Positions 1 through 64,000 of a stretch of DNA of 64,000 nucleotides are shown piece by piece. The notes under the pieces are model-generated. The model had not been told where the DNA came from. It ran no database searches and was given only the letters and a program-made list of their open reading frames with translations. A program made the position numbers and the translations under genes. Where the stretch lies: assembly GCA_965248195.1 (NCBI GenBank), contig CBDFIQ010000001.1:224001-288000 (forward strand), in the 5' to 3' direction. Position 1 is the stretch's first letter, and every line of letters starts with the position of its first letter. Origin of the DNA: Longimicrobiales bacterium (GTDB lineage: Bacteria; Gemmatimonadota; Gemmatimonadetes; Longimicrobiales; Gaopeijiaceae).

Positions 1-20
1 GGGAGTACGGACGTACAACA

Positions 21-37
21 CTGGAGTTTTCCCCTAC
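21..37. promoter_or_regulatory. Degenerate copy of 17-bp palindromic operator (CTGGAGTTTTCCCCTAC)
   Basis: Right half matches the GTRGGGAA-W-TTCCCYAC motif seen at 283, 3281, 6338, 9530 and 9650. Confidence 0.4.
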
Positions 38-282
38 AAGCGCAGCCTCGTCCCTTAGCTACTCCAGAGAGCCGCTGGTGCATGGCTCCTGATTTAGGTT
101 GATGGGACGCAGAGCCCCAGACCCGGAGTCAGCACCCGTCCGACTGAGCTCGTGTCAGCTCCGATGGCCGAAGGCGAGTGAATCGTTGGGTTCCCCCGCG
201 ACGGAGCGAGCGTCGAGCTGCTCTGACGGCGACTCCTCTACAGCACCCTGCTCACGCCCGAGCGCGATGACCCCATATCGCC

Positions 283-299
283 GTGGGGAAATTCCCCAC
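283..299. promoter_or_regulatory. 17-bp palindromic operator GTGGGGAA-A-TTCCCCAC
   Basis: Perfect 8-1-8 inverted repeat in non-coding DNA; recurs near other promoters of the locus. Confidence 0.65.
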
Positions 300-628
300 A
301 AATCGCTAGGTAACACGCCCTACAGTGTGCTCTGCGCCATACTCGTATCATTGGGACGTGAAAAATGCTTCGCTCCCCTAGAGCGAAGGACCGGGAGCAC
401 CTCTCTGGTAGGTAGAGGCTGTAGTTGGCCCGGGGTTCAGAAGGTTGCGTTGCGAGTTGGCGGGACTCCACGTGACTGAATGAGTCCCCGGGCCGCACTT
501 CTTTTGTGGGACTGAGTAGGAAGTGCCACCGACCGATTGCCCCTGCCCCTCGTATTGGCCGAGGTCGCTCCCGGCGGCCCCAACTCCCGGCCGACGGCTC
601 GATCTATCGGTCGCGGCCGAGACGCGCG

Positions 629-1114
629 CTAAACGTCGTGAGGGTGATAGACTAGAGTCGGGATCTGAGCGCCCCGAATGACCTTGTCCGTAACGCTGCC
701 GAGTACGAGCCGGGACACCCCACCTCGTCCGTGCGTGGACATCGCGATGAGATCGGCCCCGGTCTGCTCGGCGAATTGTAAGATCGCCGCGGCTGGCTCC
801 CTGTCGGTGACGATGTGCCCAGTGGCGGGAATCCCGCGCTCGGTCAGCGTCGACGCCTCTGCTTCCACATTCTCCACGGCTGCGGTCCGACCTCTCTCGA
901 GCACGTCGGCGTTCACCTGAACCGTGTGAGGGAGGTACGAGGAGGCGTAATCTTTTGGATACGGGTAAACCCTCAGGATGTCGAATTCCGTCTCACCGTT
1001 GCCGGCCAAAGCCACCGCATGAGTGAGAATCGCTTCACTCTCGTCCGAGCCGTCGATCGGAACGAGCACCCTTCGGGGATTGAAGTCCGGCTTGGTCCCG
1101 GGTGCTTCCTCGCA
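629..1114 (-). pseudogene. Universal stress protein (tandem USP domains), 3' part, separated by IS3 insertion
   Basis: RRVLVPIDGS...ADLIAMSTHGRGGVSRLVLGSVTDKVIR USP motif; joins in frame to 2685-3095 when the IS is removed. Confidence 0.9.
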
Positions 1115-1155
1115 GCGGAACCTGTCAACGACAATGGGACACTCTACGGGATTAA

Positions 1156-2163
1156 TTAGAGAGCAATATCCTGTGTGGTGAGGGAAGGGATGGGAGGATT
1201 GATGTAGACGGCCTCCGGGAGCGGTTTGGGCTTCGGCACACCTGTGACGAAGCGTTCGGGATGAGCGGCCCATGCTTCGCGGAGCACGGATTTCCTGCCG
1301 GCAATGACCTGATCGGCGTTCCCGAAGTGGACCTGCTCGGGGGTTAGCATCGAGATACCGCCATGGCGGTGCTCGGCATTGTACCAGCGGAAGAACGATC
1401 GACACAACGTCTTGGCCTGGCCCTGATCCCCGAACCGCCCGGGAAACGAGGGATGGTACTTCAAGGTTTTGAACTGAGCCTCGGAAAACGGGTTGTCATC
1501 CGACACCTGAGGCCGGCTCAACGAGCGAGTCACGCCGAGGTCAGCGAGAAGTTGAGCGGTGCATTGGCTCGTCATTGGAGCTCCCCGATCCGAGTGCAGG
1601 GTCAGGACCCGGGGCTGGACGCCATGCTTCAGGCAGCTCTGCTGGATCAACCGGCCGGCCAGGGCCGAGTTCTCCCGGTCCGCCACCATCCAGCCCACGA
1701 CGTAGCGGCTGTAGATGTCCATGATGACGTAGAGGTAGTAATAGCTCCACTTCTTCGGCCCGAGTAGCCGCGTGATATCCCAGGACCACACCTGGTTCGG
1801 CGCCGTGGCCATCAACTCGGGCTTCTTGTACTCGGGATGGGTGCGCTGCGCCCGGCGTTCCTGAACCAGCACCTCGGAGGCCAGAACACGATACATCGTG
1901 CGTTCGCTGCACAGGTAGACCTCTTCGTCGAGCAGCGTGGCCACCACCTCGGCGGGTGAGCGGTCCACGAACCGCTCCGAACACAGCGTGTCGAAGACCT
2001 CGCCTCGTTCCGTCTCGCTCAATGCCCGGGCGGGCGTCGGGCGGGGCTGCCGTTGCCCGGTCGATGGGCCTCGACGACGGTAGAACGTCGATCGGGAGAC
2101 CTCGAGAGCCGCGCACGCCGGTTTTACACCGACGTGCTTAGCCAGCTCATCGGCCGCCTTCAA
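1156..2163 (-). CDS. IS3-family transposase OrfB (integrase-core DDE)
   Basis: WSWDIT...DIYSRYVVGW...LHSDRG...DNPFSEAQFKTLK. Confidence 0.93.
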   Translation of the reverse strand: MKAADELAKHVGVKPACAALEVSRSTFYRRRGPSTGQRQPRPTPARALSETERGEVFDTLCSERFVDRSPAEVVATLLDEEVYLCSERTMYRVLASEVLVQERRAQRTHPEYKKPELMATAPNQVWSWDITRLLGPKKWSYYYLYVIMDIYSRYVVGWMVADRENSALAGRLIQQSCLKHGVQPRVLTLHSDRGAPMTSQCTAQLLADLGVTRSLSRPQVSDDNPFSEAQFKTLKYHPSFPGRFGDQGQAKTLCRSFFRWYNAEHRHGGISMLTPEQVHFGNADQVIAGRKSVLREAWAAHPERFVTGVPKPKPLPEAVYINPPIPSLTTQDIAL

Positions 2164-2609
2164 GAGTTCGTCCCGTCGTCGAGGCTTATCCCCAGCAGCC
2201 CCGCAACTTTTCCCTGCACGTCGATGATCAGGTGTGCCTTCCTGAGCTCATTCTCGAGCCGTGCGTTTTGCCGCTCCAGCTTGCGTACCTTCTCATCCAG
2301 CGGATTCCGCTCCGGCTTGCGGCCGCGTTTCTTCGACAGGGCCTTCAGCGACCCGCTATGCGCCGCCTTGCGCCACGTCGTCAGGTGCGACGAGTACAGG
2401 CCCTCGCGCCGCAGGAGCTGACCCACCTCGCCGGGCTCGGTGCACCGGTCCGCTTCTTCGACGATCCGCAGCTTGTACGATGGACTGAACCGCCGGCGTA
2501 GCGGCCTATCTACTACCTCCGGGTCCGCAGGAGCTGCCGCGCTTCGCTTGGCCTCCCCGATTCCAGGGGCACTACCATTCTCTTCCATTCTCTCTCGCAG
2601 TCCCAACAT
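2160..2609 (-). CDS. IS3-family transposase OrfA (HTH)
   Basis: RRRFSPSYKLRIV...LLRREGLYSSHLTTWR plus C-terminal coiled coil; 4-nt overlap with orfB. Confidence 0.88.
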   Translation of the reverse strand: MLGLRERMEENGSAPGIGEAKRSAAAPADPEVVDRPLRRRFSPSYKLRIVEEADRCTEPGEVGQLLRREGLYSSHLTTWRKAAHSGSLKALSKKRGRKPERNPLDEKVRKLERQNARLENELRKAHLIIDVQGKVAGLLGISLDDGTNS

Positions 2610-2684
2610 GTTCGTTTTCTCTGCCTTCGCCCTACTCTAATTCTTTGCGTGCTCCGTGTCTCACGTACGTTGGCAGAGAGGGCA

Positions 2685-3095
2685 GGGGCGCAGGAGCAGA
2701 ATGGGGATCGTGGACCGGCGTATGAGGCCGTCCGCCGTGCTCCCCAGCCAGAACCGCGACATCGGACCCCGCCCGTGCGTGGCCATAGCGACGAGATCGA
2801 CACCTCGTGCGGCTGCATGGTTCTGAATCGCCTCGGCCGGAGACCCTTTGAGCACTGTGGCGCGAACGGTGAAGCCGGCCTCTCTGTGGACTCGTTCGGC
2901 CACCTCCTCAACGTATTGTTCGAACCATCCGTATGAGGGCAACTCCAAGAGGTCGTGGGCCAACATAGATGGATCCGTCTGAACGGTGACGATCTCCAGT
3001 TGGGCTTTCCAACGGCGTGCGATCGTGAGTGCCGACGGGAGCGCAGACTCGGAGAACTCGGATCCGTCCAAAGGCACGAGAACGAGGTGCGACAT
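2685..3095 (-). pseudogene. Universal stress protein (tandem USP domains), 5' part
   Basis: AGGAGG RBS, MSHLVLVPLDGS...DLVAMATHGRG...LGSTADGLIR; ends at the IS border. Confidence 0.9.
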
Positions 3096-3280
3096 GACTA
3101 ACCTCCTTTCAAGAGACGAGGCCCGCGGTTTTCTGGGCGATGCTACAACCGCACTCGAAGGCAAACGGGACGCCTCTGTCAGGTTTTGCTGCACCACGCC
3201 TCCCTCCCGGCTACCTTAGGCTTTCGCTTAAGTTGCGGGCCCATCCGACGCGAGTCTGTCGGGATTCGGCGGAAGCCCCT

Positions 3281-3297
3281 GTGGGGAGTTTCTCCAC
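3281..3297. promoter_or_regulatory. 17-bp palindromic operator GTGGGGAG-T-TTCTCCAC
   Basis: Lies between the divergent usp and sensor-kinase genes. Confidence 0.55.
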
Positions 3298-3331
3298 CAT
3301 CACGGCGTCAGGCGCGAAGGAGAAGAAGCGC

Positions 3332-4390
3332 GTGAGCGACGGACCCTCCGCAGAGGAGTCGGTGTCCAGCACGGTGCTCGACTATCGGGCCGTGTTCGAG
3401 TCTGCGCCGGACGGGATCGTTGTCGTTAACGACGAGGGTCGAATTGTCGAGGTGAATCCGTGTGTTTTGAAACAGTTCGGATACACCGCGGGGGAGCTGA
3501 TCGGTGAACCGGTGGAGATTCTGGTGCCTGAATCCCAGCGCCGGGCGCATGAGCGGTATCGGGGCCGCTTTCAGGCCGAGCCGGCTTCTCGACCGATGGG
3601 AGCGGGACTCGTTCTGGTCGGCCGACGGAAGGATGGAAGTGGGTTTCCCGTGGAGATCAGTCTGAGCCCCTGGAAGACGAACGACGGGGACTTCGTGATC
3701 GGAGTGATCCGAGATCAGACAGAGCGCTCGCAGCTCCGCGCCTTCGGACGGGAGGCTCTGAGGGCGGCGGAGGAAGAACGCAGTCGCATTTCCCGAGAGC
3801 TCCACGATGACACCGCTCAACGACTCGCAGCGCTCCTCGTCCATCTTCGTCTCATTGGGCTGGAAGAGGCCGGTAAACGCCGCACGGCAATGATGGAGGC
3901 GCTCAGGGAGGGGCTCCAGGAGGCGGCCGAGGGGGTAAGGCGAATCGCGCGTGGCCTGAGACCTCCCGCACTGGAGGACGCGGGCGTCGTGGCGGCGTTA
4001 CAAGCTCACATCCGTGATTTGTTCGAGAACCAAACGATACGAACGTCCTTCGATGCGGGCGCCGTGGACCAACTCCTCAACGAGGATGGGAAGCTGGTTT
4101 TGTACCGGGTAGTGCAGGAGGCTCTTTCGAACGTCGTGCGGCACTCGAGGGCTACAGTGGTGAATGTTACCGTCCATGCGGAAGGGAGTGCAGTCGTCGC
4201 CGTGGTGGAGGACGACGGCGACGGGTTCGACGGCAGGACGGTCGGCGAGGGGGCTGGACTCGGCCTGCTGGGGATGAAAGAACGGGCTGCCAGCGCCAGC
4301 GGTTCGGTGCTGGTCGAGAGCGCACCGGGAAGTGGGACGCGAGTTCAACTCAGAATTCCACAAAAGCCTGGAGAGGGGATGGATGGCTGA
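3332..4390 (+). CDS. Cytoplasmic PAS-domain sensor histidine kinase (FixL-like PAS + HisKA_3 + HATPase)
   Basis: PAS: FESAPDGIVVVN...HERY...GRRKDGSGFPVEISLS; H-box ERSRISRELHD; QEALSNVVRH, DDGDGF, GLGLLGMKER; GTG start after AAGGAG. Confidence 0.92.
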   Translation: MSDGPSAEESVSSTVLDYRAVFESAPDGIVVVNDEGRIVEVNPCVLKQFGYTAGELIGEPVEILVPESQRRAHERYRGRFQAEPASRPMGAGLVLVGRRKDGSGFPVEISLSPWKTNDGDFVIGVIRDQTERSQLRAFGREALRAAEEERSRISRELHDDTAQRLAALLVHLRLIGLEEAGKRRTAMMEALREGLQEAAEGVRRIARGLRPPALEDAGVVAALQAHIRDLFENQTIRTSFDAGAVDQLLNEDGKLVLYRVVQEALSNVVRHSRATVVNVTVHAEGSAVVAVVEDDGDGFDGRTVGEGAGLGLLGMKERAASASGSVLVESAPGSGTRVQLRIPQKPGEGMDG

Positions 4391-5036
4391 GACCACAAGG
4401 ATATTGATCGCGGACGACCACGCCATGTTTCGTGCGGGTATTCGTGCGCTCCTCGAGAGTGAGCCTTTGTTGGAAGTCGTGGGGGAAGTTTCTACGGGAG
4501 ACGACGCGGTCGATCAGGCGCGAATCCTCAAGCCGCATGTGGTGCTCATGGATCTCTCGATGCCGGGGTCGAGCGGACTCGAGGCGACACGCAGAATCGC
4601 AGCCTTGAACTTGGATACCAAAATTCTCGTGCTGACGGCGCATGCGGAAGAGGAATACCTCGTGCCGGTCGTGGACGCCGGCGCGAGTGGTTATCTCACC
4701 AAGAACAGCGCCGACACCGACTTGATCGAGGCCGTGAAGGTGGTGGCCAGAGGACAGGTCTATCTACCTCCGAAGGCCGCCACTCTCCTCCTGAAGCGCT
4801 ACAAGGTGTCCGATGAGGGGGACGACCCAGGTCTGCATAGCTTGAGCTCCCGAGAGCAGGAAGTGCTCGCGCTTACTGCAGAGGGCTTCAGCTCGCGGGA
4901 GATCGGAAAGAAGCTGTTCATCTCTCCGAAGACGGTCGACACCTACCGGGCAAGAATCACGGAAAAGCTGGGATTGACCCACCGATCCGAGTTGGTGCGG
5001 TTCGCTTTGCGGGTGGGACTACTCTCCGAGCTGTAG
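4383..5036 (+). CDS. NarL/LuxR-family DNA-binding response regulator
   Basis: IADDH...VLMDLSMPG receiver; LSSREQEVL...IGKKLFISPKTVDTYR LuxR HTH; overlaps the kinase stop. Confidence 0.95.
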   Translation: MAETTRILIADDHAMFRAGIRALLESEPLLEVVGEVSTGDDAVDQARILKPHVVLMDLSMPGSSGLEATRRIAALNLDTKILVLTAHAEEEYLVPVVDAGASGYLTKNSADTDLIEAVKVVARGQVYLPPKAATLLLKRYKVSDEGDDPGLHSLSSREQEVLALTAEGFSSREIGKKLFISPKTVDTYRARITEKLGLTHRSELVRFALRVGLLSEL

Positions 5037-5073
5037 CTCAGCAGAGCTGCGGTCCAGTGGGCATCTCGGATAG

Positions 5074-5098
5074 ACGGGGACCGACGGTCGGTCCCCGT
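5074..5098. terminator. GC-rich hairpin between convergent genes
   Basis: ACGGGGACCGAC-G-GTCGGTCCCCGT inverted repeat; no clear U-tract. Confidence 0.5.
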
Positions 5099-5113
5099 GT
5101 CTCGAGAGGCCCG

Positions 5114-6181
5114 CTAATCCGTGATCAGTCTCGGGTCGGCGTTGAAGATCAGCGGCCGGTCGTCCCCGGTCACCTCGATCAGGCCCAGGGCTCCCTTGTC
5201 GGTGGCCCGAAAAATGGAGTGGTCCACCATGATGAAGGTGCCGGGCACTTCCACCCTGAACTCGGCGATCGTCGCACCACCCGCGGGGACAAGCGTCGTC
5301 TGCACGTTGTGAGTGGGGGTGGACCCGCCCTCCGTGTACACATTGTCGAAGATCTCCCCGATCACGTGGAAGCTGGACACGAGGTTCGGTCCGCCATTCC
5401 CGACGAACAGCCGGATGGTCTCACCCGTCTTCGCGGTCAGCGCCCCATCTCCCTTGAGTGACCCGACCGCACCGTTGAAGACCACGTAGGTGGGGTTCTC
5501 CGCGAGTGCTTTTTGGTAGCTGAAGGCCTGGTGGCCCTTCTCGCCGACACTGCCCTGCGTGTAGAACTCACCCTGCATCACGTAGTACTCGTGGTCCACC
5601 GGTTCGAGACCGCCCTCGGGCTCGACGAGGATCAAGCCGTACATCCCGTTGGCGATGTGCATCCCGATGGAGGGCGTGGCGCAGTGGTAGACGTAGAGTC
5701 CGGGATTCATGGCGGTGAAGCTGAACACGGATTCGTTGCCTGGCATGGTGAAGGTGGCCTTGGCCCCGCCGCCCGGACCGGTCACTGCGTGTAGGTCGAT
5801 GTTGTGCGGAACGATGCTGGTTTCGTGATTTCGGAGGTGGAATTCCACCAGGTCGCCCTCACGGACCCGTAGGAAGTTGCCGGGTACGGTCCCACCGAAG
5901 GTCCAGAACGTGTAGTCCACTCCGTCGGCGATCGGCCTGGTGGTCTCCACGACCTCCAGATTGATGACCACCTTGGTGGCGTGGTCTCGTGTGATCGGCG
6001 GGGGAAGGTTCGGGGGCGCCACGAGAACTGCCGCTTCTACTCCGCGGATCTCCGGCGTGGTGCGAACCGGGATGGTGGCGTCGTCGCTTGAAGGGATAAG
6101 GATCGCTCCAGCCGCTAAGGCGATCAGGCCGATGGCAGCGAGCGTCTTCTGTATAGGGCCAGTATGGCTTTTCGTGCTCAT
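5114..6181 (-). CDS. nirK: Copper-containing nitrite reductase (AniA-like NirK), exported
   Basis: [37 protein letters not shown] type-1/type-2 Cu ligand motifs; N-terminal hydrophobic signal; RBS before MSTKSH. Confidence 0.95.
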
Positions 6182-6337
6182 GGTTTCATCTCCCTCGGTT
6201 ATTCGGCGGTTTTTCGAAAACATCGGATCGTCAGTGAAGGAATATTGATTTGTGCATGTGTATAAGATTGCCCAGGGAGGGTTTTTTCGAAGTCGGGAAA
6301 AGGGGTGTGGAGGATGTAGTCGAGTCGGGCACGGCGC

Positions 6338-6354
6338 GTAGGGAGTTTCCCTAT
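6338..6354. promoter_or_regulatory. 17-bp palindromic operator GTAGGGAG-T-TTCCCTAT upstream of nirK
   Basis: Matches the locus motif, ~160 nt upstream of the nirK start. Confidence 0.6.
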
Positions 6355-6394
6355 GGTTGGTGGAACCCATCCCGGATGTTCGTGCTCGATGAGG

Positions 6395-6474
6395 TCGCCT
6401 TCTCGCGGTCGTTGTCCCGTATTCCGCGGATGCCGTCGCCCTCCTCGAACCCATGAGGCCGGCCCGGAATCTTG
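6395..6474 (-). repeat. 80-bp copy of two separate segments of the porin gene (8809-8860 and 8978-9005)
   Basis: 51/52 and 27/28 identical, same orientation, 117-nt middle part absent. Confidence 0.9.
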
Positions 6475-6481
6475 CGGCTCC

Positions 6482-7705
6482 TCAGAAAACGACGCTCGTC
6501 ATCACATAGGTGAACGTGTAGTGCCCTTCGTCACGGCCGATGTCGGCCAGGCCACGGCGACCCCATACATATGACAATCCGCCGGTCAGCTTCAGCGCGG
6601 AGTTGACGTCATAGGAGAGCGTGATGTCGATCTCCTCGGCCAACCTTGCCGTCCCGAGCCCACTCCCCTCCGCCACCCGGAAGGCGTGAAAATCTGCTCC
6701 GATGCTCATCCCGGCGGGAGCGTCGAGGCTCCATTTCAGCGCGAGGTCCCGCAGGCCCCTTCCTCCGGTGTCCCTGGGGATGTTCAGGAACAGGTCGGCG
6801 AAGCCGTAGAACTTGTGGTTCGTGGCGAAGAGGGTCTCGAAGGCTCGGATGGTGCCGTCGCTTGGGACGGCGTCCCCCGACAAGTGGTCATACCAGAGTG
6901 ATAGATCGCCGAACGGCTGGGGCAGTGCATGCCCCAGGCGTATCCCGAACATCCAGGCGCGCACCCGCTTGCCGGATCGCTGACCGAGCTGTGCCGCGCC
7001 TTCCACGCGATAAGCCAGGGACCCGAGCCTCCCGTGTGTGCGCAGACCGGAAGTCCACTGGTGCGTGTCGGCGGGACGCGACCGCGAGAGGAATCCGAAC
7101 GTGTCCAGGTTGTGGCTGCCCCCGGATGCGACGGCATAGACACCGAGGAGAGACGAGTCCCCCACCCGGTCGCCGGCTCCTTCGGTCAGTTGGGCGCCGA
7201 ACACGTCGATGGTGAGGGCAGGGGTCCGAAGCGTAGTCCGGACCGCATCGAAAGAGCGGCCCTGCTGTGCCCACCCCACCGCACCGATCAGTCGCTCACC
7301 CGCGAAGGCGATCTCCTGCCGTCCGATGCGGGCCGACCATTGCTCGTTCAGGGTCACGTCAAAGAATCCTTGATGGAGGTCCAGGTTGTCGGCGCTGAAG
7401 TCGGCCAGAGTGCTCTGCTCCTCCCCCCATGTCCGCACGTCCTGGAACTCGGCGACGATTCTGACGGGTGGCTCCGGACGTGCTTCGACCCTGATCCGGA
7501 GGCGCATCGTCGTCAGTTCATACGACGGCCGGACGGGTGCGGTGTGCGTCTCGACACGCGGCCGGATCTGACCGCTCACCGAGATCTCTTGACCAGCCAT
7601 CCCAGGCGGGAGGCCGGCCATTAGCAGGCCAAGCAGCAAAGCTCGCCGGAGCGACACTGAGTAATGCCCCGGAGTCCTCGACTGTCCGACGACTTGATTC
7701 GCCAT
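6482..7705 (-). CDS. Alginate-export-family outer-membrane beta-barrel
   Basis: Signal peptide; SGQIRPRVE, IGRQEIAF..ERLIGAVGWAQQGRSFD, LFATNHKFYGFAD; C-terminal aromatic residue. Confidence 0.8.
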   Translation of the reverse strand: MANQVVGQSRTPGHYSVSLRRALLLGLLMAGLPPGMAGQEISVSGQIRPRVETHTAPVRPSYELTTMRLRIRVEARPEPPVRIVAEFQDVRTWGEEQSTLADFSADNLDLHQGFFDVTLNEQWSARIGRQEIAFAGERLIGAVGWAQQGRSFDAVRTTLRTPALTIDVFGAQLTEGAGDRVGDSSLLGVYAVASGGSHNLDTFGFLSRSRPADTHQWTSGLRTHGRLGSLAYRVEGAAQLGQRSGKRVRAWMFGIRLGHALPQPFGDLSLWYDHLSGDAVPSDGTIRAFETLFATNHKFYGFADLFLNIPRDTGGRGLRDLALKWSLDAPAGMSIGADFHAFRVAEGSGLGTARLAEEIDITLSYDVNSALKLTGGLSYVWGRRGLADIGRDEGHYTFTYVMTSVVF

Positions 7706-7708
7706 CGC

Positions 7709-8314
7709 TCAACGGTTCACTTCGCCCAGCTCCAGTAGGTAGCCGGCTAGCGCCCAGATCTCCTCCACAGAAATCGCACCGGCGAACGGCGGCATCGCGT
7801 TCTTACCATCCGTGATCGCAGCGACTACCTGGTCGAGGGTTCGTGAGGTGGCGAAGGCTGTGTCGGTGAAGTCGGTGGGCTTGGGATTATAGGCTACCGC
7901 CGCGACCCCGTCCCCCTTGCCGGACGCACCGTGACACACTTTGCACTGGCTCTTGTATACATCGGCCGGCTCCGTCACGCCCGGAGCGACTTCGATGAGG
8001 CTGGCGACCCGGATGATCTCCGCCTGTTCGAGTTCCTCGAGTGCGGCCACTCTGCGCGCGGTACTCTTGAGAAAATCGATGACCGCGGTAGCCTCCGCCG
8101 AGGTCAACCGGGCGGTGATCGCCATGTGCAGGCCGATGTCCTCCCAGGCCTTCGCGTCGTAGCGATTCGTCGGTTGGATGAGGTGACACCTGCCACAGTT
8201 AGCTCCCCAAATCTCAGCGCCGGCCCGTTGACCCTCGAGGGGTGACACGAGGGCTATCGCGGTCACTATCAGCAGTCCTAGGGCTTTCACACCCGAGATG
8301 ACATTGTGATACAT
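7709..8314 (-). CDS. Exported di-haem c-type cytochrome
   Basis: Signal peptide; CGRCH and CKVCH motifs; candidate distal Met in HMA and AMPPF. Confidence 0.88.
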   Translation of the reverse strand: MYHNVISGVKALGLLIVTAIALVSPLEGQRAGAEIWGANCGRCHLIQPTNRYDAKAWEDIGLHMAITARLTSAEATAVIDFLKSTARRVAALEELEQAEIIRVASLIEVAPGVTEPADVYKSQCKVCHGASGKGDGVAAVAYNPKPTDFTDTAFATSRTLDQVVAAITDGKNAMPPFAGAISVEEIWALAGYLLELGEVNR

Positions 8315-8332
8315 GATTGGCTCCTTCTTCCC

Positions 8333-9379
8333 CTAGAGGATGACGTTGAACTGAAGGATCAGGCCGTTGTTCTCCGTTTCGAAGCCGGCCTTCTCGGTGT
8401 TGATGATGAACGCCGCTCTGATCGCGGCGGCCGGCGTCACGTACACGCTTGCCCCGATCGCGAAACGCCCGAGATCATCCTGGGTGCCTCCCGGCATGTT
8501 GCGGGCGCTCCAGCGCACGGCGGGTTCGAACCGTGAGCCCACCATGTACGAAGCCTGGACGTAGCCACCCGTCTTCTTGAGATCCTTACCCGTGATTTCC
8601 TGCGTGGCGTGGACGACCTCGCCCCGCACCGTGAAGCCATTGGTCTGATAGCTCGCGTCTACCCCGTAGAGGTTCAGTCCCAGGCTCTCGGCGGTCGCGG
8701 ATTCAGCGTATTTGCCCGTGTAAATCGACGTCCCGATGTCGAATCCAGCGTACGGAAACTCCACGCCGATACGTGCGCCCACAGCCTTGTTACCGTCACG
8801 GCCGAAGCTCGCCTTCTCGCGGTCGTTGTCCCGCATTCCGCGGATGCCGTCGCCCTCCTCACCGAGAAGACCATTCACTGCATAAGCATCCCAGACGAAT
8901 CTGCCGTCGTCGTTGATGCTCGAGGCTCCGCTCAACCAAAGACCCACGTCGTTGTAGGTCTGCGGAAGGATATCCCGGAACCCATGAGGCCGGCCCGGAA
9001 CCTTGTTGACCGTGGTGGGATGTAGATCCTTGTTGAAGCGTCCGAAGGGAATGATGAACTTCCCGGCCAAAATCCGAACGTCCTTCAACCCCGTGTATCC
9101 GAAGTAGCCGTATTCCATCGCGATTTCCTCACCGGCGTGTTCGTATTCGATCTCGAACGCCGCGAAGAGGTCATCCACGAGGGAGCCGACCATGATCAGA
9201 TTGAAGTGATGATTGTCGAAGTAGAAATCCTGGTCGCTGCCGTCGAGATTATTCACGACGGCTTCGAAGTCGGCGTAGCCGGATACCGTTAGGCCTTGAC
9301 CCAGGACCACTGCGGGCGAGCCTATGAACATCGCCGTCAGCACCCCTGACACGATTCCCGCTGTAAGTATCTTGGGCAT
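8333..9379 (-). CDS. Outer-membrane beta-barrel (porin-like)
   Basis: Signal peptide; SGYADF, FEIEYEH, AGKFIIPFG, alternating beta-strand pattern. Confidence 0.75.
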   Translation of the reverse strand: MPKILTAGIVSGVLTAMFIGSPAVVLGQGLTVSGYADFEAVVNNLDGSDQDFYFDNHHFNLIMVGSLVDDLFAAFEIEYEHAGEEIAMEYGYFGYTGLKDVRILAGKFIIPFGRFNKDLHPTTVNKVPGRPHGFRDILPQTYNDVGLWLSGASSINDDGRFVWDAYAVNGLLGEEGDGIRGMRDNDREKASFGRDGNKAVGARIGVEFPYAGFDIGTSIYTGKYAESATAESLGLNLYGVDASYQTNGFTVRGEVVHATQEITGKDLKKTGGYVQASYMVGSRFEPAVRWSARNMPGGTQDDLGRFAIGASVYVTPAAAIRAAFIINTEKAGFETENNGLILQFNVIL

Positions 9380-9529
9380 CGTTTGCTCCTTCTCCCGAAA
9401 GTGAACGGAGTACGACTCGGACGTCCTTTCTAGCCGTTTGCTCGGCCCGCCCTTGCCGTGCGTTTGCCTGGTGATGAAGCATTGGCTTCGCGCCGAAACC
9501 TGTCTGTAGGGCTTAGGGACGCTCCATCC

Positions 9530-9546
9530 GTGGGGAATTTCCCGAT
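9530..9546. promoter_or_regulatory. 17-bp operator GTGGGGAA-T-TTCCCGAT
   Basis: In the divergent promoter region upstream of the porin operon. Confidence 0.55.
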
Positions 9547-9649
9547 CACCATGTAAGGGACCGGCGACCGATCAGGGGGTGTCGCGGATACCATGCGATA
9601 ACGAGGGAGGGCCGAACGAGGCTCCGGCGGCCTTGGGCCGCTCCTGCTT

Positions 9650-9666
9650 GTGGGAAATTTCCCCAC
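9650..9666. promoter_or_regulatory. 17-bp operator GTGGGAAA-T-TTCCCCAC
   Basis: In the same divergent promoter region, upstream of the 9775 gene. Confidence 0.6.
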
Positions 9667-9774
9667 AACGGATCAGCCACGTCCCGACTGTGCCGGGCTC
9701 GAGACCAAATCATCCTTCATCCATGGACCGAGGAAATGATGGGTCCGATCACGAGTCATCAACCCGGAGGTCAC

Positions 9775-10302
9775 ATGACAAAGTCCAGCAAGAGAGAGTA
9801 CCGGTTCGTCCCGCTGCTTTTCACTGTCTTCCTCCTGATGCCCATGGCCGCTGTGGCTCAAAAGTCCAATACCCAGGCCGCGCAAGACCCGGGCATCCTG
9901 CACGATGTGGCCCTGTCCTTCGTCGCTAACTCCGACGATTTCTCGGCGGACCTCGAGACGGCGTGGCGGATGCACGCCGAGGTGCTGGGGATGAGAACGG
10001 CGGGTGAGGCGCGCTACGCGCATTGTGCGCAAACACAGGGACATCTCGCGTACCACATGGGGAACCTCAAGGAGGCGCAGGCAGCCTTCGAGGCTGCTGG
10101 AGATGGAGCGATGCTGAGGGGAGAGGCCTATGATGCGGCGAATTTGTTCGTGGACGCAGCACTAGTGGCCGCGTCTCGAAACCGATTCCACGATGCCCAG
10201 CGCCTAGGACAGAGGGCGGCTCTCTTCGTCGAATTGCAGCTGCTCAACGCGGAGGAGCGGAGGAACCTCATGCGCCGCCTTCCGGACTTGCTCGAGAGCT
10301 AA
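9775..10302 (+). CDS. Exported helical (TPR-like) hypothetical protein
   Basis: GGAGG RBS; signal peptide ending AVA-Q; Ala-rich amphipathic helices. Confidence 0.65.
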   Translation: MTKSSKREYRFVPLLFTVFLLMPMAAVAQKSNTQAAQDPGILHDVALSFVANSDDFSADLETAWRMHAEVLGMRTAGEARYAHCAQTQGHLAYHMGNLKEAQAAFEAAGDGAMLRGEAYDAANLFVDAALVAASRNRFHDAQRLGQRAALFVELQLLNAEERRNLMRRLPDLLES

Positions 10303-10422
10303 ATACTGCTCTCAGCCGGGCGGCCCTGGAGGAGCGGCATCCAGGAGCGGATCCGATGAACGTCCCCAGGAGGCGGATCCGCTCCGTCTCCGATCCCATC
10401 CGTACGAGGGAGGATGATCACT

Positions 10423-10857
10423 ATGGCAGTCATCGGGCTGGTTGAAGAGAATGAAGCACCGGAAATGGTGAAGAACGTTTATCGGGGCATCAAGAGCACA
10501 CTGGGCATCGACTTCGTTCCCAATATGTACAAGGCGATGGCGAACGACCCCGAATACCTGGCGAGTTCCTGGAACAAGATCCAGGCGGTCATGGGCGGAA
10601 CGGGTGAGCTCGACAGCCTGACCAAGGACATCATTGCCCTCACGGTCTCGGTCATGAGTGGCTGCGATTACTGTATCGGTGTTTACATGGCCGCGGTGCG
10701 GCATGGCGGCCTGAATGACCAGGCGATCCTCGAACTGCTCGCTGTGGTGGACACGTATCGGGGTCTCAGCCAGTTGAACATCGGCTTGCAACTCGAGCCG
10801 GATGGGCGCCCCTGGCACGGGTGTGGAGGCAAGGTGTCTGCTGCGAACGGTACTTGA
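10423..10857 (+). CDS. Carboxymuconolactone decarboxylase / AhpD-like protein
   Basis: VPNMYKAMA...LDSLTKDIIALTVSVMSGCDYC. Confidence 0.85.
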   Translation: MAVIGLVEENEAPEMVKNVYRGIKSTLGIDFVPNMYKAMANDPEYLASSWNKIQAVMGGTGELDSLTKDIIALTVSVMSGCDYCIGVYMAAVRHGGLNDQAILELLAVVDTYRGLSQLNIGLQLEPDGRPWHGCGGKVSAANGT

Positions 10858-10973
10858 TCTCTCCTGATCCAACGTTGCGGAGAGGACGTGGTGGGCGGGG
10901 GCGTCCGGCTCGATCTTGTGACTCCGGACGCCTGGAAGACCTATTTGTAGCGGCAATTAAGGACGGGCGACTG

Positions 10974-11075
10974 GCTGGCGCCTACCGGCCCGCTCTCGGA
11001 TGTTGACCTCGGTTCGATCCTGGAGTACGCCCGTGTCCGATGCTGTAGCCCGCCTAGACGTCGCCCTGAAGGGCC
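10974..11075 (+). promoter_or_regulatory. Promoter/leader module A, copy 1 (with kinase-like first codons)
   Basis: TGGCGC-N17-GATGTT GACCTCGGTTCGATCCTGGAG...GTG TCC GAT; near-identical to 12707, 19139 and 41569 copies. Confidence 0.75.
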
Positions 11076-11659
11076 TCAAGACTCTGCTCCCAGCGAGCTT
11101 GTTTCTTCTCCAAATGGGCTGCGGCCAGAGTAGGGGCGCGCGACCCCTTCCTCCCCTACCGGCCGGCGTGACGGCCGACGTCTCGAAGGTGTCCTACATC
11201 GTGAGGGGCACCACGGTCCCGGAGATACGTGAGTCCCTCCGCGCGGCCGCCACCGGAACTCTGGGCGCGGACACGGTCGGACTCCACAAGTCGAGGCTCA
11301 ATCTAGAGTTCGCGTATACGCAACAGGGGAGCTACTGCGAGATGGTCGAGGTCACCCTCGAGCTCGAATCGGCGATCCAGGTGCCGCAGTGGACCGAGCG
11401 TGGGCGGGCGGACTTCAGGGTGGTCGCCATGTGGGATAGGTACATCAGAGCCGTGCGCGCCCACGAATACACCCACCGGGAGCACCTGTACCGCCGCGCC
11501 AGGGACATCTTCCAAGAGCTGTACCGTATCAAGAGTCCGACGTGCGCCTCCATGCAATCGAAGATCACATCGACCACAGCGCGCATTAACGACCGGTATG
11601 GGCGCCTGAGCAAACAGTTCGACGAGGATAGCCGCATCGCGTGGCCCCCGAGTGAGTGA
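11033..11659 (+). CDS. DUF922-like secreted Zn-dependent protease (probable lipoprotein)
   Basis: YIVRGTT, VPQW, WDRY...HEYTH (HExxH); possible lipobox QMGC. Confidence 0.72.
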   Translation: MSDAVARLDVALKGLKTLLPASLFLLQMGCGQSRGARPLPPLPAGVTADVSKVSYIVRGTTVPEIRESLRAAATGTLGADTVGLHKSRLNLEFAYTQQGSYCEMVEVTLELESAIQVPQWTERGRADFRVVAMWDRYIRAVRAHEYTHREHLYRRARDIFQELYRIKSPTCASMQSKITSTTARINDRYGRLSKQFDEDSRIAWPPSE

Positions 11660-11704
11660 CATCTGCGCGGTTGTGACCGCCGCCGTGGACAGAGAACCCG
11701 GGTT

Positions 11705-12706
11705 TCAAACCGGGAGATCATCAAAGAAGGGACGAGCGATTGGAGTTGGCGACTCCTGATCTGCCAGGTGGATGGGGAAGCCGCCTGCCTCGAGCCCGGC
11801 CGAGACCTGTTTCATGAACTCATCGGCCTTATGACACCACACGTTGCCCGCAGTCGAGCAGTAGCGGTGCATACCTTGGAATCCGAGAAGCTCAGGTGCC
11901 AGTCGGTCGGCGATGTCCCATCGCCAACCTCTTGCGAAGACCCAAAGGGCGAACACGGGCTTGAAGGTGGGTCGGTGAGTCTGCGTCTTCCAGTCCCATA
12001 CAAGGCCCGACAATCGATCTACCAGTTCTCGGAATCCCCGCTTTATTTCTCGGTCGGTGGGGCCAGGTGCTCTGGGGTCTAACCGCCGGAGGCCGATGTT
12101 ATCGAGACAGTCCGAGAGTTCCATGACTACTACTCCGTGGCCAACCGTCGCGAGCTGATGGCGGGCCTTGCGGAGGCAATCGAATGCTCCTCGTTCGGAC
12201 GTGGGATGCTTCACCTCGACGCCATACGACAGGGCTCCGGGTCTAACGAGAAAATCAGGGCCGTCGTCGCTGAAGCGGACTCGCGGATTGAGCCCGCCGG
12301 CTGTCATGACCGCTCCGAACCAAAGCTGAGTCTGAAACTGACGCGGGGCACCACCTGCCATCGGGTCTTCAATCGGTCCTCCCGAAGCGGTGGCCAACCC
12401 TCTCGTTAGCCGGTCGGACACGTCCTTGGGCAGGGCATTCGAGACATCCCTGAAGTCCCGAGCCGTGAGGATTGCCTCCCCCACTTCCGCCAGCGCATCC
12501 TCCCCGGCCGGATACGCACCAACGGTGGCAGTCGAATTGAGGATATCGGCGCATTCCTTCAACCGACTCCCCTCTTTTGATGCGATGCCGAGTTCGTCGA
12601 ATCGTGCAATAGCCGCACGCAGCGCTTCTTCAAGCGAGAGCAGCTGTTCGACGACAACGCGCTTCTCGTCTGGCAGTGGGAGAAACTCCCGCTCGGCCGT
12701 ATACAT
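11705..12706 (-). CDS. Hypothetical protein with PD-(D/E)XK nuclease-like motif
   Basis: 333-aa ORF with RBS; GPDFLVRPGALSYGVEVKHP. Confidence 0.6.
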   Translation of the reverse strand: MYTAEREFLPLPDEKRVVVEQLLSLEEALRAAIARFDELGIASKEGSRLKECADILNSTATVGAYPAGEDALAEVGEAILTARDFRDVSNALPKDVSDRLTRGLATASGGPIEDPMAGGAPRQFQTQLWFGAVMTAGGLNPRVRFSDDGPDFLVRPGALSYGVEVKHPTSERGAFDCLRKARHQLATVGHGVVVMELSDCLDNIGLRRLDPRAPGPTDREIKRGFRELVDRLSGLVWDWKTQTHRPTFKPVFALWVFARGWRWDIADRLAPELLGFQGMHRYCSTAGNVWCHKADEFMKQVSAGLEAGGFPIHLADQESPTPIARPFFDDLPV

Positions 12707-12765
12707 GGACTCCCCACTCCGAGATCAGACCGAGGTCAACATCCGAAAGCGCGAGCCCCCGGCCA
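12707..12765 (-). promoter_or_regulatory. Promoter/leader module A, copy 2
   Basis: TCGGATGTTGACCTCGGTCTGATCTCGGAG directly upstream of the ATG at 12706. Confidence 0.75.
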
Positions 12766-13599
12766 TCAGTGACTCATCGCATAGACGATGAAGTTAACGC
12801 CCATCTCGTACGCGTAGGTCGAGTATTTGAGCGGGTAGCGGGGATTGTCCGCCCACTCCCAGGCGTCGCCGAGGTCGGTGTTCCAGTTGATGACCACCAT
12901 CAGTCGGCCGTTATCGTCGTGGATCCCTTTGACCATGGGGACGTACCCGTCTGACTGGTGCGTCGGCCCGCCACGGACGCCGTTGCCGACGTTGGGGACC
13001 TGGAGGATCTCGTCGATCTCGTAAAAGGCCGTGAATATCGGATGGTCGAGGGACAGGTCGACGATCTCGTAGCCGGGAAGCACCGACCGGATCTCGTACT
13101 CCCAGTTGGCCCACTGCCGGGAACCCCAGAAGTCGTCGATGACCAGAAAGCCGCCGGCGAGGAGGTAGTCCCGGAGCCCCACAGTCTCTGGCTCGGTGAG
13201 GGCCATGCGGCCGACCTCGAGAGCGTACAGGAAAGGGAAGCGCCTGACCGAAGGGTCGTCCAAACGGATGACGTGCTCATGCTCGTAGGCGTCGAGGTTC
13301 GAGAGCAAACGGTCTATGAACGAGAGGAAGATCCGGTCGGCCTTGGGGTAGTCCGTGGCCCATGATCCTCTCCTCCGCCTGAACCCTCTCCCGTATCCTG
13401 TATACTGCACGCGTGAGAAGTAGAACTCTCGCGGCACTCCCTCTGCCCGCTGGGTGGCTCGGTCGCGCTCCTCACGCGACGGCTGGTCCCACGGATCCGG
13501 CACAGCCGTGAGTAGCGTAAGTGCGACGGCACTCAAGAAGAATAACGATGCCCGCACCACACACTCCGATTCAGGTCGGCTTTGGCTTGCTTCCTCCAC
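12766..13599 (-). CDS. DUF4159-domain protein (start uncertain, possibly 13557)
   Basis: WATDYPKAD, LRDYLLAGGFLVIDDFWG, NTDLGDAWEW. Confidence 0.85.
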   Translation of the reverse strand: MEEASQSRPESECVVRASLFFLSAVALTLLTAVPDPWDQPSREERDRATQRAEGVPREFYFSRVQYTGYGRGFRRRRGSWATDYPKADRIFLSFIDRLLSNLDAYEHEHVIRLDDPSVRRFPFLYALEVGRMALTEPETVGLRDYLLAGGFLVIDDFWGSRQWANWEYEIRSVLPGYEIVDLSLDHPIFTAFYEIDEILQVPNVGNGVRGGPTHQSDGYVPMVKGIHDDNGRLMVVINWNTDLGDAWEWADNPRYPLKYSTYAYEMGVNFIVYAMSH

Positions 13600-13731
13600 C
13601 CGCGATGGGTGTCCAGGAACCTACGACTCCCGGACCCAGGGGGTAAAGTCCGGGTCGACTGCGCTTAAAGCCAGCCTCCGACCTGGGGGCCTACCATGGG
13701 CTGAAAAGGTGGACATACGAAATGCGCCCCC

Positions 13732-16214
13732 CTACTCGTAGCGCACCGCCTCGAGCGGATCTACACGGCTAGCGCGGCGAGCGGGTATCCACACGGCCGC
13801 CAGCGCGATCAGGGTCAAAATGACGGGCACGCTCACAAACACGGGAACATCGCGCGGCTCGACTTCAAATAGGACCGACGCCAGGACATTCGCGAGGAAG
13901 TAAGCCGCGCCCAGTCCGACCGCCACACCAACGATCACGAGCGCCATACCCTGCTTGATGACCATAGTCCTGACCTTGCCCGACTCGGCGCCCATCGCCA
14001 TCCGAATGCCGATCTCTTGAGTGCGTTGCTGCACCGAGTAGGCCATCAGGCCGTAGATCCCGATCGCCGCGAGCAGAAGCGCCGAGCCGCCGAACACGCT
14101 CATCAGCAACATGTTGACCCGCCGGCGTGAAGTGGAGATCGACACGATGTCCTCCATCGACTCAACGTCGGTCACGGGTAGTCCAGTTGATTGGCGCAAC
14201 TCCTCCTGGATGGCCGCCGAGATGTTCCCGGGCTCCACCTCGGTCCGCACCACCCAGGCCATCGGCGTAATGCCGACGTTGAGCGCGTTCAAGCACGTCG
14301 GGCACTTGGGCCTGCGGCATGTACAGGGTCGGGCGTGGTTCGCGGGCGAGTCCCAGGGCGCGCACATTGGCCGCGATGCCGATGACCTGGCGAACCGGCT
14401 CCTCGGCGAGCTCTCGCATGATTCCAGCCCCGCCGCCGATATGCACGCGGTCTGCCAGCGGGTCGGCGCCGTCCGTCCAATACTCGTCCGCCAGGGCTTG
14501 ATTGATGATCACTACTGATGGAGCGTTGCCATCATCCAAGTCGGTGAAGTCGCGGCCCCGGACGATGGGAATCTCGAAGGTTTCGAAGTAGCCGGACGAG
14601 CTCATCATGATGCTCGCGCTGCCGGTGAAGGGGTTCTCGTTGGTCCGCCCGATGATGTTGAAAGGAAGGCCGTATCCGCCTTGCAGGGGAACGCAACACG
14701 TGGCGGTCGCTTGGGCCACACCGGGGATGGAACGGATGCGTTCCAGCGCCAGCCGCGCGGTTTGCTCGACGCCATCCGACGTCAGAAACCGTGGGCCGCT
14801 GAGCGAAGTCCGCATGGTCAGCACGTTGGTGGCCGTGAAGCCCGGATCGACTTGACCGATGGCGAGCGACGTGCGGATGAGCAGCCCAGCGCCGATCAGC
14901 AACACGACGCACAATCCCAACTCGGCAACAACGAGCAGCGAGCGAGTCTTGTTTTGACGAAAGCCGCTGCCCGAGCGGCTGCTCGCGTCCTTGATGACGG
15001 CGTTGAGGTCCGTGCGCGAGGTCACCAAAGCCGGCACTAGACCAAACAGAACGCCGGTGATCAACGACAAAGCGACCGTGAAGCTCACGATGCGCCAATC
15101 CATCCCCATCAGCGTGCCCTCGTCTCCAAGCCGCGGCAATCCCGCCGTATTCACGGACAACAGCGCGCGTATCCCGAGGAAACCGACCACCAGGCCCAAC
15201 ACACCGCCCGTCAGGGACAACAAGACGCTTTCAGTCAGCAGTTGCCGTAAGATCCGCCAGCGCCCGGCGCCGAGCGCCGAGCGCCGAGCGAATCGCGATT
15301 TCACGGCTCCGTCCGGTGGCACGGACCAGGAGCAGGTTTGCGACGTTCGCGCAAGCGATCAACAGCACGAAACCAACCGCGCCGAACAAGATCCACAAGG
15401 TCCTTCGCGCCCCGGGGCCGACCATCGTTTCCTGTAAGGTCCGAACCGTGAACCCCCCGTTTTCGCCCAACGCGTTCGGAAAGCGCTCGCGATACTCGTC
15501 AGCTGAGACTTCCATGCGCTCTTGCGCCTGCTCGAGCGTCACCCCAGGCCGGAGTCTCCCCACCGATTGAAAGTAGTGGCCCTGATCGGTCGTGTTCGGA
15601 TCGAACTGGAACGGAACGAAGAGCTCGGGATCACCAAACTCGCGCAAATCGAAGCCCTCACCGACGATACCAATGATGGTGTACGGGTCCCCGCTCAAGG
15701 ACAGGCTCTTGCCGATAATGTCCGGGTCGGCCGCAAGGCGCCGGTTCCAAAAGTTGTAGCTGAGGACCGTGGTTCTCGCCTCGCCGGGCAGATCCTCCTC
15801 CGGAGCAAACCCGCGTCCTTGTATGATCGGAACGCGGAACGCGCGGAAGTAGGCTTCCGACACCTGGCTCGCGGTGACCCGCTCGGGTACGTCGCCGGCT
15901 GTGTAGTTCAGCGAGTTGTTGCGATAGGCCGCGACGTCCTCGAGTACCTCGGTCTGGGCGCGCCAATGCATGAATTTCGCCGGCGAAGCTCCCCCGCCTG
16001 CGTTGCCGATCTCCCGATTACTGTTCATCAATCGGACCATGCGGTCCGGCTCGGCAAACGGGATGGGCTTGAGCACGACCGTGTTTACGACCGAAAAGAT
16101 CGCCGTGTTGGCTCCGATGCCGATCGTCAGCGCCGCAACCGCGGTGAGGGTGAAGCCCGGGCTCTCTCGGAACATCTTGAGCGCGTGTTTCAGGTCCTGG
16201 AGGAAGGCTTGCAT
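13732..16214 (-). pseudogene. Duplicated-domain MacB/FtsX-type ABC permease (ADOP-like) with two frameshifts
   Basis: IGIGANTAIFSVVN, LLIACANVANLLL, QQRTQEIGIRMAMGA, ARRASRVDPLEAVRYE spread over three frames; +7 nt near 15270-15290, +1 nt near 14291. Confidence 0.88.
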
Positions 16215-16394
16215 CTTGGTGGCTTCCAGCCTGTCGCCGAGTGAGCTGACCGTGGGCCAGTATGAAAAAACGCGTGCTATTGAAAGGTTCCCGCTGGTGA
16301 GGTTGCGTTGGGGATCTTTCGCTGGGTCTGCCGTTGGTGTTGCGGTAGGCGGGATCTGCTCGCGGTTTGTCGATCAGCGCCGCATCTCGAGCGC

Positions 16395-16457
16395 ATGAGC
16401 GAGGAACGCACCCGACGACTCTCCGCGATCGTGTTCACGGACATGGTGGGCTACACG
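16395..16457 (+). pseudogene. 5' remnant of a class III adenylate/guanylate cyclase gene
   Basis: MSEERTRRLSAIVFTDMVGYT, then similarity stops. Confidence 0.7.
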
Positions 16458-16570
16458 CATGTCACTTTCTCCCGAAACGAAGTATGCTATCAGGGTTGCA
16501 GCGCATGGTAGACCGTCGCGGCAGCCCGTCACTCGTGATCGAGGCGCGCGCGATACCGAAGGAGGAGAAG

Positions 16571-17560
16571 ATGCCCAGGAAGCTGATCACACTATTCGGT
16601 CTCGTTGCGCTGGTCGCGCTGTCCGCCTGCGGTGGTGGCGCGCCAGCCACCGAGGTCGCTGAAGAGACCCCGGTCGTCGACGTCGCCACAGCGGATCCAA
16701 AGAGTCAATTCGCCGGCGCGTGGACGCTGGTCAAGATCGAGCGGTTTGATGCCGACGGCGACCTGCTGGCGCCCCCTATCGAGGACCGCGTCGGCTACAT
16801 CATCTACGACCCGGCGGGCTACATGGGTGTCACGATCATGCAGCCTGACCGGCGGCCGTATGCCGGCAACCAGCGGACGCCCGAAGAGGCGCTCGCTACC
16901 TATTCGACCTACAACTCGTACTTCGGCACGTTCACCGTCAACGAGACCGAGGGGTTTCTGACGCACCACCTGGAGGGCAGTCTGAACACCCGCGGCGCCG
17001 GCTCCGACTACCAGCGCTTCTATACGTTTTCGGGGAATCGGCTGACGCTGCAGCCGCCGGCGGGTGACAACGGTAACAAGACGCAGCTCACCTGGGAGAA
17101 GCTCCCGGACTTGCCCGAATCCGAGCTCACCGAGACGCACAAGCGGCTGTTCGGCTTCTACCGGATCGAGTCGCTTTCGCGCCGGATCGTATCAGGCGAG
17201 TCGGTCCCGGCCAACCAGTACGAAACCGCGTTCATCATCTACGCTCCCTCCGGGCACATGGCGGTGCATCTGATGCGACCGGGCCGCGAGCCGTACGCCG
17301 GCACGGGGCCGACGCCGGAGGAGGCGCTCGCAGCCGTACAGACGTACGGCAGCTACTTCGGTCCGTTCTCGGTGCATGAGGACGAGGGCTATCTGGTCCA
17401 TCATCGGATCGGCAACCTGAGCCCGGCGGGGACCGGGATCGATGCCCAACGTGGCTACGAGCTGACCGACACGCATCTCACCCTGCGACCGCCCGTCGGG
17501 ACCGACAGCGAAGGCCGTCAGGTGCAAAGCGCGCTGAGGTGGGCACGGATCAGCGACTAG
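16571..17560 (+). CDS. Lipoprotein with two lipocalin-like (Lipocalin_5-type) domains
   Basis: Lipobox LSAC; repeated GAWTLV...GYIIYDPAGYM...SYFGTF / GFYRIE...IIYAPSGHM...SYFGPF. Confidence 0.82.
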   Translation: MPRKLITLFGLVALVALSACGGGAPATEVAEETPVVDVATADPKSQFAGAWTLVKIERFDADGDLLAPPIEDRVGYIIYDPAGYMGVTIMQPDRRPYAGNQRTPEEALATYSTYNSYFGTFTVNETEGFLTHHLEGSLNTRGAGSDYQRFYTFSGNRLTLQPPAGDNGNKTQLTWEKLPDLPESELTETHKRLFGFYRIESLSRRIVSGESVPANQYETAFIIYAPSGHMAVHLMRPGREPYAGTGPTPEEALAAVQTYGSYFGPFSVHEDEGYLVHHRIGNLSPAGTGIDAQRGYELTDTHLTLRPPVGTDSEGRQVQSALRWARISD

Positions 17561-17592
17561 AGCTCAGAGCCGGCCGCGACCGGCTCAGCCCT

Positions 17593-19173
17593 TCAGGACA
17601 GCGGCGGCGTGCTCGTCGGGGGCCGCCGAATGCGCGTGGCCTGTTCGAAGGAGTACGCGAGTTTGATCAGCGTAGGCTCGCTCCACTGGGGGCCGAGCAG
17701 CTCGATACCGATCGGAACACCCAGCGGGGCCGATGGCGTCGATGCCGAAAAACCGCCGGGAAAGGTGATCGCCGGGAAGCCCGTGCTGTTCGAGAGCACG
17801 CCGTTGCGCTCGAGCTGGTCCTCCCCGATCGGCGCCACCAGGCGCCGCTGGTGCGGATATAGTACCGCGTCCAACTCGTTGTCCGCGATCACGGTCATCA
17901 CTGCTTGCCGCAGCTCCTCGCGTCGAAGAAATCGAACGCGATACTCAGGGTCGGCGAGACCGTTCTGGACGCTCTGGTCCGCCTCGAGGCCACGTCGGAG
18001 TGGCGGGTGGAACTCACCCCGCTCGATGAACTCCTCGAGGCTGCGGACCGGAGCGGCAGGACCCAGGCTCGCCAGGTAGCGATTGAATGCGATCTTGAAC
18101 TCGAAGCCCGAGAGCGCGATGCCCCGTGTGAGGTCGGCGAAGTTCGGAATACGGAGGCGTACGACGGTGGCGCCCGCCTCGGTCATCGTCGTGATCGCCT
18201 CCTCGACGACGGCGTTGACCTCCTCGTGGATCGCATCTTGTCCGACGAGATCCAGCACCAGGCCGATGCGAGCTCCTTCGAGGCCGCTCGGGTCGAGCGA
18301 CTCCGTGTAGCTGGGAGGTATCTCCCCCGTGCTGAAGGCCGTGATCGGATCGGCAGGGTCGTAACCGGCGATGACGTCGAGCATCCGGGCGGCGTCCTCG
18401 ACCGTGCGCACGATCGGCCCCACCTCGTCTTGAGTGAAGCTGATCGGTATGACGCCGTCTCGGCTCACGAGGCCACGGCTCCCACGTATCCCGACCAGAC
18501 TCTGAGCCGAGGCTGGCGACCGGATCGACTGCCCGGTGTCGCTTCCGGTCCCCAGCACGCCGAAGTCGGCAGCGATCGCGGCACCCGTCCCGCCACTGGA
18601 TCCGCCCGGTGTGCGGCCGAGGTCGTACGGATTCCGGGTCTGTCCGCCCAAAGAGCTGATGGTCGTCCCTCCCCGGGCCAGCTCGGTGAGGTTCGACTTG
18701 GCCAAAACAAGCGCTCCGGCCTCCCGCAGTCGCCGCACGACGAAGGCGTCGTCTGGCGGGACCGACTGGGCCAGGGCGAGCGAGGCGCCCGTCGTAGGCA
18801 TATCGGCGGTGTCGTAGTTGTCCTTCACGATCACGGGAATGCAGTGGAGGGGCCGGCCCCCGGTCCCGTCTGCGGCATAGAGACGGTCCATCTCCCGGGC
18901 GGTGTCGAGCGCACGCGGGTTCACCGTCAGAATCGCGTTGAGCCCCGGCCCCTGGTCGTCGTACGTCTCGACCCGGCGGAGGTAGTACTCGACCAATTGC
19001 GCGCAGGCGAGAGTACCCGACGCGAAGGCGTCGTGGATCCCTCGGATGGTAGCTTCTTCCAGGGAGAAGGTGCCGCTTCCCTCACTCCCCCCTCCAACTG
19101 TCTGGCCCCCGCAAGCGGCCAGGCCGAGCGTAAGAACCAGGGCTGCATTGAGGCGAGTGACAGGATCGGGCAT
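17593..19173 (-). CDS. Amidase-signature family lipoprotein
   Basis: VKDN, PGGSSGGTGAAIAA, GSDTGQSIRSPAS; lipobox LAAC. Confidence 0.93.
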   Translation of the reverse strand: MPDPVTRLNAALVLTLGLAACGGQTVGGGSEGSGTFSLEEATIRGIHDAFASGTLACAQLVEYYLRRVETYDDQGPGLNAILTVNPRALDTAREMDRLYAADGTGGRPLHCIPVIVKDNYDTADMPTTGASLALAQSVPPDDAFVVRRLREAGALVLAKSNLTELARGGTTISSLGGQTRNPYDLGRTPGGSSGGTGAAIAADFGVLGTGSDTGQSIRSPASAQSLVGIRGSRGLVSRDGVIPISFTQDEVGPIVRTVEDAARMLDVIAGYDPADPITAFSTGEIPPSYTESLDPSGLEGARIGLVLDLVGQDAIHEEVNAVVEEAITTMTEAGATVVRLRIPNFADLTRGIALSGFEFKIAFNRYLASLGPAAPVRSLEEFIERGEFHPPLRRGLEADQSVQNGLADPEYRVRFLRREELRQAVMTVIADNELDAVLYPHQRRLVAPIGEDQLERNGVLSNSTGFPAITFPGGFSASTPSAPLGVPIGIELLGPQWSEPTLIKLAYSFEQATRIRRPPTSTPPLS

Positions 19174-19232
19174 GGGCGCGCTCCGGGATCAGACCGAGGT
19201 CAACATCCGAGAGTGGGCCGGTGGGCGCAAGC
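19139..19232 (-). promoter_or_regulatory. Promoter/leader module A, copy 3 (with MPDPVTRLNAAL)
   Basis: TTGCGC-N17-GATGTT GACCTCGGTCTGATCCCGGAG CGCGCCC ATG. Confidence 0.78.
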
Positions 19233-19270
19233 GGAAGCCTCCTCGTGGCTCGCGTGCGGCACTGGGGGCT

Positions 19271-20863
19271 TCAGCGGATTCCGTCCACCACGCGGAAAAC
19301 GCTCGGCTCCCGCCTCGACTGGCCGGGGATGAGGAAGACGACGGAATCATCCCCGACGAAATCCGGGAAAGCGAGCGGGCTGGCACCTTCACTGTCGCTG
19401 AGCCTGGTAAGGCGCCGCTGGTCCCGGTCGAAGAGGAAGATCCCCCGCGAGCTTTCGTCGGTCTCCGCCCGTCGCCGCCTGATGCGTGGCGTGGCGAACG
19501 CCAGCAGCCGACCGGTTCGGTGCCACGCTACCTTGCTGGTCTGGACGCCGAGGTCGAGGACCTCGTTGCAGCGTCCGGCCGTCAGGATTCGGAAGATCTT
19601 CGTCGTGCCGGTCGACTCGTCGCGAGCGGCGACCTCTGTTCCGTCCTGCGACATGATGGGGGTCGAGAGGGACGTCTCCCTACACGGCGTCACCGGCTCG
19701 CCGATCGGCCGGACCCGAGGAACACCGTTCCGGGGATCGACCTGGACCTCGTAGTCGCGGTAGACGATACCCTCGAACCAGCTCGTGAGCACACGGTACA
19801 CGGTCCGAGACTCCTCCTGCTCGAGGATGCCCACGGACGGGTACTGGTCTCGCATTAGTGGATCCATAAAAAACGGCGCCACCGATGTTCGTCTGTCGGC
19901 TCGCGCCGCTTCGAACACTTCATCCGCCTCGTAGAACCTGAGGCCGTCTCGGCCCCGACCGGGGGTCACGAAGTATCGGCCGTCCGGCGTCGGGACGAAG
20001 TCGATGAACCCGGACGCAAGACGGCTCTGCCCGTCGACCAGGTCGAGGAGGTAGATCCGCCGTGCCGACTCGTACGCGAGGGCTTGTCTTCCCGGGACCC
20101 ACCGGAAGTATGCGCCCGGAGTCCCGACCGCCTCGTAGTCCACAAGAGGACGGCCGCCTTGTGATGCAGCAGAAAGCGTGGTGGACAGCGTCGGCAAGAA
20201 ACGGTTACGGCCGCTTCTCGTCGTCCCGGAGACCCGCCGCCCGATCATCCCCTCGTAGGTCTCCGCGGTCTTGTAGCCCAGGATCGCGTGACCGACTACC
20301 TGTCCCTCGTCATGCACGACGACCGCCGGGGCGTGGGCGAGGGCCCCAGCGCCGAGCATCGCGTCAGCCATCGGAATCACACCGGCTCCGAGGCCCGGAG
20401 CGGCGTAGGCGTATTCGTGCACCTCTTCGGTGCCGACCAACGTGAGGCGCATCCCCAACCTCCGGGCCGCCCCGGAGATCTCGGCAATCCCCGAGCGGGA
20501 CAGAGGCATGCGCTGAGACCAGAAGTAGACGATCCCCGTGCAGTCGTCAGCGCATTCTTCAATCCGCCTGGCGGCGTCCTCCAGGCTCGTAAGGGAGTCG
20601 AGGCCGGCGGGAAGCGGAGCCACGTCATACGCCAACGGTGGCTCGGCCACCGCCAAGGTTGGCTCCGCCACGCGCTCCAGGCGCGGGTCCCCCGCACGCT
20701 CCAAGGGTGGCTCCGCCACGCCGCGCACGTCCGCCAGGCTCGCGGCCGCCAGCGCCGCGACTCCGAGGACGCCGATCCAGATCCAGGCTCGTCTTCGTTC
20801 CTCACGCTTCAGCACCGGCGTCACCTCGGCCGAACGATCGGCCGCCTCCTCGGCGCTCGCCAT
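19271..20863 (-). CDS. Membrane-anchored hypothetical protein (degenerate thioredoxin-like region plus TolB-like beta-propeller)
   Basis: N-terminal TM helix, VAEPxL repeats, IVYFWS, PTPDGRY/SQDGTEVA/WHRTGRLLAF blade motifs. Confidence 0.6.
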   Translation of the reverse strand: MASAEEAADRSAEVTPVLKREERRRAWIWIGVLGVAALAAASLADVRGVAEPPLERAGDPRLERVAEPTLAVAEPPLAYDVAPLPAGLDSLTSLEDAARRIEECADDCTGIVYFWSQRMPLSRSGIAEISGAARRLGMRLTLVGTEEVHEYAYAAPGLGAGVIPMADAMLGAGALAHAPAVVVHDEGQVVGHAILGYKTAETYEGMIGRRVSGTTRSGRNRFLPTLSTTLSAASQGGRPLVDYEAVGTPGAYFRWVPGRQALAYESARRIYLLDLVDGQSRLASGFIDFVPTPDGRYFVTPGRGRDGLRFYEADEVFEAARADRRTSVAPFFMDPLMRDQYPSVGILEQEESRTVYRVLTSWFEGIVYRDYEVQVDPRNGVPRVRPIGEPVTPCRETSLSTPIMSQDGTEVAARDESTGTTKIFRILTAGRCNEVLDLGVQTSKVAWHRTGRLLAFATPRIRRRRAETDESSRGIFLFDRDQRRLTRLSDSEGASPLAFPDFVGDDSVVFLIPGQSRREPSVFRVVDGIR

Positions 20864-20864
20864 C

Positions 20865-21227
20865 CTAGGTGCCGTGAAAGGCAACAGGCTTGCCGCGTGG
20901 CTCCGGCTCGAGATCCGGTTGGCTCGAGTCCGTGAAGACCTCGTGCAACTCGAGCTGGCTCGGCTGCACGAACGCTTCTTGGGGAAGCGTGCCGGAGCGT
21001 GCATGCCCTTTCACAAACTCGTCCGACTGCACCCACGCATCGAACGCGGCCCGGGATTCCCACAGAGTCAAGACAATGTAGGGGTCTCCCGGATTGACTG
21101 GGCGCAGCACCTTGTTCCAGATAAACCCGGGCATCCCGTCCACCAGCCGCGCCCGTGTCTGGAAGCGCTGCTCGAACTGCTCGGCGTACTCCGGCACCAC
21201 ATAGATCCGGTTCATGGCGGTGATCAT
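20865..21227 (-). CDS. ABM-family (IsdG/HmoA-like) monooxygenase, putative haem-degrading
   Basis: MNRI, FEQRF..R, MPGF, WES..AF..W..S..F..GH with Asn/Trp/His triad. Confidence 0.85.
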   Translation of the reverse strand: MITAMNRIYVVPEYAEQFEQRFQTRARLVDGMPGFIWNKVLRPVNPGDPYIVLTLWESRAAFDAWVQSDEFVKGHARSGTLPQEAFVQPSQLELHEVFTDSSQPDLEPEPRGKPVAFHGT

Positions 21228-21304
21228 TCTCGGTCACTCTCCATTGGGTTTGCGTAGCGGCGTTCGAGGGCCGCGTTGAGACGGGCGACGGCATCGGGCA
21301 TGGT

Positions 21305-21341
21305 GGACAAGATGCTTCCAGAGCGTGTGGGGCGGCAAGCG
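21305..21341 (-). promoter_or_regulatory. Promoter module C, copy 1
   Basis: 34/37 identical to 48021-48057; TTGCCG-N18-CATCTT on the minus strand. Confidence 0.65.
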
Positions 21342-21362
21342 TCTCACACGCTCCCCGGGGGG

Positions 21363-21391
21363 TTGCCCATCACCTCCACCCATAGGATGTT
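21363..21391 (+). promoter_or_regulatory. Putative sigma70-type promoter TTGCCC-N17-GATGTT
   Basis: Same -35/-10 spacing and -10 hexamer as module A; upstream of the 21500 gene. Confidence 0.4.
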
Positions 21392-21499
21392 GCCACGCTC
21401 CCTACTCTGAGCCACGCTTCCTACCTTAATGAAGGCGGCCCTCGACACGGATTTCATCGCCGCCTTTGAGGTGCGAATGGAGCTCACCCCCTGAGGCAG

Positions 21500-22795
21500 A
21501 TGACCATCATGAAGCAGACCCTATCAATCGCCGCCGGATCGTTCGTATTGGCTGCACTGAGCCACCCGGCCCTCGCTCAGAGTGTGTTTCCGACAGGCAC
21601 AACGATCTACAATCCCGCTGAGGCCTACAGTAGTTATGTCCTGATATCAGACCACACCGCGGTGGGCAACCATTCGAGTGCGAGAGCCCGGGCCGAGGAC
21701 CCAGGCACCCCCAGCGACATTCGCCTCATCGACATGAATGGCAATGTGGTTCACACCTGGGAGGTAGCTCCTTACTTCAACAAGCGCAGCAGGCTGCTCC
21801 CCAGTGGGAACTTGGTCTATGTCGGCCCCAACAGGGCGATTTACGAATATGATTGGGACGGCAATGTGGTTTGGACCCATGAGGGCATCGGCTCTGTCAA
21901 CGACATGCGCATCTTGCCGAACAACAACAGACTGCTGCTTGCCCACGAGCCGATACCTGAAGAGTTCCAGCGACAAGTGAGAGACGTTGAAATAGCACCC
22001 TGGTGGGGGCCTCGACTAAGAGGCAGTGAGGAAACACAATTGGGCGCCGATCTGTACGAAGTGAATCTGGACGGAGAAGTCGTTTGGGAGTGGCACGCAC
22101 ACAATCATCTCGATCTGAACCTGTTCTCGCCGGCGACTCCAGAAGGCGACTGGCTGCATGTCAATTCAGTTGCCCCCCTGCCAGAGAACAAGTGGTACGA
22201 CGCTGGAGACGAGCGGTTCAGACCCGGCAACATTCTGCTCAACGCGAGGAACATCAACACCGTATACCTCATCGACAAAGAGAGCAAAGAGATCGTTTGG
22301 GAGGGCACGCATAACTACAAAGGCGGCATGGCCCATGCCCACGAGGCGGAGATGATCGAAAAGGGCCTTCCCGGGGCCGGCAATATCATGCTGTTCGACA
22401 ACGGTCTCTTCACCAGGCAGAGGGCCCATACCGGCCAGACTTTCATCGTTGAGCTGGATCCGATCACTCAGGAGATCGTCTGGATATATGAAACAGAGGG
22501 CTACGCGAACATAAAGTTCTTCAGTAAGACCATGGGAACCCAGAAGCGGCTCCCCAATGGCAATACCTACATAGCCGAGGACAACACGGGACGGCTCTTT
22601 CAGGTGCGACCCGACGGCGAGATCGTATGGGAATATGTCAACAGAGGGGGCACGACTCGTCCGTCGGTGATTCCGTACGATTTCACCCCACAACTAAGGG
22701 CGCTGCCCAGACCGGAAGAGCTCACCGTGACGCCGCCAAACAATCTGGAGTGGCACATTGCGCCCGATATCCAGAGAGAGAGGGGCGGGCTCTAG
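21500..22795 (+). CDS. Exported arylsulfotransferase (ASST)-like beta-propeller
   Basis: LIDMNGNVVHTW, DWLHVNS, GNIMLFDNG, KRLPNGNTYI, GEIVWEYVN. Confidence 0.85.
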   Translation: MTIMKQTLSIAAGSFVLAALSHPALAQSVFPTGTTIYNPAEAYSSYVLISDHTAVGNHSSARARAEDPGTPSDIRLIDMNGNVVHTWEVAPYFNKRSRLLPSGNLVYVGPNRAIYEYDWDGNVVWTHEGIGSVNDMRILPNNNRLLLAHEPIPEEFQRQVRDVEIAPWWGPRLRGSEETQLGADLYEVNLDGEVVWEWHAHNHLDLNLFSPATPEGDWLHVNSVAPLPENKWYDAGDERFRPGNILLNARNINTVYLIDKESKEIVWEGTHNYKGGMAHAHEAEMIEKGLPGAGNIMLFDNGLFTRQRAHTGQTFIVELDPITQEIVWIYETEGYANIKFFSKTMGTQKRLPNGNTYIAEDNTGRLFQVRPDGEIVWEYVNRGGTTRPSVIPYDFTPQLRALPRPEELTVTPPNNLEWHIAPDIQRERGGL

Positions 22796-22856
22796 GGGGG
22801 CCTTTTGGGGTCCCGTAGGGAGCTAGGGCGACGGCCCACCCGAGGCCTACCCTCCC

Positions 22857-23858
22857 CTACATCAGCAGCTCGAGCAGCGCCGACGACACCGCGTCCGGCC
22901 GGTGCGCCGGCAAGTCGTGTCCCGCCCCGTCGACGATGCGACGCGCGACGAGTGAGGGGAACCTCCGCTGGTCGCCCGACGGATCCGGCGAGGGTCGGCC
23001 GAAGCCGTTCTCCGCCCCCCGCAGCACGATGGCGGGCACCTGGATCTGCGGCCGCTGAGCCAGCCGGCGCTCCACCGCCAGGAAACGCTCCTCGCCAGGC
23101 GCGTTCAGGTGCCGGTGCCGGTAGGAGTGGATCACGACATCGACGAAATCGGGGTTATCGAACGACGGGGCCGATCGATCGAATGCCGCGTCGGTGTATT
23201 GCCACCCGGGCGACCAGGTGTCCCACAGATACCGGATGATGTCGCGTCGATTCGCCTCGAGTCCGGCCCGTCCGCGCTCCGTGTTGAAGTACCACTGATA
23301 CCAGAGGCGTGCCTCGGAGGCGGCTGGCGCCGGGCCTCCCGGCGTGAGGGTGTTCTGCACCGAATACCCGCCGCAAGCGACCTGCGCGCGCACCCGTTCG
23401 GGGTGGAGGATGGCCGTGATGCAAGCCGCACGGTTGCCCCAGTCGAACCCCGCCAGCGCGAAGCGCTCCAGCCCGAGCGCGTCGGCGAAGTCGACCACGT
23501 CCTGGGCAATCGCGGCTTGCTCCGCCATGCGCGGCGCAGCGGGGTCGCGGAATCGCGTGGGACCGTAGCCGCGAAGATACGGAACCAGCACCCGGTGGCC
23601 CGCGTCGACCAGCGACGGCACCACGCCGTCCCAGGATCGAACATCGTAAGGAAAGCCGTGCAGGAGGATGATGGGGAACCCGGCGCTGTTCCCGGTCTCC
23701 TCATACGCGATGTCGAGCACCGCAGTCTGGATCGTCCGCACGTCTTGACGGGCCCCGGTCTGAACCCGGGCGTCACCAACGGCCGCGGAGCCACCAGCCA
23801 CCGCCACGGCGCCCACCGCACCGGCGCTCTTCAGGAATTCTCTTCGGCTCTGAGCCAT
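22857..23858 (-). CDS. Tat-exported alpha/beta hydrolase (epoxide-hydrolase-like)
   Basis: SRREFLK twin-arginine; LLHGFP, GFDWG nucleophile elbow, GAGH. Confidence 0.9.
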   Translation of the reverse strand: MAQSRREFLKSAGAVGAVAVAGGSAAVGDARVQTGARQDVRTIQTAVLDIAYEETGNSAGFPIILLHGFPYDVRSWDGVVPSLVDAGHRVLVPYLRGYGPTRFRDPAAPRMAEQAAIAQDVVDFADALGLERFALAGFDWGNRAACITAILHPERVRAQVACGGYSVQNTLTPGGPAPAASEARLWYQWYFNTERGRAGLEANRRDIIRYLWDTWSPGWQYTDAAFDRSAPSFDNPDFVDVVIHSYRHRHLNAPGEERFLAVERRLAQRPQIQVPAIVLRGAENGFGRPSPDPSGDQRRFPSLVARRIVDGAGHDLPAHRPDAVSSALLELLM

Positions 23859-24024
23859 GACCGTTCCTCCGAAATGGGGCCTACCAAAGCTGAGCCCACG
23901 GTAGAGCTGGCTCCAGCCGCGAGCAAGGCATGAGCGCTCAGCCGGGACGTCGCTACCCTTACTTTCTCGCTTCACCCTCCGGTGTTAGTCTCTTCCAAAA
24001 TCCCGCCACACCAGCGGAGGACCC

Positions 24025-25017
24025 ATGAAAAGGCTACTCGCCAGATCTTTCCCGGTACTCCTGATTTCGGTCATCGCCCTAGCCCGACCCGCCTCCGGCC
24101 AACTGCAGGATGGCGGTTCCGATAGGGATGTCACCCCCGCCCAGTATGAACAGTGGAAGCTGGAACTGTCTAACTGGGGACGTTGGGGGGAAGACGGTGA
24201 GATCGGAGCCCTCAACCTGATTACGCCAGAGAAGCGCTTGGAGGCAGCGGCTCTGGTTCAGGAGGGGTTTTCTGTGTCGCTGGCCTCGGACGCAAATACG
24301 GTCCAGGCCGTCGACAATCCCAGGCCGTACGAACACGAGATGCTCAGTATCAGCTCGGACCGGATTGCCGTCCGTTACCACGGTATCACCCACACTCACA
24401 TCGACGCCCTGGCTCATGTGAACGACGGCGGGACTTTCTTCGACGGGTACACACCCGACGCCGACGCCACTCTCGCAAGTGGACACGAGAAGAGCTCGAT
24501 CCACAACCTCAAGAATGGCGTCCTCACTCGTGGCGTCCTGATCGACATTCCAAGGTTCCGGGGCCTACCGTATCTGGAACCGGGCACTCCAATCTATGTG
24601 GAGGACTTGGAGGCGTGGGAAGAGCAAACCGGGGTGCGAATCTCCTCCGGTGACGCGCTATTCATTCGTACAGGTGTGTGGGCTCGACGCGAGGCCGAAG
24701 GACCATGGCTCCGCGGCCGCGCGAGGGGAGGGCGGTCGGCCGGTCTCCACCCGTCCGTGATTCCGTGGTTGAAAGAACGCGATGTCGCGTTATTGGGAAG
24801 CGACCATCCTACCTATGTCTCGCCTTCGAACCTGCCCGGGGCTGTGCACGATTTCGCCATCTTATATCTGGGGATCCACATGATCGATAACTGTGACCTC
24901 GAGGCGCTCGGCGCAGCGGCGGCCGAGAGAGGCCGGTGGGAGTTCCTCCTGATGCTCGCGCCGCTCCCGATCGCCGGGGGCACGGGTTCGCCATTGAACC
25001 CGATCGCCGTGTTTTGA
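24025..25017 (+). CDS. Exported cyclase-family (kynurenine-formamidase-like) metallohydrolase
   Basis: NWGRWG..GEIGALN, HGITHTHIDALAH, GGTGSPLNPIA. Confidence 0.9.
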   Translation: MKRLLARSFPVLLISVIALARPASGQLQDGGSDRDVTPAQYEQWKLELSNWGRWGEDGEIGALNLITPEKRLEAAALVQEGFSVSLASDANTVQAVDNPRPYEHEMLSISSDRIAVRYHGITHTHIDALAHVNDGGTFFDGYTPDADATLASGHEKSSIHNLKNGVLTRGVLIDIPRFRGLPYLEPGTPIYVEDLEAWEEQTGVRISSGDALFIRTGVWARREAEGPWLRGRARGGRSAGLHPSVIPWLKERDVALLGSDHPTYVSPSNLPGAVHDFAILYLGIHMIDNCDLEALGAAAAERGRWEFLLMLAPLPIAGGTGSPLNPIAVF

Positions 25018-25037
25018 GCCGCCCATAGAACTGGCTC

Positions 25038-26144
25038 TCAATCACGGCGAGTGTCACTCGATCCCTGCGCTTCCATTCTTTCCTCATAACGCGCGCCGCT
25101 CAAAACACCAGCCAAACTGTAGTTGCCCTCGTGGCAGGCGTACTCGTAGAGTTGGGCGTCGAACTTCTTGATCGGGATCTCTCCTCCCCACGCTTCGGTG
25201 TACATCGTCGGATCCTCAACGGTGAACTCATAGAGGATCGTCTCTTCGTCGACCCGAGTGAAGCGCTCGGTCACCCTCATTTGCCCTGACGGGGCAACAC
25301 CCCGGAGAGACTGTCGTGGATTGATGTTCGTGGTCTCGACCACGAGCGCGTCGCCTTCCCACCGACCCCAGGAGTCGCCGAACCACGGGCGGACGTCCTC
25401 GGGCATCGGGTTGGGCTCGCCAAACCGGATAATCCGCACGTCGTGGATCATCTCCGACATGATCATCAGGTAATCGGCCGTCTGTACGATGATGTAGTTG
25501 GCGTTGTAGGCCCCGGTGGGGACCATGGGGGGTCCGACAGGGGAACCGAAAAGGATGCAGCGCTCGGCGAATGGTCTCAGCTCCGGGTGGTCGTATCGGC
25601 CAAATTGGCCCCTGAAGTCCGTGGACTCCTGGACCCGCCGCTCGCCCTCCGGCGTGAGGGCCGGACGGCGCCCATTCGCCGGATGGGTGAGCAGAGAGGC
25701 TCTGGGCTCGCCATCGACGATCGCTACCCGCGAGCCCCGCTCCCAATAGACCTCGTTGTACTCGTTGCCGCTCAGTCGAGCCTCATTGGTGGACCCCTCG
25801 CGGGACGCCCTTCCGCACATTGTGGTTCCTGGGTTGGCGGGGCACCCATCTCCTGGCCGCTCCATCTCCTCGACTTCCTCCCGCGTGAACACCGGGCCCC
25901 TACCCTCTTCCCGCTCAAACGGGGTGAGCGTCGAGTTCGACCAGTTCCCCTGAAAATCCGGATGGCCGTCGGGTGTCCTGGGGACTTCCCACTTTTCGGC
26001 GTCGGAGGCTCGAGCCTGCGCCGCCGCGGTCGAGACGAAGCCGGGCGCTGCGGTTACGCAGAGAACAGCCAGAACCAGAAGCAGAGCGGAGTAACGCGAC
26101 ATCACTTCATGGCCTCGACCCACCACCGCCATACGCTTGCTCAT
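25038..26144 (-). CDS. Exported conserved hypothetical protein
   Basis: Signal peptide; PRTPDGHPDFQGNW, ERC, GDSWGRWEGDALVVET, YEYACHEGNY. Confidence 0.85.
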   Translation of the reverse strand: MSKRMAVVGRGHEVMSRYSALLLVLAVLCVTAAPGFVSTAAAQARASDAEKWEVPRTPDGHPDFQGNWSNSTLTPFEREEGRGPVFTREEVEEMERPGDGCPANPGTTMCGRASREGSTNEARLSGNEYNEVYWERGSRVAIVDGEPRASLLTHPANGRRPALTPEGERRVQESTDFRGQFGRYDHPELRPFAERCILFGSPVGPPMVPTGAYNANYIIVQTADYLMIMSEMIHDVRIIRFGEPNPMPEDVRPWFGDSWGRWEGDALVVETTNINPRQSLRGVAPSGQMRVTERFTRVDEETILYEFTVEDPTMYTEAWGGEIPIKKFDAQLYEYACHEGNYSLAGVLSGARYEERMEAQGSSDTRRD

Positions 26145-26189
26145 TTCAACCTCCATTCCAGCGGGATCCACGACACTGACCGGCACTCT

Positions 26190-26247
26190 TTTCAAAGAAC
26201 CCTCCGAGGGGTGGGTATAACGTGAGGGCCGGGACCGAAGCGGTCAA
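26190..26247 (-). promoter_or_regulatory. Promoter/leader module B, copy 1
   Basis: TTGACC-N17-CACGTT ATACCCACCCCTCGGAGGGTTCTTTG. Confidence 0.65.
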
Positions 26248-26308
26248 TATGGCCGGACCACCCCCGTGGCCCTTATTGGCTTGCTGATCTTCGAGCAGCA
26301 CCAGTGAG

Positions 26309-26370
26309 TTGCCCGGCTTGGTACGGGCCCCCACGTTATCCCGACCCGCCAGAGGGCTTTTGGTTTACTT
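26309..26370 (+). promoter_or_regulatory. Promoter/leader module B, copy 2
   Basis: TTGCCC-N17-CACGTT ATCCCGACCCGCCAGAGGGCTTTTGGTTT. Confidence 0.7.
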
Positions 26371-26392
26371 ATCCTTCACGTCGGAGGTGAGA

Positions 26393-27535
26393 ATGGACCG
26401 CCGGATATTCATTGCCAATGGGACCAAGGCCTCCGTGGGGCTCGCGGCCTTCCCGACCGCCGCCTTAGCCGGCGCCGGCGGGAGAGGACCGTTTTCGATG
26501 GCCCGGCCGGTTCAGACCACCACGCTGCGGCTGAATCACAACGCCAACCCACTGGGCACACCACCGAGAGCGCGCGCGGCGATTCTCGAAGCGATGGAGG
26601 ATGTGCCGCACTACCCCGGCCCCCGACGAGGGACGCTCAGAGCTCGACTCGCCGAGCTCCATGATGTCTCCGCGGACCAGGTGGTTCTCGGGTCCGGTTC
26701 CACTGAAGTCATTCGGACGGCTATCCAGGCTCACGCCTCTCCGCAGAGTCGCATCCTTCAGGCGGATCCGACCTACGAGGATGCCATCCGATACGGAGAG
26801 CCCTTTCCCTACCGGATCGAGCAGGTGCCTCTCACGAGCGAGTTCGCCCACGATGTTGAACGCATGAGGGGTCTGGCCGAGGGCTGGCGAGAGCCCACCG
26901 TGGTTTACATCTGCAATCCAAACAATCCGACCGGCACCCTCACTCCCAGTGCCGAAGTGGACGACTGGATCTCATCGGCTTCCGACAACGTCTTTTTTAT
27001 TGTTGACGAGGCTTACTTCCCCTTCGTCGACGACGCGAATTACTGGTCCGCACAGAAGTGGGCTCGGGAGCGGTCGAACGTGGTGGTCACCCGGACCTTC
27101 TCCAAGCTCTACGGAATGGCAGGCCTCCGCATCGGCTACGGCCTCTGCCATGCCGAGACCGCCCGCCGACTGAATCTTTATGCCACCCATTCCAATCCCA
27201 ACACTCTGGCCATGGCCGCTGCTCTTGGAGCCCTCGAGGAAGAAGGTTGGCAGGAGAAGAGCCTGAGAACGTGGGATCAGTGCAAAGAAGTGGTGACCAC
27301 GTGCTTGGACGAGCTCGGGCTTCATTATTTCCAGAGCCAGACCGCGTTCTTGTTCCACGAGATCCGCGGCGACCAGAACCTCTACATCCGTCGAATGGAG
27401 GACCACGGGATTCTGGTGGGACGACCGTTCCCGCCGATGCTCTCCCACAACCGACTCTCGCTCTCCGCCATGCCCGAGGAGTTGGGCCGGTTCGCCGAGA
27501 CCCTGCGGATGTTCCGAAGGAGGGGTTGGGTCTAG
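26393..27535 (+). CDS. Tat-signal PLP-dependent class I/II aminotransferase (HisC-like)
   Basis: MDRRIFI signal; CNPNNPTG, VDEAY, RTFSKLYGMAGLRIGY. Confidence 0.9.
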   Translation: MDRRIFIANGTKASVGLAAFPTAALAGAGGRGPFSMARPVQTTTLRLNHNANPLGTPPRARAAILEAMEDVPHYPGPRRGTLRARLAELHDVSADQVVLGSGSTEVIRTAIQAHASPQSRILQADPTYEDAIRYGEPFPYRIEQVPLTSEFAHDVERMRGLAEGWREPTVVYICNPNNPTGTLTPSAEVDDWISSASDNVFFIVDEAYFPFVDDANYWSAQKWARERSNVVVTRTFSKLYGMAGLRIGYGLCHAETARRLNLYATHSNPNTLAMAAALGALEEEGWQEKSLRTWDQCKEVVTTCLDELGLHYFQSQTAFLFHEIRGDQNLYIRRMEDHGILVGRPFPPMLSHNRLSLSAMPEELGRFAETLRMFRRRGWV

Positions 27536-27660
27536 AGGAGGGGCTGGGTCTAGACCTCCCTGAGCAAAGAGGAAGCGGTCTCGTCTGGGTGAGTCCGGGA
27601 GAAAAGTCTTGTGTCTCTGGAATTTCTGTGTTTCAGTGGTATTAACAGGAGGACGGGACC

Positions 27661-27804
27661 ATGGATGCGTATTGCGTCAAGTGCAAGTCGAAGAGGGAGA
27701 TCCAAGAGGGCCAGAAGGTCACCATGAAGAACGGGCGCCCGGCCATGAAGGGAAAGTGCCTGCACTGCGGGACGGGGCTTTACCGGATTCTGCCGTCGTC
27801 TTGA
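27661..27804 (+). CDS. 47-aa zinc-ribbon protein (DUF5679-like), absent from the ORF track
   Basis: AGGAGG RBS; MDAYCVKCKSKREIQEGQKVTMKNGRPAMKGKCLHCGTGLYRILPSS. Confidence 0.88.
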   Translation: MDAYCVKCKSKREIQEGQKVTMKNGRPAMKGKCLHCGTGLYRILPSS

Positions 27805-27858
27805 TCTCGGCCAGGTAACGATCAGCACCGACGACGGCTACCCCTAAGGTCGCGACTC

Positions 27859-28347
27859 TTATCGGCAGGCCAGGGGTACGCTCTGGCTTCTGAGTTGCTC
27901 TCCCACCATGTGGCGGATCCGGAAGATCAAGCTGAAGTCCGGAGTCGAGTTCTCCGCGACCCGGACTGACGTCGTCTTCGGGCCGCCGCTGCGTATTTCC
28001 AGGCTCCCGAATCGGTCGACCATTTCGACCTCGCTCACCTCGATCTTCGAGCGATTGCCCAAAGCATCGATGAACTCGATCTCACTGGGTGCCCACGTCC
28101 CCACGTCGTTGGGAGGCGCACCACCGGAGGCCGCCACGGTGAGCGTGTAGCGGCATTCATATCGGCCCGTGACCTCGTCCTGACCCACGGACAGGACCTT
28201 CCCCGACACCCGGAGGCTGAACGGCTCGAGGCTGACCGGCTCCAGACGCAACGTCGTCCCCACCGGAGTGGTGGTGGGTGGCGGGCCGCCCCCGCACCCC
28301 AGGATCGACAACGCCAGGATCGCGTGGCAAGTGGCTCCACAAGGCAT
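27859..28347 (-). CDS. Hypothetical lipoprotein
   Basis: Lipobox ILGC; beta-rich mature region; follows the 28372 gene co-directionally. Confidence 0.55.
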   Translation of the reverse strand: MPCGATCHAILALSILGCGGGPPPTTTPVGTTLRLEPVSLEPFSLRVSGKVLSVGQDEVTGRYECRYTLTVAASGGAPPNDVGTWAPSEIEFIDALGNRSKIEVSEVEMVDRFGSLEIRSGGPKTTSVRVAENSTPDFSLIFRIRHMVGEQLRSQSVPLACR

Positions 28348-28371
28348 GCCCGATCGTCCAGCCCCTCAGGG

Positions 28372-30396
28372 CTACGGGGTCCCCGCCTCCATCAGGTAAT
28401 CCCAATGCTCGCTGGCCCGGCCCAGAATCGGCGCCAGGTCTTCGGCGAGCAGGTAGCCTTCGTCGATGAGGCGAAGCGCAGCCTCCGACACGAGGCCCAC
28501 GTACTGCTCGCGGCTTCGATAGCGTTCCTCGATGGCACGTCTCGGATCGTTGGTCCGCTGCCGGTCGACGGTGGTGCGAGGGAACGGGATATAGGACCCC
28601 TGCATGCTGGACAGCACGTCTTCGGGCCCAGACTCGGACCGGAAGAGGTTCCACCCCGTGTAGGTGGCCAGCGGCACTGTGATCTCGGGCATCTTCAGGC
28701 CGCCCGTTTCGTTACCGTCGGCATCGACCTGCGGAACCATGATCGGAAACGCCGATGCTACCTCCGGAGGCTCGACCGTTACGATGCCCCTCGTGGCAAA
28801 CTCGGGACCGTAGTCCACCCGGTAGGCCAAGTGCGGCACGGCGGGCTGGCCCACATCAGGCAGCTGTGGGAACTCCAGCTGTTCGGGAAGTACCAGATCA
28901 CCGTCGTCGATGCGTGGGTAGTTGCTCATAGGCGGCGCCGAGTCGTCCGTGGCCCAGCGGTTCATGGCCAGCAACAGACTGCGCATGAACCAGGAATAGT
29001 CGTTGGGGTTGCTCAGCTGCTGTCCGCTCCGCTGCACCGGCGGGAAGCTGCCCGGGCCGTGCTGCCCACCGGCAAAGGAATAGATGCGCACGTTGTCCAT
29101 CAGTGGACTGTCGGCCGTGCCATCGATCGTGGTATGGATCAGCGACGCCGCGCGTCCCCAGTACTCGTACGACGAGTTCGTGTAGAAGATCTTCGGCATG
29201 AACGCCCGCTCCACGCGGTCGAGCAGTCCTTCCCGCAAACCGGTGTCGGGGTCGGTCTGCGCGATGTCGGTGAAGGGGAAGATGTCGCTCGGGTACAACT
29301 TGTTCAGATACGGATGCCCGTCGCGGGACGCTTGGGCGAATCGATGGTTGAAGCTGCCGCGGCCGCCACCGGCGACGTGTGACATGACGCCGTCGAACGC
29401 TTTTTGGTGGTCCTCGGTTTCATTGAATCCGTAGTACAGGAACGTCCGCAGGAACCGGCCGCTCTGCGAGACCCCCCACGCCAGCGCGTGGTCGATGGCG
29501 CCGGCCGGGATGGATAGCTCTTCCGCGGCGCCGTACTTGAGTAGCGCCACCGCATCTCGGACGGCTGCCGGACCCAGGCCGACCAGCGGCGGGTCCTGTG
29601 CCACGTAGACGACGTCGTAGATCTTGTTGGGCTCGAATCCGCCCTCCAGGTAGACGCGGGTCCGGTCGGGCACCACCTGCCCATTCTCCAGGCGAGCGAA
29701 CCTCCACTCACTCCGCGGAACCACCCGGCGCGATTGATCCACCCCGTCACGCACGGTCATCATGTTCGCTGCATCGTTTGGGTCGGCGACCTCGTAGGCG
29801 GCATGGTTCCGGTCCGCCAAGGATCGGTCGAACGCCCGCTCCTGTACGATGACTTCGCTTCGGACCAGGCCTTCGATCGCGGTCACACCGTCGGTTGCGA
29901 TGGGCGTGGACAGCCGCACAAGCCCATCCCGAGTGGGCACGTCGAACTGCCAGCCCAGCCAGAGTAGCGAAAAACCGTTCTCCAGGAGGAGGCCGTCCCC
30001 CATTTGCTCAGCGGTCAGCGGGTCCAGACTTCCGGAGGCGTTGTTGAAGTAGCCCAGCATGCCTTTTCCGCCGCGATTCGACACCTCGTACAGAAGGGTG
30101 CCGTTGCCGCGTCCCACATCCTTGGGCTTGATCAAGAAGAAGTCGGAGCTGAATTCAACCAGGCCGTCGGCATTCCTGGGCGCGAGCCCGATGTCGGTGA
30201 TGATCCCGTTGGCCGGATTGTCAGGGTCGACCGCGAAGTAGATCGTGCCGACCAGTTTTTCGTACGGCCCGGCCAATCCGAACCACATCCCGCCCGCCAG
30301 ATCCATCCTGTATCGCACTTCGATCCGTACGACTCTCGCATCGGCGCTCGACGCGAAGCACAACACGGTTAGAAGAGTCAAGATTGTCCGAGTCAT
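28372..30396 (-). CDS. Exported alpha/beta hydrolase-domain protein (Abhydrolase_10-like)
   Basis: Signal peptide; YEVSNRG, WGVSQSGRFLR, SSYEYWGR, VDADGNE, PLATYTGWN. Confidence 0.9.
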   Translation of the reverse strand: MTRTILTLLTVLCFASSADARVVRIEVRYRMDLAGGMWFGLAGPYEKLVGTIYFAVDPDNPANGIITDIGLAPRNADGLVEFSSDFFLIKPKDVGRGNGTLLYEVSNRGGKGMLGYFNNASGSLDPLTAEQMGDGLLLENGFSLLWLGWQFDVPTRDGLVRLSTPIATDGVTAIEGLVRSEVIVQERAFDRSLADRNHAAYEVADPNDAANMMTVRDGVDQSRRVVPRSEWRFARLENGQVVPDRTRVYLEGGFEPNKIYDVVYVAQDPPLVGLGPAAVRDAVALLKYGAAEELSIPAGAIDHALAWGVSQSGRFLRTFLYYGFNETEDHQKAFDGVMSHVAGGGRGSFNHRFAQASRDGHPYLNKLYPSDIFPFTDIAQTDPDTGLREGLLDRVERAFMPKIFYTNSSYEYWGRAASLIHTTIDGTADSPLMDNVRIYSFAGGQHGPGSFPPVQRSGQQLSNPNDYSWFMRSLLLAMNRWATDDSAPPMSNYPRIDDGDLVLPEQLEFPQLPDVGQPAVPHLAYRVDYGPEFATRGIVTVEPPEVASAFPIMVPQVDADGNETGGLKMPEITVPLATYTGWNLFRSESGPEDVLSSMQGSYIPFPRTTVDRQRTNDPRRAIEERYRSREQYVGLVSEAALRLIDEGYLLAEDLAPILGRASEHWDYLMEAGTP

Positions 30397-30449
30397 GTGT
30401 CCTCCTGCGCTGCCTGCTCGAATAGGTGCCCCCGTTGAGAACCGGCCCA

Positions 30450-30478
30450 ATTGTAGGTGCCGAGCGTCCTGTGGACAA
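30450..30478 (-). promoter_or_regulatory. Putative sigma70-type promoter TTGTCC-N17-TACAAT
   Basis: Near-consensus hexamers with 17-nt spacer, 54 nt upstream of the ATG at 30396. Confidence 0.55.
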
Positions 30479-30577
30479 CTCTGGATTCTTTCGGGTCGGC
30501 CGCCCATGGCCTAAGGTTCCGGCTCTGCTGAGCATCGGTTCTCGAACGAAAGGGAGGGAGAGATCTCCGACAAGGTC

Positions 30578-31441
30578 GTGACGCTCGACAATGGACGGAC
30601 GGCCCCCGTGCTGTTCACCGCGGCCGTCTTCGTCGGGGCGGCGCTGCTCTTCGTGGTGCAGCCGATGGTGGGCAAGATGGTGCTCCCCCGTGCGGGGGGG
30701 GCCCCTCAGGTGTGGAACACCTCTCTGCTGTTCTTCCAGACGGCCCTGCTGGCGGGCTACCTGTACGCGCACGTCAGCGTCAGATGGCTCGGGGTGCAGC
30801 GCCAGGCACTCCTCCACGTGGCGGTTCTCGCCCTCCCGCTTCTTGTCCTGCCGATCGCGCTGCCCGATACGTATCCGCCCGACGGAGGTCGATTGTCACC
30901 CTGGGTTCTGGGCGTTCTCACCGTCGCCGTCGGAGCCCCCGTCTTCGTGCTCGCCGCGGCAAGCCCCCTCCTCCAGCGTTGGCTCGCGTCAACGAGGCAC
31001 CCCGATGCGGGGGATCCGTACTACCTTTACGCCAGCAGCAACGCGGGAAGCCTGACAGGGCTCCTCGCCTTCCCTCTGCTCCTCGAGCCCTTCCTCTCCG
31101 GTACCGATCAGTCGCGACTGTGGGCGTTCGGTTACGCAGGGTTCGTCGGGCTCGCGCTCCTGTGTGTCCTTACGGCGCTCTACTCCACGCGCTACTCCAC
31201 CCGCCTGCAACCCGCGGGCTTCACGTCGCCGCTTCGCGAGACGAGTCGAGACGAGCGTGCCGTCACGTCGCGAGACCGGCTTTTCTGGGTGGCGTTGCGG
31301 CCGTCCCATCGGCCCTGCTGCTCGGCGTGACTCAGTATCTGACGAGCCAGATCGCGCCCCTCTCACTCTTGTGGGTTCTTCCGCTCGTGGTGTACCTCGG
31401 AACCTTCATCGCCGCTTTCGCACGTCGCGAGGTCATGCCCG
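30578..31441 (+). pseudogene. Fused membrane/spermidine-synthase-like gene, N-terminal part only, frameshifted and truncated
   Basis: LLFVVQPMVGK, PLLQRW, DPYYLYASSNAGS; -1 shift near 31297 continuing AAVPSALLLGVTQYL; no methyltransferase domain follows. Confidence 0.82.
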
Positions 31442-31445
31442 TGTC

Positions 31446-31679
31446 ATGTTGGCCGAAAACGGAGCCGACCCCCAAATCTGGAAACGAAAGAACGAACGGG
31501 GATGGACGCCGCTGTTCATTGCCGAAGGCTACCGGTTCGGACTTCCCAGACACTCGCGCCCGACGATCGAGGCGATCGAGCCCCTGATGCTCGCAGCCGG
31601 CATTCCATTAGGGGGACCGAGACCGCCCATAATCGATCAGTACGCAACGCCGCCGCCGCCGGACCCCCCTAACCCCTGA
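31446..31679 (+). pseudogene. C-terminal remnant of an ankyrin-repeat protein
   Basis: LAENGADPQIWKRKNERGWTPLFIAEG. Confidence 0.65.
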
Positions 31680-31830
31680 GAGCCAGCGGCATCGGCTCGC
31701 TGAATTACTGGAAGCCCGCCCCCCGGCGTAGGTGCGTCTCAGCGGCTCCCAAACGCGAAGACGGCCACCTCCGAATATGGGGTGGCCGTCTTCAAGGGGT
31801 CGCCAGCTGGATACGGCCTGCTCTACCGAA

Positions 31831-33999
31831 TCACGGCAGCGCCAGCGCCACCAACGAGCCCGGAAAGTCTGTGCGGATGCTGCCAATCTGCACCACGATG
31901 TACTGCTTGCCTTGGTGCATGTAGGTCATCATCCCGTACTGGCCGGGGGCCGGAAGCTCGACGCTCGCCAGGATCTCGCCCGTCCGCTTGTCGCGAGCAT
32001 GGAGCTCCAACGGGGCGTCGGGGAGAACCTGCGTGCCTCCGCTGCTGAGCGCCCTGGTCTGGACCAAAAGATCACCCATGACCATCTGGATCGATGAGCC
32101 GGCTCCTCCCGTATTGGGAACGTCCACTCCCGCCAGAAGAGGGTGATTCCTGATCCGCTCAGGAGTCTGGCCGACCGGCAACGACCAGACCTGCCTGCCC
32201 GTGTTCATCTGGAAGGCGGAGAGCTGGTTGTCGAGGGGCTTGTAGAGCCGCAGGCCCTCGATCGTCTCCAGCCGCCCCTCCCCTGTGCCACCCCCGGGTA
32301 GCCACGCTGCCACCGTGGTGCCCGTGGTGGGAGTATAGTTGGGAGTGGCACCGCCCTCGTCAGGTACGGCGTACTCCGTGCGTTCTTCGTCCAACCCGTT
32401 GGTGGGCGCCATGAACTGGCGGGCGCTGCAGGTCCGGCTGTGCGACGCGTACATCATTCCCGTGCTGGGATCCGCGACCGCGGGACGGGGGATGTTCAAC
32501 CCCCCCTGGCAACCGACGTTGTTGACGAAGTCGTTGTCGTGGTCGAAGGGAAGCGGTGGCACGTAGAGGCCCCCGACCTGGAACTGACTCAGCATGATCT
32601 GCGCCTGCGCATTCAGCTCCGGAGTGTAGTCGATGAGGTACTCTTCGGTCAGCCCGTCCACTACGATGGGGTCCAACGGTTCCGGCAGGGTCGGGTAGGG
32701 CTGAGTGGCCGCAGTATAGTTGCCAGGGACTTGGGTCTGAATGACCGGGCGCTCCTCGATGGGCCAGATGGGCTCGCCGGTCGCCCGGTTGAACGCGAAG
32801 ACGAGACCTTGCTTCGTGTTCTGGATCACCGCGGGAATCTGCTCACCGTCCACCGTCAGATCCATCAGAATGGGCGCCGCAGGAAGGTCATAATTCCATT
32901 GGTCGCTGTGGTGGATCTGGAAGTGCCACCTCCGCTCGCCCGTCTGGACGTCCAACGCGAGGAGGCTGCCTCCGAACAGGTTGTGCCCCGGGCGATGGCC
33001 CGCGTACGTCTGGACCGTCGAAGCGTTCGTCACGAGGTACACGAGCCCCAGCTCCGGGTCGGCGGACGCGGGAGCCCACGACGACAGGTCCCCCGACCAC
33101 TGCCAAGCGTCATTCTCCCACGTTTCGTGCCCGAACTCGCCGGGCCGCGGGATCACGTGGAACTTCCAGAGCAACTCACCCGTTCTGGCATCGACCCCCA
33201 TGATGTCGCCCGGTACGTTCTGGATCCGGGTCTGGCCATAGCTGGGCTCGTGGCCCACGAGCACCACGACCACCCCGTTCACCACGATCGGCGGCGATGA
33301 ACTGGTGACCATGCCGAGCTCCCTCGGGACCCCATAATTGGCGTCGTACGGTCCTTCGTCCCAGCGCTCCCACTGGCCCCAGCCGTCTAGGAGGTCCGGC
33401 ACCATATCCCGGACACCGGTCTGTGAGAAACCGTCGAGCGGTACGGGCTCGCCCCAGCTCTCCAAGGGCCGGCCCGTCTTCGCGTCGAGCGCCCAGAGGA
33501 AGAAGGCAGGGCTAGTGAAATAGATCACTCCGCGCCCATCCACCTCGCCGTAGGCGACGCCTTTCCCGTAGGCCCGCCTGGGAGAGCGCAGAAACCTGAC
33601 GGTCTCGGGCTCGCGAAAGACCCAGAGCGTCTCGCCCGTGGCGGGATCGATCGCGACCACCTGCCGGCGCGGAGTGACCACCGTGTAGAGGATTCCGTCG
33701 ACGTAGATCGGGGTGGACCGGGCAAAGTAGTCGACGTTGGGGCCGAAGTTATCGCCCCTCCAGACCCACTGCTGCTCGAGATCCTCGAAGTTGGCGGCGT
33801 TGATTTGGGTCAGGGGCGAGGAGCGGGTGTGCCCGGCATCGCCGCCCAGATAGCGCCACTCGCCATTCTCTGTCCCTGGCAGGCGCTGAGCGAAGGCGGC
33901 CGCTGCCGTCGCCATGAAGAGTGCGAACGCGAGGCCGAGGCAAAACACGAGACTCTGCGCTCCAAAGGGTCGAAGCTCAACCTTTATCATCTTAGTCAT
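31831..33999 (-). CDS. PQQ-binding beta-propeller dehydrogenase (quinoprotein glucose-DH-like), paralogue 1
   Basis: EWRYLGGDAGHTRSSPL.QIN, WHFQIHHSDQWNYDLPAAP, TYMHQGKQYIVV. Confidence 0.9.
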   Translation of the reverse strand: MTKMIKVELRPFGAQSLVFCLGLAFALFMATAAAAFAQRLPGTENGEWRYLGGDAGHTRSSPLTQINAANFEDLEQQWVWRGDNFGPNVDYFARSTPIYVDGILYTVVTPRRQVVAIDPATGETLWVFREPETVRFLRSPRRAYGKGVAYGEVDGRGVIYFTSPAFFLWALDAKTGRPLESWGEPVPLDGFSQTGVRDMVPDLLDGWGQWERWDEGPYDANYGVPRELGMVTSSSPPIVVNGVVVVLVGHEPSYGQTRIQNVPGDIMGVDARTGELLWKFHVIPRPGEFGHETWENDAWQWSGDLSSWAPASADPELGLVYLVTNASTVQTYAGHRPGHNLFGGSLLALDVQTGERRWHFQIHHSDQWNYDLPAAPILMDLTVDGEQIPAVIQNTKQGLVFAFNRATGEPIWPIEERPVIQTQVPGNYTAATQPYPTLPEPLDPIVVDGLTEEYLIDYTPELNAQAQIMLSQFQVGGLYVPPLPFDHDNDFVNNVGCQGGLNIPRPAVADPSTGMMYASHSRTCSARQFMAPTNGLDEERTEYAVPDEGGATPNYTPTTGTTVAAWLPGGGTGEGRLETIEGLRLYKPLDNQLSAFQMNTGRQVWSLPVGQTPERIRNHPLLAGVDVPNTGGAGSSIQMVMGDLLVQTRALSSGGTQVLPDAPLELHARDKRTGEILASVELPAPGQYGMMTYMHQGKQYIVVQIGSIRTDFPGSLVALALP

Positions 34000-34164
34000 T
34001 TCTCATTCCTCCCTTGAAAGAGCAGAGTCGGTACCCCCTATAGTGGGTACCCCCTATGGAATTGCAACGCGATGGAACGTGGACGGTAGGTCGGGCACGA
34101 CATCGGCGCAACGCCCACTGGGCTTTGGTTTTTTCTACCGCCCCCTCCCACGAGAATCGCCGCC

Positions 34165-34225
34165 TTGACGGGTCTGGACCGCCCCTTCACGTTATCCCGA
34201 TCCACCAATGGGCCTTGGTTTTTCA
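34165..34225 (+). promoter_or_regulatory. Promoter/leader module B, copy 3
   Basis: TTGACG-N17-CACGTT ATCCCGATCCACCAATGGGCCTTGGTTTTT. Confidence 0.7.
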
Positions 34226-34236
34226 CCGGAGTCGAG

Positions 34237-36243
34237 ATGACCAACGTACGCGCCCTTCCAAACCTCATCGTGGCGCTGCCCGTCCTGGGTTTGCTCGCCG
34301 CCCCGGCCACCGCTCGTGCCCACGTTACGGACGTCGTAATTACCAGCTGTATCGACGTGCTGGAGGGTAAGTCCTTCGGAGAGACGGGACCTTATGAGAA
34401 ATGTGTGGGCAAGATCTACTTCGCCCTCGACCCCGAAAACCCGCGCAACCGCATCATCGTGGATCTGGACAAAGCGCGGCGGAATGCGCTGGGTGAGGTA
34501 GAGTTTTCTGCCGATCTCTTCGTGTTGAGGCCGAAGGACCCTTCGCGGGGGAACGGCGTGCTCTTCTTCGATGTGGTCAACCGGGGCAACAAGCTGCTGC
34601 TCGGGCGGTTCAATCTGGCCCGGGGGTCCACCGACCCAACGACCGAGGCGGACTTTGGGGACGGCTTTCTCATGAGGGAGGGTTACACACTCGTCGCATT
34701 GGGGTGGGAGGCCAGCCCGAACACTCCGGCGGTGTCCCTCTATCCTCCAACTGCCACCGAATCCGGCAGGCCGATTTACGGTCAGATCAGCAACTGGTTC
34801 GTTCCCCTCTCTCCAAGTCAGACCTTCGAGATTACCTCCTCCTATTGGACCGGATTTGAGGAGTATCCTCCGCTGGATCCGGCGGATCCCAGCTACCAGC
34901 TAACGGAGCGGCTCGGCTATCACGGCGAGCCACGTGAGGTTCCGAGGGAGAGCTGGGAGTTCGGGCAGATGGCGAACGGTGAGCTCGTTTACGATCCTCA
35001 AAACGTCTTCCTGTGGACAGGCTTCAGGCCCGGCTACACGTACGAGCTCACCTATGAAACGAAGGATCCACTCGTGATCGGAGTGGGTTTCGCGGCAATC
35101 CGTGATGTGGCGTCCTACTTCAAGTTCGATCCGGATGCCGAGGTGCAGGGTCGTTACGCGTATGCGTATGGTGTCTCTCAGACCGGGCGGTACCTACGGC
35201 AGATGATCTACGAAGGCTTCACCGTCGACGAACGTGGCGACCGCAAGGCTCTCGACGCGATCTTCGTCCACGCGGGAGGGGCGTCGTTGGGTCCTTTCAA
35301 TGAGCGCTTCGGACAGGCGAACGACGGCGGATTCCACTCCCAGACGAAGTTTCCCATCCTCTACCAAGAGACCCGGGATCCCGCTACGGGCAGGACCGAC
35401 GGCCTCGGAGCTCGAATCCCCGACGGCCTGCATCCGAAGGTCTTCCTCTACGAGACTTCGTCCGAGTACTGGGACCGGGGGCGCGTCGTCGGGCTCAACC
35501 ATACCTCTATCGACGGGCTCGAAGACGTCCCGCTCGCCGAAAACGTCCGCTTCTATCTGATGGGGTCGATACCCCACAGCAACGGATCCCTCCCTCCGGC
35601 GGATCGCTTCGCCCAGCAGCAGAAGGGGAATCCGATTGACGTGCGACCGTCGATGCGTGCGCTCTTGCTCGGGCTCGACCGTTGGGTTCGGGAAGACGAG
35701 CTGCCGCCGCCGAGCAGGCACCCCACGCTCTCAGAGCAAACCCTCATCGATCGGAGCGAGATCGAGTTTCCCGGGATTCCCGGTGTACAGTGGCCGTACG
35801 AGGTGCCCGGAGGATACAGGTCGGATCTCCCCGGCCGGCTGATCGACAATCCTCTACCCTTCCTGGTTCCTGCCGTGGACGCGGACGGGAACGAAACGAG
35901 CGGCGTACTCCTGCCCGAGGTCGCCGTGCCGCTGGGGACCTACACCGGCTGGGCCTTTCGCAGCGTGCAAGCCGGCGCGCCCAGTGAAATCCTGATGATG
36001 GCCGGAACCTACGTTCCGTTCGCGCGCACCCGCGCGGAGCGGCGGGAGTGGAACGATCCGCGGCCATCCGTGGAGGAGCGGTACCCTAGTCGGGCGGAAT
36101 ACCTGCGGCGCTCCGCCGAGGCCGCCCGGCTCTTGGTCGAGGAGGGCTATCTCCTGAGCGAAGATCTTCAGCGAGTCGTGGGCGGGGGAGCTGCGCTTTG
36201 GGACTGGCTGATGGAGCAGAGCTCCGAGGCGCTGCGTCCCTGA
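34237..36243 (+). CDS. Exported alpha/beta hydrolase-domain protein (Abhydrolase_10-like), paralogue 2
   Basis: FDVVNRG, YGVSQTGRYLR, SSEYWDR, VDADGNE, PLGTYTGW. Confidence 0.9.
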   Translation: MTNVRALPNLIVALPVLGLLAAPATARAHVTDVVITSCIDVLEGKSFGETGPYEKCVGKIYFALDPENPRNRIIVDLDKARRNALGEVEFSADLFVLRPKDPSRGNGVLFFDVVNRGNKLLLGRFNLARGSTDPTTEADFGDGFLMREGYTLVALGWEASPNTPAVSLYPPTATESGRPIYGQISNWFVPLSPSQTFEITSSYWTGFEEYPPLDPADPSYQLTERLGYHGEPREVPRESWEFGQMANGELVYDPQNVFLWTGFRPGYTYELTYETKDPLVIGVGFAAIRDVASYFKFDPDAEVQGRYAYAYGVSQTGRYLRQMIYEGFTVDERGDRKALDAIFVHAGGASLGPFNERFGQANDGGFHSQTKFPILYQETRDPATGRTDGLGARIPDGLHPKVFLYETSSEYWDRGRVVGLNHTSIDGLEDVPLAENVRFYLMGSIPHSNGSLPPADRFAQQQKGNPIDVRPSMRALLLGLDRWVREDELPPPSRHPTLSEQTLIDRSEIEFPGIPGVQWPYEVPGGYRSDLPGRLIDNPLPFLVPAVDADGNETSGVLLPEVAVPLGTYTGWAFRSVQAGAPSEILMMAGTYVPFARTRAERREWNDPRPSVEERYPSRAEYLRRSAEAARLLVEEGYLLSEDLQRVVGGGAALWDWLMEQSSEALRP

Positions 36244-36321
36244 AGTAAGCCGCCATGGCAAGCTCGTTAGACCGGCATGCGTAGGTTCTCAATTTCACTG
36301 CAACGATTCCAAGGAGATTTC

Positions 36322-37596
36322 ATGCACTTCGCTCTTGGAGGTTTCGCCCTTTTTGCCATTGCTGGAGGACTCGGCGCTCAAACGACCGTCCTGCATTGCG
36401 GCTCCTTGATCGATGCGGAAGCCCTCGCCATACGGGGCGAACGCACGATCGTCGTACAAGACGGACGAATCGCTAGCGTGAGCGAGGGGTTCGCTCCGTC
36501 GAATCCCAACTCAACCGTCGTCGATCTGCGCGACCAGACCTGTATGCCGGGTCTGATCGATCTTCATGTTCATCTTTCATCTGAACAGAGTCCGAACAGA
36601 ACCGTCGAGCGGTTCACATTGGATCCTGCAGACTACGCGTTTCGAAGTGTTGGAAACGCAGAAAGGACTTTGATCGCCGGGTTCACGACCGTTCGTGACC
36701 TGGGCAACGTGGTGGGCCGGGCATTACGCGACGCCATCAACGAGGGTCGAATCCCAGGCCCACGGATCTTCCAGGCGGGTCGCATTGCCTCGACCGGCTC
36801 TCATATGGATCCGACCAATGGCTGGCGGACCGACCTCATGAGTAATCCTGGCCCGATGGAGGGGATTATCAACAGCCCCGAGGAGGCACGGCAGGCGGTG
36901 CGGCAACGTTATAAGGAGGGCGCCGACCTCATCAAGATTCCCGCGACAGGAGGCGTGCTGAGCCTCGCTCCAAACGGCGACGGCCCCCAGATGACGGAAG
37001 AGGAAATCCGCGCAATCGTGCAGACCGCCAGCGACTACGGGTTCCATGTAGCGGCTCATGCACATGGCGCAGAGGGAATCAAGCGCGCAATCCGAGCAGG
37101 TGTCCGGACCATTGACCATGGCTCGCTCATGGACGAAGAAGGGATGGAGCTCATGAAGGAGTATGGAGCCTACCTCGTCCCCACGATCAGTGCCGGCAGG
37201 TTTGTGGCTGAACAAGCCGAAATCGAGGGCTTCTTTCCGGAGATGATTCGGGTGAAAGCCGCAGCGATCGGACCCATGCTCATGGGGACCGTCATACGGG
37301 CATACGCGGCAGGCGTCAAAATCGCGTTCGGAACGGACGCCGGGGTCCCCCCCCATGGCACCAATGGTCAGGAGTTTGGACTCATGGTTGAAGCAGGCAT
37401 TCCCGCTATCGAGACGATTCAGTCGGCGACGCTGACAGCAGCGGTCGTGCTCGGGATGGAAGATCAGCTCGGCTCGGTGGAACCTGGCAAGATCGCGGAT
37501 ATTGTCGCCGTACCAGGCGACCCCACCACCGACATCTCGGTTATGGAGCGAGTTGACTTCGTCATGAAGGAGGGTGTCGTCTACCGGTCCCCATAG
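36322..37596 (+). CDS. Exported amidohydrolase (Xaa-Pro dipeptidase-like)
   Basis: PGLIDLHVHL, AGFTTVRDLG, AAHAHG, IDHG, FGTDAG, GKIAD. Confidence 0.93.
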   Translation: MHFALGGFALFAIAGGLGAQTTVLHCGSLIDAEALAIRGERTIVVQDGRIASVSEGFAPSNPNSTVVDLRDQTCMPGLIDLHVHLSSEQSPNRTVERFTLDPADYAFRSVGNAERTLIAGFTTVRDLGNVVGRALRDAINEGRIPGPRIFQAGRIASTGSHMDPTNGWRTDLMSNPGPMEGIINSPEEARQAVRQRYKEGADLIKIPATGGVLSLAPNGDGPQMTEEEIRAIVQTASDYGFHVAAHAHGAEGIKRAIRAGVRTIDHGSLMDEEGMELMKEYGAYLVPTISAGRFVAEQAEIEGFFPEMIRVKAAAIGPMLMGTVIRAYAAGVKIAFGTDAGVPPHGTNGQEFGLMVEAGIPAIETIQSATLTAAVVLGMEDQLGSVEPGKIADIVAVPGDPTTDISVMERVDFVMKEGVVYRSP

Positions 37597-37726
37597 ACGG
37601 CCGTTTCAGACCCTGGTCCCTGCTTGCGCCCTCTTTCCCCCTCACGACAGATTGGGCCCGACCAACCTGGTCATGCTCCGAGAAAGTCGGGCCACTCAGG
37701 AATCGACCCAAAAACGAGGTGATCCC

Positions 37727-40312
37727 ATGTCCTGTTCATCCATCCGGCGGGCTGCCGCCAGGCTCGGCCGGCTCGCACCGGTCTCGGCTCTCAGTGTGGC
37801 GGCCTCTGCCGGCTTCGCACCCTCGGCCGTGGCACAGGAGAGCCCACTGCCCAGCATCGAAAACAAGACCCAGAACGCCGATCGCATGGAGGGGTTCTTC
37901 ACCCTCTACTGGGAGGATTCCAGCGGGTCTCTGTACTGGGAGATCGACGAGCTGGGTACCGAGTTCCTCTATCAGATCTCCATGGGGTCGGGACTTGGAA
38001 GCAATCCGGTCGGCATCGACAGGGGTCAGCTAAGGGGCACACACGTTCTGGAGCCGAGGCGCATCGGTCCCCGCGTACTCCTCATCGAGCCCAACTACCG
38101 GTTCCGCGCGCGCAGCGACAACCCGACGGAAGCTCAAGCGGTGCGAGATGCCTTCGCACCCTCGGTGCACTGGGGTTTCGACATCGTGGCCGAGACCGGG
38201 GACCGGGTTCTGGTGGATGCGACGGAGTTCTTCCTTCGTGACGCCCGTGGCGTCGTGGAGCAGATCGCGCAGCGGAACCAGGGTCGCTTTGAGCTCGATC
38301 CGTCCCGGAGCGCGCTCCACTTGCCCGCGACTCGATCTTTCCCGGAGAATACCGAGGTCGAGGCCATTCTCACCTTCACGAGCGCCGAGCCCGGTGGGTT
38401 GGTCCGGGGCGTAGCCGCGACCGGCGGAGCCATAACACTGCGGCAGCACCACTCCTTCATCCGGCTACCCGATGACGGCTACCGCACCCGCACCGCGGAC
38501 CCGAGGGTAGGGGTGAACGGTCCCACGGTGTACGACTACTCTACCGCCATCGACGAGGACACGCGCCTCAGATGGGCGGCGCGCCATCGCTTGGAGAAGC
38601 GCAATCCCGGGCCCGGGCCGTCCGAGCCCCTCGAGCCCATCGTCTACTACGTGGATCCGGGCACACCGGAGCCGATTCGCAGCGCGTTGATCGAAGGAGC
38701 GAGCTGGTGGAACGAGGCCTTCGAGGCCGCGGGATTCATCGACGCCTTCCAGGTCGAGGTGCTGCCCGTAGGCGTGGACCCGCAGGACATCCGCTACAAC
38801 ATGATCCACTGGACCCACCGCCGAACGCGTGGCTACTCCTACGGGAACACCGTGGCGGACCCGCGCACGGGTGAGATCGTGCGTGGGGTGGTGAACCTCG
38901 GGAGCCTTCGGCTCAGGCAGGACTACCTCCACGGCCAGGGTATGGTGGCCCCCTTCCCCGGAGGAATCTCCTCAGTGGATGGTGGCGGGTACTTCGATTT
39001 CGCTGTGGCCCGGGACGGACTAGGCGCCTACTACGAGACGGGCGATTTGGCAGGGGCGCCGAATTTCGAGTACCTGGCTCAGGTGGTGGACGAATCGGAG
39101 GCGGTAGAGATGGCACTGGCGCGAGTTCGTCAGCTCTCGGCCCACGAGGTCGGCCATACGCTCGGATTCCCTCACAACTATATTGCGAGCGCTTACGGAC
39201 GGGAGAGCGTGATGGACTATCCCGCGCCGCTAGTCGAGATCGATGAGGATGGCAACCTCGATCTGTCCAACGCCTACGTGCAGCGGATCGGAGAGTACGA
39301 CAAGCTCTCCGTGAACTGGCTCTATCGTGAATTCCCGACCGGCACGGATGAAGTCAATTCGTTGGCCCTGATCGCTCAGCGGGGGGTCGAGGAGGGCCTC
39401 ATCTACATGGGGCACACGAACAACAACTTCATCGGGGCAGGTCACCAGTATGCCGGCGTCTGGGACAACGGCGTCAACCTCGTCGACCACCTCAAGCTCG
39501 AGATCCGGGTGCGCGAGATCGGGCTCGAACGCTTCGGAGTCAATGCGATTCGGACGGGCGAGCCACTTTCCAATCTGGAGTACGTGCTGCTCCCTCTGTA
39601 CATGCATCACCGCTTTCAGCTCCGCTCGGCGGCCCAGAGCCTCGGGGGTGCAGACTACCGGAACGCGGTGAAGGGAGACGGCCAGACCCCCTTCACGATC
39701 GTTCCCGGCGAGGAGCAGCGCGACGCCCTAGAGACCATCCTGTCCACCCTTACGGTCGACTTCCTGGCGCTCCCGGAGGACATCGTGTCCTTGATCCCGC
39801 CACCGGCCTACCGGTATGGTGAAGGCGAGGCCTTCCCTGGTCATACCGAGCTTCTGTTCGATCCTCTGGGAGCCGCTGAAGCCGCGGCCAACTTCTCCGT
39901 CGGGGAAATCCTCCACCCGCAGCGCATGGCCAGGCTGGTGGTCTTCGGGAGCATGGGGGACTACCCCGACCTGGAGGAGGTCACCGATCGGCTGATCGAG
40001 GCTACGTGGAACTCGCCCCAGGCGGCGGACGAGTACCGGCAGCGCGTCATCCATGGCGTTCAGCGCTCGGTGGCCGATCGCATGATGCAAGAGGCGAGCA
40101 GTGCCGGTAACCCTGCCGAGGTCCGTGCGGTTCTGTCCGATCGTCTCGATAGGCTCGCCGCGGGCATCGAGAGCACGTCGGCGCCGTCACCGCACCAGCG
40201 GCTCGTGGCCGCGGACATTCGCCGCTGGCAGGCGCGCATCGAGAACACCGTGCCCGGACCGCAGCTGCAGATGCTCGCCGGCGATCCGATCGGAGGAAGC
40301 AACCGGAACTGA
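37727..40312 (+). CDS. Exported zinc-dependent metalloprotease (DUF5117/DUF4953-type)
   Basis: HEVGHTLGFPHN metzincin motif with SVMDY Met-turn. Confidence 0.92.
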   Translation: MSCSSIRRAAARLGRLAPVSALSVAASAGFAPSAVAQESPLPSIENKTQNADRMEGFFTLYWEDSSGSLYWEIDELGTEFLYQISMGSGLGSNPVGIDRGQLRGTHVLEPRRIGPRVLLIEPNYRFRARSDNPTEAQAVRDAFAPSVHWGFDIVAETGDRVLVDATEFFLRDARGVVEQIAQRNQGRFELDPSRSALHLPATRSFPENTEVEAILTFTSAEPGGLVRGVAATGGAITLRQHHSFIRLPDDGYRTRTADPRVGVNGPTVYDYSTAIDEDTRLRWAARHRLEKRNPGPGPSEPLEPIVYYVDPGTPEPIRSALIEGASWWNEAFEAAGFIDAFQVEVLPVGVDPQDIRYNMIHWTHRRTRGYSYGNTVADPRTGEIVRGVVNLGSLRLRQDYLHGQGMVAPFPGGISSVDGGGYFDFAVARDGLGAYYETGDLAGAPNFEYLAQVVDESEAVEMALARVRQLSAHEVGHTLGFPHNYIASAYGRESVMDYPAPLVEIDEDGNLDLSNAYVQRIGEYDKLSVNWLYREFPTGTDEVNSLALIAQRGVEEGLIYMGHTNNNFIGAGHQYAGVWDNGVNLVDHLKLEIRVREIGLERFGVNAIRTGEPLSNLEYVLLPLYMHHRFQLRSAAQSLGGADYRNAVKGDGQTPFTIVPGEEQRDALETILSTLTVDFLALPEDIVSLIPPPAYRYGEGEAFPGHTELLFDPLGAAEAAANFSVGEILHPQRMARLVVFGSMGDYPDLEEVTDRLIEATWNSPQAADEYRQRVIHGVQRSVADRMMQEASSAGNPAEVRAVLSDRLDRLAAGIESTSAPSPHQRLVAADIRRWQARIENTVPGPQLQMLAGDPIGGSNRN

Positions 40313-40439
40313 GATGGGCGGTGTGCGTGGCCGGGTGGGCGGCCTCTCCAGACCGTGGCGATCGGTTCCGCCGCGGCACATGGAGGAGCCGTCCCTTTGG
40401 GGTCGAGAGAAGCTGCCCATTTGGGTCGAAAAGTTCGGG

Positions 40440-41577
40440 TCAGATCCTCAGAAAGGTCTTCTTCCGGTACAAGAAGTACAGGAAGGCCCACTCGACAAGG
40501 ACGAAGCCGATCCACCACAGCACGCGCTGGGCCGGCTCGCCGAACGATGACAGCAAGCCCTCGAAGAAGAAGTTCGTGGTGTAGGCGATGTCGATGAAGC
40601 CGCCGGCCATGTAGATAAGAATCGAGTTCATGCCGATGACCACGAAGAAGAACGCCCACCTGGTGTATCCCCATACGTCGATCACCAGGTAAAACAGGGC
40701 GAGCAACAGCAGGCTCCAACCACCGGCGAAGAGAACGAACGAGCTAGACCACAGGTTCTTGTTGATCGGAAAGGCGAAGCCCCAGAGATAGCCGAGCACC
40801 AGGCCGGCGACACCGGCTCCGGCGAGCAGGAGGGCTTTACGCTGGCGCGTCACCCCGGGGAGGTCGCGGCGCAACAAGCGTGCCGGCGAACACACCGAGC
40901 AGCGCGGTAGAGATGGCCGGTATCGTGGACAGCAGCCCCTCGGGGTCGTGCACACCGAGGTACAACCTGCCGGGCAACAGCATCCGGTCGACGTAGCCGG
41001 CCAAACTGCCGTCGAGGGTCAGTTGCCCCGCCCCGAAGCCGGGAACAGGAACCAGCTTCATCGCCGCCCAGTAGCCCACCAGCAGGCCGACGAACCACAT
41101 CACCTGGCCGCGCAACTTGGTGTTCACCACGATCAGCCCAGCGAACACGTAGGCGAGTCCGATGCGACCCAGCACGCTGGCGAAACGCGTCTCGGCGAAG
41201 CTCACCCGGAACAGGCCGTTGTTGTAGATGATGCCGAGAACCACCAGGATGAGGCCGCGCCGCACGACGTGCAGCATGAGCTTCTTCTTGTCCTCGCCCC
41301 GCTCCACGCGCCGCGTCAATGAGAACGGCATCGCCACCCCGGCGATGAACAGGAACAGCGGGAAGATCATGTCATAGAAGACGAATCCGTCCCACTCGAC
41401 GTGCACCAACTGGGTCGAGGCCCAGATCGCCACCGCCCAACCGGTGAGGTCGGCAAGCGAATGGACGATCCCTTCGCCGCCGACGATCCAGAACATGTCG
41501 AAGCCGCGCAGTGCGTCCAGCGACACGAGGCGGCGAGAAGGCGCCGAGGGTGGCGATGGCGGAAATTGATCGGACAG
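40440..41577 (-). pseudogene. Heparan-alpha-glucosaminide N-acetyltransferase-like membrane protein with one frameshift
   Basis: SLDALRGFD, HVEWDG, DMIFPLFLF, DPEGLLS, PINKNLWSSS, IGMNSI; +1 nt near 40875; probable CTG start at 41577. Confidence 0.85.
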
Positions 41578-41637
41578 GGGCGCACTCCGGGCTCAGACCG
41601 AGGTCAACATCCGAGAGCGAGCCGGTACGCGCAAGCA
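41569..41637 (-). promoter_or_regulatory. Promoter/leader module A, copy 4
   Basis: TTGCGC-N17-GATGTT GACCTCGGTCTGAGCCCGGAG TGCGCCC CTG TCC GAT. Confidence 0.78.
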
Positions 41638-41712
41638 GTCTCTTTGTCCTCCCTGGGAACCCGCCGAGGGCCGAGGTTACACGACCCCTGGCGACGGTTT
41701 GAGCTCTAGCGG

Positions 41713-42040
41713 TCAGGGAATGGGAGCTACAGGAACAGGTGTGAGTTCGTTGGTCATGGAGCCGTTGCCCAGTTGCCCATTCCCCCCCTCTCCCCAGCAG
41801 AACCCAGCGCCGCTGGTTGTCACACCGCAAGCATGCAGGTCTCCCGTACTGATCGACGGCCGTCGCGTCCGGGTCGATGGTTACACTCGGAGGGTCGACG
41901 GTCACCGAGGCCACTTGTAACGAAGCGACCGTCGAGGACTCGCACCCCCCGTGTAAAACGAGGGCGGCCGCTCCGATTAGCCAGATGATTCCCGGAAACC
42001 GACGGTGGACCTCTCGAACGAAGCGCTTGGCGGTCGTCAC
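41713..42040 (-). pseudogene. Collapsed remnant of an Ig-like/RCC1-repeat lipoprotein
   Basis: Lipoprotein-like signal (LHGGC) and VASVTVDP start, then in another frame one RCC1 repeat: ISTGDLHACGVTTSGAGFCWGEGGNGQLGNG...TPVPV. Confidence 0.72.
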
Positions 42041-42072
42041 AAGGCCGGATCCAACGGTTGCTCAGTCTGGAA

Positions 42073-44238
42073 TCACGGCAGCGCCAGCGCCACCAGCGAG
42101 CCCGGAAAGTCCGTCCGGAAGCTACCGATCTGCACCACGATGTACTGCTTGCCTTCGTGCATATAGGTCATCATCCCGTACTGGCCGGGGGCCGGAAGCG
42201 GGACGCTCCCCAGGATCTCGCCCGTCCGCTTGTCGCGGGCGTGGAGCTCCAGTAGGGCGTCGGGGTCATACTGCGCTTCGCCTTGACTGAGCGACCTGGT
42301 CTGGACCAAGAGATCACCCGCGACCATCTGGATCGACCAACCGATTCCTCCAGTATTGGGAACCTCCACACCCGCCAGAAGAGGGTGGTTTCTGATCCGC
42401 TCGGGAGTCTCACCGACCGGCAACGACCAGATCCGCCTGCCCGTGTTCATCTGGAAGGCAGTGAGCTGGTTGTCCATGGGCTTGTAGAGCCGCAGGCCCT
42501 CGATTGTCGGCAGCCCCCCACCGCTGCCGGGTAACCACGCTGCCACCGTGGTGCCCGTGGTTGGAGTATAGTTGGGGGTAGCACCGCCGTCGGCGTTAGG
42601 CACGGCAAACTCCTGGTGGTCCAGGTCCTCTCCGCCCGTGGGCTCCATGAACCCCGGGGCGTTGCAGCCCCGTCTGTGCGACGTGTACATCATTCCCGTG
42701 CTGGGATCCGCGACCGGGGGATGGGGAATGACGTTCCCCCCCCCGATGCAGCCGACGTTGTTGACGAAGTCGTTGTCGTGCCCGAAGGGAAGCGGCGGCA
42801 CGTAGAGACCCCCGATCTGGTACTGACTCAGCATGATCTGCGCCTGCGCATTCAGATCCGGTGTGTAGTCGATGACGAACTCTTCGGTCAGCCCGCTCAA
42901 TACGATGGGGTCGACCGGTTCCGGCAGCGTCGGGTAGGGCTGCGTGGCCGCCGTGTAGTTGCCGGGGACCTGCGTCTGGATGACCGGGCGCTCCTCGATG
43001 GGCCAGATGGGCTCACCGGTCTCCCGGTTGAACGCGAAGACAAGGCCCTGCTTCGTGTTCTGGATCACCGCAGGAATCTGCTGTCCGTCCACCGTGAGAT
43101 CCATCAGAATGGGCGCCGCGGGAAGGTCGTAGTTCCACTGGTCGCTGTGGTGGATCTGGAAGTGCCACCTCCGCTCGCCCGTCTGGACGTCCAAAGCGAG
43201 AAGGCTGCCGCCGAAGAGGTTGTGGCCCGGCCGATGACCCGCGTACGACTGGACCGTCGAGGCGTTCGTCACGAGGTACACGAGCCCCAGCTCCGGGTCG
43301 GCGGACGCGGGAGCCCACGACGACAGGTCCCCCGACCACTGCCAGGCGTCGTTCTCCCACGTCTCGTGGCCGAACTCGCCGGGCCGCGGGATGACGTGGA
43401 ACTTCCAGAGGAACTCTCCCGTTCTGGCGTCGAACCCCATGATGTCACCGGGGACGTTCTCGATCCGGGTCTGGCCGTAGCTGGCCTGGTGACCCACGAG
43501 CACCACAACCACGCCGTTCACCACGATCGGTGGTGACGAGCTGGTGACCATACCGAGCTCCCTCGGGATCCCGTAATCAGCTTCGTAGGGTCCTTCATCC
43601 CAGCGCTCCCACGGGCCCCAGCCCTCAAGCAGCTGCGGGACCAGATCGACGACCCCCGTCTGTTCGAAATCATCGAGCGGTACGGGCGCACCCCAGCCCT
43701 CCAGGGGCCGGCCCGTCTTGGCGTCGAGCGCCCAAAGGAAGAAAGCGGGCGACGTGATATAGATCACTCCGCGCCCGTCCACCTCGCCGTAGGCGACCCC
43801 TTTCCCATAGGACCGCCTCGGAGAGCGCAGGTACCTGACGGTCTCGGGCTCGCGAAAGACCCAGAGCGTCTCGCCCGTGGCGGGGTCGATCGCCACCACC
43901 TGCCGGCGCGGAGTGGCCACCGTGTAGAGTATCCCGTCGACGTAGATCGGGGTGGACCGGGAAAAGTAGTCGACGTTGGGGCCGAAGTTGTCGCCCCTCC
44001 AAATCCACTGCGTCTCGAGGTCCTCGAAGTTGCCGGCGTTGATTTGGTTCAGGGGCGAGGAGCGCGTGTGCCCGGCATCACCGCCCAGATAACGCCACTC
44101 GCCGTTCTCGGTCCCTGGCAGGCGCTGAGCGAAGGCGGTCGCTGCCGTCGTCATCAAGAGCGCGGAGGCGAGGCCGAGGCAAAACACGAGAGTCCGCGTT
44201 CCAAAGGGTCGAAGCTCAAGTTTCATCATCTTCGTCAT
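42073..44238 (-). CDS. PQQ-binding beta-propeller dehydrogenase, paralogue 2
   Basis: Same motifs and long identical stretches with 31831-33999. Confidence 0.9.
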   Translation of the reverse strand: MTKMMKLELRPFGTRTLVFCLGLASALLMTTAATAFAQRLPGTENGEWRYLGGDAGHTRSSPLNQINAGNFEDLETQWIWRGDNFGPNVDYFSRSTPIYVDGILYTVATPRRQVVAIDPATGETLWVFREPETVRYLRSPRRSYGKGVAYGEVDGRGVIYITSPAFFLWALDAKTGRPLEGWGAPVPLDDFEQTGVVDLVPQLLEGWGPWERWDEGPYEADYGIPRELGMVTSSSPPIVVNGVVVVLVGHQASYGQTRIENVPGDIMGFDARTGEFLWKFHVIPRPGEFGHETWENDAWQWSGDLSSWAPASADPELGLVYLVTNASTVQSYAGHRPGHNLFGGSLLALDVQTGERRWHFQIHHSDQWNYDLPAAPILMDLTVDGQQIPAVIQNTKQGLVFAFNRETGEPIWPIEERPVIQTQVPGNYTAATQPYPTLPEPVDPIVLSGLTEEFVIDYTPDLNAQAQIMLSQYQIGGLYVPPLPFGHDNDFVNNVGCIGGGNVIPHPPVADPSTGMMYTSHRRGCNAPGFMEPTGGEDLDHQEFAVPNADGGATPNYTPTTGTTVAAWLPGSGGGLPTIEGLRLYKPMDNQLTAFQMNTGRRIWSLPVGETPERIRNHPLLAGVEVPNTGGIGWSIQMVAGDLLVQTRSLSQGEAQYDPDALLELHARDKRTGEILGSVPLPAPGQYGMMTYMHEGKQYIVVQIGSFRTDFPGSLVALALP

Positions 44239-44427
44239 TTCTCGTTCCTCGCCTTGATGGATCGGGCAGGAGCGCCTCAAAGCCACGGGAGCGTGGCTGT
44301 CATGATACGACATCGCGGGCCTTCGCGCACAAGGTGATGGGCTTGTGCGGTAGTTGAGAAAGCGGCTTCCGACTAGAGGGGCGGGCGAAAGAATACGTGA
44401 AGATCCATGGGGTCTGGCAAGATCATC

Positions 44428-44502
44428 TGATGTTCGCCAAGATAGCGAACGAGCACGCACCACAATGATGTTCGCCAAGGTAGCGAACCAGCACATTCCA
44501 CA
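44428..44502. repeat. Two tandem 37-bp units (period 38), each with GTTCGC-N7-GCGAAC palindrome
   Basis: TGATGTTCGCCAAGATAGCGAACGAGCAC / TGATGTTCGCCAAGGTAGCGAACCAGCAC. Confidence 0.85.
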
Positions 44503-44543
44503 GTTCTTGTTGAATGCTCCGTAGTTGGCATGAAGGTCCAACC

Positions 44544-45881
44544 ATGTTAGTCAGATCCGTTCTCCTACTCCTACTCCTGATACCCGCTCCCCTTGAAGGA
44601 CAGGGGACGAATATCCAGGCGTTCTTCGACCTCCTTCGCGCGGATCCCGAGCAGGCTGAGGTCGCAGAGCAAGCGATTCTGGACGGGTGGGACGATTCCC
44701 ATGCCGCCATGCTCGTCGAGCTCCACCGCTTCGCCCAGAGGAGCGATCGGCTTCGCCTCTCGGCGTTGCTGGAGCGCGCCACCGGACAGTCCTTCCGGCA
44801 AGACATGGATCGGTGGTGGGATTGGATTTGGGCAACGAATCCCGGTACACATCCCGACTACTCGATGTTCAAGGCGCTGCTGTACGGGCTTACCGACCCG
44901 AGCTTCCGCGACTACTTCGACGACGGCCTCGCGGCGAAAATCCGTCTCGATGAAATCCGGTGGGGAGGCGTGGTGCGCGACGGGATTCCACCGCTTGACC
45001 TGCCTGGCCTCACCAACGCCCGTCGGGCCCGGTACTTGGACGATGACAACATCGTGTTCGGCATTGCAATCAACGGGGATGAACGTGCATACCCCAAGCG
45101 CATCCTGGCCTGGCATGAGATGTTCAAGGACACCATCGGTGGCGAGCACTTCACGGGCGTGTACTGCACCCTGTGCGGTTCGATGATCCTCTACCGATCG
45201 ACGATTGACGGGGAACACCACGAACTCGGCACCAGCGGATTCCTCTACCGTTCCAACAAGTTGATGTACGACCATGCCACTCGGTCGCTTTGGTCCACAC
45301 TGTCCGGGGGGCCAGTCGTGGGCCCTCTCGCGCAGCGGGACATCGAGTTGGAGCCTCTCTTCGTCGTCACCACGACATGGGGGGAGTGGCGGCGGCGCCA
45401 TCCACGCACGAAGGTGCTGTCGATCGATACCGGGTATGAGCGTGACTACAGCGAGGGGGCGGCGTACCGCGACTACTTCAGTACCGACGAGCTCATGTTC
45501 ACCGTGCCCGAATTAGACACCCGGCTCAAGAACAAGGACGAGGTTCTCGCGCTGCGGTTCCCCGAAGTTCCTACGGAGCAGCTGGCCATCGCAGTCGAAT
45601 TCCTTGCAGGCCAGACCGTGTATCACGATTCGCTCGGCGCCGTTGATTTCATCGTGTTGACCGACCAGAGCGGTGCGAGCCGCGTGTACGAAACGCGTGG
45701 CCGGCGGTTTTCCCGTTGGGACGGTCAAGACGGAGTCCGGGACGAATCAGGCGAGTATTGGACGCTGACCGAAGCGGCCCTCACCAGCCCCGATCAGACA
45801 TCCTTACGACGGTTACCCTCGCACCGTGCGTTCTGGTTCGGATGGTACGCACAGTATCCTGAAACGCGCCTCGTCCGCTGA
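44544..45881 (+). CDS. DUF3179-domain exported protein
   Basis: WGGVVRDGIPPL, RAYP..IL.WHE, YCTLCGS, GTSGFLYRSNKLMYD, FWFGW. Confidence 0.9.
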   Translation: MLVRSVLLLLLLIPAPLEGQGTNIQAFFDLLRADPEQAEVAEQAILDGWDDSHAAMLVELHRFAQRSDRLRLSALLERATGQSFRQDMDRWWDWIWATNPGTHPDYSMFKALLYGLTDPSFRDYFDDGLAAKIRLDEIRWGGVVRDGIPPLDLPGLTNARRARYLDDDNIVFGIAINGDERAYPKRILAWHEMFKDTIGGEHFTGVYCTLCGSMILYRSTIDGEHHELGTSGFLYRSNKLMYDHATRSLWSTLSGGPVVGPLAQRDIELEPLFVVTTTWGEWRRRHPRTKVLSIDTGYERDYSEGAAYRDYFSTDELMFTVPELDTRLKNKDEVLALRFPEVPTEQLAIAVEFLAGQTVYHDSLGAVDFIVLTDQSGASRVYETRGRRFSRWDGQDGVRDESGEYWTLTEAALTSPDQTSLRRLPSHRAFWFGWYAQYPETRLVR

Positions 45882-46156
45882 AGCGCGGACCCTCTGGACG
45901 GAGGCACGCCCTTAGGGACGGTGAAAGACGCCTCTGCCAGGCCACGGACTGAAGCCCTCGCTCCACGGGGAAACGTCACTTGTTCAAAGAACTCACCGAG
46001 ATCAAGTTTCTTGGGGAAGTAGTGTTCATGGGGACAAGCTTTGGTGCAGGACCATCCTATCAACGATGGCTCCGACGTGCTCGACGTATTAAGCGATATC
46101 GTTTGCGCAAACGGCTCCTTGGCAGCGCCAAGGGCGTTGCGACACCGGACGGGCCG

Positions 46157-47248
46157 ATGAGGGTCTTGACGGCCTCCGCAGTGAGGCACGTCGCGGGTCG
46201 GCTTCCCCGACGCCTCACTCTGGCCTTTCTCGTCGCCAGCCTCACTCCCGCTGGCTGTACTCGGTACGTGGAGGTCGACAGCGACCTGGGGCCGCAGGCT
46301 TACTACCGGACGGGGTTTCCAGTCCGCGACGTATCAGAGGTGCTGGAGCACGTCACGGCCTCGGTCGTGCAGATCCTCGTACAGCGCTCGTACGAGACCT
46401 ATCTGTTCGCTGAGGACAACGCTCCTACGACGGTCCACCTCCAAAGCCCGGGAAGCGATGTTCGCGTTCTTGCCGTGGACACCGTCTCGTCACGCGAAAC
46501 CACGGCGTCGACGGGAGTCGTGATTGCTTCAATACCGAGGAAGCTCACAATCCTCACCACTGATCACGCAACTCACTTCCCTGATACGATTGTCCACTAC
46601 TTCGGAGCCGAAGGGAGGGGCGCGGGTCTGGAGCTGGACCAGCGAGCCATCGAGCGCATCTCGATCAAAACTCAGCAGGCGAATACGGTCAGCGGCCAGC
46701 GGTATCTCGACCCCTTTGAGATCCTGGCCCGGAACCAGGCCGAAGACCTAGCCCTGATCGGCGTGACGTTCACCTACGAAGTCGGATCCAGGGATCGTCC
46801 TCCCTCCAGGCTGGCCGCCGGGGATCCGCGCAGGCTGTCCTTGGGATCCCTCGTGTTCGCTATCGGCCATCCCGCCGGCTTCCAGATGGTGACTCATGGG
46901 ATCGTGAGCAACCGAGGCCCGAACGCATCGTTCCTAATCGACGGGCTCTGGAACGAAGGGATGAGCGGCGCTCCGATCCTGGCCGTACGGGGGGAGGGAG
47001 GCGGGGTGGAGTGGGTCGGTATCGCACGGGCCGCATCGGCTCGCACAGAGTTCCGGTTGCTGCCAGAAGAACGGGCGGAGCGGACCCAGGACCCACGACG
47101 ACCCTACGAAGGTCCCATCTACCTCCAGCCAGTCCAGGAGATCAGGTACGGTATCACCTTCTCGGTCCCCATGACCGTGATCCGCCGGTTCCTCGACGAG
47201 CACCAGTCTCTGATGAGGGACCGAGGATATCCGCTTCCCTCCTTCTAA
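46157..47248 (+). CDS. Trypsin-like serine protease domain lipoprotein (start uncertain)
   Basis: LTTDHA, EDLALI, NEGMSGAP catalytic-triad motifs; lipobox PAGC. Confidence 0.75.
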   Translation: MRVLTASAVRHVAGRLPRRLTLAFLVASLTPAGCTRYVEVDSDLGPQAYYRTGFPVRDVSEVLEHVTASVVQILVQRSYETYLFAEDNAPTTVHLQSPGSDVRVLAVDTVSSRETTASTGVVIASIPRKLTILTTDHATHFPDTIVHYFGAEGRGAGLELDQRAIERISIKTQQANTVSGQRYLDPFEILARNQAEDLALIGVTFTYEVGSRDRPPSRLAAGDPRRLSLGSLVFAIGHPAGFQMVTHGIVSNRGPNASFLIDGLWNEGMSGAPILAVRGEGGGVEWVGIARAASARTEFRLLPEERAERTQDPRRPYEGPIYLQPVQEIRYGITFSVPMTVIRRFLDEHQSLMRDRGYPLPSF

Positions 47249-47289
47249 TCGGCCTTTGTCCAAGAGCGCCAAAACACGGTGTCAGCTGC

Positions 47290-47982
47290 TCAGAGCAGCA
47301 CGGAGTCGTTTTCGCGGAGCCGCCTGATGAGCCTCAGCGCACGCTCCACCAGACCGTCCACCTCGAGCAGCTCCTGTCGGTGGGCGGGCTCGAGCGGGAG
47401 AACTTGGGAGAGACCGTCGACGACCTCCTCGTCGGAGAGATCCGAGGGCGGCAGCTGCATTCCGGGCGAGATGGAGAGGAGGGTTTCTTCGAGCTGTCGG
47501 CGTCTCTCGGCGAGTAGCGGGCGGTCGGTCACCTCGACCGCCTCCGGGAGCGCCTCCACCTCCGCGAGCCGGTAGGGGCGGCTCGTATCCTCGCTCAGGA
47601 CACGAAACTTCACGAGCCCATCCAGGACGATGTTGTACCGCCCGTCGGGCAGCTCCTCGGCCGCGATGATGACGCCGGCGCAGCCGATAGCATAGACGGG
47701 CGGTCGTCCTTCGTACTCCGCTTCGTGGCCCGGTTGCAGCAATACCATGCCGATGATGCTGTCGCCCTCGAGTGCGTCGGCCACCATCGCACGGTAGCGC
47801 GGCTCGAAGATGTGCAACGGCCGGGCGCTGTTCGGAAACAGCACGACATCCTGGAGCGGAAAGATCGGAATCGTCGCCGGCAACGTCTTGGCTGCCGCCG
47901 ATCCGGATTGGGCCGCGCCGGAGCCCGGGGTACACAGGACAGCGATGAGCGCGATCGCCCACCCCAGCATCATGGGTCTCAT
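47290..47982 (-). CDS. LON peptidase substrate-binding-domain protein with N-terminal signal-like segment
   Basis: IPIFPL..VVLFP....PLHIFEPRYRAMV, LPDGRYNI. Confidence 0.9.
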   Translation of the reverse strand: MRPMMLGWAIALIAVLCTPGSGAAQSGSAAAKTLPATIPIFPLQDVVLFPNSARPLHIFEPRYRAMVADALEGDSIIGMVLLQPGHEAEYEGRPPVYAIGCAGVIIAAEELPDGRYNIVLDGLVKFRVLSEDTSRPYRLAEVEALPEAVEVTDRPLLAERRRQLEETLLSISPGMQLPPSDLSDEEVVDGLSQVLPLEPAHRQELLEVDGLVERALRLIRRLRENDSVLL

Positions 47983-48020
47983 GTGCCGCCTTTCAATCTG
48001 GAGACGGGATCGGACACGGC

Positions 48021-48057
48021 GGACAAGATGGTTCCAGGGCGTGTGTGGCGGCAAGCG
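48021..48057 (-). promoter_or_regulatory. Promoter module C, copy 2
   Basis: 34/37 identical to 21305-21341; upstream of the LON-domain gene. Confidence 0.65.
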
Positions 48058-48188
48058 GCAAGCGTCGGAAATCCCTTTCCTCCTGGCAACCTGACAGGAC
48101 CTACCTGGCATCGGCTTCCCGGTTGGTTACGATGCCAAAGGCTTGCCGATCGCCCTCTTGAGCAGCTTACCAGGAGCAGGAGGAAGTT

Positions 48189-49847
48189 ATGGCAGAAAAA
48201 ACCGATGTGATTATCGTCGGCGCAGGCCTGGCGGGACTGGTTGCCGCCGCTGAATTGGGCGACGCCGGGAAGCGGGTCATCATCGTCGAACAGGAGGGCG
48301 AGAACTCGCTGGGCGGCCAGGCTTTCTGGTCCCTGGGTGGTCTGTTCCTCGTAGACAGTCCGGAACAGCGCCGCATGGGTATCAAGGACAGCCGTGAGCT
48401 GGCCTTACAGGATTGGCTTGGCTCGGCACAATTCGACCGACCGGAAGATCATTGGCCGCGCCGGGTCGCCGAAGCTTTTGTTGATTTCGCCACGGGGGAG
48501 ATGCGACCCTGGCTTTACGCCCGAGGGATGCGCTGGTTTCCCATCGTCGGCTGGGCTGAGCGCGGAGGGGGGCAGGCGGATGGGCACGGCAACTCTGTAC
48601 CGCGCTTTCACGTCACCTGGGGTACCGGGCCGGGAATCGTAGCTCCCTTCGAGCGGCGCGTCCGCGAGCATGTGGACGAGGAAGTGATCGTGTTGAAGTG
48701 CCGCCACCAGGTCAGCCACATTGTCAAGACGGACGGCCGAGTTACCGGTGTTGCCGGAGAGGTACTGGAAGCTTCGACCGATCAGCGCGGGCAACGGTCT
48801 ACCCGCAACGTCATCGGCGACTTCGAGTTCAGTGCCGCGGCCGTTCTCGTCACCTCCGGCGGCATCGGCGGGAACCGCGATCTCGTCCGTCAGAACTGGC
48901 CGGTTGAGCGCCTTGGTCCCGTCCCCAAGAGCATGGTCACGGGTGTGCCCCACCATGTAGACGGCCGTATGCTCGGCATCACCCAAGAGGCGGGCGGCGC
49001 CGTTATCAACAGCGACCGCATGTGGCACTACACCGAGGGCATCAAGAACTGGTCGCCCGTCTGGCCCGATCACGGTGTCCGCATCCTCCCTGGCCCCTCA
49101 TCCATGTGGTTCGACGCACGAGGCGAGCGCCTGCCTGCACCCTTCCTCCCCGGCTTCGACACGCTGGGCACGCTCAAACACATCCTGTCAACGGGCTACG
49201 ATTACTCTTGGTTCGTCCTTACACAAACCATCATTGAAAAAGAGTTCGCCCTGTCTGGTTCCGAGCAGAACCCCGATCTGACCTCCCAGAAATGGCTCTC
49301 GGTTATCCGCAGCAGGCTGGGAGCGGGCGCACCCGCTCCCGTTGAGGCGTTCAAACGCCATGGCCGGGATTTTGTCGTCCGTGACACCCTGCGCGACCTG
49401 GTAGCTGGCATGAACGCTTTGACAGGTGAGGACCTCATCGACCACGGCCGTCTGCAGCAGCAAATCGTTGCCTGCGACCGAGAGATGGACAATCCCTTCG
49501 CCAAAGACGCACAAATTATCGCCATTCATGGCACACGAAAATACCGCGGCGACAGGCTGGTACGCACCGCCAAACCGCACAAAATCCTCGATCCTGCCCA
49601 TGGTCCCCTGATCGCCGTACACCTCAACGTGCTGACCCGCAAGACGTTGGGCGGTCTTCATACGAACTTGGATTCACAGGTGCTAGACGAGAAGGGCGAA
49701 CCGATTCCGGGCCTTTATGCAGCTGGCGAAGTGGCCGGTTTCGGAGGCGGTGGCTACCACGGCTATAATGCGCTCGAAGGCACCTTCCTCGGCGGCTGCA
49801 TCTTCACTGCCCGGCACGCCGGGCGGCACGCTGGCACTCTCGTTTAG
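48189..49847 (+). CDS. FAD-binding dehydrogenase (FAD_binding_2 family)
   Basis: VGAGLAGLVAA, GGQAFWSLGG, RKTLGGL, GLYAAGE, LEGTFLGGC. Confidence 0.93.
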   Translation: MAEKTDVIIVGAGLAGLVAAAELGDAGKRVIIVEQEGENSLGGQAFWSLGGLFLVDSPEQRRMGIKDSRELALQDWLGSAQFDRPEDHWPRRVAEAFVDFATGEMRPWLYARGMRWFPIVGWAERGGGQADGHGNSVPRFHVTWGTGPGIVAPFERRVREHVDEEVIVLKCRHQVSHIVKTDGRVTGVAGEVLEASTDQRGQRSTRNVIGDFEFSAAAVLVTSGGIGGNRDLVRQNWPVERLGPVPKSMVTGVPHHVDGRMLGITQEAGGAVINSDRMWHYTEGIKNWSPVWPDHGVRILPGPSSMWFDARGERLPAPFLPGFDTLGTLKHILSTGYDYSWFVLTQTIIEKEFALSGSEQNPDLTSQKWLSVIRSRLGAGAPAPVEAFKRHGRDFVVRDTLRDLVAGMNALTGEDLIDHGRLQQQIVACDREMDNPFAKDAQIIAIHGTRKYRGDRLVRTAKPHKILDPAHGPLIAVHLNVLTRKTLGGLHTNLDSQVLDEKGEPIPGLYAAGEVAGFGGGGYHGYNALEGTFLGGCIFTARHAGRHAGTLV

Positions 49848-49967
49848 GTTGCAGCAGCGGCCACTCCCCCGCCCCATCCGTCTCCACCTCGAACTTCTCG
49901 TGCGCACCATCATGCCCAGGAACCAGTCGTGCGCGTCACGGGCCGTGTGGATGCCTTAACGAAACGG

Positions 49968-50022
49968 GAAACATCTTCATCAAACGAGCGATTTAAGAAA
50001 CATCTTCATGAAACGAGCGATT
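49968..50022 (+). repeat. Two 26-bp direct repeats (period 29) upstream of tonB
   Basis: GAAACATCTTCATSAAACGAGCGATT x2, one mismatch. Confidence 0.85.
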
Positions 50023-50060
50023 CCATAGGATGGATAGCAACGCATGACACCGGAGAGGTG

Positions 50061-50759
50061 ATGAACGTAAAAGCTCTTCCTGCTAGGGTGCAGATTGACA
50101 ATTCCGAGACGGAGAACGACCGATTCAAGCGGTCCTTCGGATCGTGGTTGTGGGGCTCGATGATCGCAGCGACGGTTCTCCACTTCATGCTGTTTCAGCT
50201 GTGGCCGACTCTCAGGGTGCAGGACGTTTCCTTCACCGCCGAGGAGTTGAAGATCATCGAGCTTCCGCCGGAAATCGAGATCCCGCCGCCGCCCGAGGCG
50301 ATTTCGCGACCCGCAACTCCGGTGATAGCTACCGCGGAGATTGACGACGATATCACGATCGCCCTGACTACGTTCTCGGATAGTCCGATAGACGACCCGC
50401 CGCCGCCGCCCACCCAAAAGGGGCCGGATATGTCCGTGGCTCCGGCGTTCACCCCGATGACCGTCAGACCCGAGATCAGAAACCGAGCTGAGATCCAGCA
50501 AGCGTTGATGACGCAGTATCCAGCCATGCTTCGGAATGCCGGAATCGGCGGGACGGTGGAAGTTTGGTTTTTTATCTCGGAAGAGGGCAGAGTCTTGGAC
50601 AGGAGAGTCTTCAAGAGCTCCGGTTACGTGCAGCTGGACGAGGCGGCCCTCAAGGTCGCGGACGTCTTCCGGTTCACGCCTGCTTTGAACCGGGACCAGA
50701 TCGTCCAGGTGTGGATTCGGTTTCCGATTGAATTCCAGGTCGGGTCGTACGCCCCGTGA
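50061..50759 (+). CDS. tonB: Energy transducer TonB
   Basis: N-terminal TM with His, Pro-rich linker, YP...GIGGTV...SSG..LDEAALK....RFTPA C-domain. Confidence 0.9.
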   Translation: MNVKALPARVQIDNSETENDRFKRSFGSWLWGSMIAATVLHFMLFQLWPTLRVQDVSFTAEELKIIELPPEIEIPPPPEAISRPATPVIATAEIDDDITIALTTFSDSPIDDPPPPPTQKGPDMSVAPAFTPMTVRPEIRNRAEIQQALMTQYPAMLRNAGIGGTVEVWFFISEEGRVLDRRVFKSSGYVQLDEAALKVADVFRFTPALNRDQIVQVWIRFPIEFQVGSYAP

Positions 50760-50769
50760 CAGGCCGAAG

Positions 50770-50830
50770 TTGACCAGTTTGGTGCTGCCCCTCACGTTAT
50801 CCCAACCCGTGAAGGGGCTTTAACTTTTGG
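50770..50830 (+). promoter_or_regulatory. Promoter/leader module B, copy 4
   Basis: TTGACC-N17-CACGTT ATCCCAACCCGTGAAGGGGCTTTAACTTTT. Confidence 0.7.
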
Positions 50831-50878
50831 TGTGGCTATCCCTAGTAGAATCCAGCAGAACGCTCGGAGGACAACCCG

Positions 50879-52321
50879 ATGGCCTCGATAGGGCAACTCG
50901 TGCGATACGACGGCCGGGCGGCGGCGATGCTCTGCGCCCTCCTGGCGGTGGTTCCTTTCGCAGCGGACGCACAAGACCGTTATCCCGTAGATTGGGAGCC
51001 CGTCGCTGCGGAATCGATGGAGTATTTCCTGGACCTGCTGCGCACCGATACCAGCAATCCGCCCGGTAACGAATCGGAAGCCGCAAGGTACCTTCAACGA
51101 GTGCTCCAACAGGAGGGCATCGAGGCCGAACTGTTCGCACTCGACCCGACGCGCGCGAATCTGGTCGCGCGGCTTCGTGGTAACGGCACCAAGCAGCCGA
51201 TTCTGATCATGGGCCACACCGACGTCGTCGGCGTGCAGCCCGAAAATTGGTCCGTCGATCCGTTTGGTGCAGTGGCCAAGGATGGATACATCTACGGTCG
51301 CGGAGCGCTTGACGATAAGGACAACGTTACGGCGGCGTTGATGCTGATGTTGTTGCTGCGGCGCGCCGAGGTCGAGCTCGACCGGGATGTGATTTTTCTT
51401 GCCGAGGCGGGCGAAGAGGGGACGACGAGATTCGGCATCGACTACATGATCGAGCAGCATTGGGACCAGATTGCGGCTGAGTTTTGTCTCGCCGAGGGCG
51501 GAGAGACGGTGATGCGCGACGGCGTGGTAGACCACGTCAAGATCGCGACCACCGAGAAGTTTCCGATGCGGGCTCGGCTGGTTGCCCGGGGGACGGCAGG
51601 CCACGGGTCGATCCCGAGACTCGACAACGCGGTCTCGGCACTGGCGAGAGCCGTGGGGCGACTCGCCGCGTGGCAGTCGCCGCTTCGTCTGAATGAGACG
51701 ACACAAGCCTATTTTTACCGCCTGGGTGAAATCAGCGCGCCGGAGGAAGCCGCCCGTTACCAGGGCGTGCTCGACCCCGAGCAGCAGCCACGAATCGATC
51801 GCTATTTCGCCGAGCACGAGCCGCAACACTATTCCCTGTTGCGCACATCCGTCGTGCCGACGATGCTGAGTGCTGGCTTTCGCCGGAACGTGATTCCATC
51901 CGAAGCCGAGGCCACGCTCGACATCCGCGGATTGCCCGACGAGAATCCGGAGGAGTTCTTTCGTGACCTCGCGGGCGTGATCAATGATCCGAATGTCGAG
52001 ATCATCCCGGCAGAGATCAACCGGCCGGCGAGCCCGCCTTCCAGTCTCGAGACGGAGATGTTTCAGGCCTTGGAGGGTGTCACCACCCGCCTCTTTCCGA
52101 ATGCCGCGACACTGCCTGCAATGCTCAACGGAGCCACGGACATGGCACAGGTCCGCGCGCAGGGAACGCAGTGCTACGGCTTCGGCGCGGTTCGGACCGA
52201 GGAAGACATTGTTGGGGGTGGCGGGGCGCATGGTGACGACGAACGCCTCATGGAGGGCTCATTGCTGAGCCTTATTCAGTTTCTGTGGTACGCCGTCGTC
52301 GAAGTGGCCGCCAGCGAATGA
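50879..52321 (+). CDS. Exported M20/M25/M40-family metallopeptidase
   Basis: GHTDVV, GRGALDDK, GEEG, GHGS, GATD, AHGDDER. Confidence 0.93.
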   Translation: MASIGQLVRYDGRAAAMLCALLAVVPFAADAQDRYPVDWEPVAAESMEYFLDLLRTDTSNPPGNESEAARYLQRVLQQEGIEAELFALDPTRANLVARLRGNGTKQPILIMGHTDVVGVQPENWSVDPFGAVAKDGYIYGRGALDDKDNVTAALMLMLLLRRAEVELDRDVIFLAEAGEEGTTRFGIDYMIEQHWDQIAAEFCLAEGGETVMRDGVVDHVKIATTEKFPMRARLVARGTAGHGSIPRLDNAVSALARAVGRLAAWQSPLRLNETTQAYFYRLGEISAPEEAARYQGVLDPEQQPRIDRYFAEHEPQHYSLLRTSVVPTMLSAGFRRNVIPSEAEATLDIRGLPDENPEEFFRDLAGVINDPNVEIIPAEINRPASPPSSLETEMFQALEGVTTRLFPNAATLPAMLNGATDMAQVRAQGTQCYGFGAVRTEEDIVGGGGAHGDDERLMEGSLLSLIQFLWYAVVEVAASE

Positions 52322-53706
52322 AGCGACGAGCTCCCATCGGATTGGATCGCCGAGAAGCCCTCAAGCTGGGCGCCGCCGGCCTCGGCCTTGCTGCTGTAGG
52401 AACGTCAGCCGGACGCACCATCGAGTCCCATGCGGGGACCTCCGGCCCGTCGCCGGATCTGGGCCAGGCGCCGGTGGAGCTCTTCTCGGCTCCCCCGATG
52501 GACCAGGTCCGCATCGGATTCGTGGGCGTGGGCCTCCAGGGAAGCGCGCACGTCAGGAACCTGCTAGAGATCGAGGGCTGCGTCATCCAGGCCGTGTGCG
52601 ACATCGTTCCCGAGAAGGTCGAGCGCCTCCAGGATCGGGTCGAGGAGGCCGGCTTCCCACGTCCGACAGGGTACACCCGGGGTGAGCGGGACTTCGAGCG
52701 GCTCTGCCAGGAGGAGGAGCTGGACTTGGTGTACAACGCGACTCCCTGGGAGTGGCACGTGCCCATCTGCACGTCCGCCATGGAGAATGGCAAGCATGCG
52801 GCCACGGAGGTTCCGGCGGCCTACACGCTTGAGGACTGCTGGAAGCTCGTCGAGTACGCGGAGAAGTACGAGAAGCACTGCTCCATGATGGAAAACGTCA
52901 ACTACGGACGGATGGAGATGTTTGCCTTCAACCTCGTCCGGCAGGGTTTGCTGGGCGAGATCCTGCACGCGGAGGGCGGCTACCTGCACGATCTGCGGGC
53001 CATCAAGTTCGAGGACCAGGATGAGGGGCTCTGGCGGCGGGCTCACGCCATGCAGCGGAACGGCAATCTCTACCCGACGCACGGGCTCGGCCCCATCGCC
53101 AACTGCATGGACATCAACCGAGGCGATCGGTTCGCCACCCTGGTCTCGATGAGCAGCCCCTCCAGGGGCCTCCAGGAGTGGGCGGAGACGCACTACCCGG
53201 CGGATCATCCGAAGCGGCAGGAGGCCTACGTCCTCGGCGACGTGAGCACGACCATGATCAAAACGGCGCTGGGACGCACGCTCTACGTGGGCCACGACAC
53301 CAACCTTCCCCGGCCGTACAGCCGCATCCATCAGATCCAGGGGACCAAGGGCATCTTCCAGGGATATCCGGACCGCGTCTACGTGGAGGGGGTGAGCGAA
53401 CCCCACGCTTGGGACGAGGCCGAGAAGTGGCTCGAGGAGTACGAGCATCCGCTCTGGAGAGAGATGGAAGAGCGCTCGCAGGGCGCAGGACACGGCGGCA
53501 TGGACTTCATGGAGAACTACCGCCTCATCAAGTGTCTGCGTGAGGGACTCCCCACGGACATGAACGTCTACGATGCCGTAGCGCTCAGTGCCGTGACGCC
53601 CCTGTCCGAGTGGTCCGTGGCGAACGGGAGCCGGCCCGTGGAGTTTCCGGACTTCACGCGTGGGCGGTGGCAGTCCTGGCCGGAGCTGGGTCTGGTAACG
53701 GCGTAG
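52318..53706 (+). CDS. Tat-exported Gfo/Idh/MocA oxidoreductase, GH109-like (alpha-N-acetylgalactosaminidase-type)
   Basis: DRREALK; ATPWEWH, ATEVPAA, MMENVNY, GNLYPTHGLGP, GHGGMD, FPDFTRG. Confidence 0.9.
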   Translation: MKRRAPIGLDRREALKLGAAGLGLAAVGTSAGRTIESHAGTSGPSPDLGQAPVELFSAPPMDQVRIGFVGVGLQGSAHVRNLLEIEGCVIQAVCDIVPEKVERLQDRVEEAGFPRPTGYTRGERDFERLCQEEELDLVYNATPWEWHVPICTSAMENGKHAATEVPAAYTLEDCWKLVEYAEKYEKHCSMMENVNYGRMEMFAFNLVRQGLLGEILHAEGGYLHDLRAIKFEDQDEGLWRRAHAMQRNGNLYPTHGLGPIANCMDINRGDRFATLVSMSSPSRGLQEWAETHYPADHPKRQEAYVLGDVSTTMIKTALGRTLYVGHDTNLPRPYSRIHQIQGTKGIFQGYPDRVYVEGVSEPHAWDEAEKWLEEYEHPLWREMEERSQGAGHGGMDFMENYRLIKCLREGLPTDMNVYDAVALSAVTPLSEWSVANGSRPVEFPDFTRGRWQSWPELGLVTA

Positions 53707-53722
53707 CTGCGGAGACGTAGCC

Positions 53723-54940
53723 TTGGGCGAACATTCCCACGGAGCTCCGTCGGGGCTTTTCGAGGACCGGTTCGGCCACCCCGGGGCCTTCGTCGTACAA
53801 GCCCCCGGTCGTGTGAACCTCATCGGCGAGCACATCGATTACGCCCTGCTCCCTGTCCTTCCCATGGCTATCCAGCTCCGCACTACGCTGACGGTGCGGC
53901 CCCGGGAGGATCGTCACGTGCGACTGACCAACGCCGATCCATCGTACACCGACGTCGAGCTGGCACTGTCGGCGGACCTAGAGCCGGGTACGCCCCATGA
54001 CTGGGGCGACTATGCACGTGGTGTCGCACATGCACTGGTTCGCGAGTACGGGATCAGCGCCGGCGCCGATATCGCAGTGGAGTCCGACCTGCCGGTCGCC
54101 GCCGGCCTCAGCTCCTCCTCGGCCCTCTCGTGCGGCGTGGCCCTGGCGCTCCTCGCGGCGAACGGTCGCGGCATCGACCGGGTGGAGTTGGCGGAGGTCG
54201 TGGCCCGGGCAGAGCGGTATACGGGCACCCAGGGTGGCGGAATGGACCAGGCGGCCATCCTCTGCGCTCAAGCTGGGCATGCCCTCGGCGTGAGCTTCGC
54301 TCCCCTGCACATCCGTCCGTTGTCCATGCCGGAGGATTGGGTTTTCCTCGTCGCCCAAAGCGGCAGCGTGGCGGAGAAGTCCGGCCCGGCGCAGGCCACA
54401 TACAATGCCCGGACGCGCGAGTGTCGAGAGGCGCTCGTGACGGTGTGGGCCGCACTTGGGAAGGGTGAGCCGCTGGAGAGGGACTACCGCCCGCTTCTGG
54501 AGGCTGCGGATCCGGAACACCTGCTGCGAGTGGGAGGGGATGCGCTCGGGCCAATCCTTCTGGCACGATTTCGCCATACACTTTCCGAAGCGCTGCGCGT
54601 ATCGGAGGCCGAGGAGGCGTTGAGCGTGAGCGACCTGGGCACATTCGGTCGCGCCATGGACGCCTCTCACGAGAGCCTTCGGGATGATTACCAGGTCAGC
54701 ACGCCGGAGCTCGACCGCATCGTCGACCTCGCACGGGAGGCGGGCGCGGCGGGGGCGCGTCTCACCGGAGCAGGACTCGGCGGCTCGGCTCTCATCCTGT
54801 GTACGGAGGCTGCGGAGTCGGCGGTTCGGGAAGCCCTCGAAGCTGGGTACTCCAGGCAAAGGGGAGACCCATCGGGAGAAGCGGCGGTCTTCAGAGCAGC
54901 TCCCTCGGGGGGAGCCACGGTGGGGACCGCAGTGGTTTGA
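53723..54940 (+). CDS. galK: Galactokinase-family GHMP kinase
   Basis: APGRVNLIGEHIDY, PVAAGLSSSSA, GGMDQ, SHESLRDDY.VS, GARLTGAG. Confidence 0.88.
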   Translation: MGEHSHGAPSGLFEDRFGHPGAFVVQAPGRVNLIGEHIDYALLPVLPMAIQLRTTLTVRPREDRHVRLTNADPSYTDVELALSADLEPGTPHDWGDYARGVAHALVREYGISAGADIAVESDLPVAAGLSSSSALSCGVALALLAANGRGIDRVELAEVVARAERYTGTQGGGMDQAAILCAQAGHALGVSFAPLHIRPLSMPEDWVFLVAQSGSVAEKSGPAQATYNARTRECREALVTVWAALGKGEPLERDYRPLLEAADPEHLLRVGGDALGPILLARFRHTLSEALRVSEAEEALSVSDLGTFGRAMDASHESLRDDYQVSTPELDRIVDLAREAGAAGARLTGAGLGGSALILCTEAAESAVREALEAGYSRQRGDPSGEAAVFRAAPSGGATVGTAVV

Positions 54941-55073
54941 CGACTCCGTCGATCCGTCCAATCCGTGCACGGAGGGTTTGCGCCGGGGAGCCCCGAGAGC
55001 AAGTGGCCCGAGGCTCCAGATGTCGTATGATGAGGGAAGATACAGACCCTCACTCGCCCCTCGGGAGCGTCCA

Positions 55074-57719
55074 ATGAATCCGAAGCGCCTTTGCGTCCGA
55101 CTCACGCTCCTTCTGCTAGCATCAGTCATCGCCGGATCGGCGTTGGTCCCCACGCACGCCACGGGACAGCAGATCCCCTCCCCCGTGACCTTCTTCGGCT
55201 TCGAGATGGGTGCCGACCGCAAGCTCGCCCGGTGGGACAAGCTCGTGGAGTACTACAACCTCCTGGGGGAGCAGAGTCCACGCCTCGAGGTTGTCAACAT
55301 GGGGCCCACGACCATGGGTCACCCGTTCCTGGCCCTCTACCTGTCTTCTCCCGAGAACCTGGCTCGCCTCGACGAGCTCAAGCAGATCAACGCCACGCTC
55401 AGCGACCCCAGGGGAGTGCCGCAGTCGGAAATCGACCGTGCCATCTCAGAGGGGAAGGCGGTGGTGGTCCAGTCCATGTGCCTCCACTCCACCGAGGTGG
55501 CATCGGGACAGATGACCGCGGAGCTCATGTACGATCTCGTGACGCGCACCGACGAAGAGGTCATGCGCATCCTGGACAACACCATCGGCATCATGATTCC
55601 GTGCTTCAATCCCGATGGTGAGGTGATGGTCGTCGACTGGTATAACGAGACCGTCGGCACCGAGTACGAGGGAGTGGGCCCCCCGCGGCTGTACCACAAG
55701 TACATCGGCCACGACAACAATCGGGACGCGTTCATGGCCAACACGGTGGAGTCCCAGTACGGGGCCGAGATCATTTTCCGTGAGTGGGTGCCCCAAGCCT
55801 ACGTCGACCACCACCAGATGGGCGCGTATGGAGCCCGGATCTACGTACCGCCCTACGCCGAGCCGGTCCGTCCCTCGGCGGATCCCCTGGTGTGGAGGGA
55901 GATGAGTTGGTACGGAGCCCACATCGCCTATAAGGAAGAGGAGGCCGGCCGGGCTGGTGTGGTGAACGCCGCCATTTACTCCGGGTGGGGCCATTTCGGG
56001 TTCCACTGGATCACGCCCTTCCACAACATCGCGGGGATGCTCACGGAGTCGGCCAGTGCCCGTCTGGCGACACCGCTCTTCCTGCATCCCGATCAGCTCC
56101 AGGGGTCGCAGAGGGGCCTACCCGAATACGAGGAGCAGACTTCGTTCCCCAACCCCTGGCCGGGGGGCTGGTGGCGCGTGCGCGACATCGTGGAGCAGCA
56201 GAAGATCGCGGCCATCGCCACGCTGGACATCGCGGCGCGGCATCGTGAGACGGTCCTCACGAACGCGTACCTGAAGGCCACGCGGCAGACGGAGCGGGGG
56301 GCGGCGGGGAAACCGGCTGCGTTCGTGATCCCCGTCGACCAACACGACCCCCTCACTGCACAGAAGATGGTCAACAAGCTTCTAGGGCAGGGGATCGACG
56401 TGCAGCGGGCTGGCCGGGATTTCACGCACGAGGGCCGCGTATACGGAGCCGGCACCTTCGTGGTGTCCATGGCGCAGCCCAAGATGGGCGTCATCCGCTG
56501 GCTTCTGGGACGCACCTTCTATCCCGACAACTCCTACACGCGCAATCGAGACGGCAGCCCCATCCAACCCTACGACATGTCTACGGACAACATGGCGGAA
56601 TTTATGGGTGTGCGCGTGGATGCGGTCGACGAGGCCGTAGAGGCGAGGCTCACCAAGGTGTCCGCCGTCATCGAGCCCGCCGGCCGGGTAGCCGTGGGTC
56701 GGTTCGGATACGTGCTCGATGGACGACTGAACGACAGCTTCGAGGCGGTGAACTTGTTGCTCGCGGCCAACGTGGGGGTGCGGCGCGTGGATCGACCGGC
56801 GGACGAGAGCCTTCGTCCCGGTGACTTTCTGGTGGAGGCCGGTGCGCCGGCTGCGACCGTGGCCGACGTGGCCCGCCAGACGGGCGTGGACTTCGTGGCG
56901 CTCGATACCGAGGCGACGTCCGATAGCCGACCCCTGACGCAGCTCCGGATCGGGATGTACCAGCGTTACTACGGGGGCAACATGGACGAGGGATGGACGC
57001 GCTGGCTGCTGGAGGACTTCAGCTTCCCGTACGCCACCCTCATGGACGCCGAGATCATGGATGGGGACCTGCACGACGACTACGACGTGATCATCCTTCC
57101 GGCCGACGGCGTGGCGCGGATGACGGGTGAGCAGAGCGCACAGGGCGGACCTGGAGGCGGGGTTCAGACCTACCCGGAGGAGTACCGCAGCGGCTTCGGG
57201 CAGGACGGGGTGGACGCCCTGGAGGCCTTCGTGGAGAATGGCGGTACGCTGGTTACGTTTGCGGAGGCGGGAGCGCTTCCCATCGAGAAATTCGGGCTCC
57301 CCGTTCGGAACGTGAGGGAGGGGCTGTCCTCCACTGAGTTCTGGTCACCGGGCTCGACGCTGAGGGTGAACATCGACAACACGCACCCCCTGGCCTACGG
57401 CATGCCCGACCAGGGCCTGGCCACATTCCTGGGCAACAACCACGTGTACCAAATCGTCGCGACGCCACGAAACGAACGGGCCGACCGGATCGTGACGTTC
57501 GTGGATCGCGACGTCTTGCAGAGCGGGTGGCTGCTCGGGGAGGAGGTCATCACAAACAAGGCGGCCATGGTCTCAGTGGAGCACGGCCAAGGGAGGGTCG
57601 TTCTCATCGGCTTCCGTGCGCAGCACCGAGCGCAGACGCACGGGACGTTCAAGTTGCTGTTCAACACGCTCGTGGGCGACCCGGACGGGGGGGCCGATCT
57701 CGCCTTGGACGGAGGATGA
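55074..57719 (+). CDS. Exported M14-family zinc carboxypeptidase with C-terminal glutamine-amidotransferase-like domain
   Basis: LHSTE, NPDG, DNNRD, DHHQMG; MDEGWTRWLL. Confidence 0.92.
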   Translation: MNPKRLCVRLTLLLLASVIAGSALVPTHATGQQIPSPVTFFGFEMGADRKLARWDKLVEYYNLLGEQSPRLEVVNMGPTTMGHPFLALYLSSPENLARLDELKQINATLSDPRGVPQSEIDRAISEGKAVVVQSMCLHSTEVASGQMTAELMYDLVTRTDEEVMRILDNTIGIMIPCFNPDGEVMVVDWYNETVGTEYEGVGPPRLYHKYIGHDNNRDAFMANTVESQYGAEIIFREWVPQAYVDHHQMGAYGARIYVPPYAEPVRPSADPLVWREMSWYGAHIAYKEEEAGRAGVVNAAIYSGWGHFGFHWITPFHNIAGMLTESASARLATPLFLHPDQLQGSQRGLPEYEEQTSFPNPWPGGWWRVRDIVEQQKIAAIATLDIAARHRETVLTNAYLKATRQTERGAAGKPAAFVIPVDQHDPLTAQKMVNKLLGQGIDVQRAGRDFTHEGRVYGAGTFVVSMAQPKMGVIRWLLGRTFYPDNSYTRNRDGSPIQPYDMSTDNMAEFMGVRVDAVDEAVEARLTKVSAVIEPAGRVAVGRFGYVLDGRLNDSFEAVNLLLAANVGVRRVDRPADESLRPGDFLVEAGAPAATVADVARQTGVDFVALDTEATSDSRPLTQLRIGMYQRYYGGNMDEGWTRWLLEDFSFPYATLMDAEIMDGDLHDDYDVIILPADGVARMTGEQSAQGGPGGGVQTYPEEYRSGFGQDGVDALEAFVENGGTLVTFAEAGALPIEKFGLPVRNVREGLSSTEFWSPGSTLRVNIDNTHPLAYGMPDQGLATFLGNNHVYQIVATPRNERADRIVTFVDRDVLQSGWLLGEEVITNKAAMVSVEHGQGRVVLIGFRAQHRAQTHGTFKLLFNTLVGDPDGGADLALDGG

Positions 57720-58035
57720 CCCTCATGAGCCACACTACTTGGGGTTTTCCGTCGGTCGGGTCAGGGGTCAGGACGGGGGAATAGGTTCCGCGCTTGACGG
57801 GTGGCCCGCTCCGGGTCTACGGTGGCCATCCGAAGCCGCTAGCGGCCACTCACCGGAGGCCCGTATGACGTGGGTCTCCTCCGCAGCCGCGATGGGTTCT
57901 GCTTTCGAGGGTGCCCGTCTGGGCGAGTTCCAACGTGAGACCCGCGACCACCACACTTTGAGATCAGCTTGCCGGGGTCAAGCGCCGCCTCCCATCCCAA
58001 GACGAAGATCGCAAACGCATAAACGCAATGATGAG

Positions 58036-59492
58036 GATGGTGTCCCGCTGACAGTTGAAGGTGGTGGCTCCGGAGAGTCTCCTTGTTAGCCTGCCTTTCT
58101 CATTTCGGCAACCGGTTCATGGTCGTCGAGGTGGGCCCTGAGCATCCAGAGCTGGTCGTAGCCGATGATCCTCCGGTAGCTCTTCTCGGTCTCCACGAAC
58201 GAGGCCGCAGCCCAGCGCAAGGCCATCGCTCCGTTCTTCCAGTTGGTCACCCTGCGGGTCTTCTGTCTTACGCCCGAGTGGGTGCTGTCGATCAGGTTGG
58301 TCGAGCCCAGGCACTTCCTCAGCCGCGGCGGGAGGCCGAGCCGGTTGATCGTGAACATCTCGCTGAGGCCTTCGCGTAGGCTGGCCGAGGCCGAGGGGTG
58401 GTCGCGCTCGAGCCATCGGGCGAGCTGCTCGAGCTTCTGCTCGCCCTGCTTCGCGTCCAGCTTCATCGCCGCCCGGAACGCCGCCTTCACCTGAGGATGC
58501 TGATCCTTCGGCAGATGACCCAGCACGTTGCGGAGCTTGTGGTTGCGGCAGCGCTGGATGGGGTGACGTTGGCCGAACACCTTCTCGATCGCCTTCCTGA
58601 GCGCTTTCGAGCCATCGATCACGAACAGCCGCCGCCTGCCCGGGTCCAGGCCGCGCTCGACCAGATCCTCTAGGAGCGCGCTGGTCACCTCGGCGTTCTC
58701 ACTCGCTCCTTCCCTCACGCCCAGCACGTGCTTCTTTCCGTCTGAGTCCACGCCTACCGCAGCAAGCACGTGGTGCGAGCCCATCTGGATCCCGTCCAGG
58801 TAGATCACCAGGAGGTCCCACGCATCCAGCCGGCGCTCCATCAGCTCCTTCAGCACGCGCTCCGAGGCCTCGACCGTCTCACGGCTCACCGCCGACTTGC
58901 TCACCCCGACCGTGTCGGCCATCTCACCGATCACACGGCCGTACTTCCGCGTGCTCACCCCCGCCATCAGGACCTCGAGCATCCGATCCGCCACGGCGCC
59001 CGGTCTCCGCATCGCTGCGTACGCCGGCACCTCGACCTCGCCACCCTCCCCGGCGCCCCGGCGCCTGAGCCGTGGCCGCTCCACACGCACCTTCCGGTCC
59101 GACAGGTAAACCACACCACCCTGCCGGCCATACCACACCGTGTCGTCTTCCGCTCGTGACCGACCTGCCTGCTTCACGCCTGCCACACCCTCGGCGCTCA
59201 TCTCCAGCACCGCTTCGATCGTCGCTCGTCCCATCACCTGGATGACTTCGTCGATCGCGACCTCCGTCTGCTCCACGAGCTCAAGCATCGGAAGCAGAAA
59301 CTGCCCCTCCCGCTTCAGGAACTCCCTGATCGCGCGCTTGTCCGCCCGATCCCTTACCTCGTACGTTCTCTTCATCGTGGTGGCTCCGTGTTGGGGTTTT
59401 TGCCTACCCGAGCCTATCGGCCCGGGACCCCCGGAGCCACCACTTCTCTTTCTCCCCTATCAGGAACCTTCAACTACGGTTGGGACAGCTTC
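58036..59492 (-). mobile_element. IS256-family element 1
   Basis: Terminal inverted repeats GATGGTGTCCC..AGTTGAAGGT / GAAGCTGTCCC..AGTTGAAGGT; 8-bp target duplication ATGATGAG at 58028-58035 and 59493-59500. Confidence 0.93.
58086..59375 (-). CDS. IS256-family transposase
   Basis: GVSTRK, VIYLDG, VIDG, QRCRNHK, STNLIDS. Confidence 0.93.
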   Translation of the reverse strand: MKRTYEVRDRADKRAIREFLKREGQFLLPMLELVEQTEVAIDEVIQVMGRATIEAVLEMSAEGVAGVKQAGRSRAEDDTVWYGRQGGVVYLSDRKVRVERPRLRRRGAGEGGEVEVPAYAAMRRPGAVADRMLEVLMAGVSTRKYGRVIGEMADTVGVSKSAVSRETVEASERVLKELMERRLDAWDLLVIYLDGIQMGSHHVLAAVGVDSDGKKHVLGVREGASENAEVTSALLEDLVERGLDPGRRRLFVIDGSKALRKAIEKVFGQRHPIQRCRNHKLRNVLGHLPKDQHPQVKAAFRAAMKLDAKQGEQKLEQLARWLERDHPSASASLREGLSEMFTINRLGLPPRLRKCLGSTNLIDSTHSGVRQKTRRVTNWKNGAMALRWAAASFVETEKSYRRIIGYDQLWMLRAHLDDHEPVAEMRKAG

Positions 59493-59949
59493 ATGATGAG
59501 AGCGAGTAGCCCTGTGACCGCGACTAGCCAGACTACCCTCCCCAGCCTAACCAGGTCGAAAGGCCATGCCACTCGCTCCACGCTCGCTGCCGTCGCCCGC
59601 TCGAGGAGTTCCTGATAGTGAGCGTCCGCCTCCTCCACGCGCGGCCGGAGGTCCGCCTGCTGCCGCTCCCACTCCTCCTGCATGAGGCCGAGCGTCTCCC
59701 ATGGCTCCAAGTCCCCGACCGGATCGACCGGTTCCGTCATGAATTCGCGTAGCCTCGTCCGTTGGAGGCCGACGAGGTCGGCCAGCGCTTCCTGTTTCAC
59801 GATGGGCTCGCCGTCGACCACCACGTAGATTGGCGCGGAGTGCGCGATCGTCATGTCTCTATTCGCCTGCTTCGCACCCCACGCCCGAATAGCTAGCCAC
59901 TGGCTTCGATCGGCAGGGATCTCAGTCCGCAACGTGATCCGATTCCGCC

Positions 59950-61325
59950 GGTAGTGTCCCTAGATTTGTGTAAAAGCGGATAAGCTGGACAGGAGGGAAA
60001 GAAAAACGGAAGCTCCTCTGTTGTTGTTCACTGTCACATGAACCCGGGAGTCCGGGTCTGCAGAGCAGGCTCGGAACCGGAGAGGAGCTTCCGATGCAAG
60101 AGATTGTGGAGATCGGTCGGGCCACGCAAGACGAGCTACGCGATGATTTGCGCGAGCTGTTTCAAGGCGCGATCCGGCTGACGCTCGAGATGGTGCTGGA
60201 AGAGGAGCTGAAGGCCATGGTAGGTGCACGCCGCTTCGAGCGGGTGGGAAGCCGGAAGGACCATAGGAACGGCACATACCTGAGGCGGCTGCTGACGAGC
60301 CTGGGGCAGATCGAGGTCGCCATGCCCCGGAGCCGGGACAACGGTTCGCCGGCCGACGTGATCGGCCGCTACCAGCGCAGGAGCCCCGAGCTCGACGAGA
60401 TGATGGTCGAGGCGTATGTGAGCGGCGTGTCACAGCGCAAGATGGGCGACGTCACCGAGGCGCTGATGGGCGAGCGTGTTGGGCGCTCGACGGTGAGTCG
60501 TGTGGCAAAACGGCTCGACGAGGCCGTGGAAGGGCTGCGCCGTGCGCCGATCGAGGGGCCTCACCCCTATCTGTACCTGGACGCCACGTTCTTGGACGCC
60601 CGCTGGGCCCGCAAAGTCGAGAACGTGAGTGCGCTCGTGGCGTATGCAGTGGGCCCTGAGGGTCACCGACGGCTCCTGGCCGTCACGCTGGGCGCTGAGG
60701 AGTCGCAGCAGAGCTGGTCGGAGCTCCTCGAGCAACTCCAGGACCGCGGCCTCGGCGGTGTCGAGCTCGTGATCGCCGATGAGCACGCAGGCCTGGCAGC
60801 TGCGGTCCGCCGCTTCCTGCCCGAGGCACGCCGTCAGAGGTGTACGGTCCATCTGCAGCGTAATGTGGGGGCGAGGGTCCCCCACCGCCTACGCAAGCGC
60901 GTGGCGCGTGAGGTCTCGGTGATCTTCCAGACATCCGGACTCGCCGAGGCGAAGAAGCTCCTGGGCGAGTTCGGCGCACGCTGGAAGAAGGAGCTGCCCG
61001 AGGCCGTGGAGGTCCTGGAGCGGGGCTTCGGGGCAGCGACGCAGTTCTACGCGTTCCCCGAGGCGCACTGGCCCCGGCTGCGTACCACCAACAGCCTCGA
61101 GCGGCTGCACGGCGAGATCAAACGCAGGATCAAGGCCGCCGGCGCCTTCCCGGACCGGGCCAGCGCCCTCAGGCTCATCACGGCCGTCGCACTCAGGACC
61201 ACACACGTCTGGGGCGACCGGCGTTACCTCGACCTCTCACTCCTCCAGAAACAGGAGGTCGCCCAAGCAGCCTAGCCGAAGGCGAGGAGCTTCCTCCGCT
61301 TTTACACACAAATCGGGACTTGACC
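59950..61325 (+). mobile_element. IS256-family element 2
   Basis: Terminal inverted repeats GGTAGTGTCCC..TGTGTAAAAGCGGA / GGTCAAGTCCC..TGTGTAAAAGCGGA; 8-bp target duplication ATTCCGCC at 59942-59949 and 61326-61333. Confidence 0.94.
60094..61275 (+). CDS. IS256-family transposase
   Basis: RNG.Y.R.L.T, YLYLDA, IADEH.GL, QRC.VH, TTNSLERLHGEIKRR. Confidence 0.95.
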   Translation: MQEIVEIGRATQDELRDDLRELFQGAIRLTLEMVLEEELKAMVGARRFERVGSRKDHRNGTYLRRLLTSLGQIEVAMPRSRDNGSPADVIGRYQRRSPELDEMMVEAYVSGVSQRKMGDVTEALMGERVGRSTVSRVAKRLDEAVEGLRRAPIEGPHPYLYLDATFLDARWARKVENVSALVAYAVGPEGHRRLLAVTLGAEESQQSWSELLEQLQDRGLGGVELVIADEHAGLAAAVRRFLPEARRQRCTVHLQRNVGARVPHRLRKRVAREVSVIFQTSGLAEAKKLLGEFGARWKKELPEAVEVLERGFGAATQFYAFPEAHWPRLRTTNSLERLHGEIKRRIKAAGAFPDRASALRLITAVALRTTHVWGDRRYLDLSLLQKQEVAQAA

Positions 61326-63098
61326 ATTCCGCCCATTTGCCGCCTCTGTCGCCATGACGTCGCCGAGGACGACGATCTCCAGGCGATCCAGGGAATCGAC
61401 TTCAGGATTCAGTTCGACTTCCGCGACGATCTCGAGCCGGCCACCTCTGGTGATCCGGATCTCCGAGCCCATGGGCTGCCCATTCACGCTCAACTCGAGA
61501 AACGGCCCGTTCGTCACGTACACGTTCCCCCTGCTGTACGCGTCGAACCAGGCATCGACACTGAATGGTCCGTCTATCTTGGCGTAGTTACGAACAACTC
61601 CCGGCAGATCCATGAACGGGAAGTCCGATCCGGCCATCGGAAGGATCTTGTAACCAAGGTTGAGGAAGTCGTACCAGGGCTCGAAAGCGAGCCGCCCGTT
61701 CTGGAGGACTTCAATGAAGTCGACGATCCCAAAGGGCACGTCGAGGGCCAAGCCGCGTCTCCCGTTGAATAGCTGCCCGTGATGGGCGTATCCCGATATG
61801 CCCCCCTGACGACTCACCTGCTCAAACGCTTCGTGATACGCGAAGTAATCGTCTGTCGGAAGGTGGACGGGCGCCACCAGGTTGTAGTGCAGCGTGTGGC
61901 CGTGCTGGACGGTACGCGGATCTTCTTGCGAGGATACGATCACGTAGCCGTCCCGTTCGAACTGTCCTTCGCCGCCCCACGCAGGTTGCCTGAAATGTGT
62001 TCGCGACAGATTTCCCATTTGGGTCAAATTCATCAGACGCACGTCCTCCGCGGCCCCATATGCCCAAACGTCGTCGTCTTGAACGACATCCCGACCGATG
62101 TGCACGTGCCCGTCGCTCGAATACCACCCTCGTCCGGCCAAGTCGGCGTAGCGCTCGAGCGCAACATCAATGTTTGTGGTTTGGTCGGGTGTGATTTCGA
62201 CCCGGCTCCGATACGCCTGGTACTCGTAACCCCGTGTTACGACGATCTCATACGAGCCAGTGGGCACCTCCGCCTCATACTCGCCGTTGACGTAGAATGC
62301 CTGACGGTTCTCGGATGGCCAGAAAGCATGTTCGTTGACCCGAAGGCGTCGCACCTGGTCCCCGAATCGAGTGACGAGCACTGCCTGATCAGAAGGAAGC
62401 GGCAGCCGTCCGGTAGAATCGTAAAGTCCGACGCGGGCTGGTATCGAGCTGCCGGACTCGGCATCTCTGAGCCGCAAGCGGATTCGGCCCATGCGCGCGG
62501 GCGGCGAGGTGGTTCCGCTGCGAGTCAACTCGATGCCGCAGAGCGCCACTCCCCCGCGGCTGGACACGGCGATGTCAATTCCTCTGCTACCTTGTCCGGC
62601 GAACCGAGCTCGTTCCAGGGTGACAGTTACCTGCCGCAGTGCGGAACCCGGCTGGACCTGAACTTCCTGGCTGCCTACACCTTCCCCTCCGTTCGCATCC
62701 CAGTAGACCGTGAACGGCGCAGTGTAGGTCGGTGCGTAGGTGAGTGTGAGTGTCACGGACTCGTCGATGTCGAACGCATAGTCGTCGTCGACATCAAAGC
62801 CGAGCGCACCGCCGATTGCGCAAAGTCGGTTCCCTACCGAGCGCATCATCAACGTTGACCGGAACGCGCCGGATCCCAGCTCGGGGTAGCTAAGGGCGTA
62901 ACTCTGGGCTATCCGTGGCATGGTCCACTGAATAACCTCAACGTAGATGGGGTCATGGCCGTAGAGCGGGACGGGGGCAGCACTAGCAGGCAAGTAACCG
63001 CTAAGCGCCAGTAGAATGGACCGCATGACCACAGCCACTGGAGGCAGGCGAACTCTACGCATCGCGTTTGATCTCCGACTTTAGGTATTTTCGCACAC

Positions 63099-63126
63099 GA
63101 AAAGGCGATTTCAGCCGGAAATCGCC
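63099..63126 (-). terminator. Putative intrinsic terminator/attenuator
   Basis: Minus strand GGCGATTTC-CGGCT-GAAATCGCC followed by TTTT. Confidence 0.5.
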
Positions 63127-63240
63127 GGAATCACCCCCCAAAACAACCGAATACAACCGCTTTCAGAGATGCATTTGGGATGCAATGCTCACCGCGCTTC
63201 AGCAACACCAACGGCAGCCCCGCCACCAAGGCTCCACCTA

Positions 63241-63324
63241 ACCACCTGGCCACGGTTGTTGATGCCGCGGGCCTCACTTACTCCGTCTCCGTCCAGCGTG
63301 CCGAGGTCGGTCAGAGAACCACCT
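63241..63324 (-). pseudogene. Single HAF-type extracellular repeat remnant
   Basis: LTDLGTLDGDGVSEARGINNRGQVV. Confidence 0.65.
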
Positions 63325-63388
63325 CCGAGGACCTGTAACGGAGGCCACGGCGTGCCTCGAGACCGATCCTCATAGGCGACGACGAACG

Positions 63389-64000
63389 TCAGACGGCATG
63401 ACGCCGCTGCCGATCCCACTGCGGCGACAACACTTCGAGGGTTGCCCAGGCTTCGAGGTCTCCCATCGGATCGACGGGCTCGGACAGGAGATCCTGCAGC
63501 ATCTGACGCTGCTCCTGCACAAGGCTTGGCACGTCTTCCGTCTTCCAGAACGGCTGGCCATCAACCACGACGTAGATAGGCGCGCTGTGCGCCAGCGCGA
63601 CGTACGGACGCTGCTGTCCCTGGCCCGGCTGCGCCTCGTCCTGCTCACCGACCACGCGGATCGCAACCCACATGCTGCGTTCGGCCACCAGCTCCGTCTG
63701 CAACTCGAGACGCTCCTGACCGTTCCCTTCGGCCGTCGCGACCACGTTTCCGTGCACCACCAACTCCAGCTGTCCCATCGCCTGAAAGTCCGGATTTAGC
63801 CGGGCGATGGCGGCGACGTCGAGCGTCGTGCCGCGTGCCACTCGGAGCTCTCTACCCATGCTCTCCCCGTTGATCGTGAAGTCCAGAAGCGGACCATTCG
63901 TCACGAACGCGTGTCCCGCACGGAACGATCGATACCACTCGTCTGCATCGAAGGCTCCGTCCAGTTGGACGTAGTAGCGCTCAACCCCGGGGAGCGACGG
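63389..64000 (-). CDS. CehA/McbA-like metallohydrolase paralogue, 3' part (runs off the window; tail looks truncated)
   Basis: FVTNGPLL, AHSAPIYVVVDG, EPVDPMGDLEAW parallel the downstream paralogue. Confidence 0.8.
   Translation of the reverse strand, partial: PSLPGVERYYVQLDGAFDADEWYRSFRAGHAFVTNGPLLDFTINGESMGRELRVARGTTLDVAAIARLNPDFQAMGQLELVVHGNVVATAEGNGQERLELQTELVAERSMWVAIRVVGEQDEAQPGQGQQRPYVALAHSAPIYVVVDGQPFWKTEDVPSLVQEQRQMLQDLLSEPVDPMGDLEAWATLEVLSPQWDRQRRHAV

Follow-up and report, generated by a model that had tools for sequence, protein, structure and literature searches.

Nijveen, Matus-Garcia and van Passel (2012; PMC3575422) described putative mobile promoters, recognised by at least 80% identity over at least 50 nt before unrelated coding sequences, and gave their mode of movement as unknown. 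In T4-type phages, PeSL cassettes consisting of a promoter, a Shine-Dalgarno sequence and a start codon are repeated in hypervariable regions, and integrase-free shuffling has been proposed for them (Arbiol et al. 2010, PMC2839356; Comeau et al. 2014, PMC4122927). Phage mosaicism is reported to involve single-gene modules whose joints lie close to gene boundaries, mostly with no shared boundary sequence and sometimes with repeats of about 50 bp (PMC3029335). Other relevant processes are promoter capture through microhomology-mediated deletion (Li and Bock 2019, PMC6614815), deletion-born fusions (PMC12803068), and HFIR/SPDIR, in which foreign or ectopic DNA is integrated via an anchor and/or microhomologies; according to these last reports HFIR/SPDIR events are rare in laboratory strains and are suppressed by RecA, RecJ and related functions (PMC6382021; bioRxiv 10.1101/2023.11.22.568220). 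Here we describe a repeat, module A, that recurs in front of unrelated genes on a bacterial chromosome.

Four copies of module A in the window

The window, the whole stretch of 64,000 nt that was analysed, contains four copies of module A at 10974 (+), 12707 (-), 19139 (-) and 41569 (-), all of them where a sequence-only reading of this DNA had placed them. The module is composed of a -35/-10-like pair (TTGCGC-17-GATGTT) followed by a leader and a kinase stub. Positions 10974-11068 and 19138-19232 are 80% identical (95 nt paired), 19164-19232 and 41568-41636 are 88% identical (69 nt paired), and the 12707 copy is core only as claimed, with 36-37 nt kept (12716-12751) and the -35 box gone. The similarity among the four is far beyond chance: in an nhmmer search of the whole genome, the E values of the three full copies lie between 3e-13 and 5e-12, and that of the core-only copy is 1e-4. 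The reported spacing of 17 nt between the boxes and of GGAG-N7-start is present in three copies, but the 12707 copy has GGAG-N10-ATG; similarly, three copies were said to share their first codons in frame, but the 41569 copy shares just three codons after CTG. An assembly artefact is ruled out by the presence of the module in 11 other genomes and by a single contig of run X8 that covers 11525-12789 with the 12707 joint arranged identically. The features discussed below are as follows.

10962..11074 (+): module A copy 1; upstream remnant 10962-10968, -35-like TGGCGC 10976-10981, -10-like GATGTT 10999-11004, GGAG 11022-11025 (all +), GTG 11033 and a 14-codon kinase stub that shares its frame with DUF922
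11033..11659 (+): DUF922 protein, 208 aa, with the kinase stub fused
11705..12706 (-): 333-aa protein, family not recognised (Pfam, PADLOC, Atlas), behind the core-only copy
12716..12751 (-): module A copy 2, reduced to the 3' half; -10-like box 12743-12738, GGAG 12720-12717
12766..13599 (-): DUF4159 gene
16324..16348 (+): remnant from the 3' end of a class III adenylate/guanylate-cyclase family gene
63197..63221 (-): second copy of this remnant
17593..19173 (-): amidase, 526 aa, with the kinase stub as its first 11-12 codons
19139..19239 (-): module A copy 3; TTGCGC 19230-19225, GATGTT 19207-19202, GGAG 19184-19181, ATG 19173, stub to about 19139
20865..21227 (-): ABM-family gene
21252..21341 (-): module B (second kinase promoter type), ATG 21301, 16-codon kinase stub
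26195..26247 (-): module C copy (promoter-like repeat)
26307..26360 (+): module C copy
34163..34216 (+): module C copy
40440..41577 (-): DUF5009/HGSNAT-like gene in two frames, split near 40837-40955
41569..41637 (-): module A copy 4; TTGCGC 41634-41629, GATGTT 41611-41606, GGAG 41588-41585, CTG 41577, three shared codons
44267..44334 (-): module D (promoter-like repeat), preceding a PQQ-dehydrogenase gene
47985..48057 (-): module B copy, short kinase stub
50768..50821 (+): module C copy

Two of the cargo assignments made earlier, DUF922 (Pfam PF06037) and amidase (PF01425), are correct. The gene taken for an acetyltransferase is a DUF5009 gene in which the match to HGSNAT-type acetyltransferases is weak, and a search of 30 relatives with it gave zero DNA matches at E<=1e-30. 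The term nuclease-like is unsupported for the 11705-12706 ORF because Pfam and PADLOC give no match to it and all of its Atlas neighbours are unnamed. The DUF922 orthologue in relative G006 bears the same head in a different neighbourhood. The copy 2 joint lies downstream of the DUF4159 gene, 14-18 nt beyond its stop codon; the downstream flank of this gene is different in every relative examined, and the cyclase-family remnant is elsewhere often found upstream of module A.

Kinase origin and spread of module A

Module A represents the 5' region of genes in an expanded Ser/Thr kinase family, as the sequence-only reading had proposed from its stub: a complete kinase domain lies downstream in 11 of 73 copies from relatives, with Pkinase plus PD40 domains, and in none of the 33 copies in the present genome (G000). 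Strong kinase-family matches number 40 in G005, 26 in G007, 19 in G011, 14 in G001, 11 in G006 and 8 in G000, and the G000 kinase fragments are 5'-biased, with a coverage of 16-19 across the first 90 nt that falls to 4-5 past about 200 nt. All 11 genomes of the genus, which belongs to the order Longimicrobiales, contain the module, and none of 19 genomes from outside the genus does. About 30 cut-down copies per genome persist before unrelated genes; kinases are still headed by 11 of the 106 copies, and the short stub aside, the downstream coding sequences are mutually unrelated. Module identity is 0.81 within genomes and 0.82 between them. Three further promoter families (B, C and D) recur similarly, with 26 copies of module C and three of module D in the genome and 24-33 copies for each of families A, B and C. 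Reused promoter heads number about 80 per genome and have a traceable source.

Several features indicate that module A very probably works as a promoter, as had been suggested when it was called an expression element. The two hexamers are conserved in 93 (TTGCGC) and 100 (GATGTT) of 106 copies, the 5' ends of copies accumulate immediately outside the -35 box, and 75 of 83 A/B/C copies have a co-oriented gene downstream, compared with 55% of 1996 control directions. In G001, G006 and G011 the ABM gene lies behind a module A cut 3-5 nt past GATGTT, with its ATG 6 nt beyond the box, which corresponds to a predicted leaderless geometry. Judged from these sequences, the module is likely a housekeeping-type promoter plus the leader and first codons of a kinase. 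Upstream similarities of 88% over 69 nt and 87% over 68 nt lie within the range (at least 80%, at least 50 nt) that defines putative mobile promoters. RNA-library contigs extend upstream of the module too, although assembled contigs reveal neither starts nor expression. The stub start is retained in 17 of 33 copies and is in frame with a long ORF in six, and the in-frame donation of a start codon is a minority pattern genome-wide.

Module replacement and single-gene shuffling

The amidase orthologue in G011 (92% aa identity) has its own N-terminus with neither module nor stub peptide, as the earlier proposal required of cargo orthologues, and that in G006 (91% aa identity) has the stub behind module D. 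Because relatives' amidases have no module or a different promoter, the module head of the amidase was acquired. The ABM gene is headed by module B in G000, by the cut module A in G001, G006 and G011, and by a module-free leader in G005; the G000 stub is in a different frame from the ABM gene, with 4 nt of microhomology at the joint. Joint overlaps are 4-7 nt in the three clean resolvable cases; most joints lack the two parents needed to resolve them.

Accessory genes have moved singly between species, mostly with 84-99% identity as compared with 79-86% for the syntenic core. A known module is at the 5' end in neither genome for 33 of 43 relocated gene blocks, in a table that includes four rows with an unintended block, several repeats of one gene and three module-selected entries. 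Shuffling is equally fine over a stretch of 20 kb in which no A/B/C modules were detected, which argues against the module as the main shuffling handle. Among 51 distinct genes with a shared block ending outside an ORF, 32 have this end within 10 nt of the stop codon, and 18 of 69 block ends are inside ORFs. The median distance from block end to stop is 5 nt at >=86% identity and 12 nt at >=92%, and two blocks of 99% identity end 18-43 nt past the stop. Similarity in the 100 nt beyond the block ends is 0.50, the same as for random pairs (0.50); the 5' ends are mostly 18-150 nt upstream of the start, and no common motif is apparent at the joints by eye. A placement of modules beside syntenic core genes was rejected, the common upstream sequence being one gene of 1.0-1.3 kb.

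A model for promoter reuse

We consider it probable that these observations reflect promoter reuse after kinase decay within a phage-like mosaicism, with the repeats acting as occasional crossover points. The model starts from the observed kinase origin, nested ends, unrelated cargo, absent or replaced modules at orthologues, and single-gene shuffling. Dispensable kinase genes would be cut at arbitrary points and then joined onto other genes, and joints that place the -35 and -10 boxes before a useful gene would persist. Selection would retain promoters and intact reading frames while short-homology or microhomology recombination recuts the accessory DNA. Promoter-gene units and bare RBS-ORF units would cross species and land non-orthologously, probably by natural transformation (ComEC is found in all four genus genomes searched), and successive rounds would trim the flanks toward the -35 box and the stop codon. 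The common 50-250 nt would at times provide a crossover point as a by-product, and occasional crossovers inside shared module sequence are likely. The model demands very many random events to account for the closeness of breakpoints to stop codons.

The recombination involved is likely to be ordinary sloppy recombination plus selection rather than a dedicated cassette machine. No repair defect explains its rate, because MutS (5/5 genomes) and RecJ (29/31) are present. Ku is encoded in G000 and in four of 11 relatives from the genus, but it is not distinctive of the genus, because 13 of 19 outside genomes also have it, and RecT gives one strong match in G000 with none above cut-off in four other genomes. 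A reverse transcriptase carrier was rejected: RVT_1 was not found in G000 or G005 and is patchy elsewhere, and the module includes sequence upstream of the predicted start.

The sequence-only reading favored integrase-free cassette shuffling, and a PeSL-like handle, in which homologous or homeologous recombination between copies is the main engine of cargo exchange with no dedicated enzyme, has several observations on its side. Five pairs of copies share an upstream gene but have different cargo, and at least five share cargo but differ upstream; a small gene is flanked by two A copies in contexts differing in G000 and G011, and the amidase promoter has been exchanged at the stub. Modules are also clustered, with 25 neighbours closer than 5 kb where 6.8 are expected. 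Module sites are almost freely assorted (four gametes in 83 of 91 site pairs among 61 ungapped copies), and identity is equal within and between genomes. This assortment fits frequent within-module crossover and a larger handle role, and recurrent mutation fits too; linkage decay over distance within the module is not significant (p = 0.09). However, module ends are nested continuously on both sides without a fixed position, neighbours are not co-oriented (same strand in 15/25 under 5 kb, and in 7/9 A-A neighbours under 10 kb), the shared block ends before the -35 box in three of four G000/G011 same-upstream pairs, most relocated blocks are module-free at the 5' end, and none of seven folded copies forms a terminator stem-loop better than shuffles. 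As the main mechanism, recombination between copies is therefore unlikely. A broader version, of a cross-species parts pool in which signalling-family promoters and bare RBS-ORF units are assembled combinatorially and kinase heads are universal landing anchors that integrate and switch on genes, is likewise doubtful; if true, it would amount to an equivalent of integrons and phage PeSLs that is cellular and needs no integrase.

The ends of shuffled blocks could instead suggest a directed and undescribed mechanism that moves RBS-ORF and promoter units separately, with cuts near stop codons and promoter edges and module A as one part. The proximity of ends to stops with unrelated sequence beyond, the positions of the 5' ends, and the greater between-species similarity of accessory than of core genes are in keeping with this, but the joints have no motif evident by eye, about a quarter of ends lie in ORFs, stop distance falls with divergence as gradual trimming predicts, and RVT_1 was not found in G000 or G005; we regard such a mechanism as improbable. 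More improbable still is an ordinary regulon motif or a non-autonomous mobile element (a MITE, IS end or attC-like site), even though the two hexamers are strongly conserved, the genome is IS-rich with attC-like repeats, and GTTRRRY occurs at the -10 box of some variants. An independent regulon or sigma motif was rejected, as the similarity is not limited to the short boxes but takes in the spacer, the leader and the coding stub, and it is absent from orthologues such as the module-free amidase. IS or MITE ends with target duplications, which the earlier reading had set against its own proposal, were looked for and are absent: the longest inverted partner within 400 nt averages 6.9 nt versus 7.0 in mismatched pairs, and flanking direct repeats 5.8 nt versus 5.8 in controls. 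No hairpin is present on either strand of the module plus upstream spacer (z -0.7 to +2.0), and an Rfam scan of the window gave zero matches.

Comparison with known systems

No description of such reused kinase promoters was found in searches of open-access full text. The findings bear on two open questions, how horizontally acquired genes are switched on and how mobile promoters move. One genus displays some 80 reused heads per genome, several capture stages of one cargo gene and phage-like mosaicism in a cellular chromosome, and offers a natural set for testing promoter capture against homology-anchored insertion.

Module A differs from integron cassettes (attC/attI) in having no imperfect-palindrome hairpin, no fixed crossover point and no co-oriented array. 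Like PeSLs as described in the reports cited above, it is repeated in hypervariable regions, but it has no terminator stem-loop or co-oriented arrays, its ends are nested, it resides on a cellular chromosome, and most shuffled genes are module-free. Among the joints listed from assembled contigs, which carry no weight for or against mini-circles, none skips from one module to another. The single-gene shuffling with joints near gene borders resembles the phage mosaicism outlined in PMC3029335, although here it affects the accessory part of a bacterial chromosome and occurs between species with 79-86% core identity. As in PMC6614815 and PMC12803068, a promoter or the 5' portion of a gene has been fused to an unrelated gene through microhomology, but those accounts concern single events, whereas here dozens of heads derive from one family and occur at other sites and in other species too; HFIR/SPDIR, as reported, are candidates for the joining step. 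Module A also resembles the promoters of PMC3575422, which share highly similar upstream sequence ahead of unrelated genes. The families reported there are mostly pairs, whereas three families here have 24-33 copies each in one genome, and the source can be traced to kinase paralogues with coding stubs, which the paralogue filter of that study would discard.

Distribution and layout of module A

Module A is a real feature of the genome holding the window (G000, with contigs C1 and C2), and it most likely represents promoter reuse inside phage-like mosaicism. All four copies that a sequence-only reading had placed in the window were found, and the one at 12707, described there as core-only, indeed lacks the -35 half. 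The window features considered here are as follows.

10974 (+), module A copy
12707 (-), module A copy
13732-16214 (-), MacB/FtsX permease gene, broken by two frameshifts
19139 (-), module A copy
20865-21227 (-), ABM-family gene
25038-26195 (-), gene without a Pfam match; its family is unnamed and has paralogues by the dozen in the relatives G005, G006 and G011
31831-33999 and 42073-44541 (-), two PQQ-dehydrogenase paralogues, 87-92% identical in parts and 10.2 kb apart
41569 (-), module A copy

Three of the four copies have TTGCGC or TGGCGC, 17 nt, GATGTT and a leader with GGAG, with the start 7 nt after. An iterated profile search of the genome gave 33 copies, once one weak match without boxes had been removed and C1:955257 added from a separate search. 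A 101-nt query with module A has matches in every one of the other 11 genomes of its genus and in none of 19 from elsewhere. We gathered 106 copies (33 from G000, 25 from G005, 18 from G006, 24 from G011 and six singles), leaving out two weak matches and with one G011 locus lacking a central match. Other repeat heads recur likewise: module B (24 copies), which is also a kinase head, module C (26 copies), for which no source was found, and module D (3 copies). Hybrids among modules A-D occur, and 3' remnants of an adenylate-cyclase family also recur.

Several sequences adjoin individual copies. A spacer of ~120 nt lies 5' of some (C2:1344369-1344492, C2:1766639-1766745 and others) and carries a conserved half-palindrome, which in one copy is a full 18-bp palindrome; it is a possible operator. 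The N-terminal remnant of another multicopy family, present as 16 short copies in G000 (e.g. C1:453761-453829), is joined directly to module A in stretches of G005 (L022) and G006 (L051). Just 5' of the copy at C2:1141480 (-) is a fragment that, by its motif, resembles the C-terminus of a tyrosine recombinase. At C2:1344316 (-) an IS (L129:8476-9234) with CTAG as its insertion site separates module A from a gene of the adenylate-cyclase family; this gene is uninterrupted in G006.

Kinase origin and promoter-like features

The proposal that the element is the 5' end of a multicopy kinase family is borne out in the relatives, where a complete kinase domain follows in one frame behind 11 of 73 copies; none of the 33 copies in G000 is so placed. 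The objection that no kinase carries the element thus fails in the relatives, though not within G000. One kinase gene headed by module A encodes Pkinase and PD40 domains (897 aa). The family is expanded and volatile, with 40 strong matches in G005 and 8 in G000. In G000, fragments of an intact kinase are concentrated at its 5' end: coverage is 16-19 in the first 90 nt and has dropped to 4-5 past ~200 nt, which still lies within the conserved domain.

The sequence of module A suggests a promoter. TTGCGC is retained in 93 of 106 copies and GATGTT in 100, several spacer and leader sites being variable, and the spacing, with A at the second and T at the sixth place of GATGTT, fits a sigma-70-type -10 box. 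The 5' ends range from inside the spacer to more than 100 nt upstream, crowding just beyond the -35 box, and the 3' ends are continuous from 1 to 360 nt; indel-tolerant alignment extends the similarity upstream to about 160-250 nt in some copies. A co-oriented gene is faced by 75 of 83 A, B and C copies, compared with 55% of control gaps, as judged with a crude gene caller. In the relatives G001, G006 and G011 module A is cut 3-5 nt past GATGTT and the ATG of the ABM gene follows 6 nt after the box, where a leaderless start would stand; this joint is also present in contigs of two other studies.

Cargo genes and their heads

The cargo families in the window are DUF922, amidase and DUF5009/HGSNAT-like; for the ORF behind the 12707 copy, previously called nuclease-like, no family was found. 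The same genes carry different heads in different genomes. In the window the amidase has module A and a kinase stub; its G006 counterpart (91% aa) has a kinase stub behind the promoter-like module D, and that of G011 (92% aa) has its own N-terminus, so that a cargo orthologue with neither module nor peptide does exist. The ABM gene follows module B and a 16-codon stub in the window, a cut module A in three relatives and a module-free leader in G005. The DUF922 gene has the same head in a different neighbourhood in G006, and three homologues at 47-54% aa are without it. Where both parents are alignable the joint overlaps are 4, 5 and 7 nt, most joints being without alignable parents. The suggestion that the module donates in-frame first codons applies to a minority: among A copies just 6 of 33, and among B copies 3 of 24, have their stub fused to a long non-kinase ORF in the same reading frame, and in most cases the cargo gene retains an RBS and start of its own.

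As to the permease gene, a one-base difference at 14295 is seen in three other sequencing runs and not in run X1, and the frameshift there therefore seems real in this strain.

Single-gene shuffling of accessory DNA

In two control stretches of 20 kb where no module was detected, there is synteny with G005, G006 and G011, either throughout or in core parts, at 79-86% identity in alignments spanning several genes. The window and other accessory stretches (a comparison that left out L145, the fifth fetched stretch) have counterparts in these genomes one gene at a time, at dispersed sites and mostly at 84-99% identity; one stretch has a mixed pattern. Among 69 block ends, counted as distinct G000 stop codons at loci partly chosen around modules, 18 are inside an ORF; of the rest, 32 lie no more than 10 nt from the stop, another 14 up to 50 nt from it and 5 further, and the sequence beyond is unrelated. 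For blocks of ≥86% identity the distance to the stop has a median of 5 nt, and for those of ≥92% a median of 12 nt. No shared motif was seen among the joints inspected.

Of 43 relocated blocks (four rows of which picked an unintended block, and several of which repeat one gene), 33 have a module of types A-D at the 5' end in neither genome, 8 in one only, 1 has different modules and 1 the same module. In one finely shuffled stretch no copy of A, B or C was detected, although a diverged promoter-like site is present. Shuffling thus does not require the module.

An IS-sized element (L142:8140-9597; C1:608139-609596) is 99-100% identical in G000, G006 and G011, compared with 82-86% for the cores, and marks a very recent transfer between species. 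A single reverse-transcriptase frame of 508 aa has 13 matches in G011, probably the outcome of a group II intron burst.

Alternative explanations

The sequence-only reading had proposed an integrase-free cassette-shuffling system. The results give no support to a dedicated cassette system: folding of seven copies showed no hairpin on either strand, no fixed end was found among the continuous ends, and shuffling can proceed without the module. Modules are clustered (25 neighbours within 5 kb, compared with 6.8 expected), with only 15 of these 25 on the same strand. Inverted partners and flanking direct repeats, the marks of IS/MITE ends and target duplications, were no better than in mismatched controls, and module A has no Rfam match; that it is an operator or mobile element seems very improbable. 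G000 also has other repeats: ~16 attC-like repeats of ~100 nt (e.g. C1:47807-47915, C2:1615072-1615171) that are distinct from module A, a probably MITE-like repeat of ~305 nt in 33 copies with similar ends (e.g. C2:1886988-1887295, C1:626200-626506), and a C-terminal remnant in 11 copies (e.g. C2:2552559-2552631), derived from what looks like an S24 peptidase/repressor gene.

Module A could instead be the main engine of exchange, a handle like the PeSL promoter cassettes of T4-type phages. Its sites assort almost freely (four gametes in 83 of 91 site pairs among 61 ungapped copies), copies are equally alike between and within genomes, five pairs have a common upstream gene and different cargo, at least five have common cargo and different upstream sequence, and a small gene between two A copies has different contexts in G000 and G011. 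One pair has both sides in common, with upstream likeness over only 252 nt. However, the shared block stops before the -35 box in 3 of 4 G000/G011 same-upstream pairs and linkage decay is not significant, and we consider this role unlikely. A directed mechanism of a kind not yet described appears less likely still.

We think it fairly probable that the pattern reflects promoter reuse after kinase decay through microhomology recombination, with selection, passage of units between species and occasional crossover in shared sequence. Microhomology recombination would cut dispensable kinase genes at arbitrary points, and joints with a promoter ahead of a useful gene would be retained. Promoter-gene and RBS-ORF units would then move between species, probably by transformation (within the genus 4 of 4 genomes have ComEC, outside it 0 of 1, a sample too small to weigh), repeated rounds would trim the flanks, and a crossover may now and then fall inside shared module sequence.

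Relation to known systems

No published description of such a pattern was found in the literature searched, supplements excluded, and the words 'promoter', 'synteny' and 'genomic island' are absent from the main text of a marine Gemmatimonadota survey (PMC11316326). Module A has the sequence features that define putative mobile promoters (PMC3575422), and it partially resembles PeSLs in its working but does not have their stem-loop and array (PMC2839356, PMC4122927). Promoter capture at microhomologies (PMC6614815), deletion-born fusions (PMC12803068), and HFIR and SPDIR (PMC6382021, 10.1101/2023.11.22.568220) are candidate steps here, and the way joints lie at gene borders is similar to phage mosaicism (PMC3029335).
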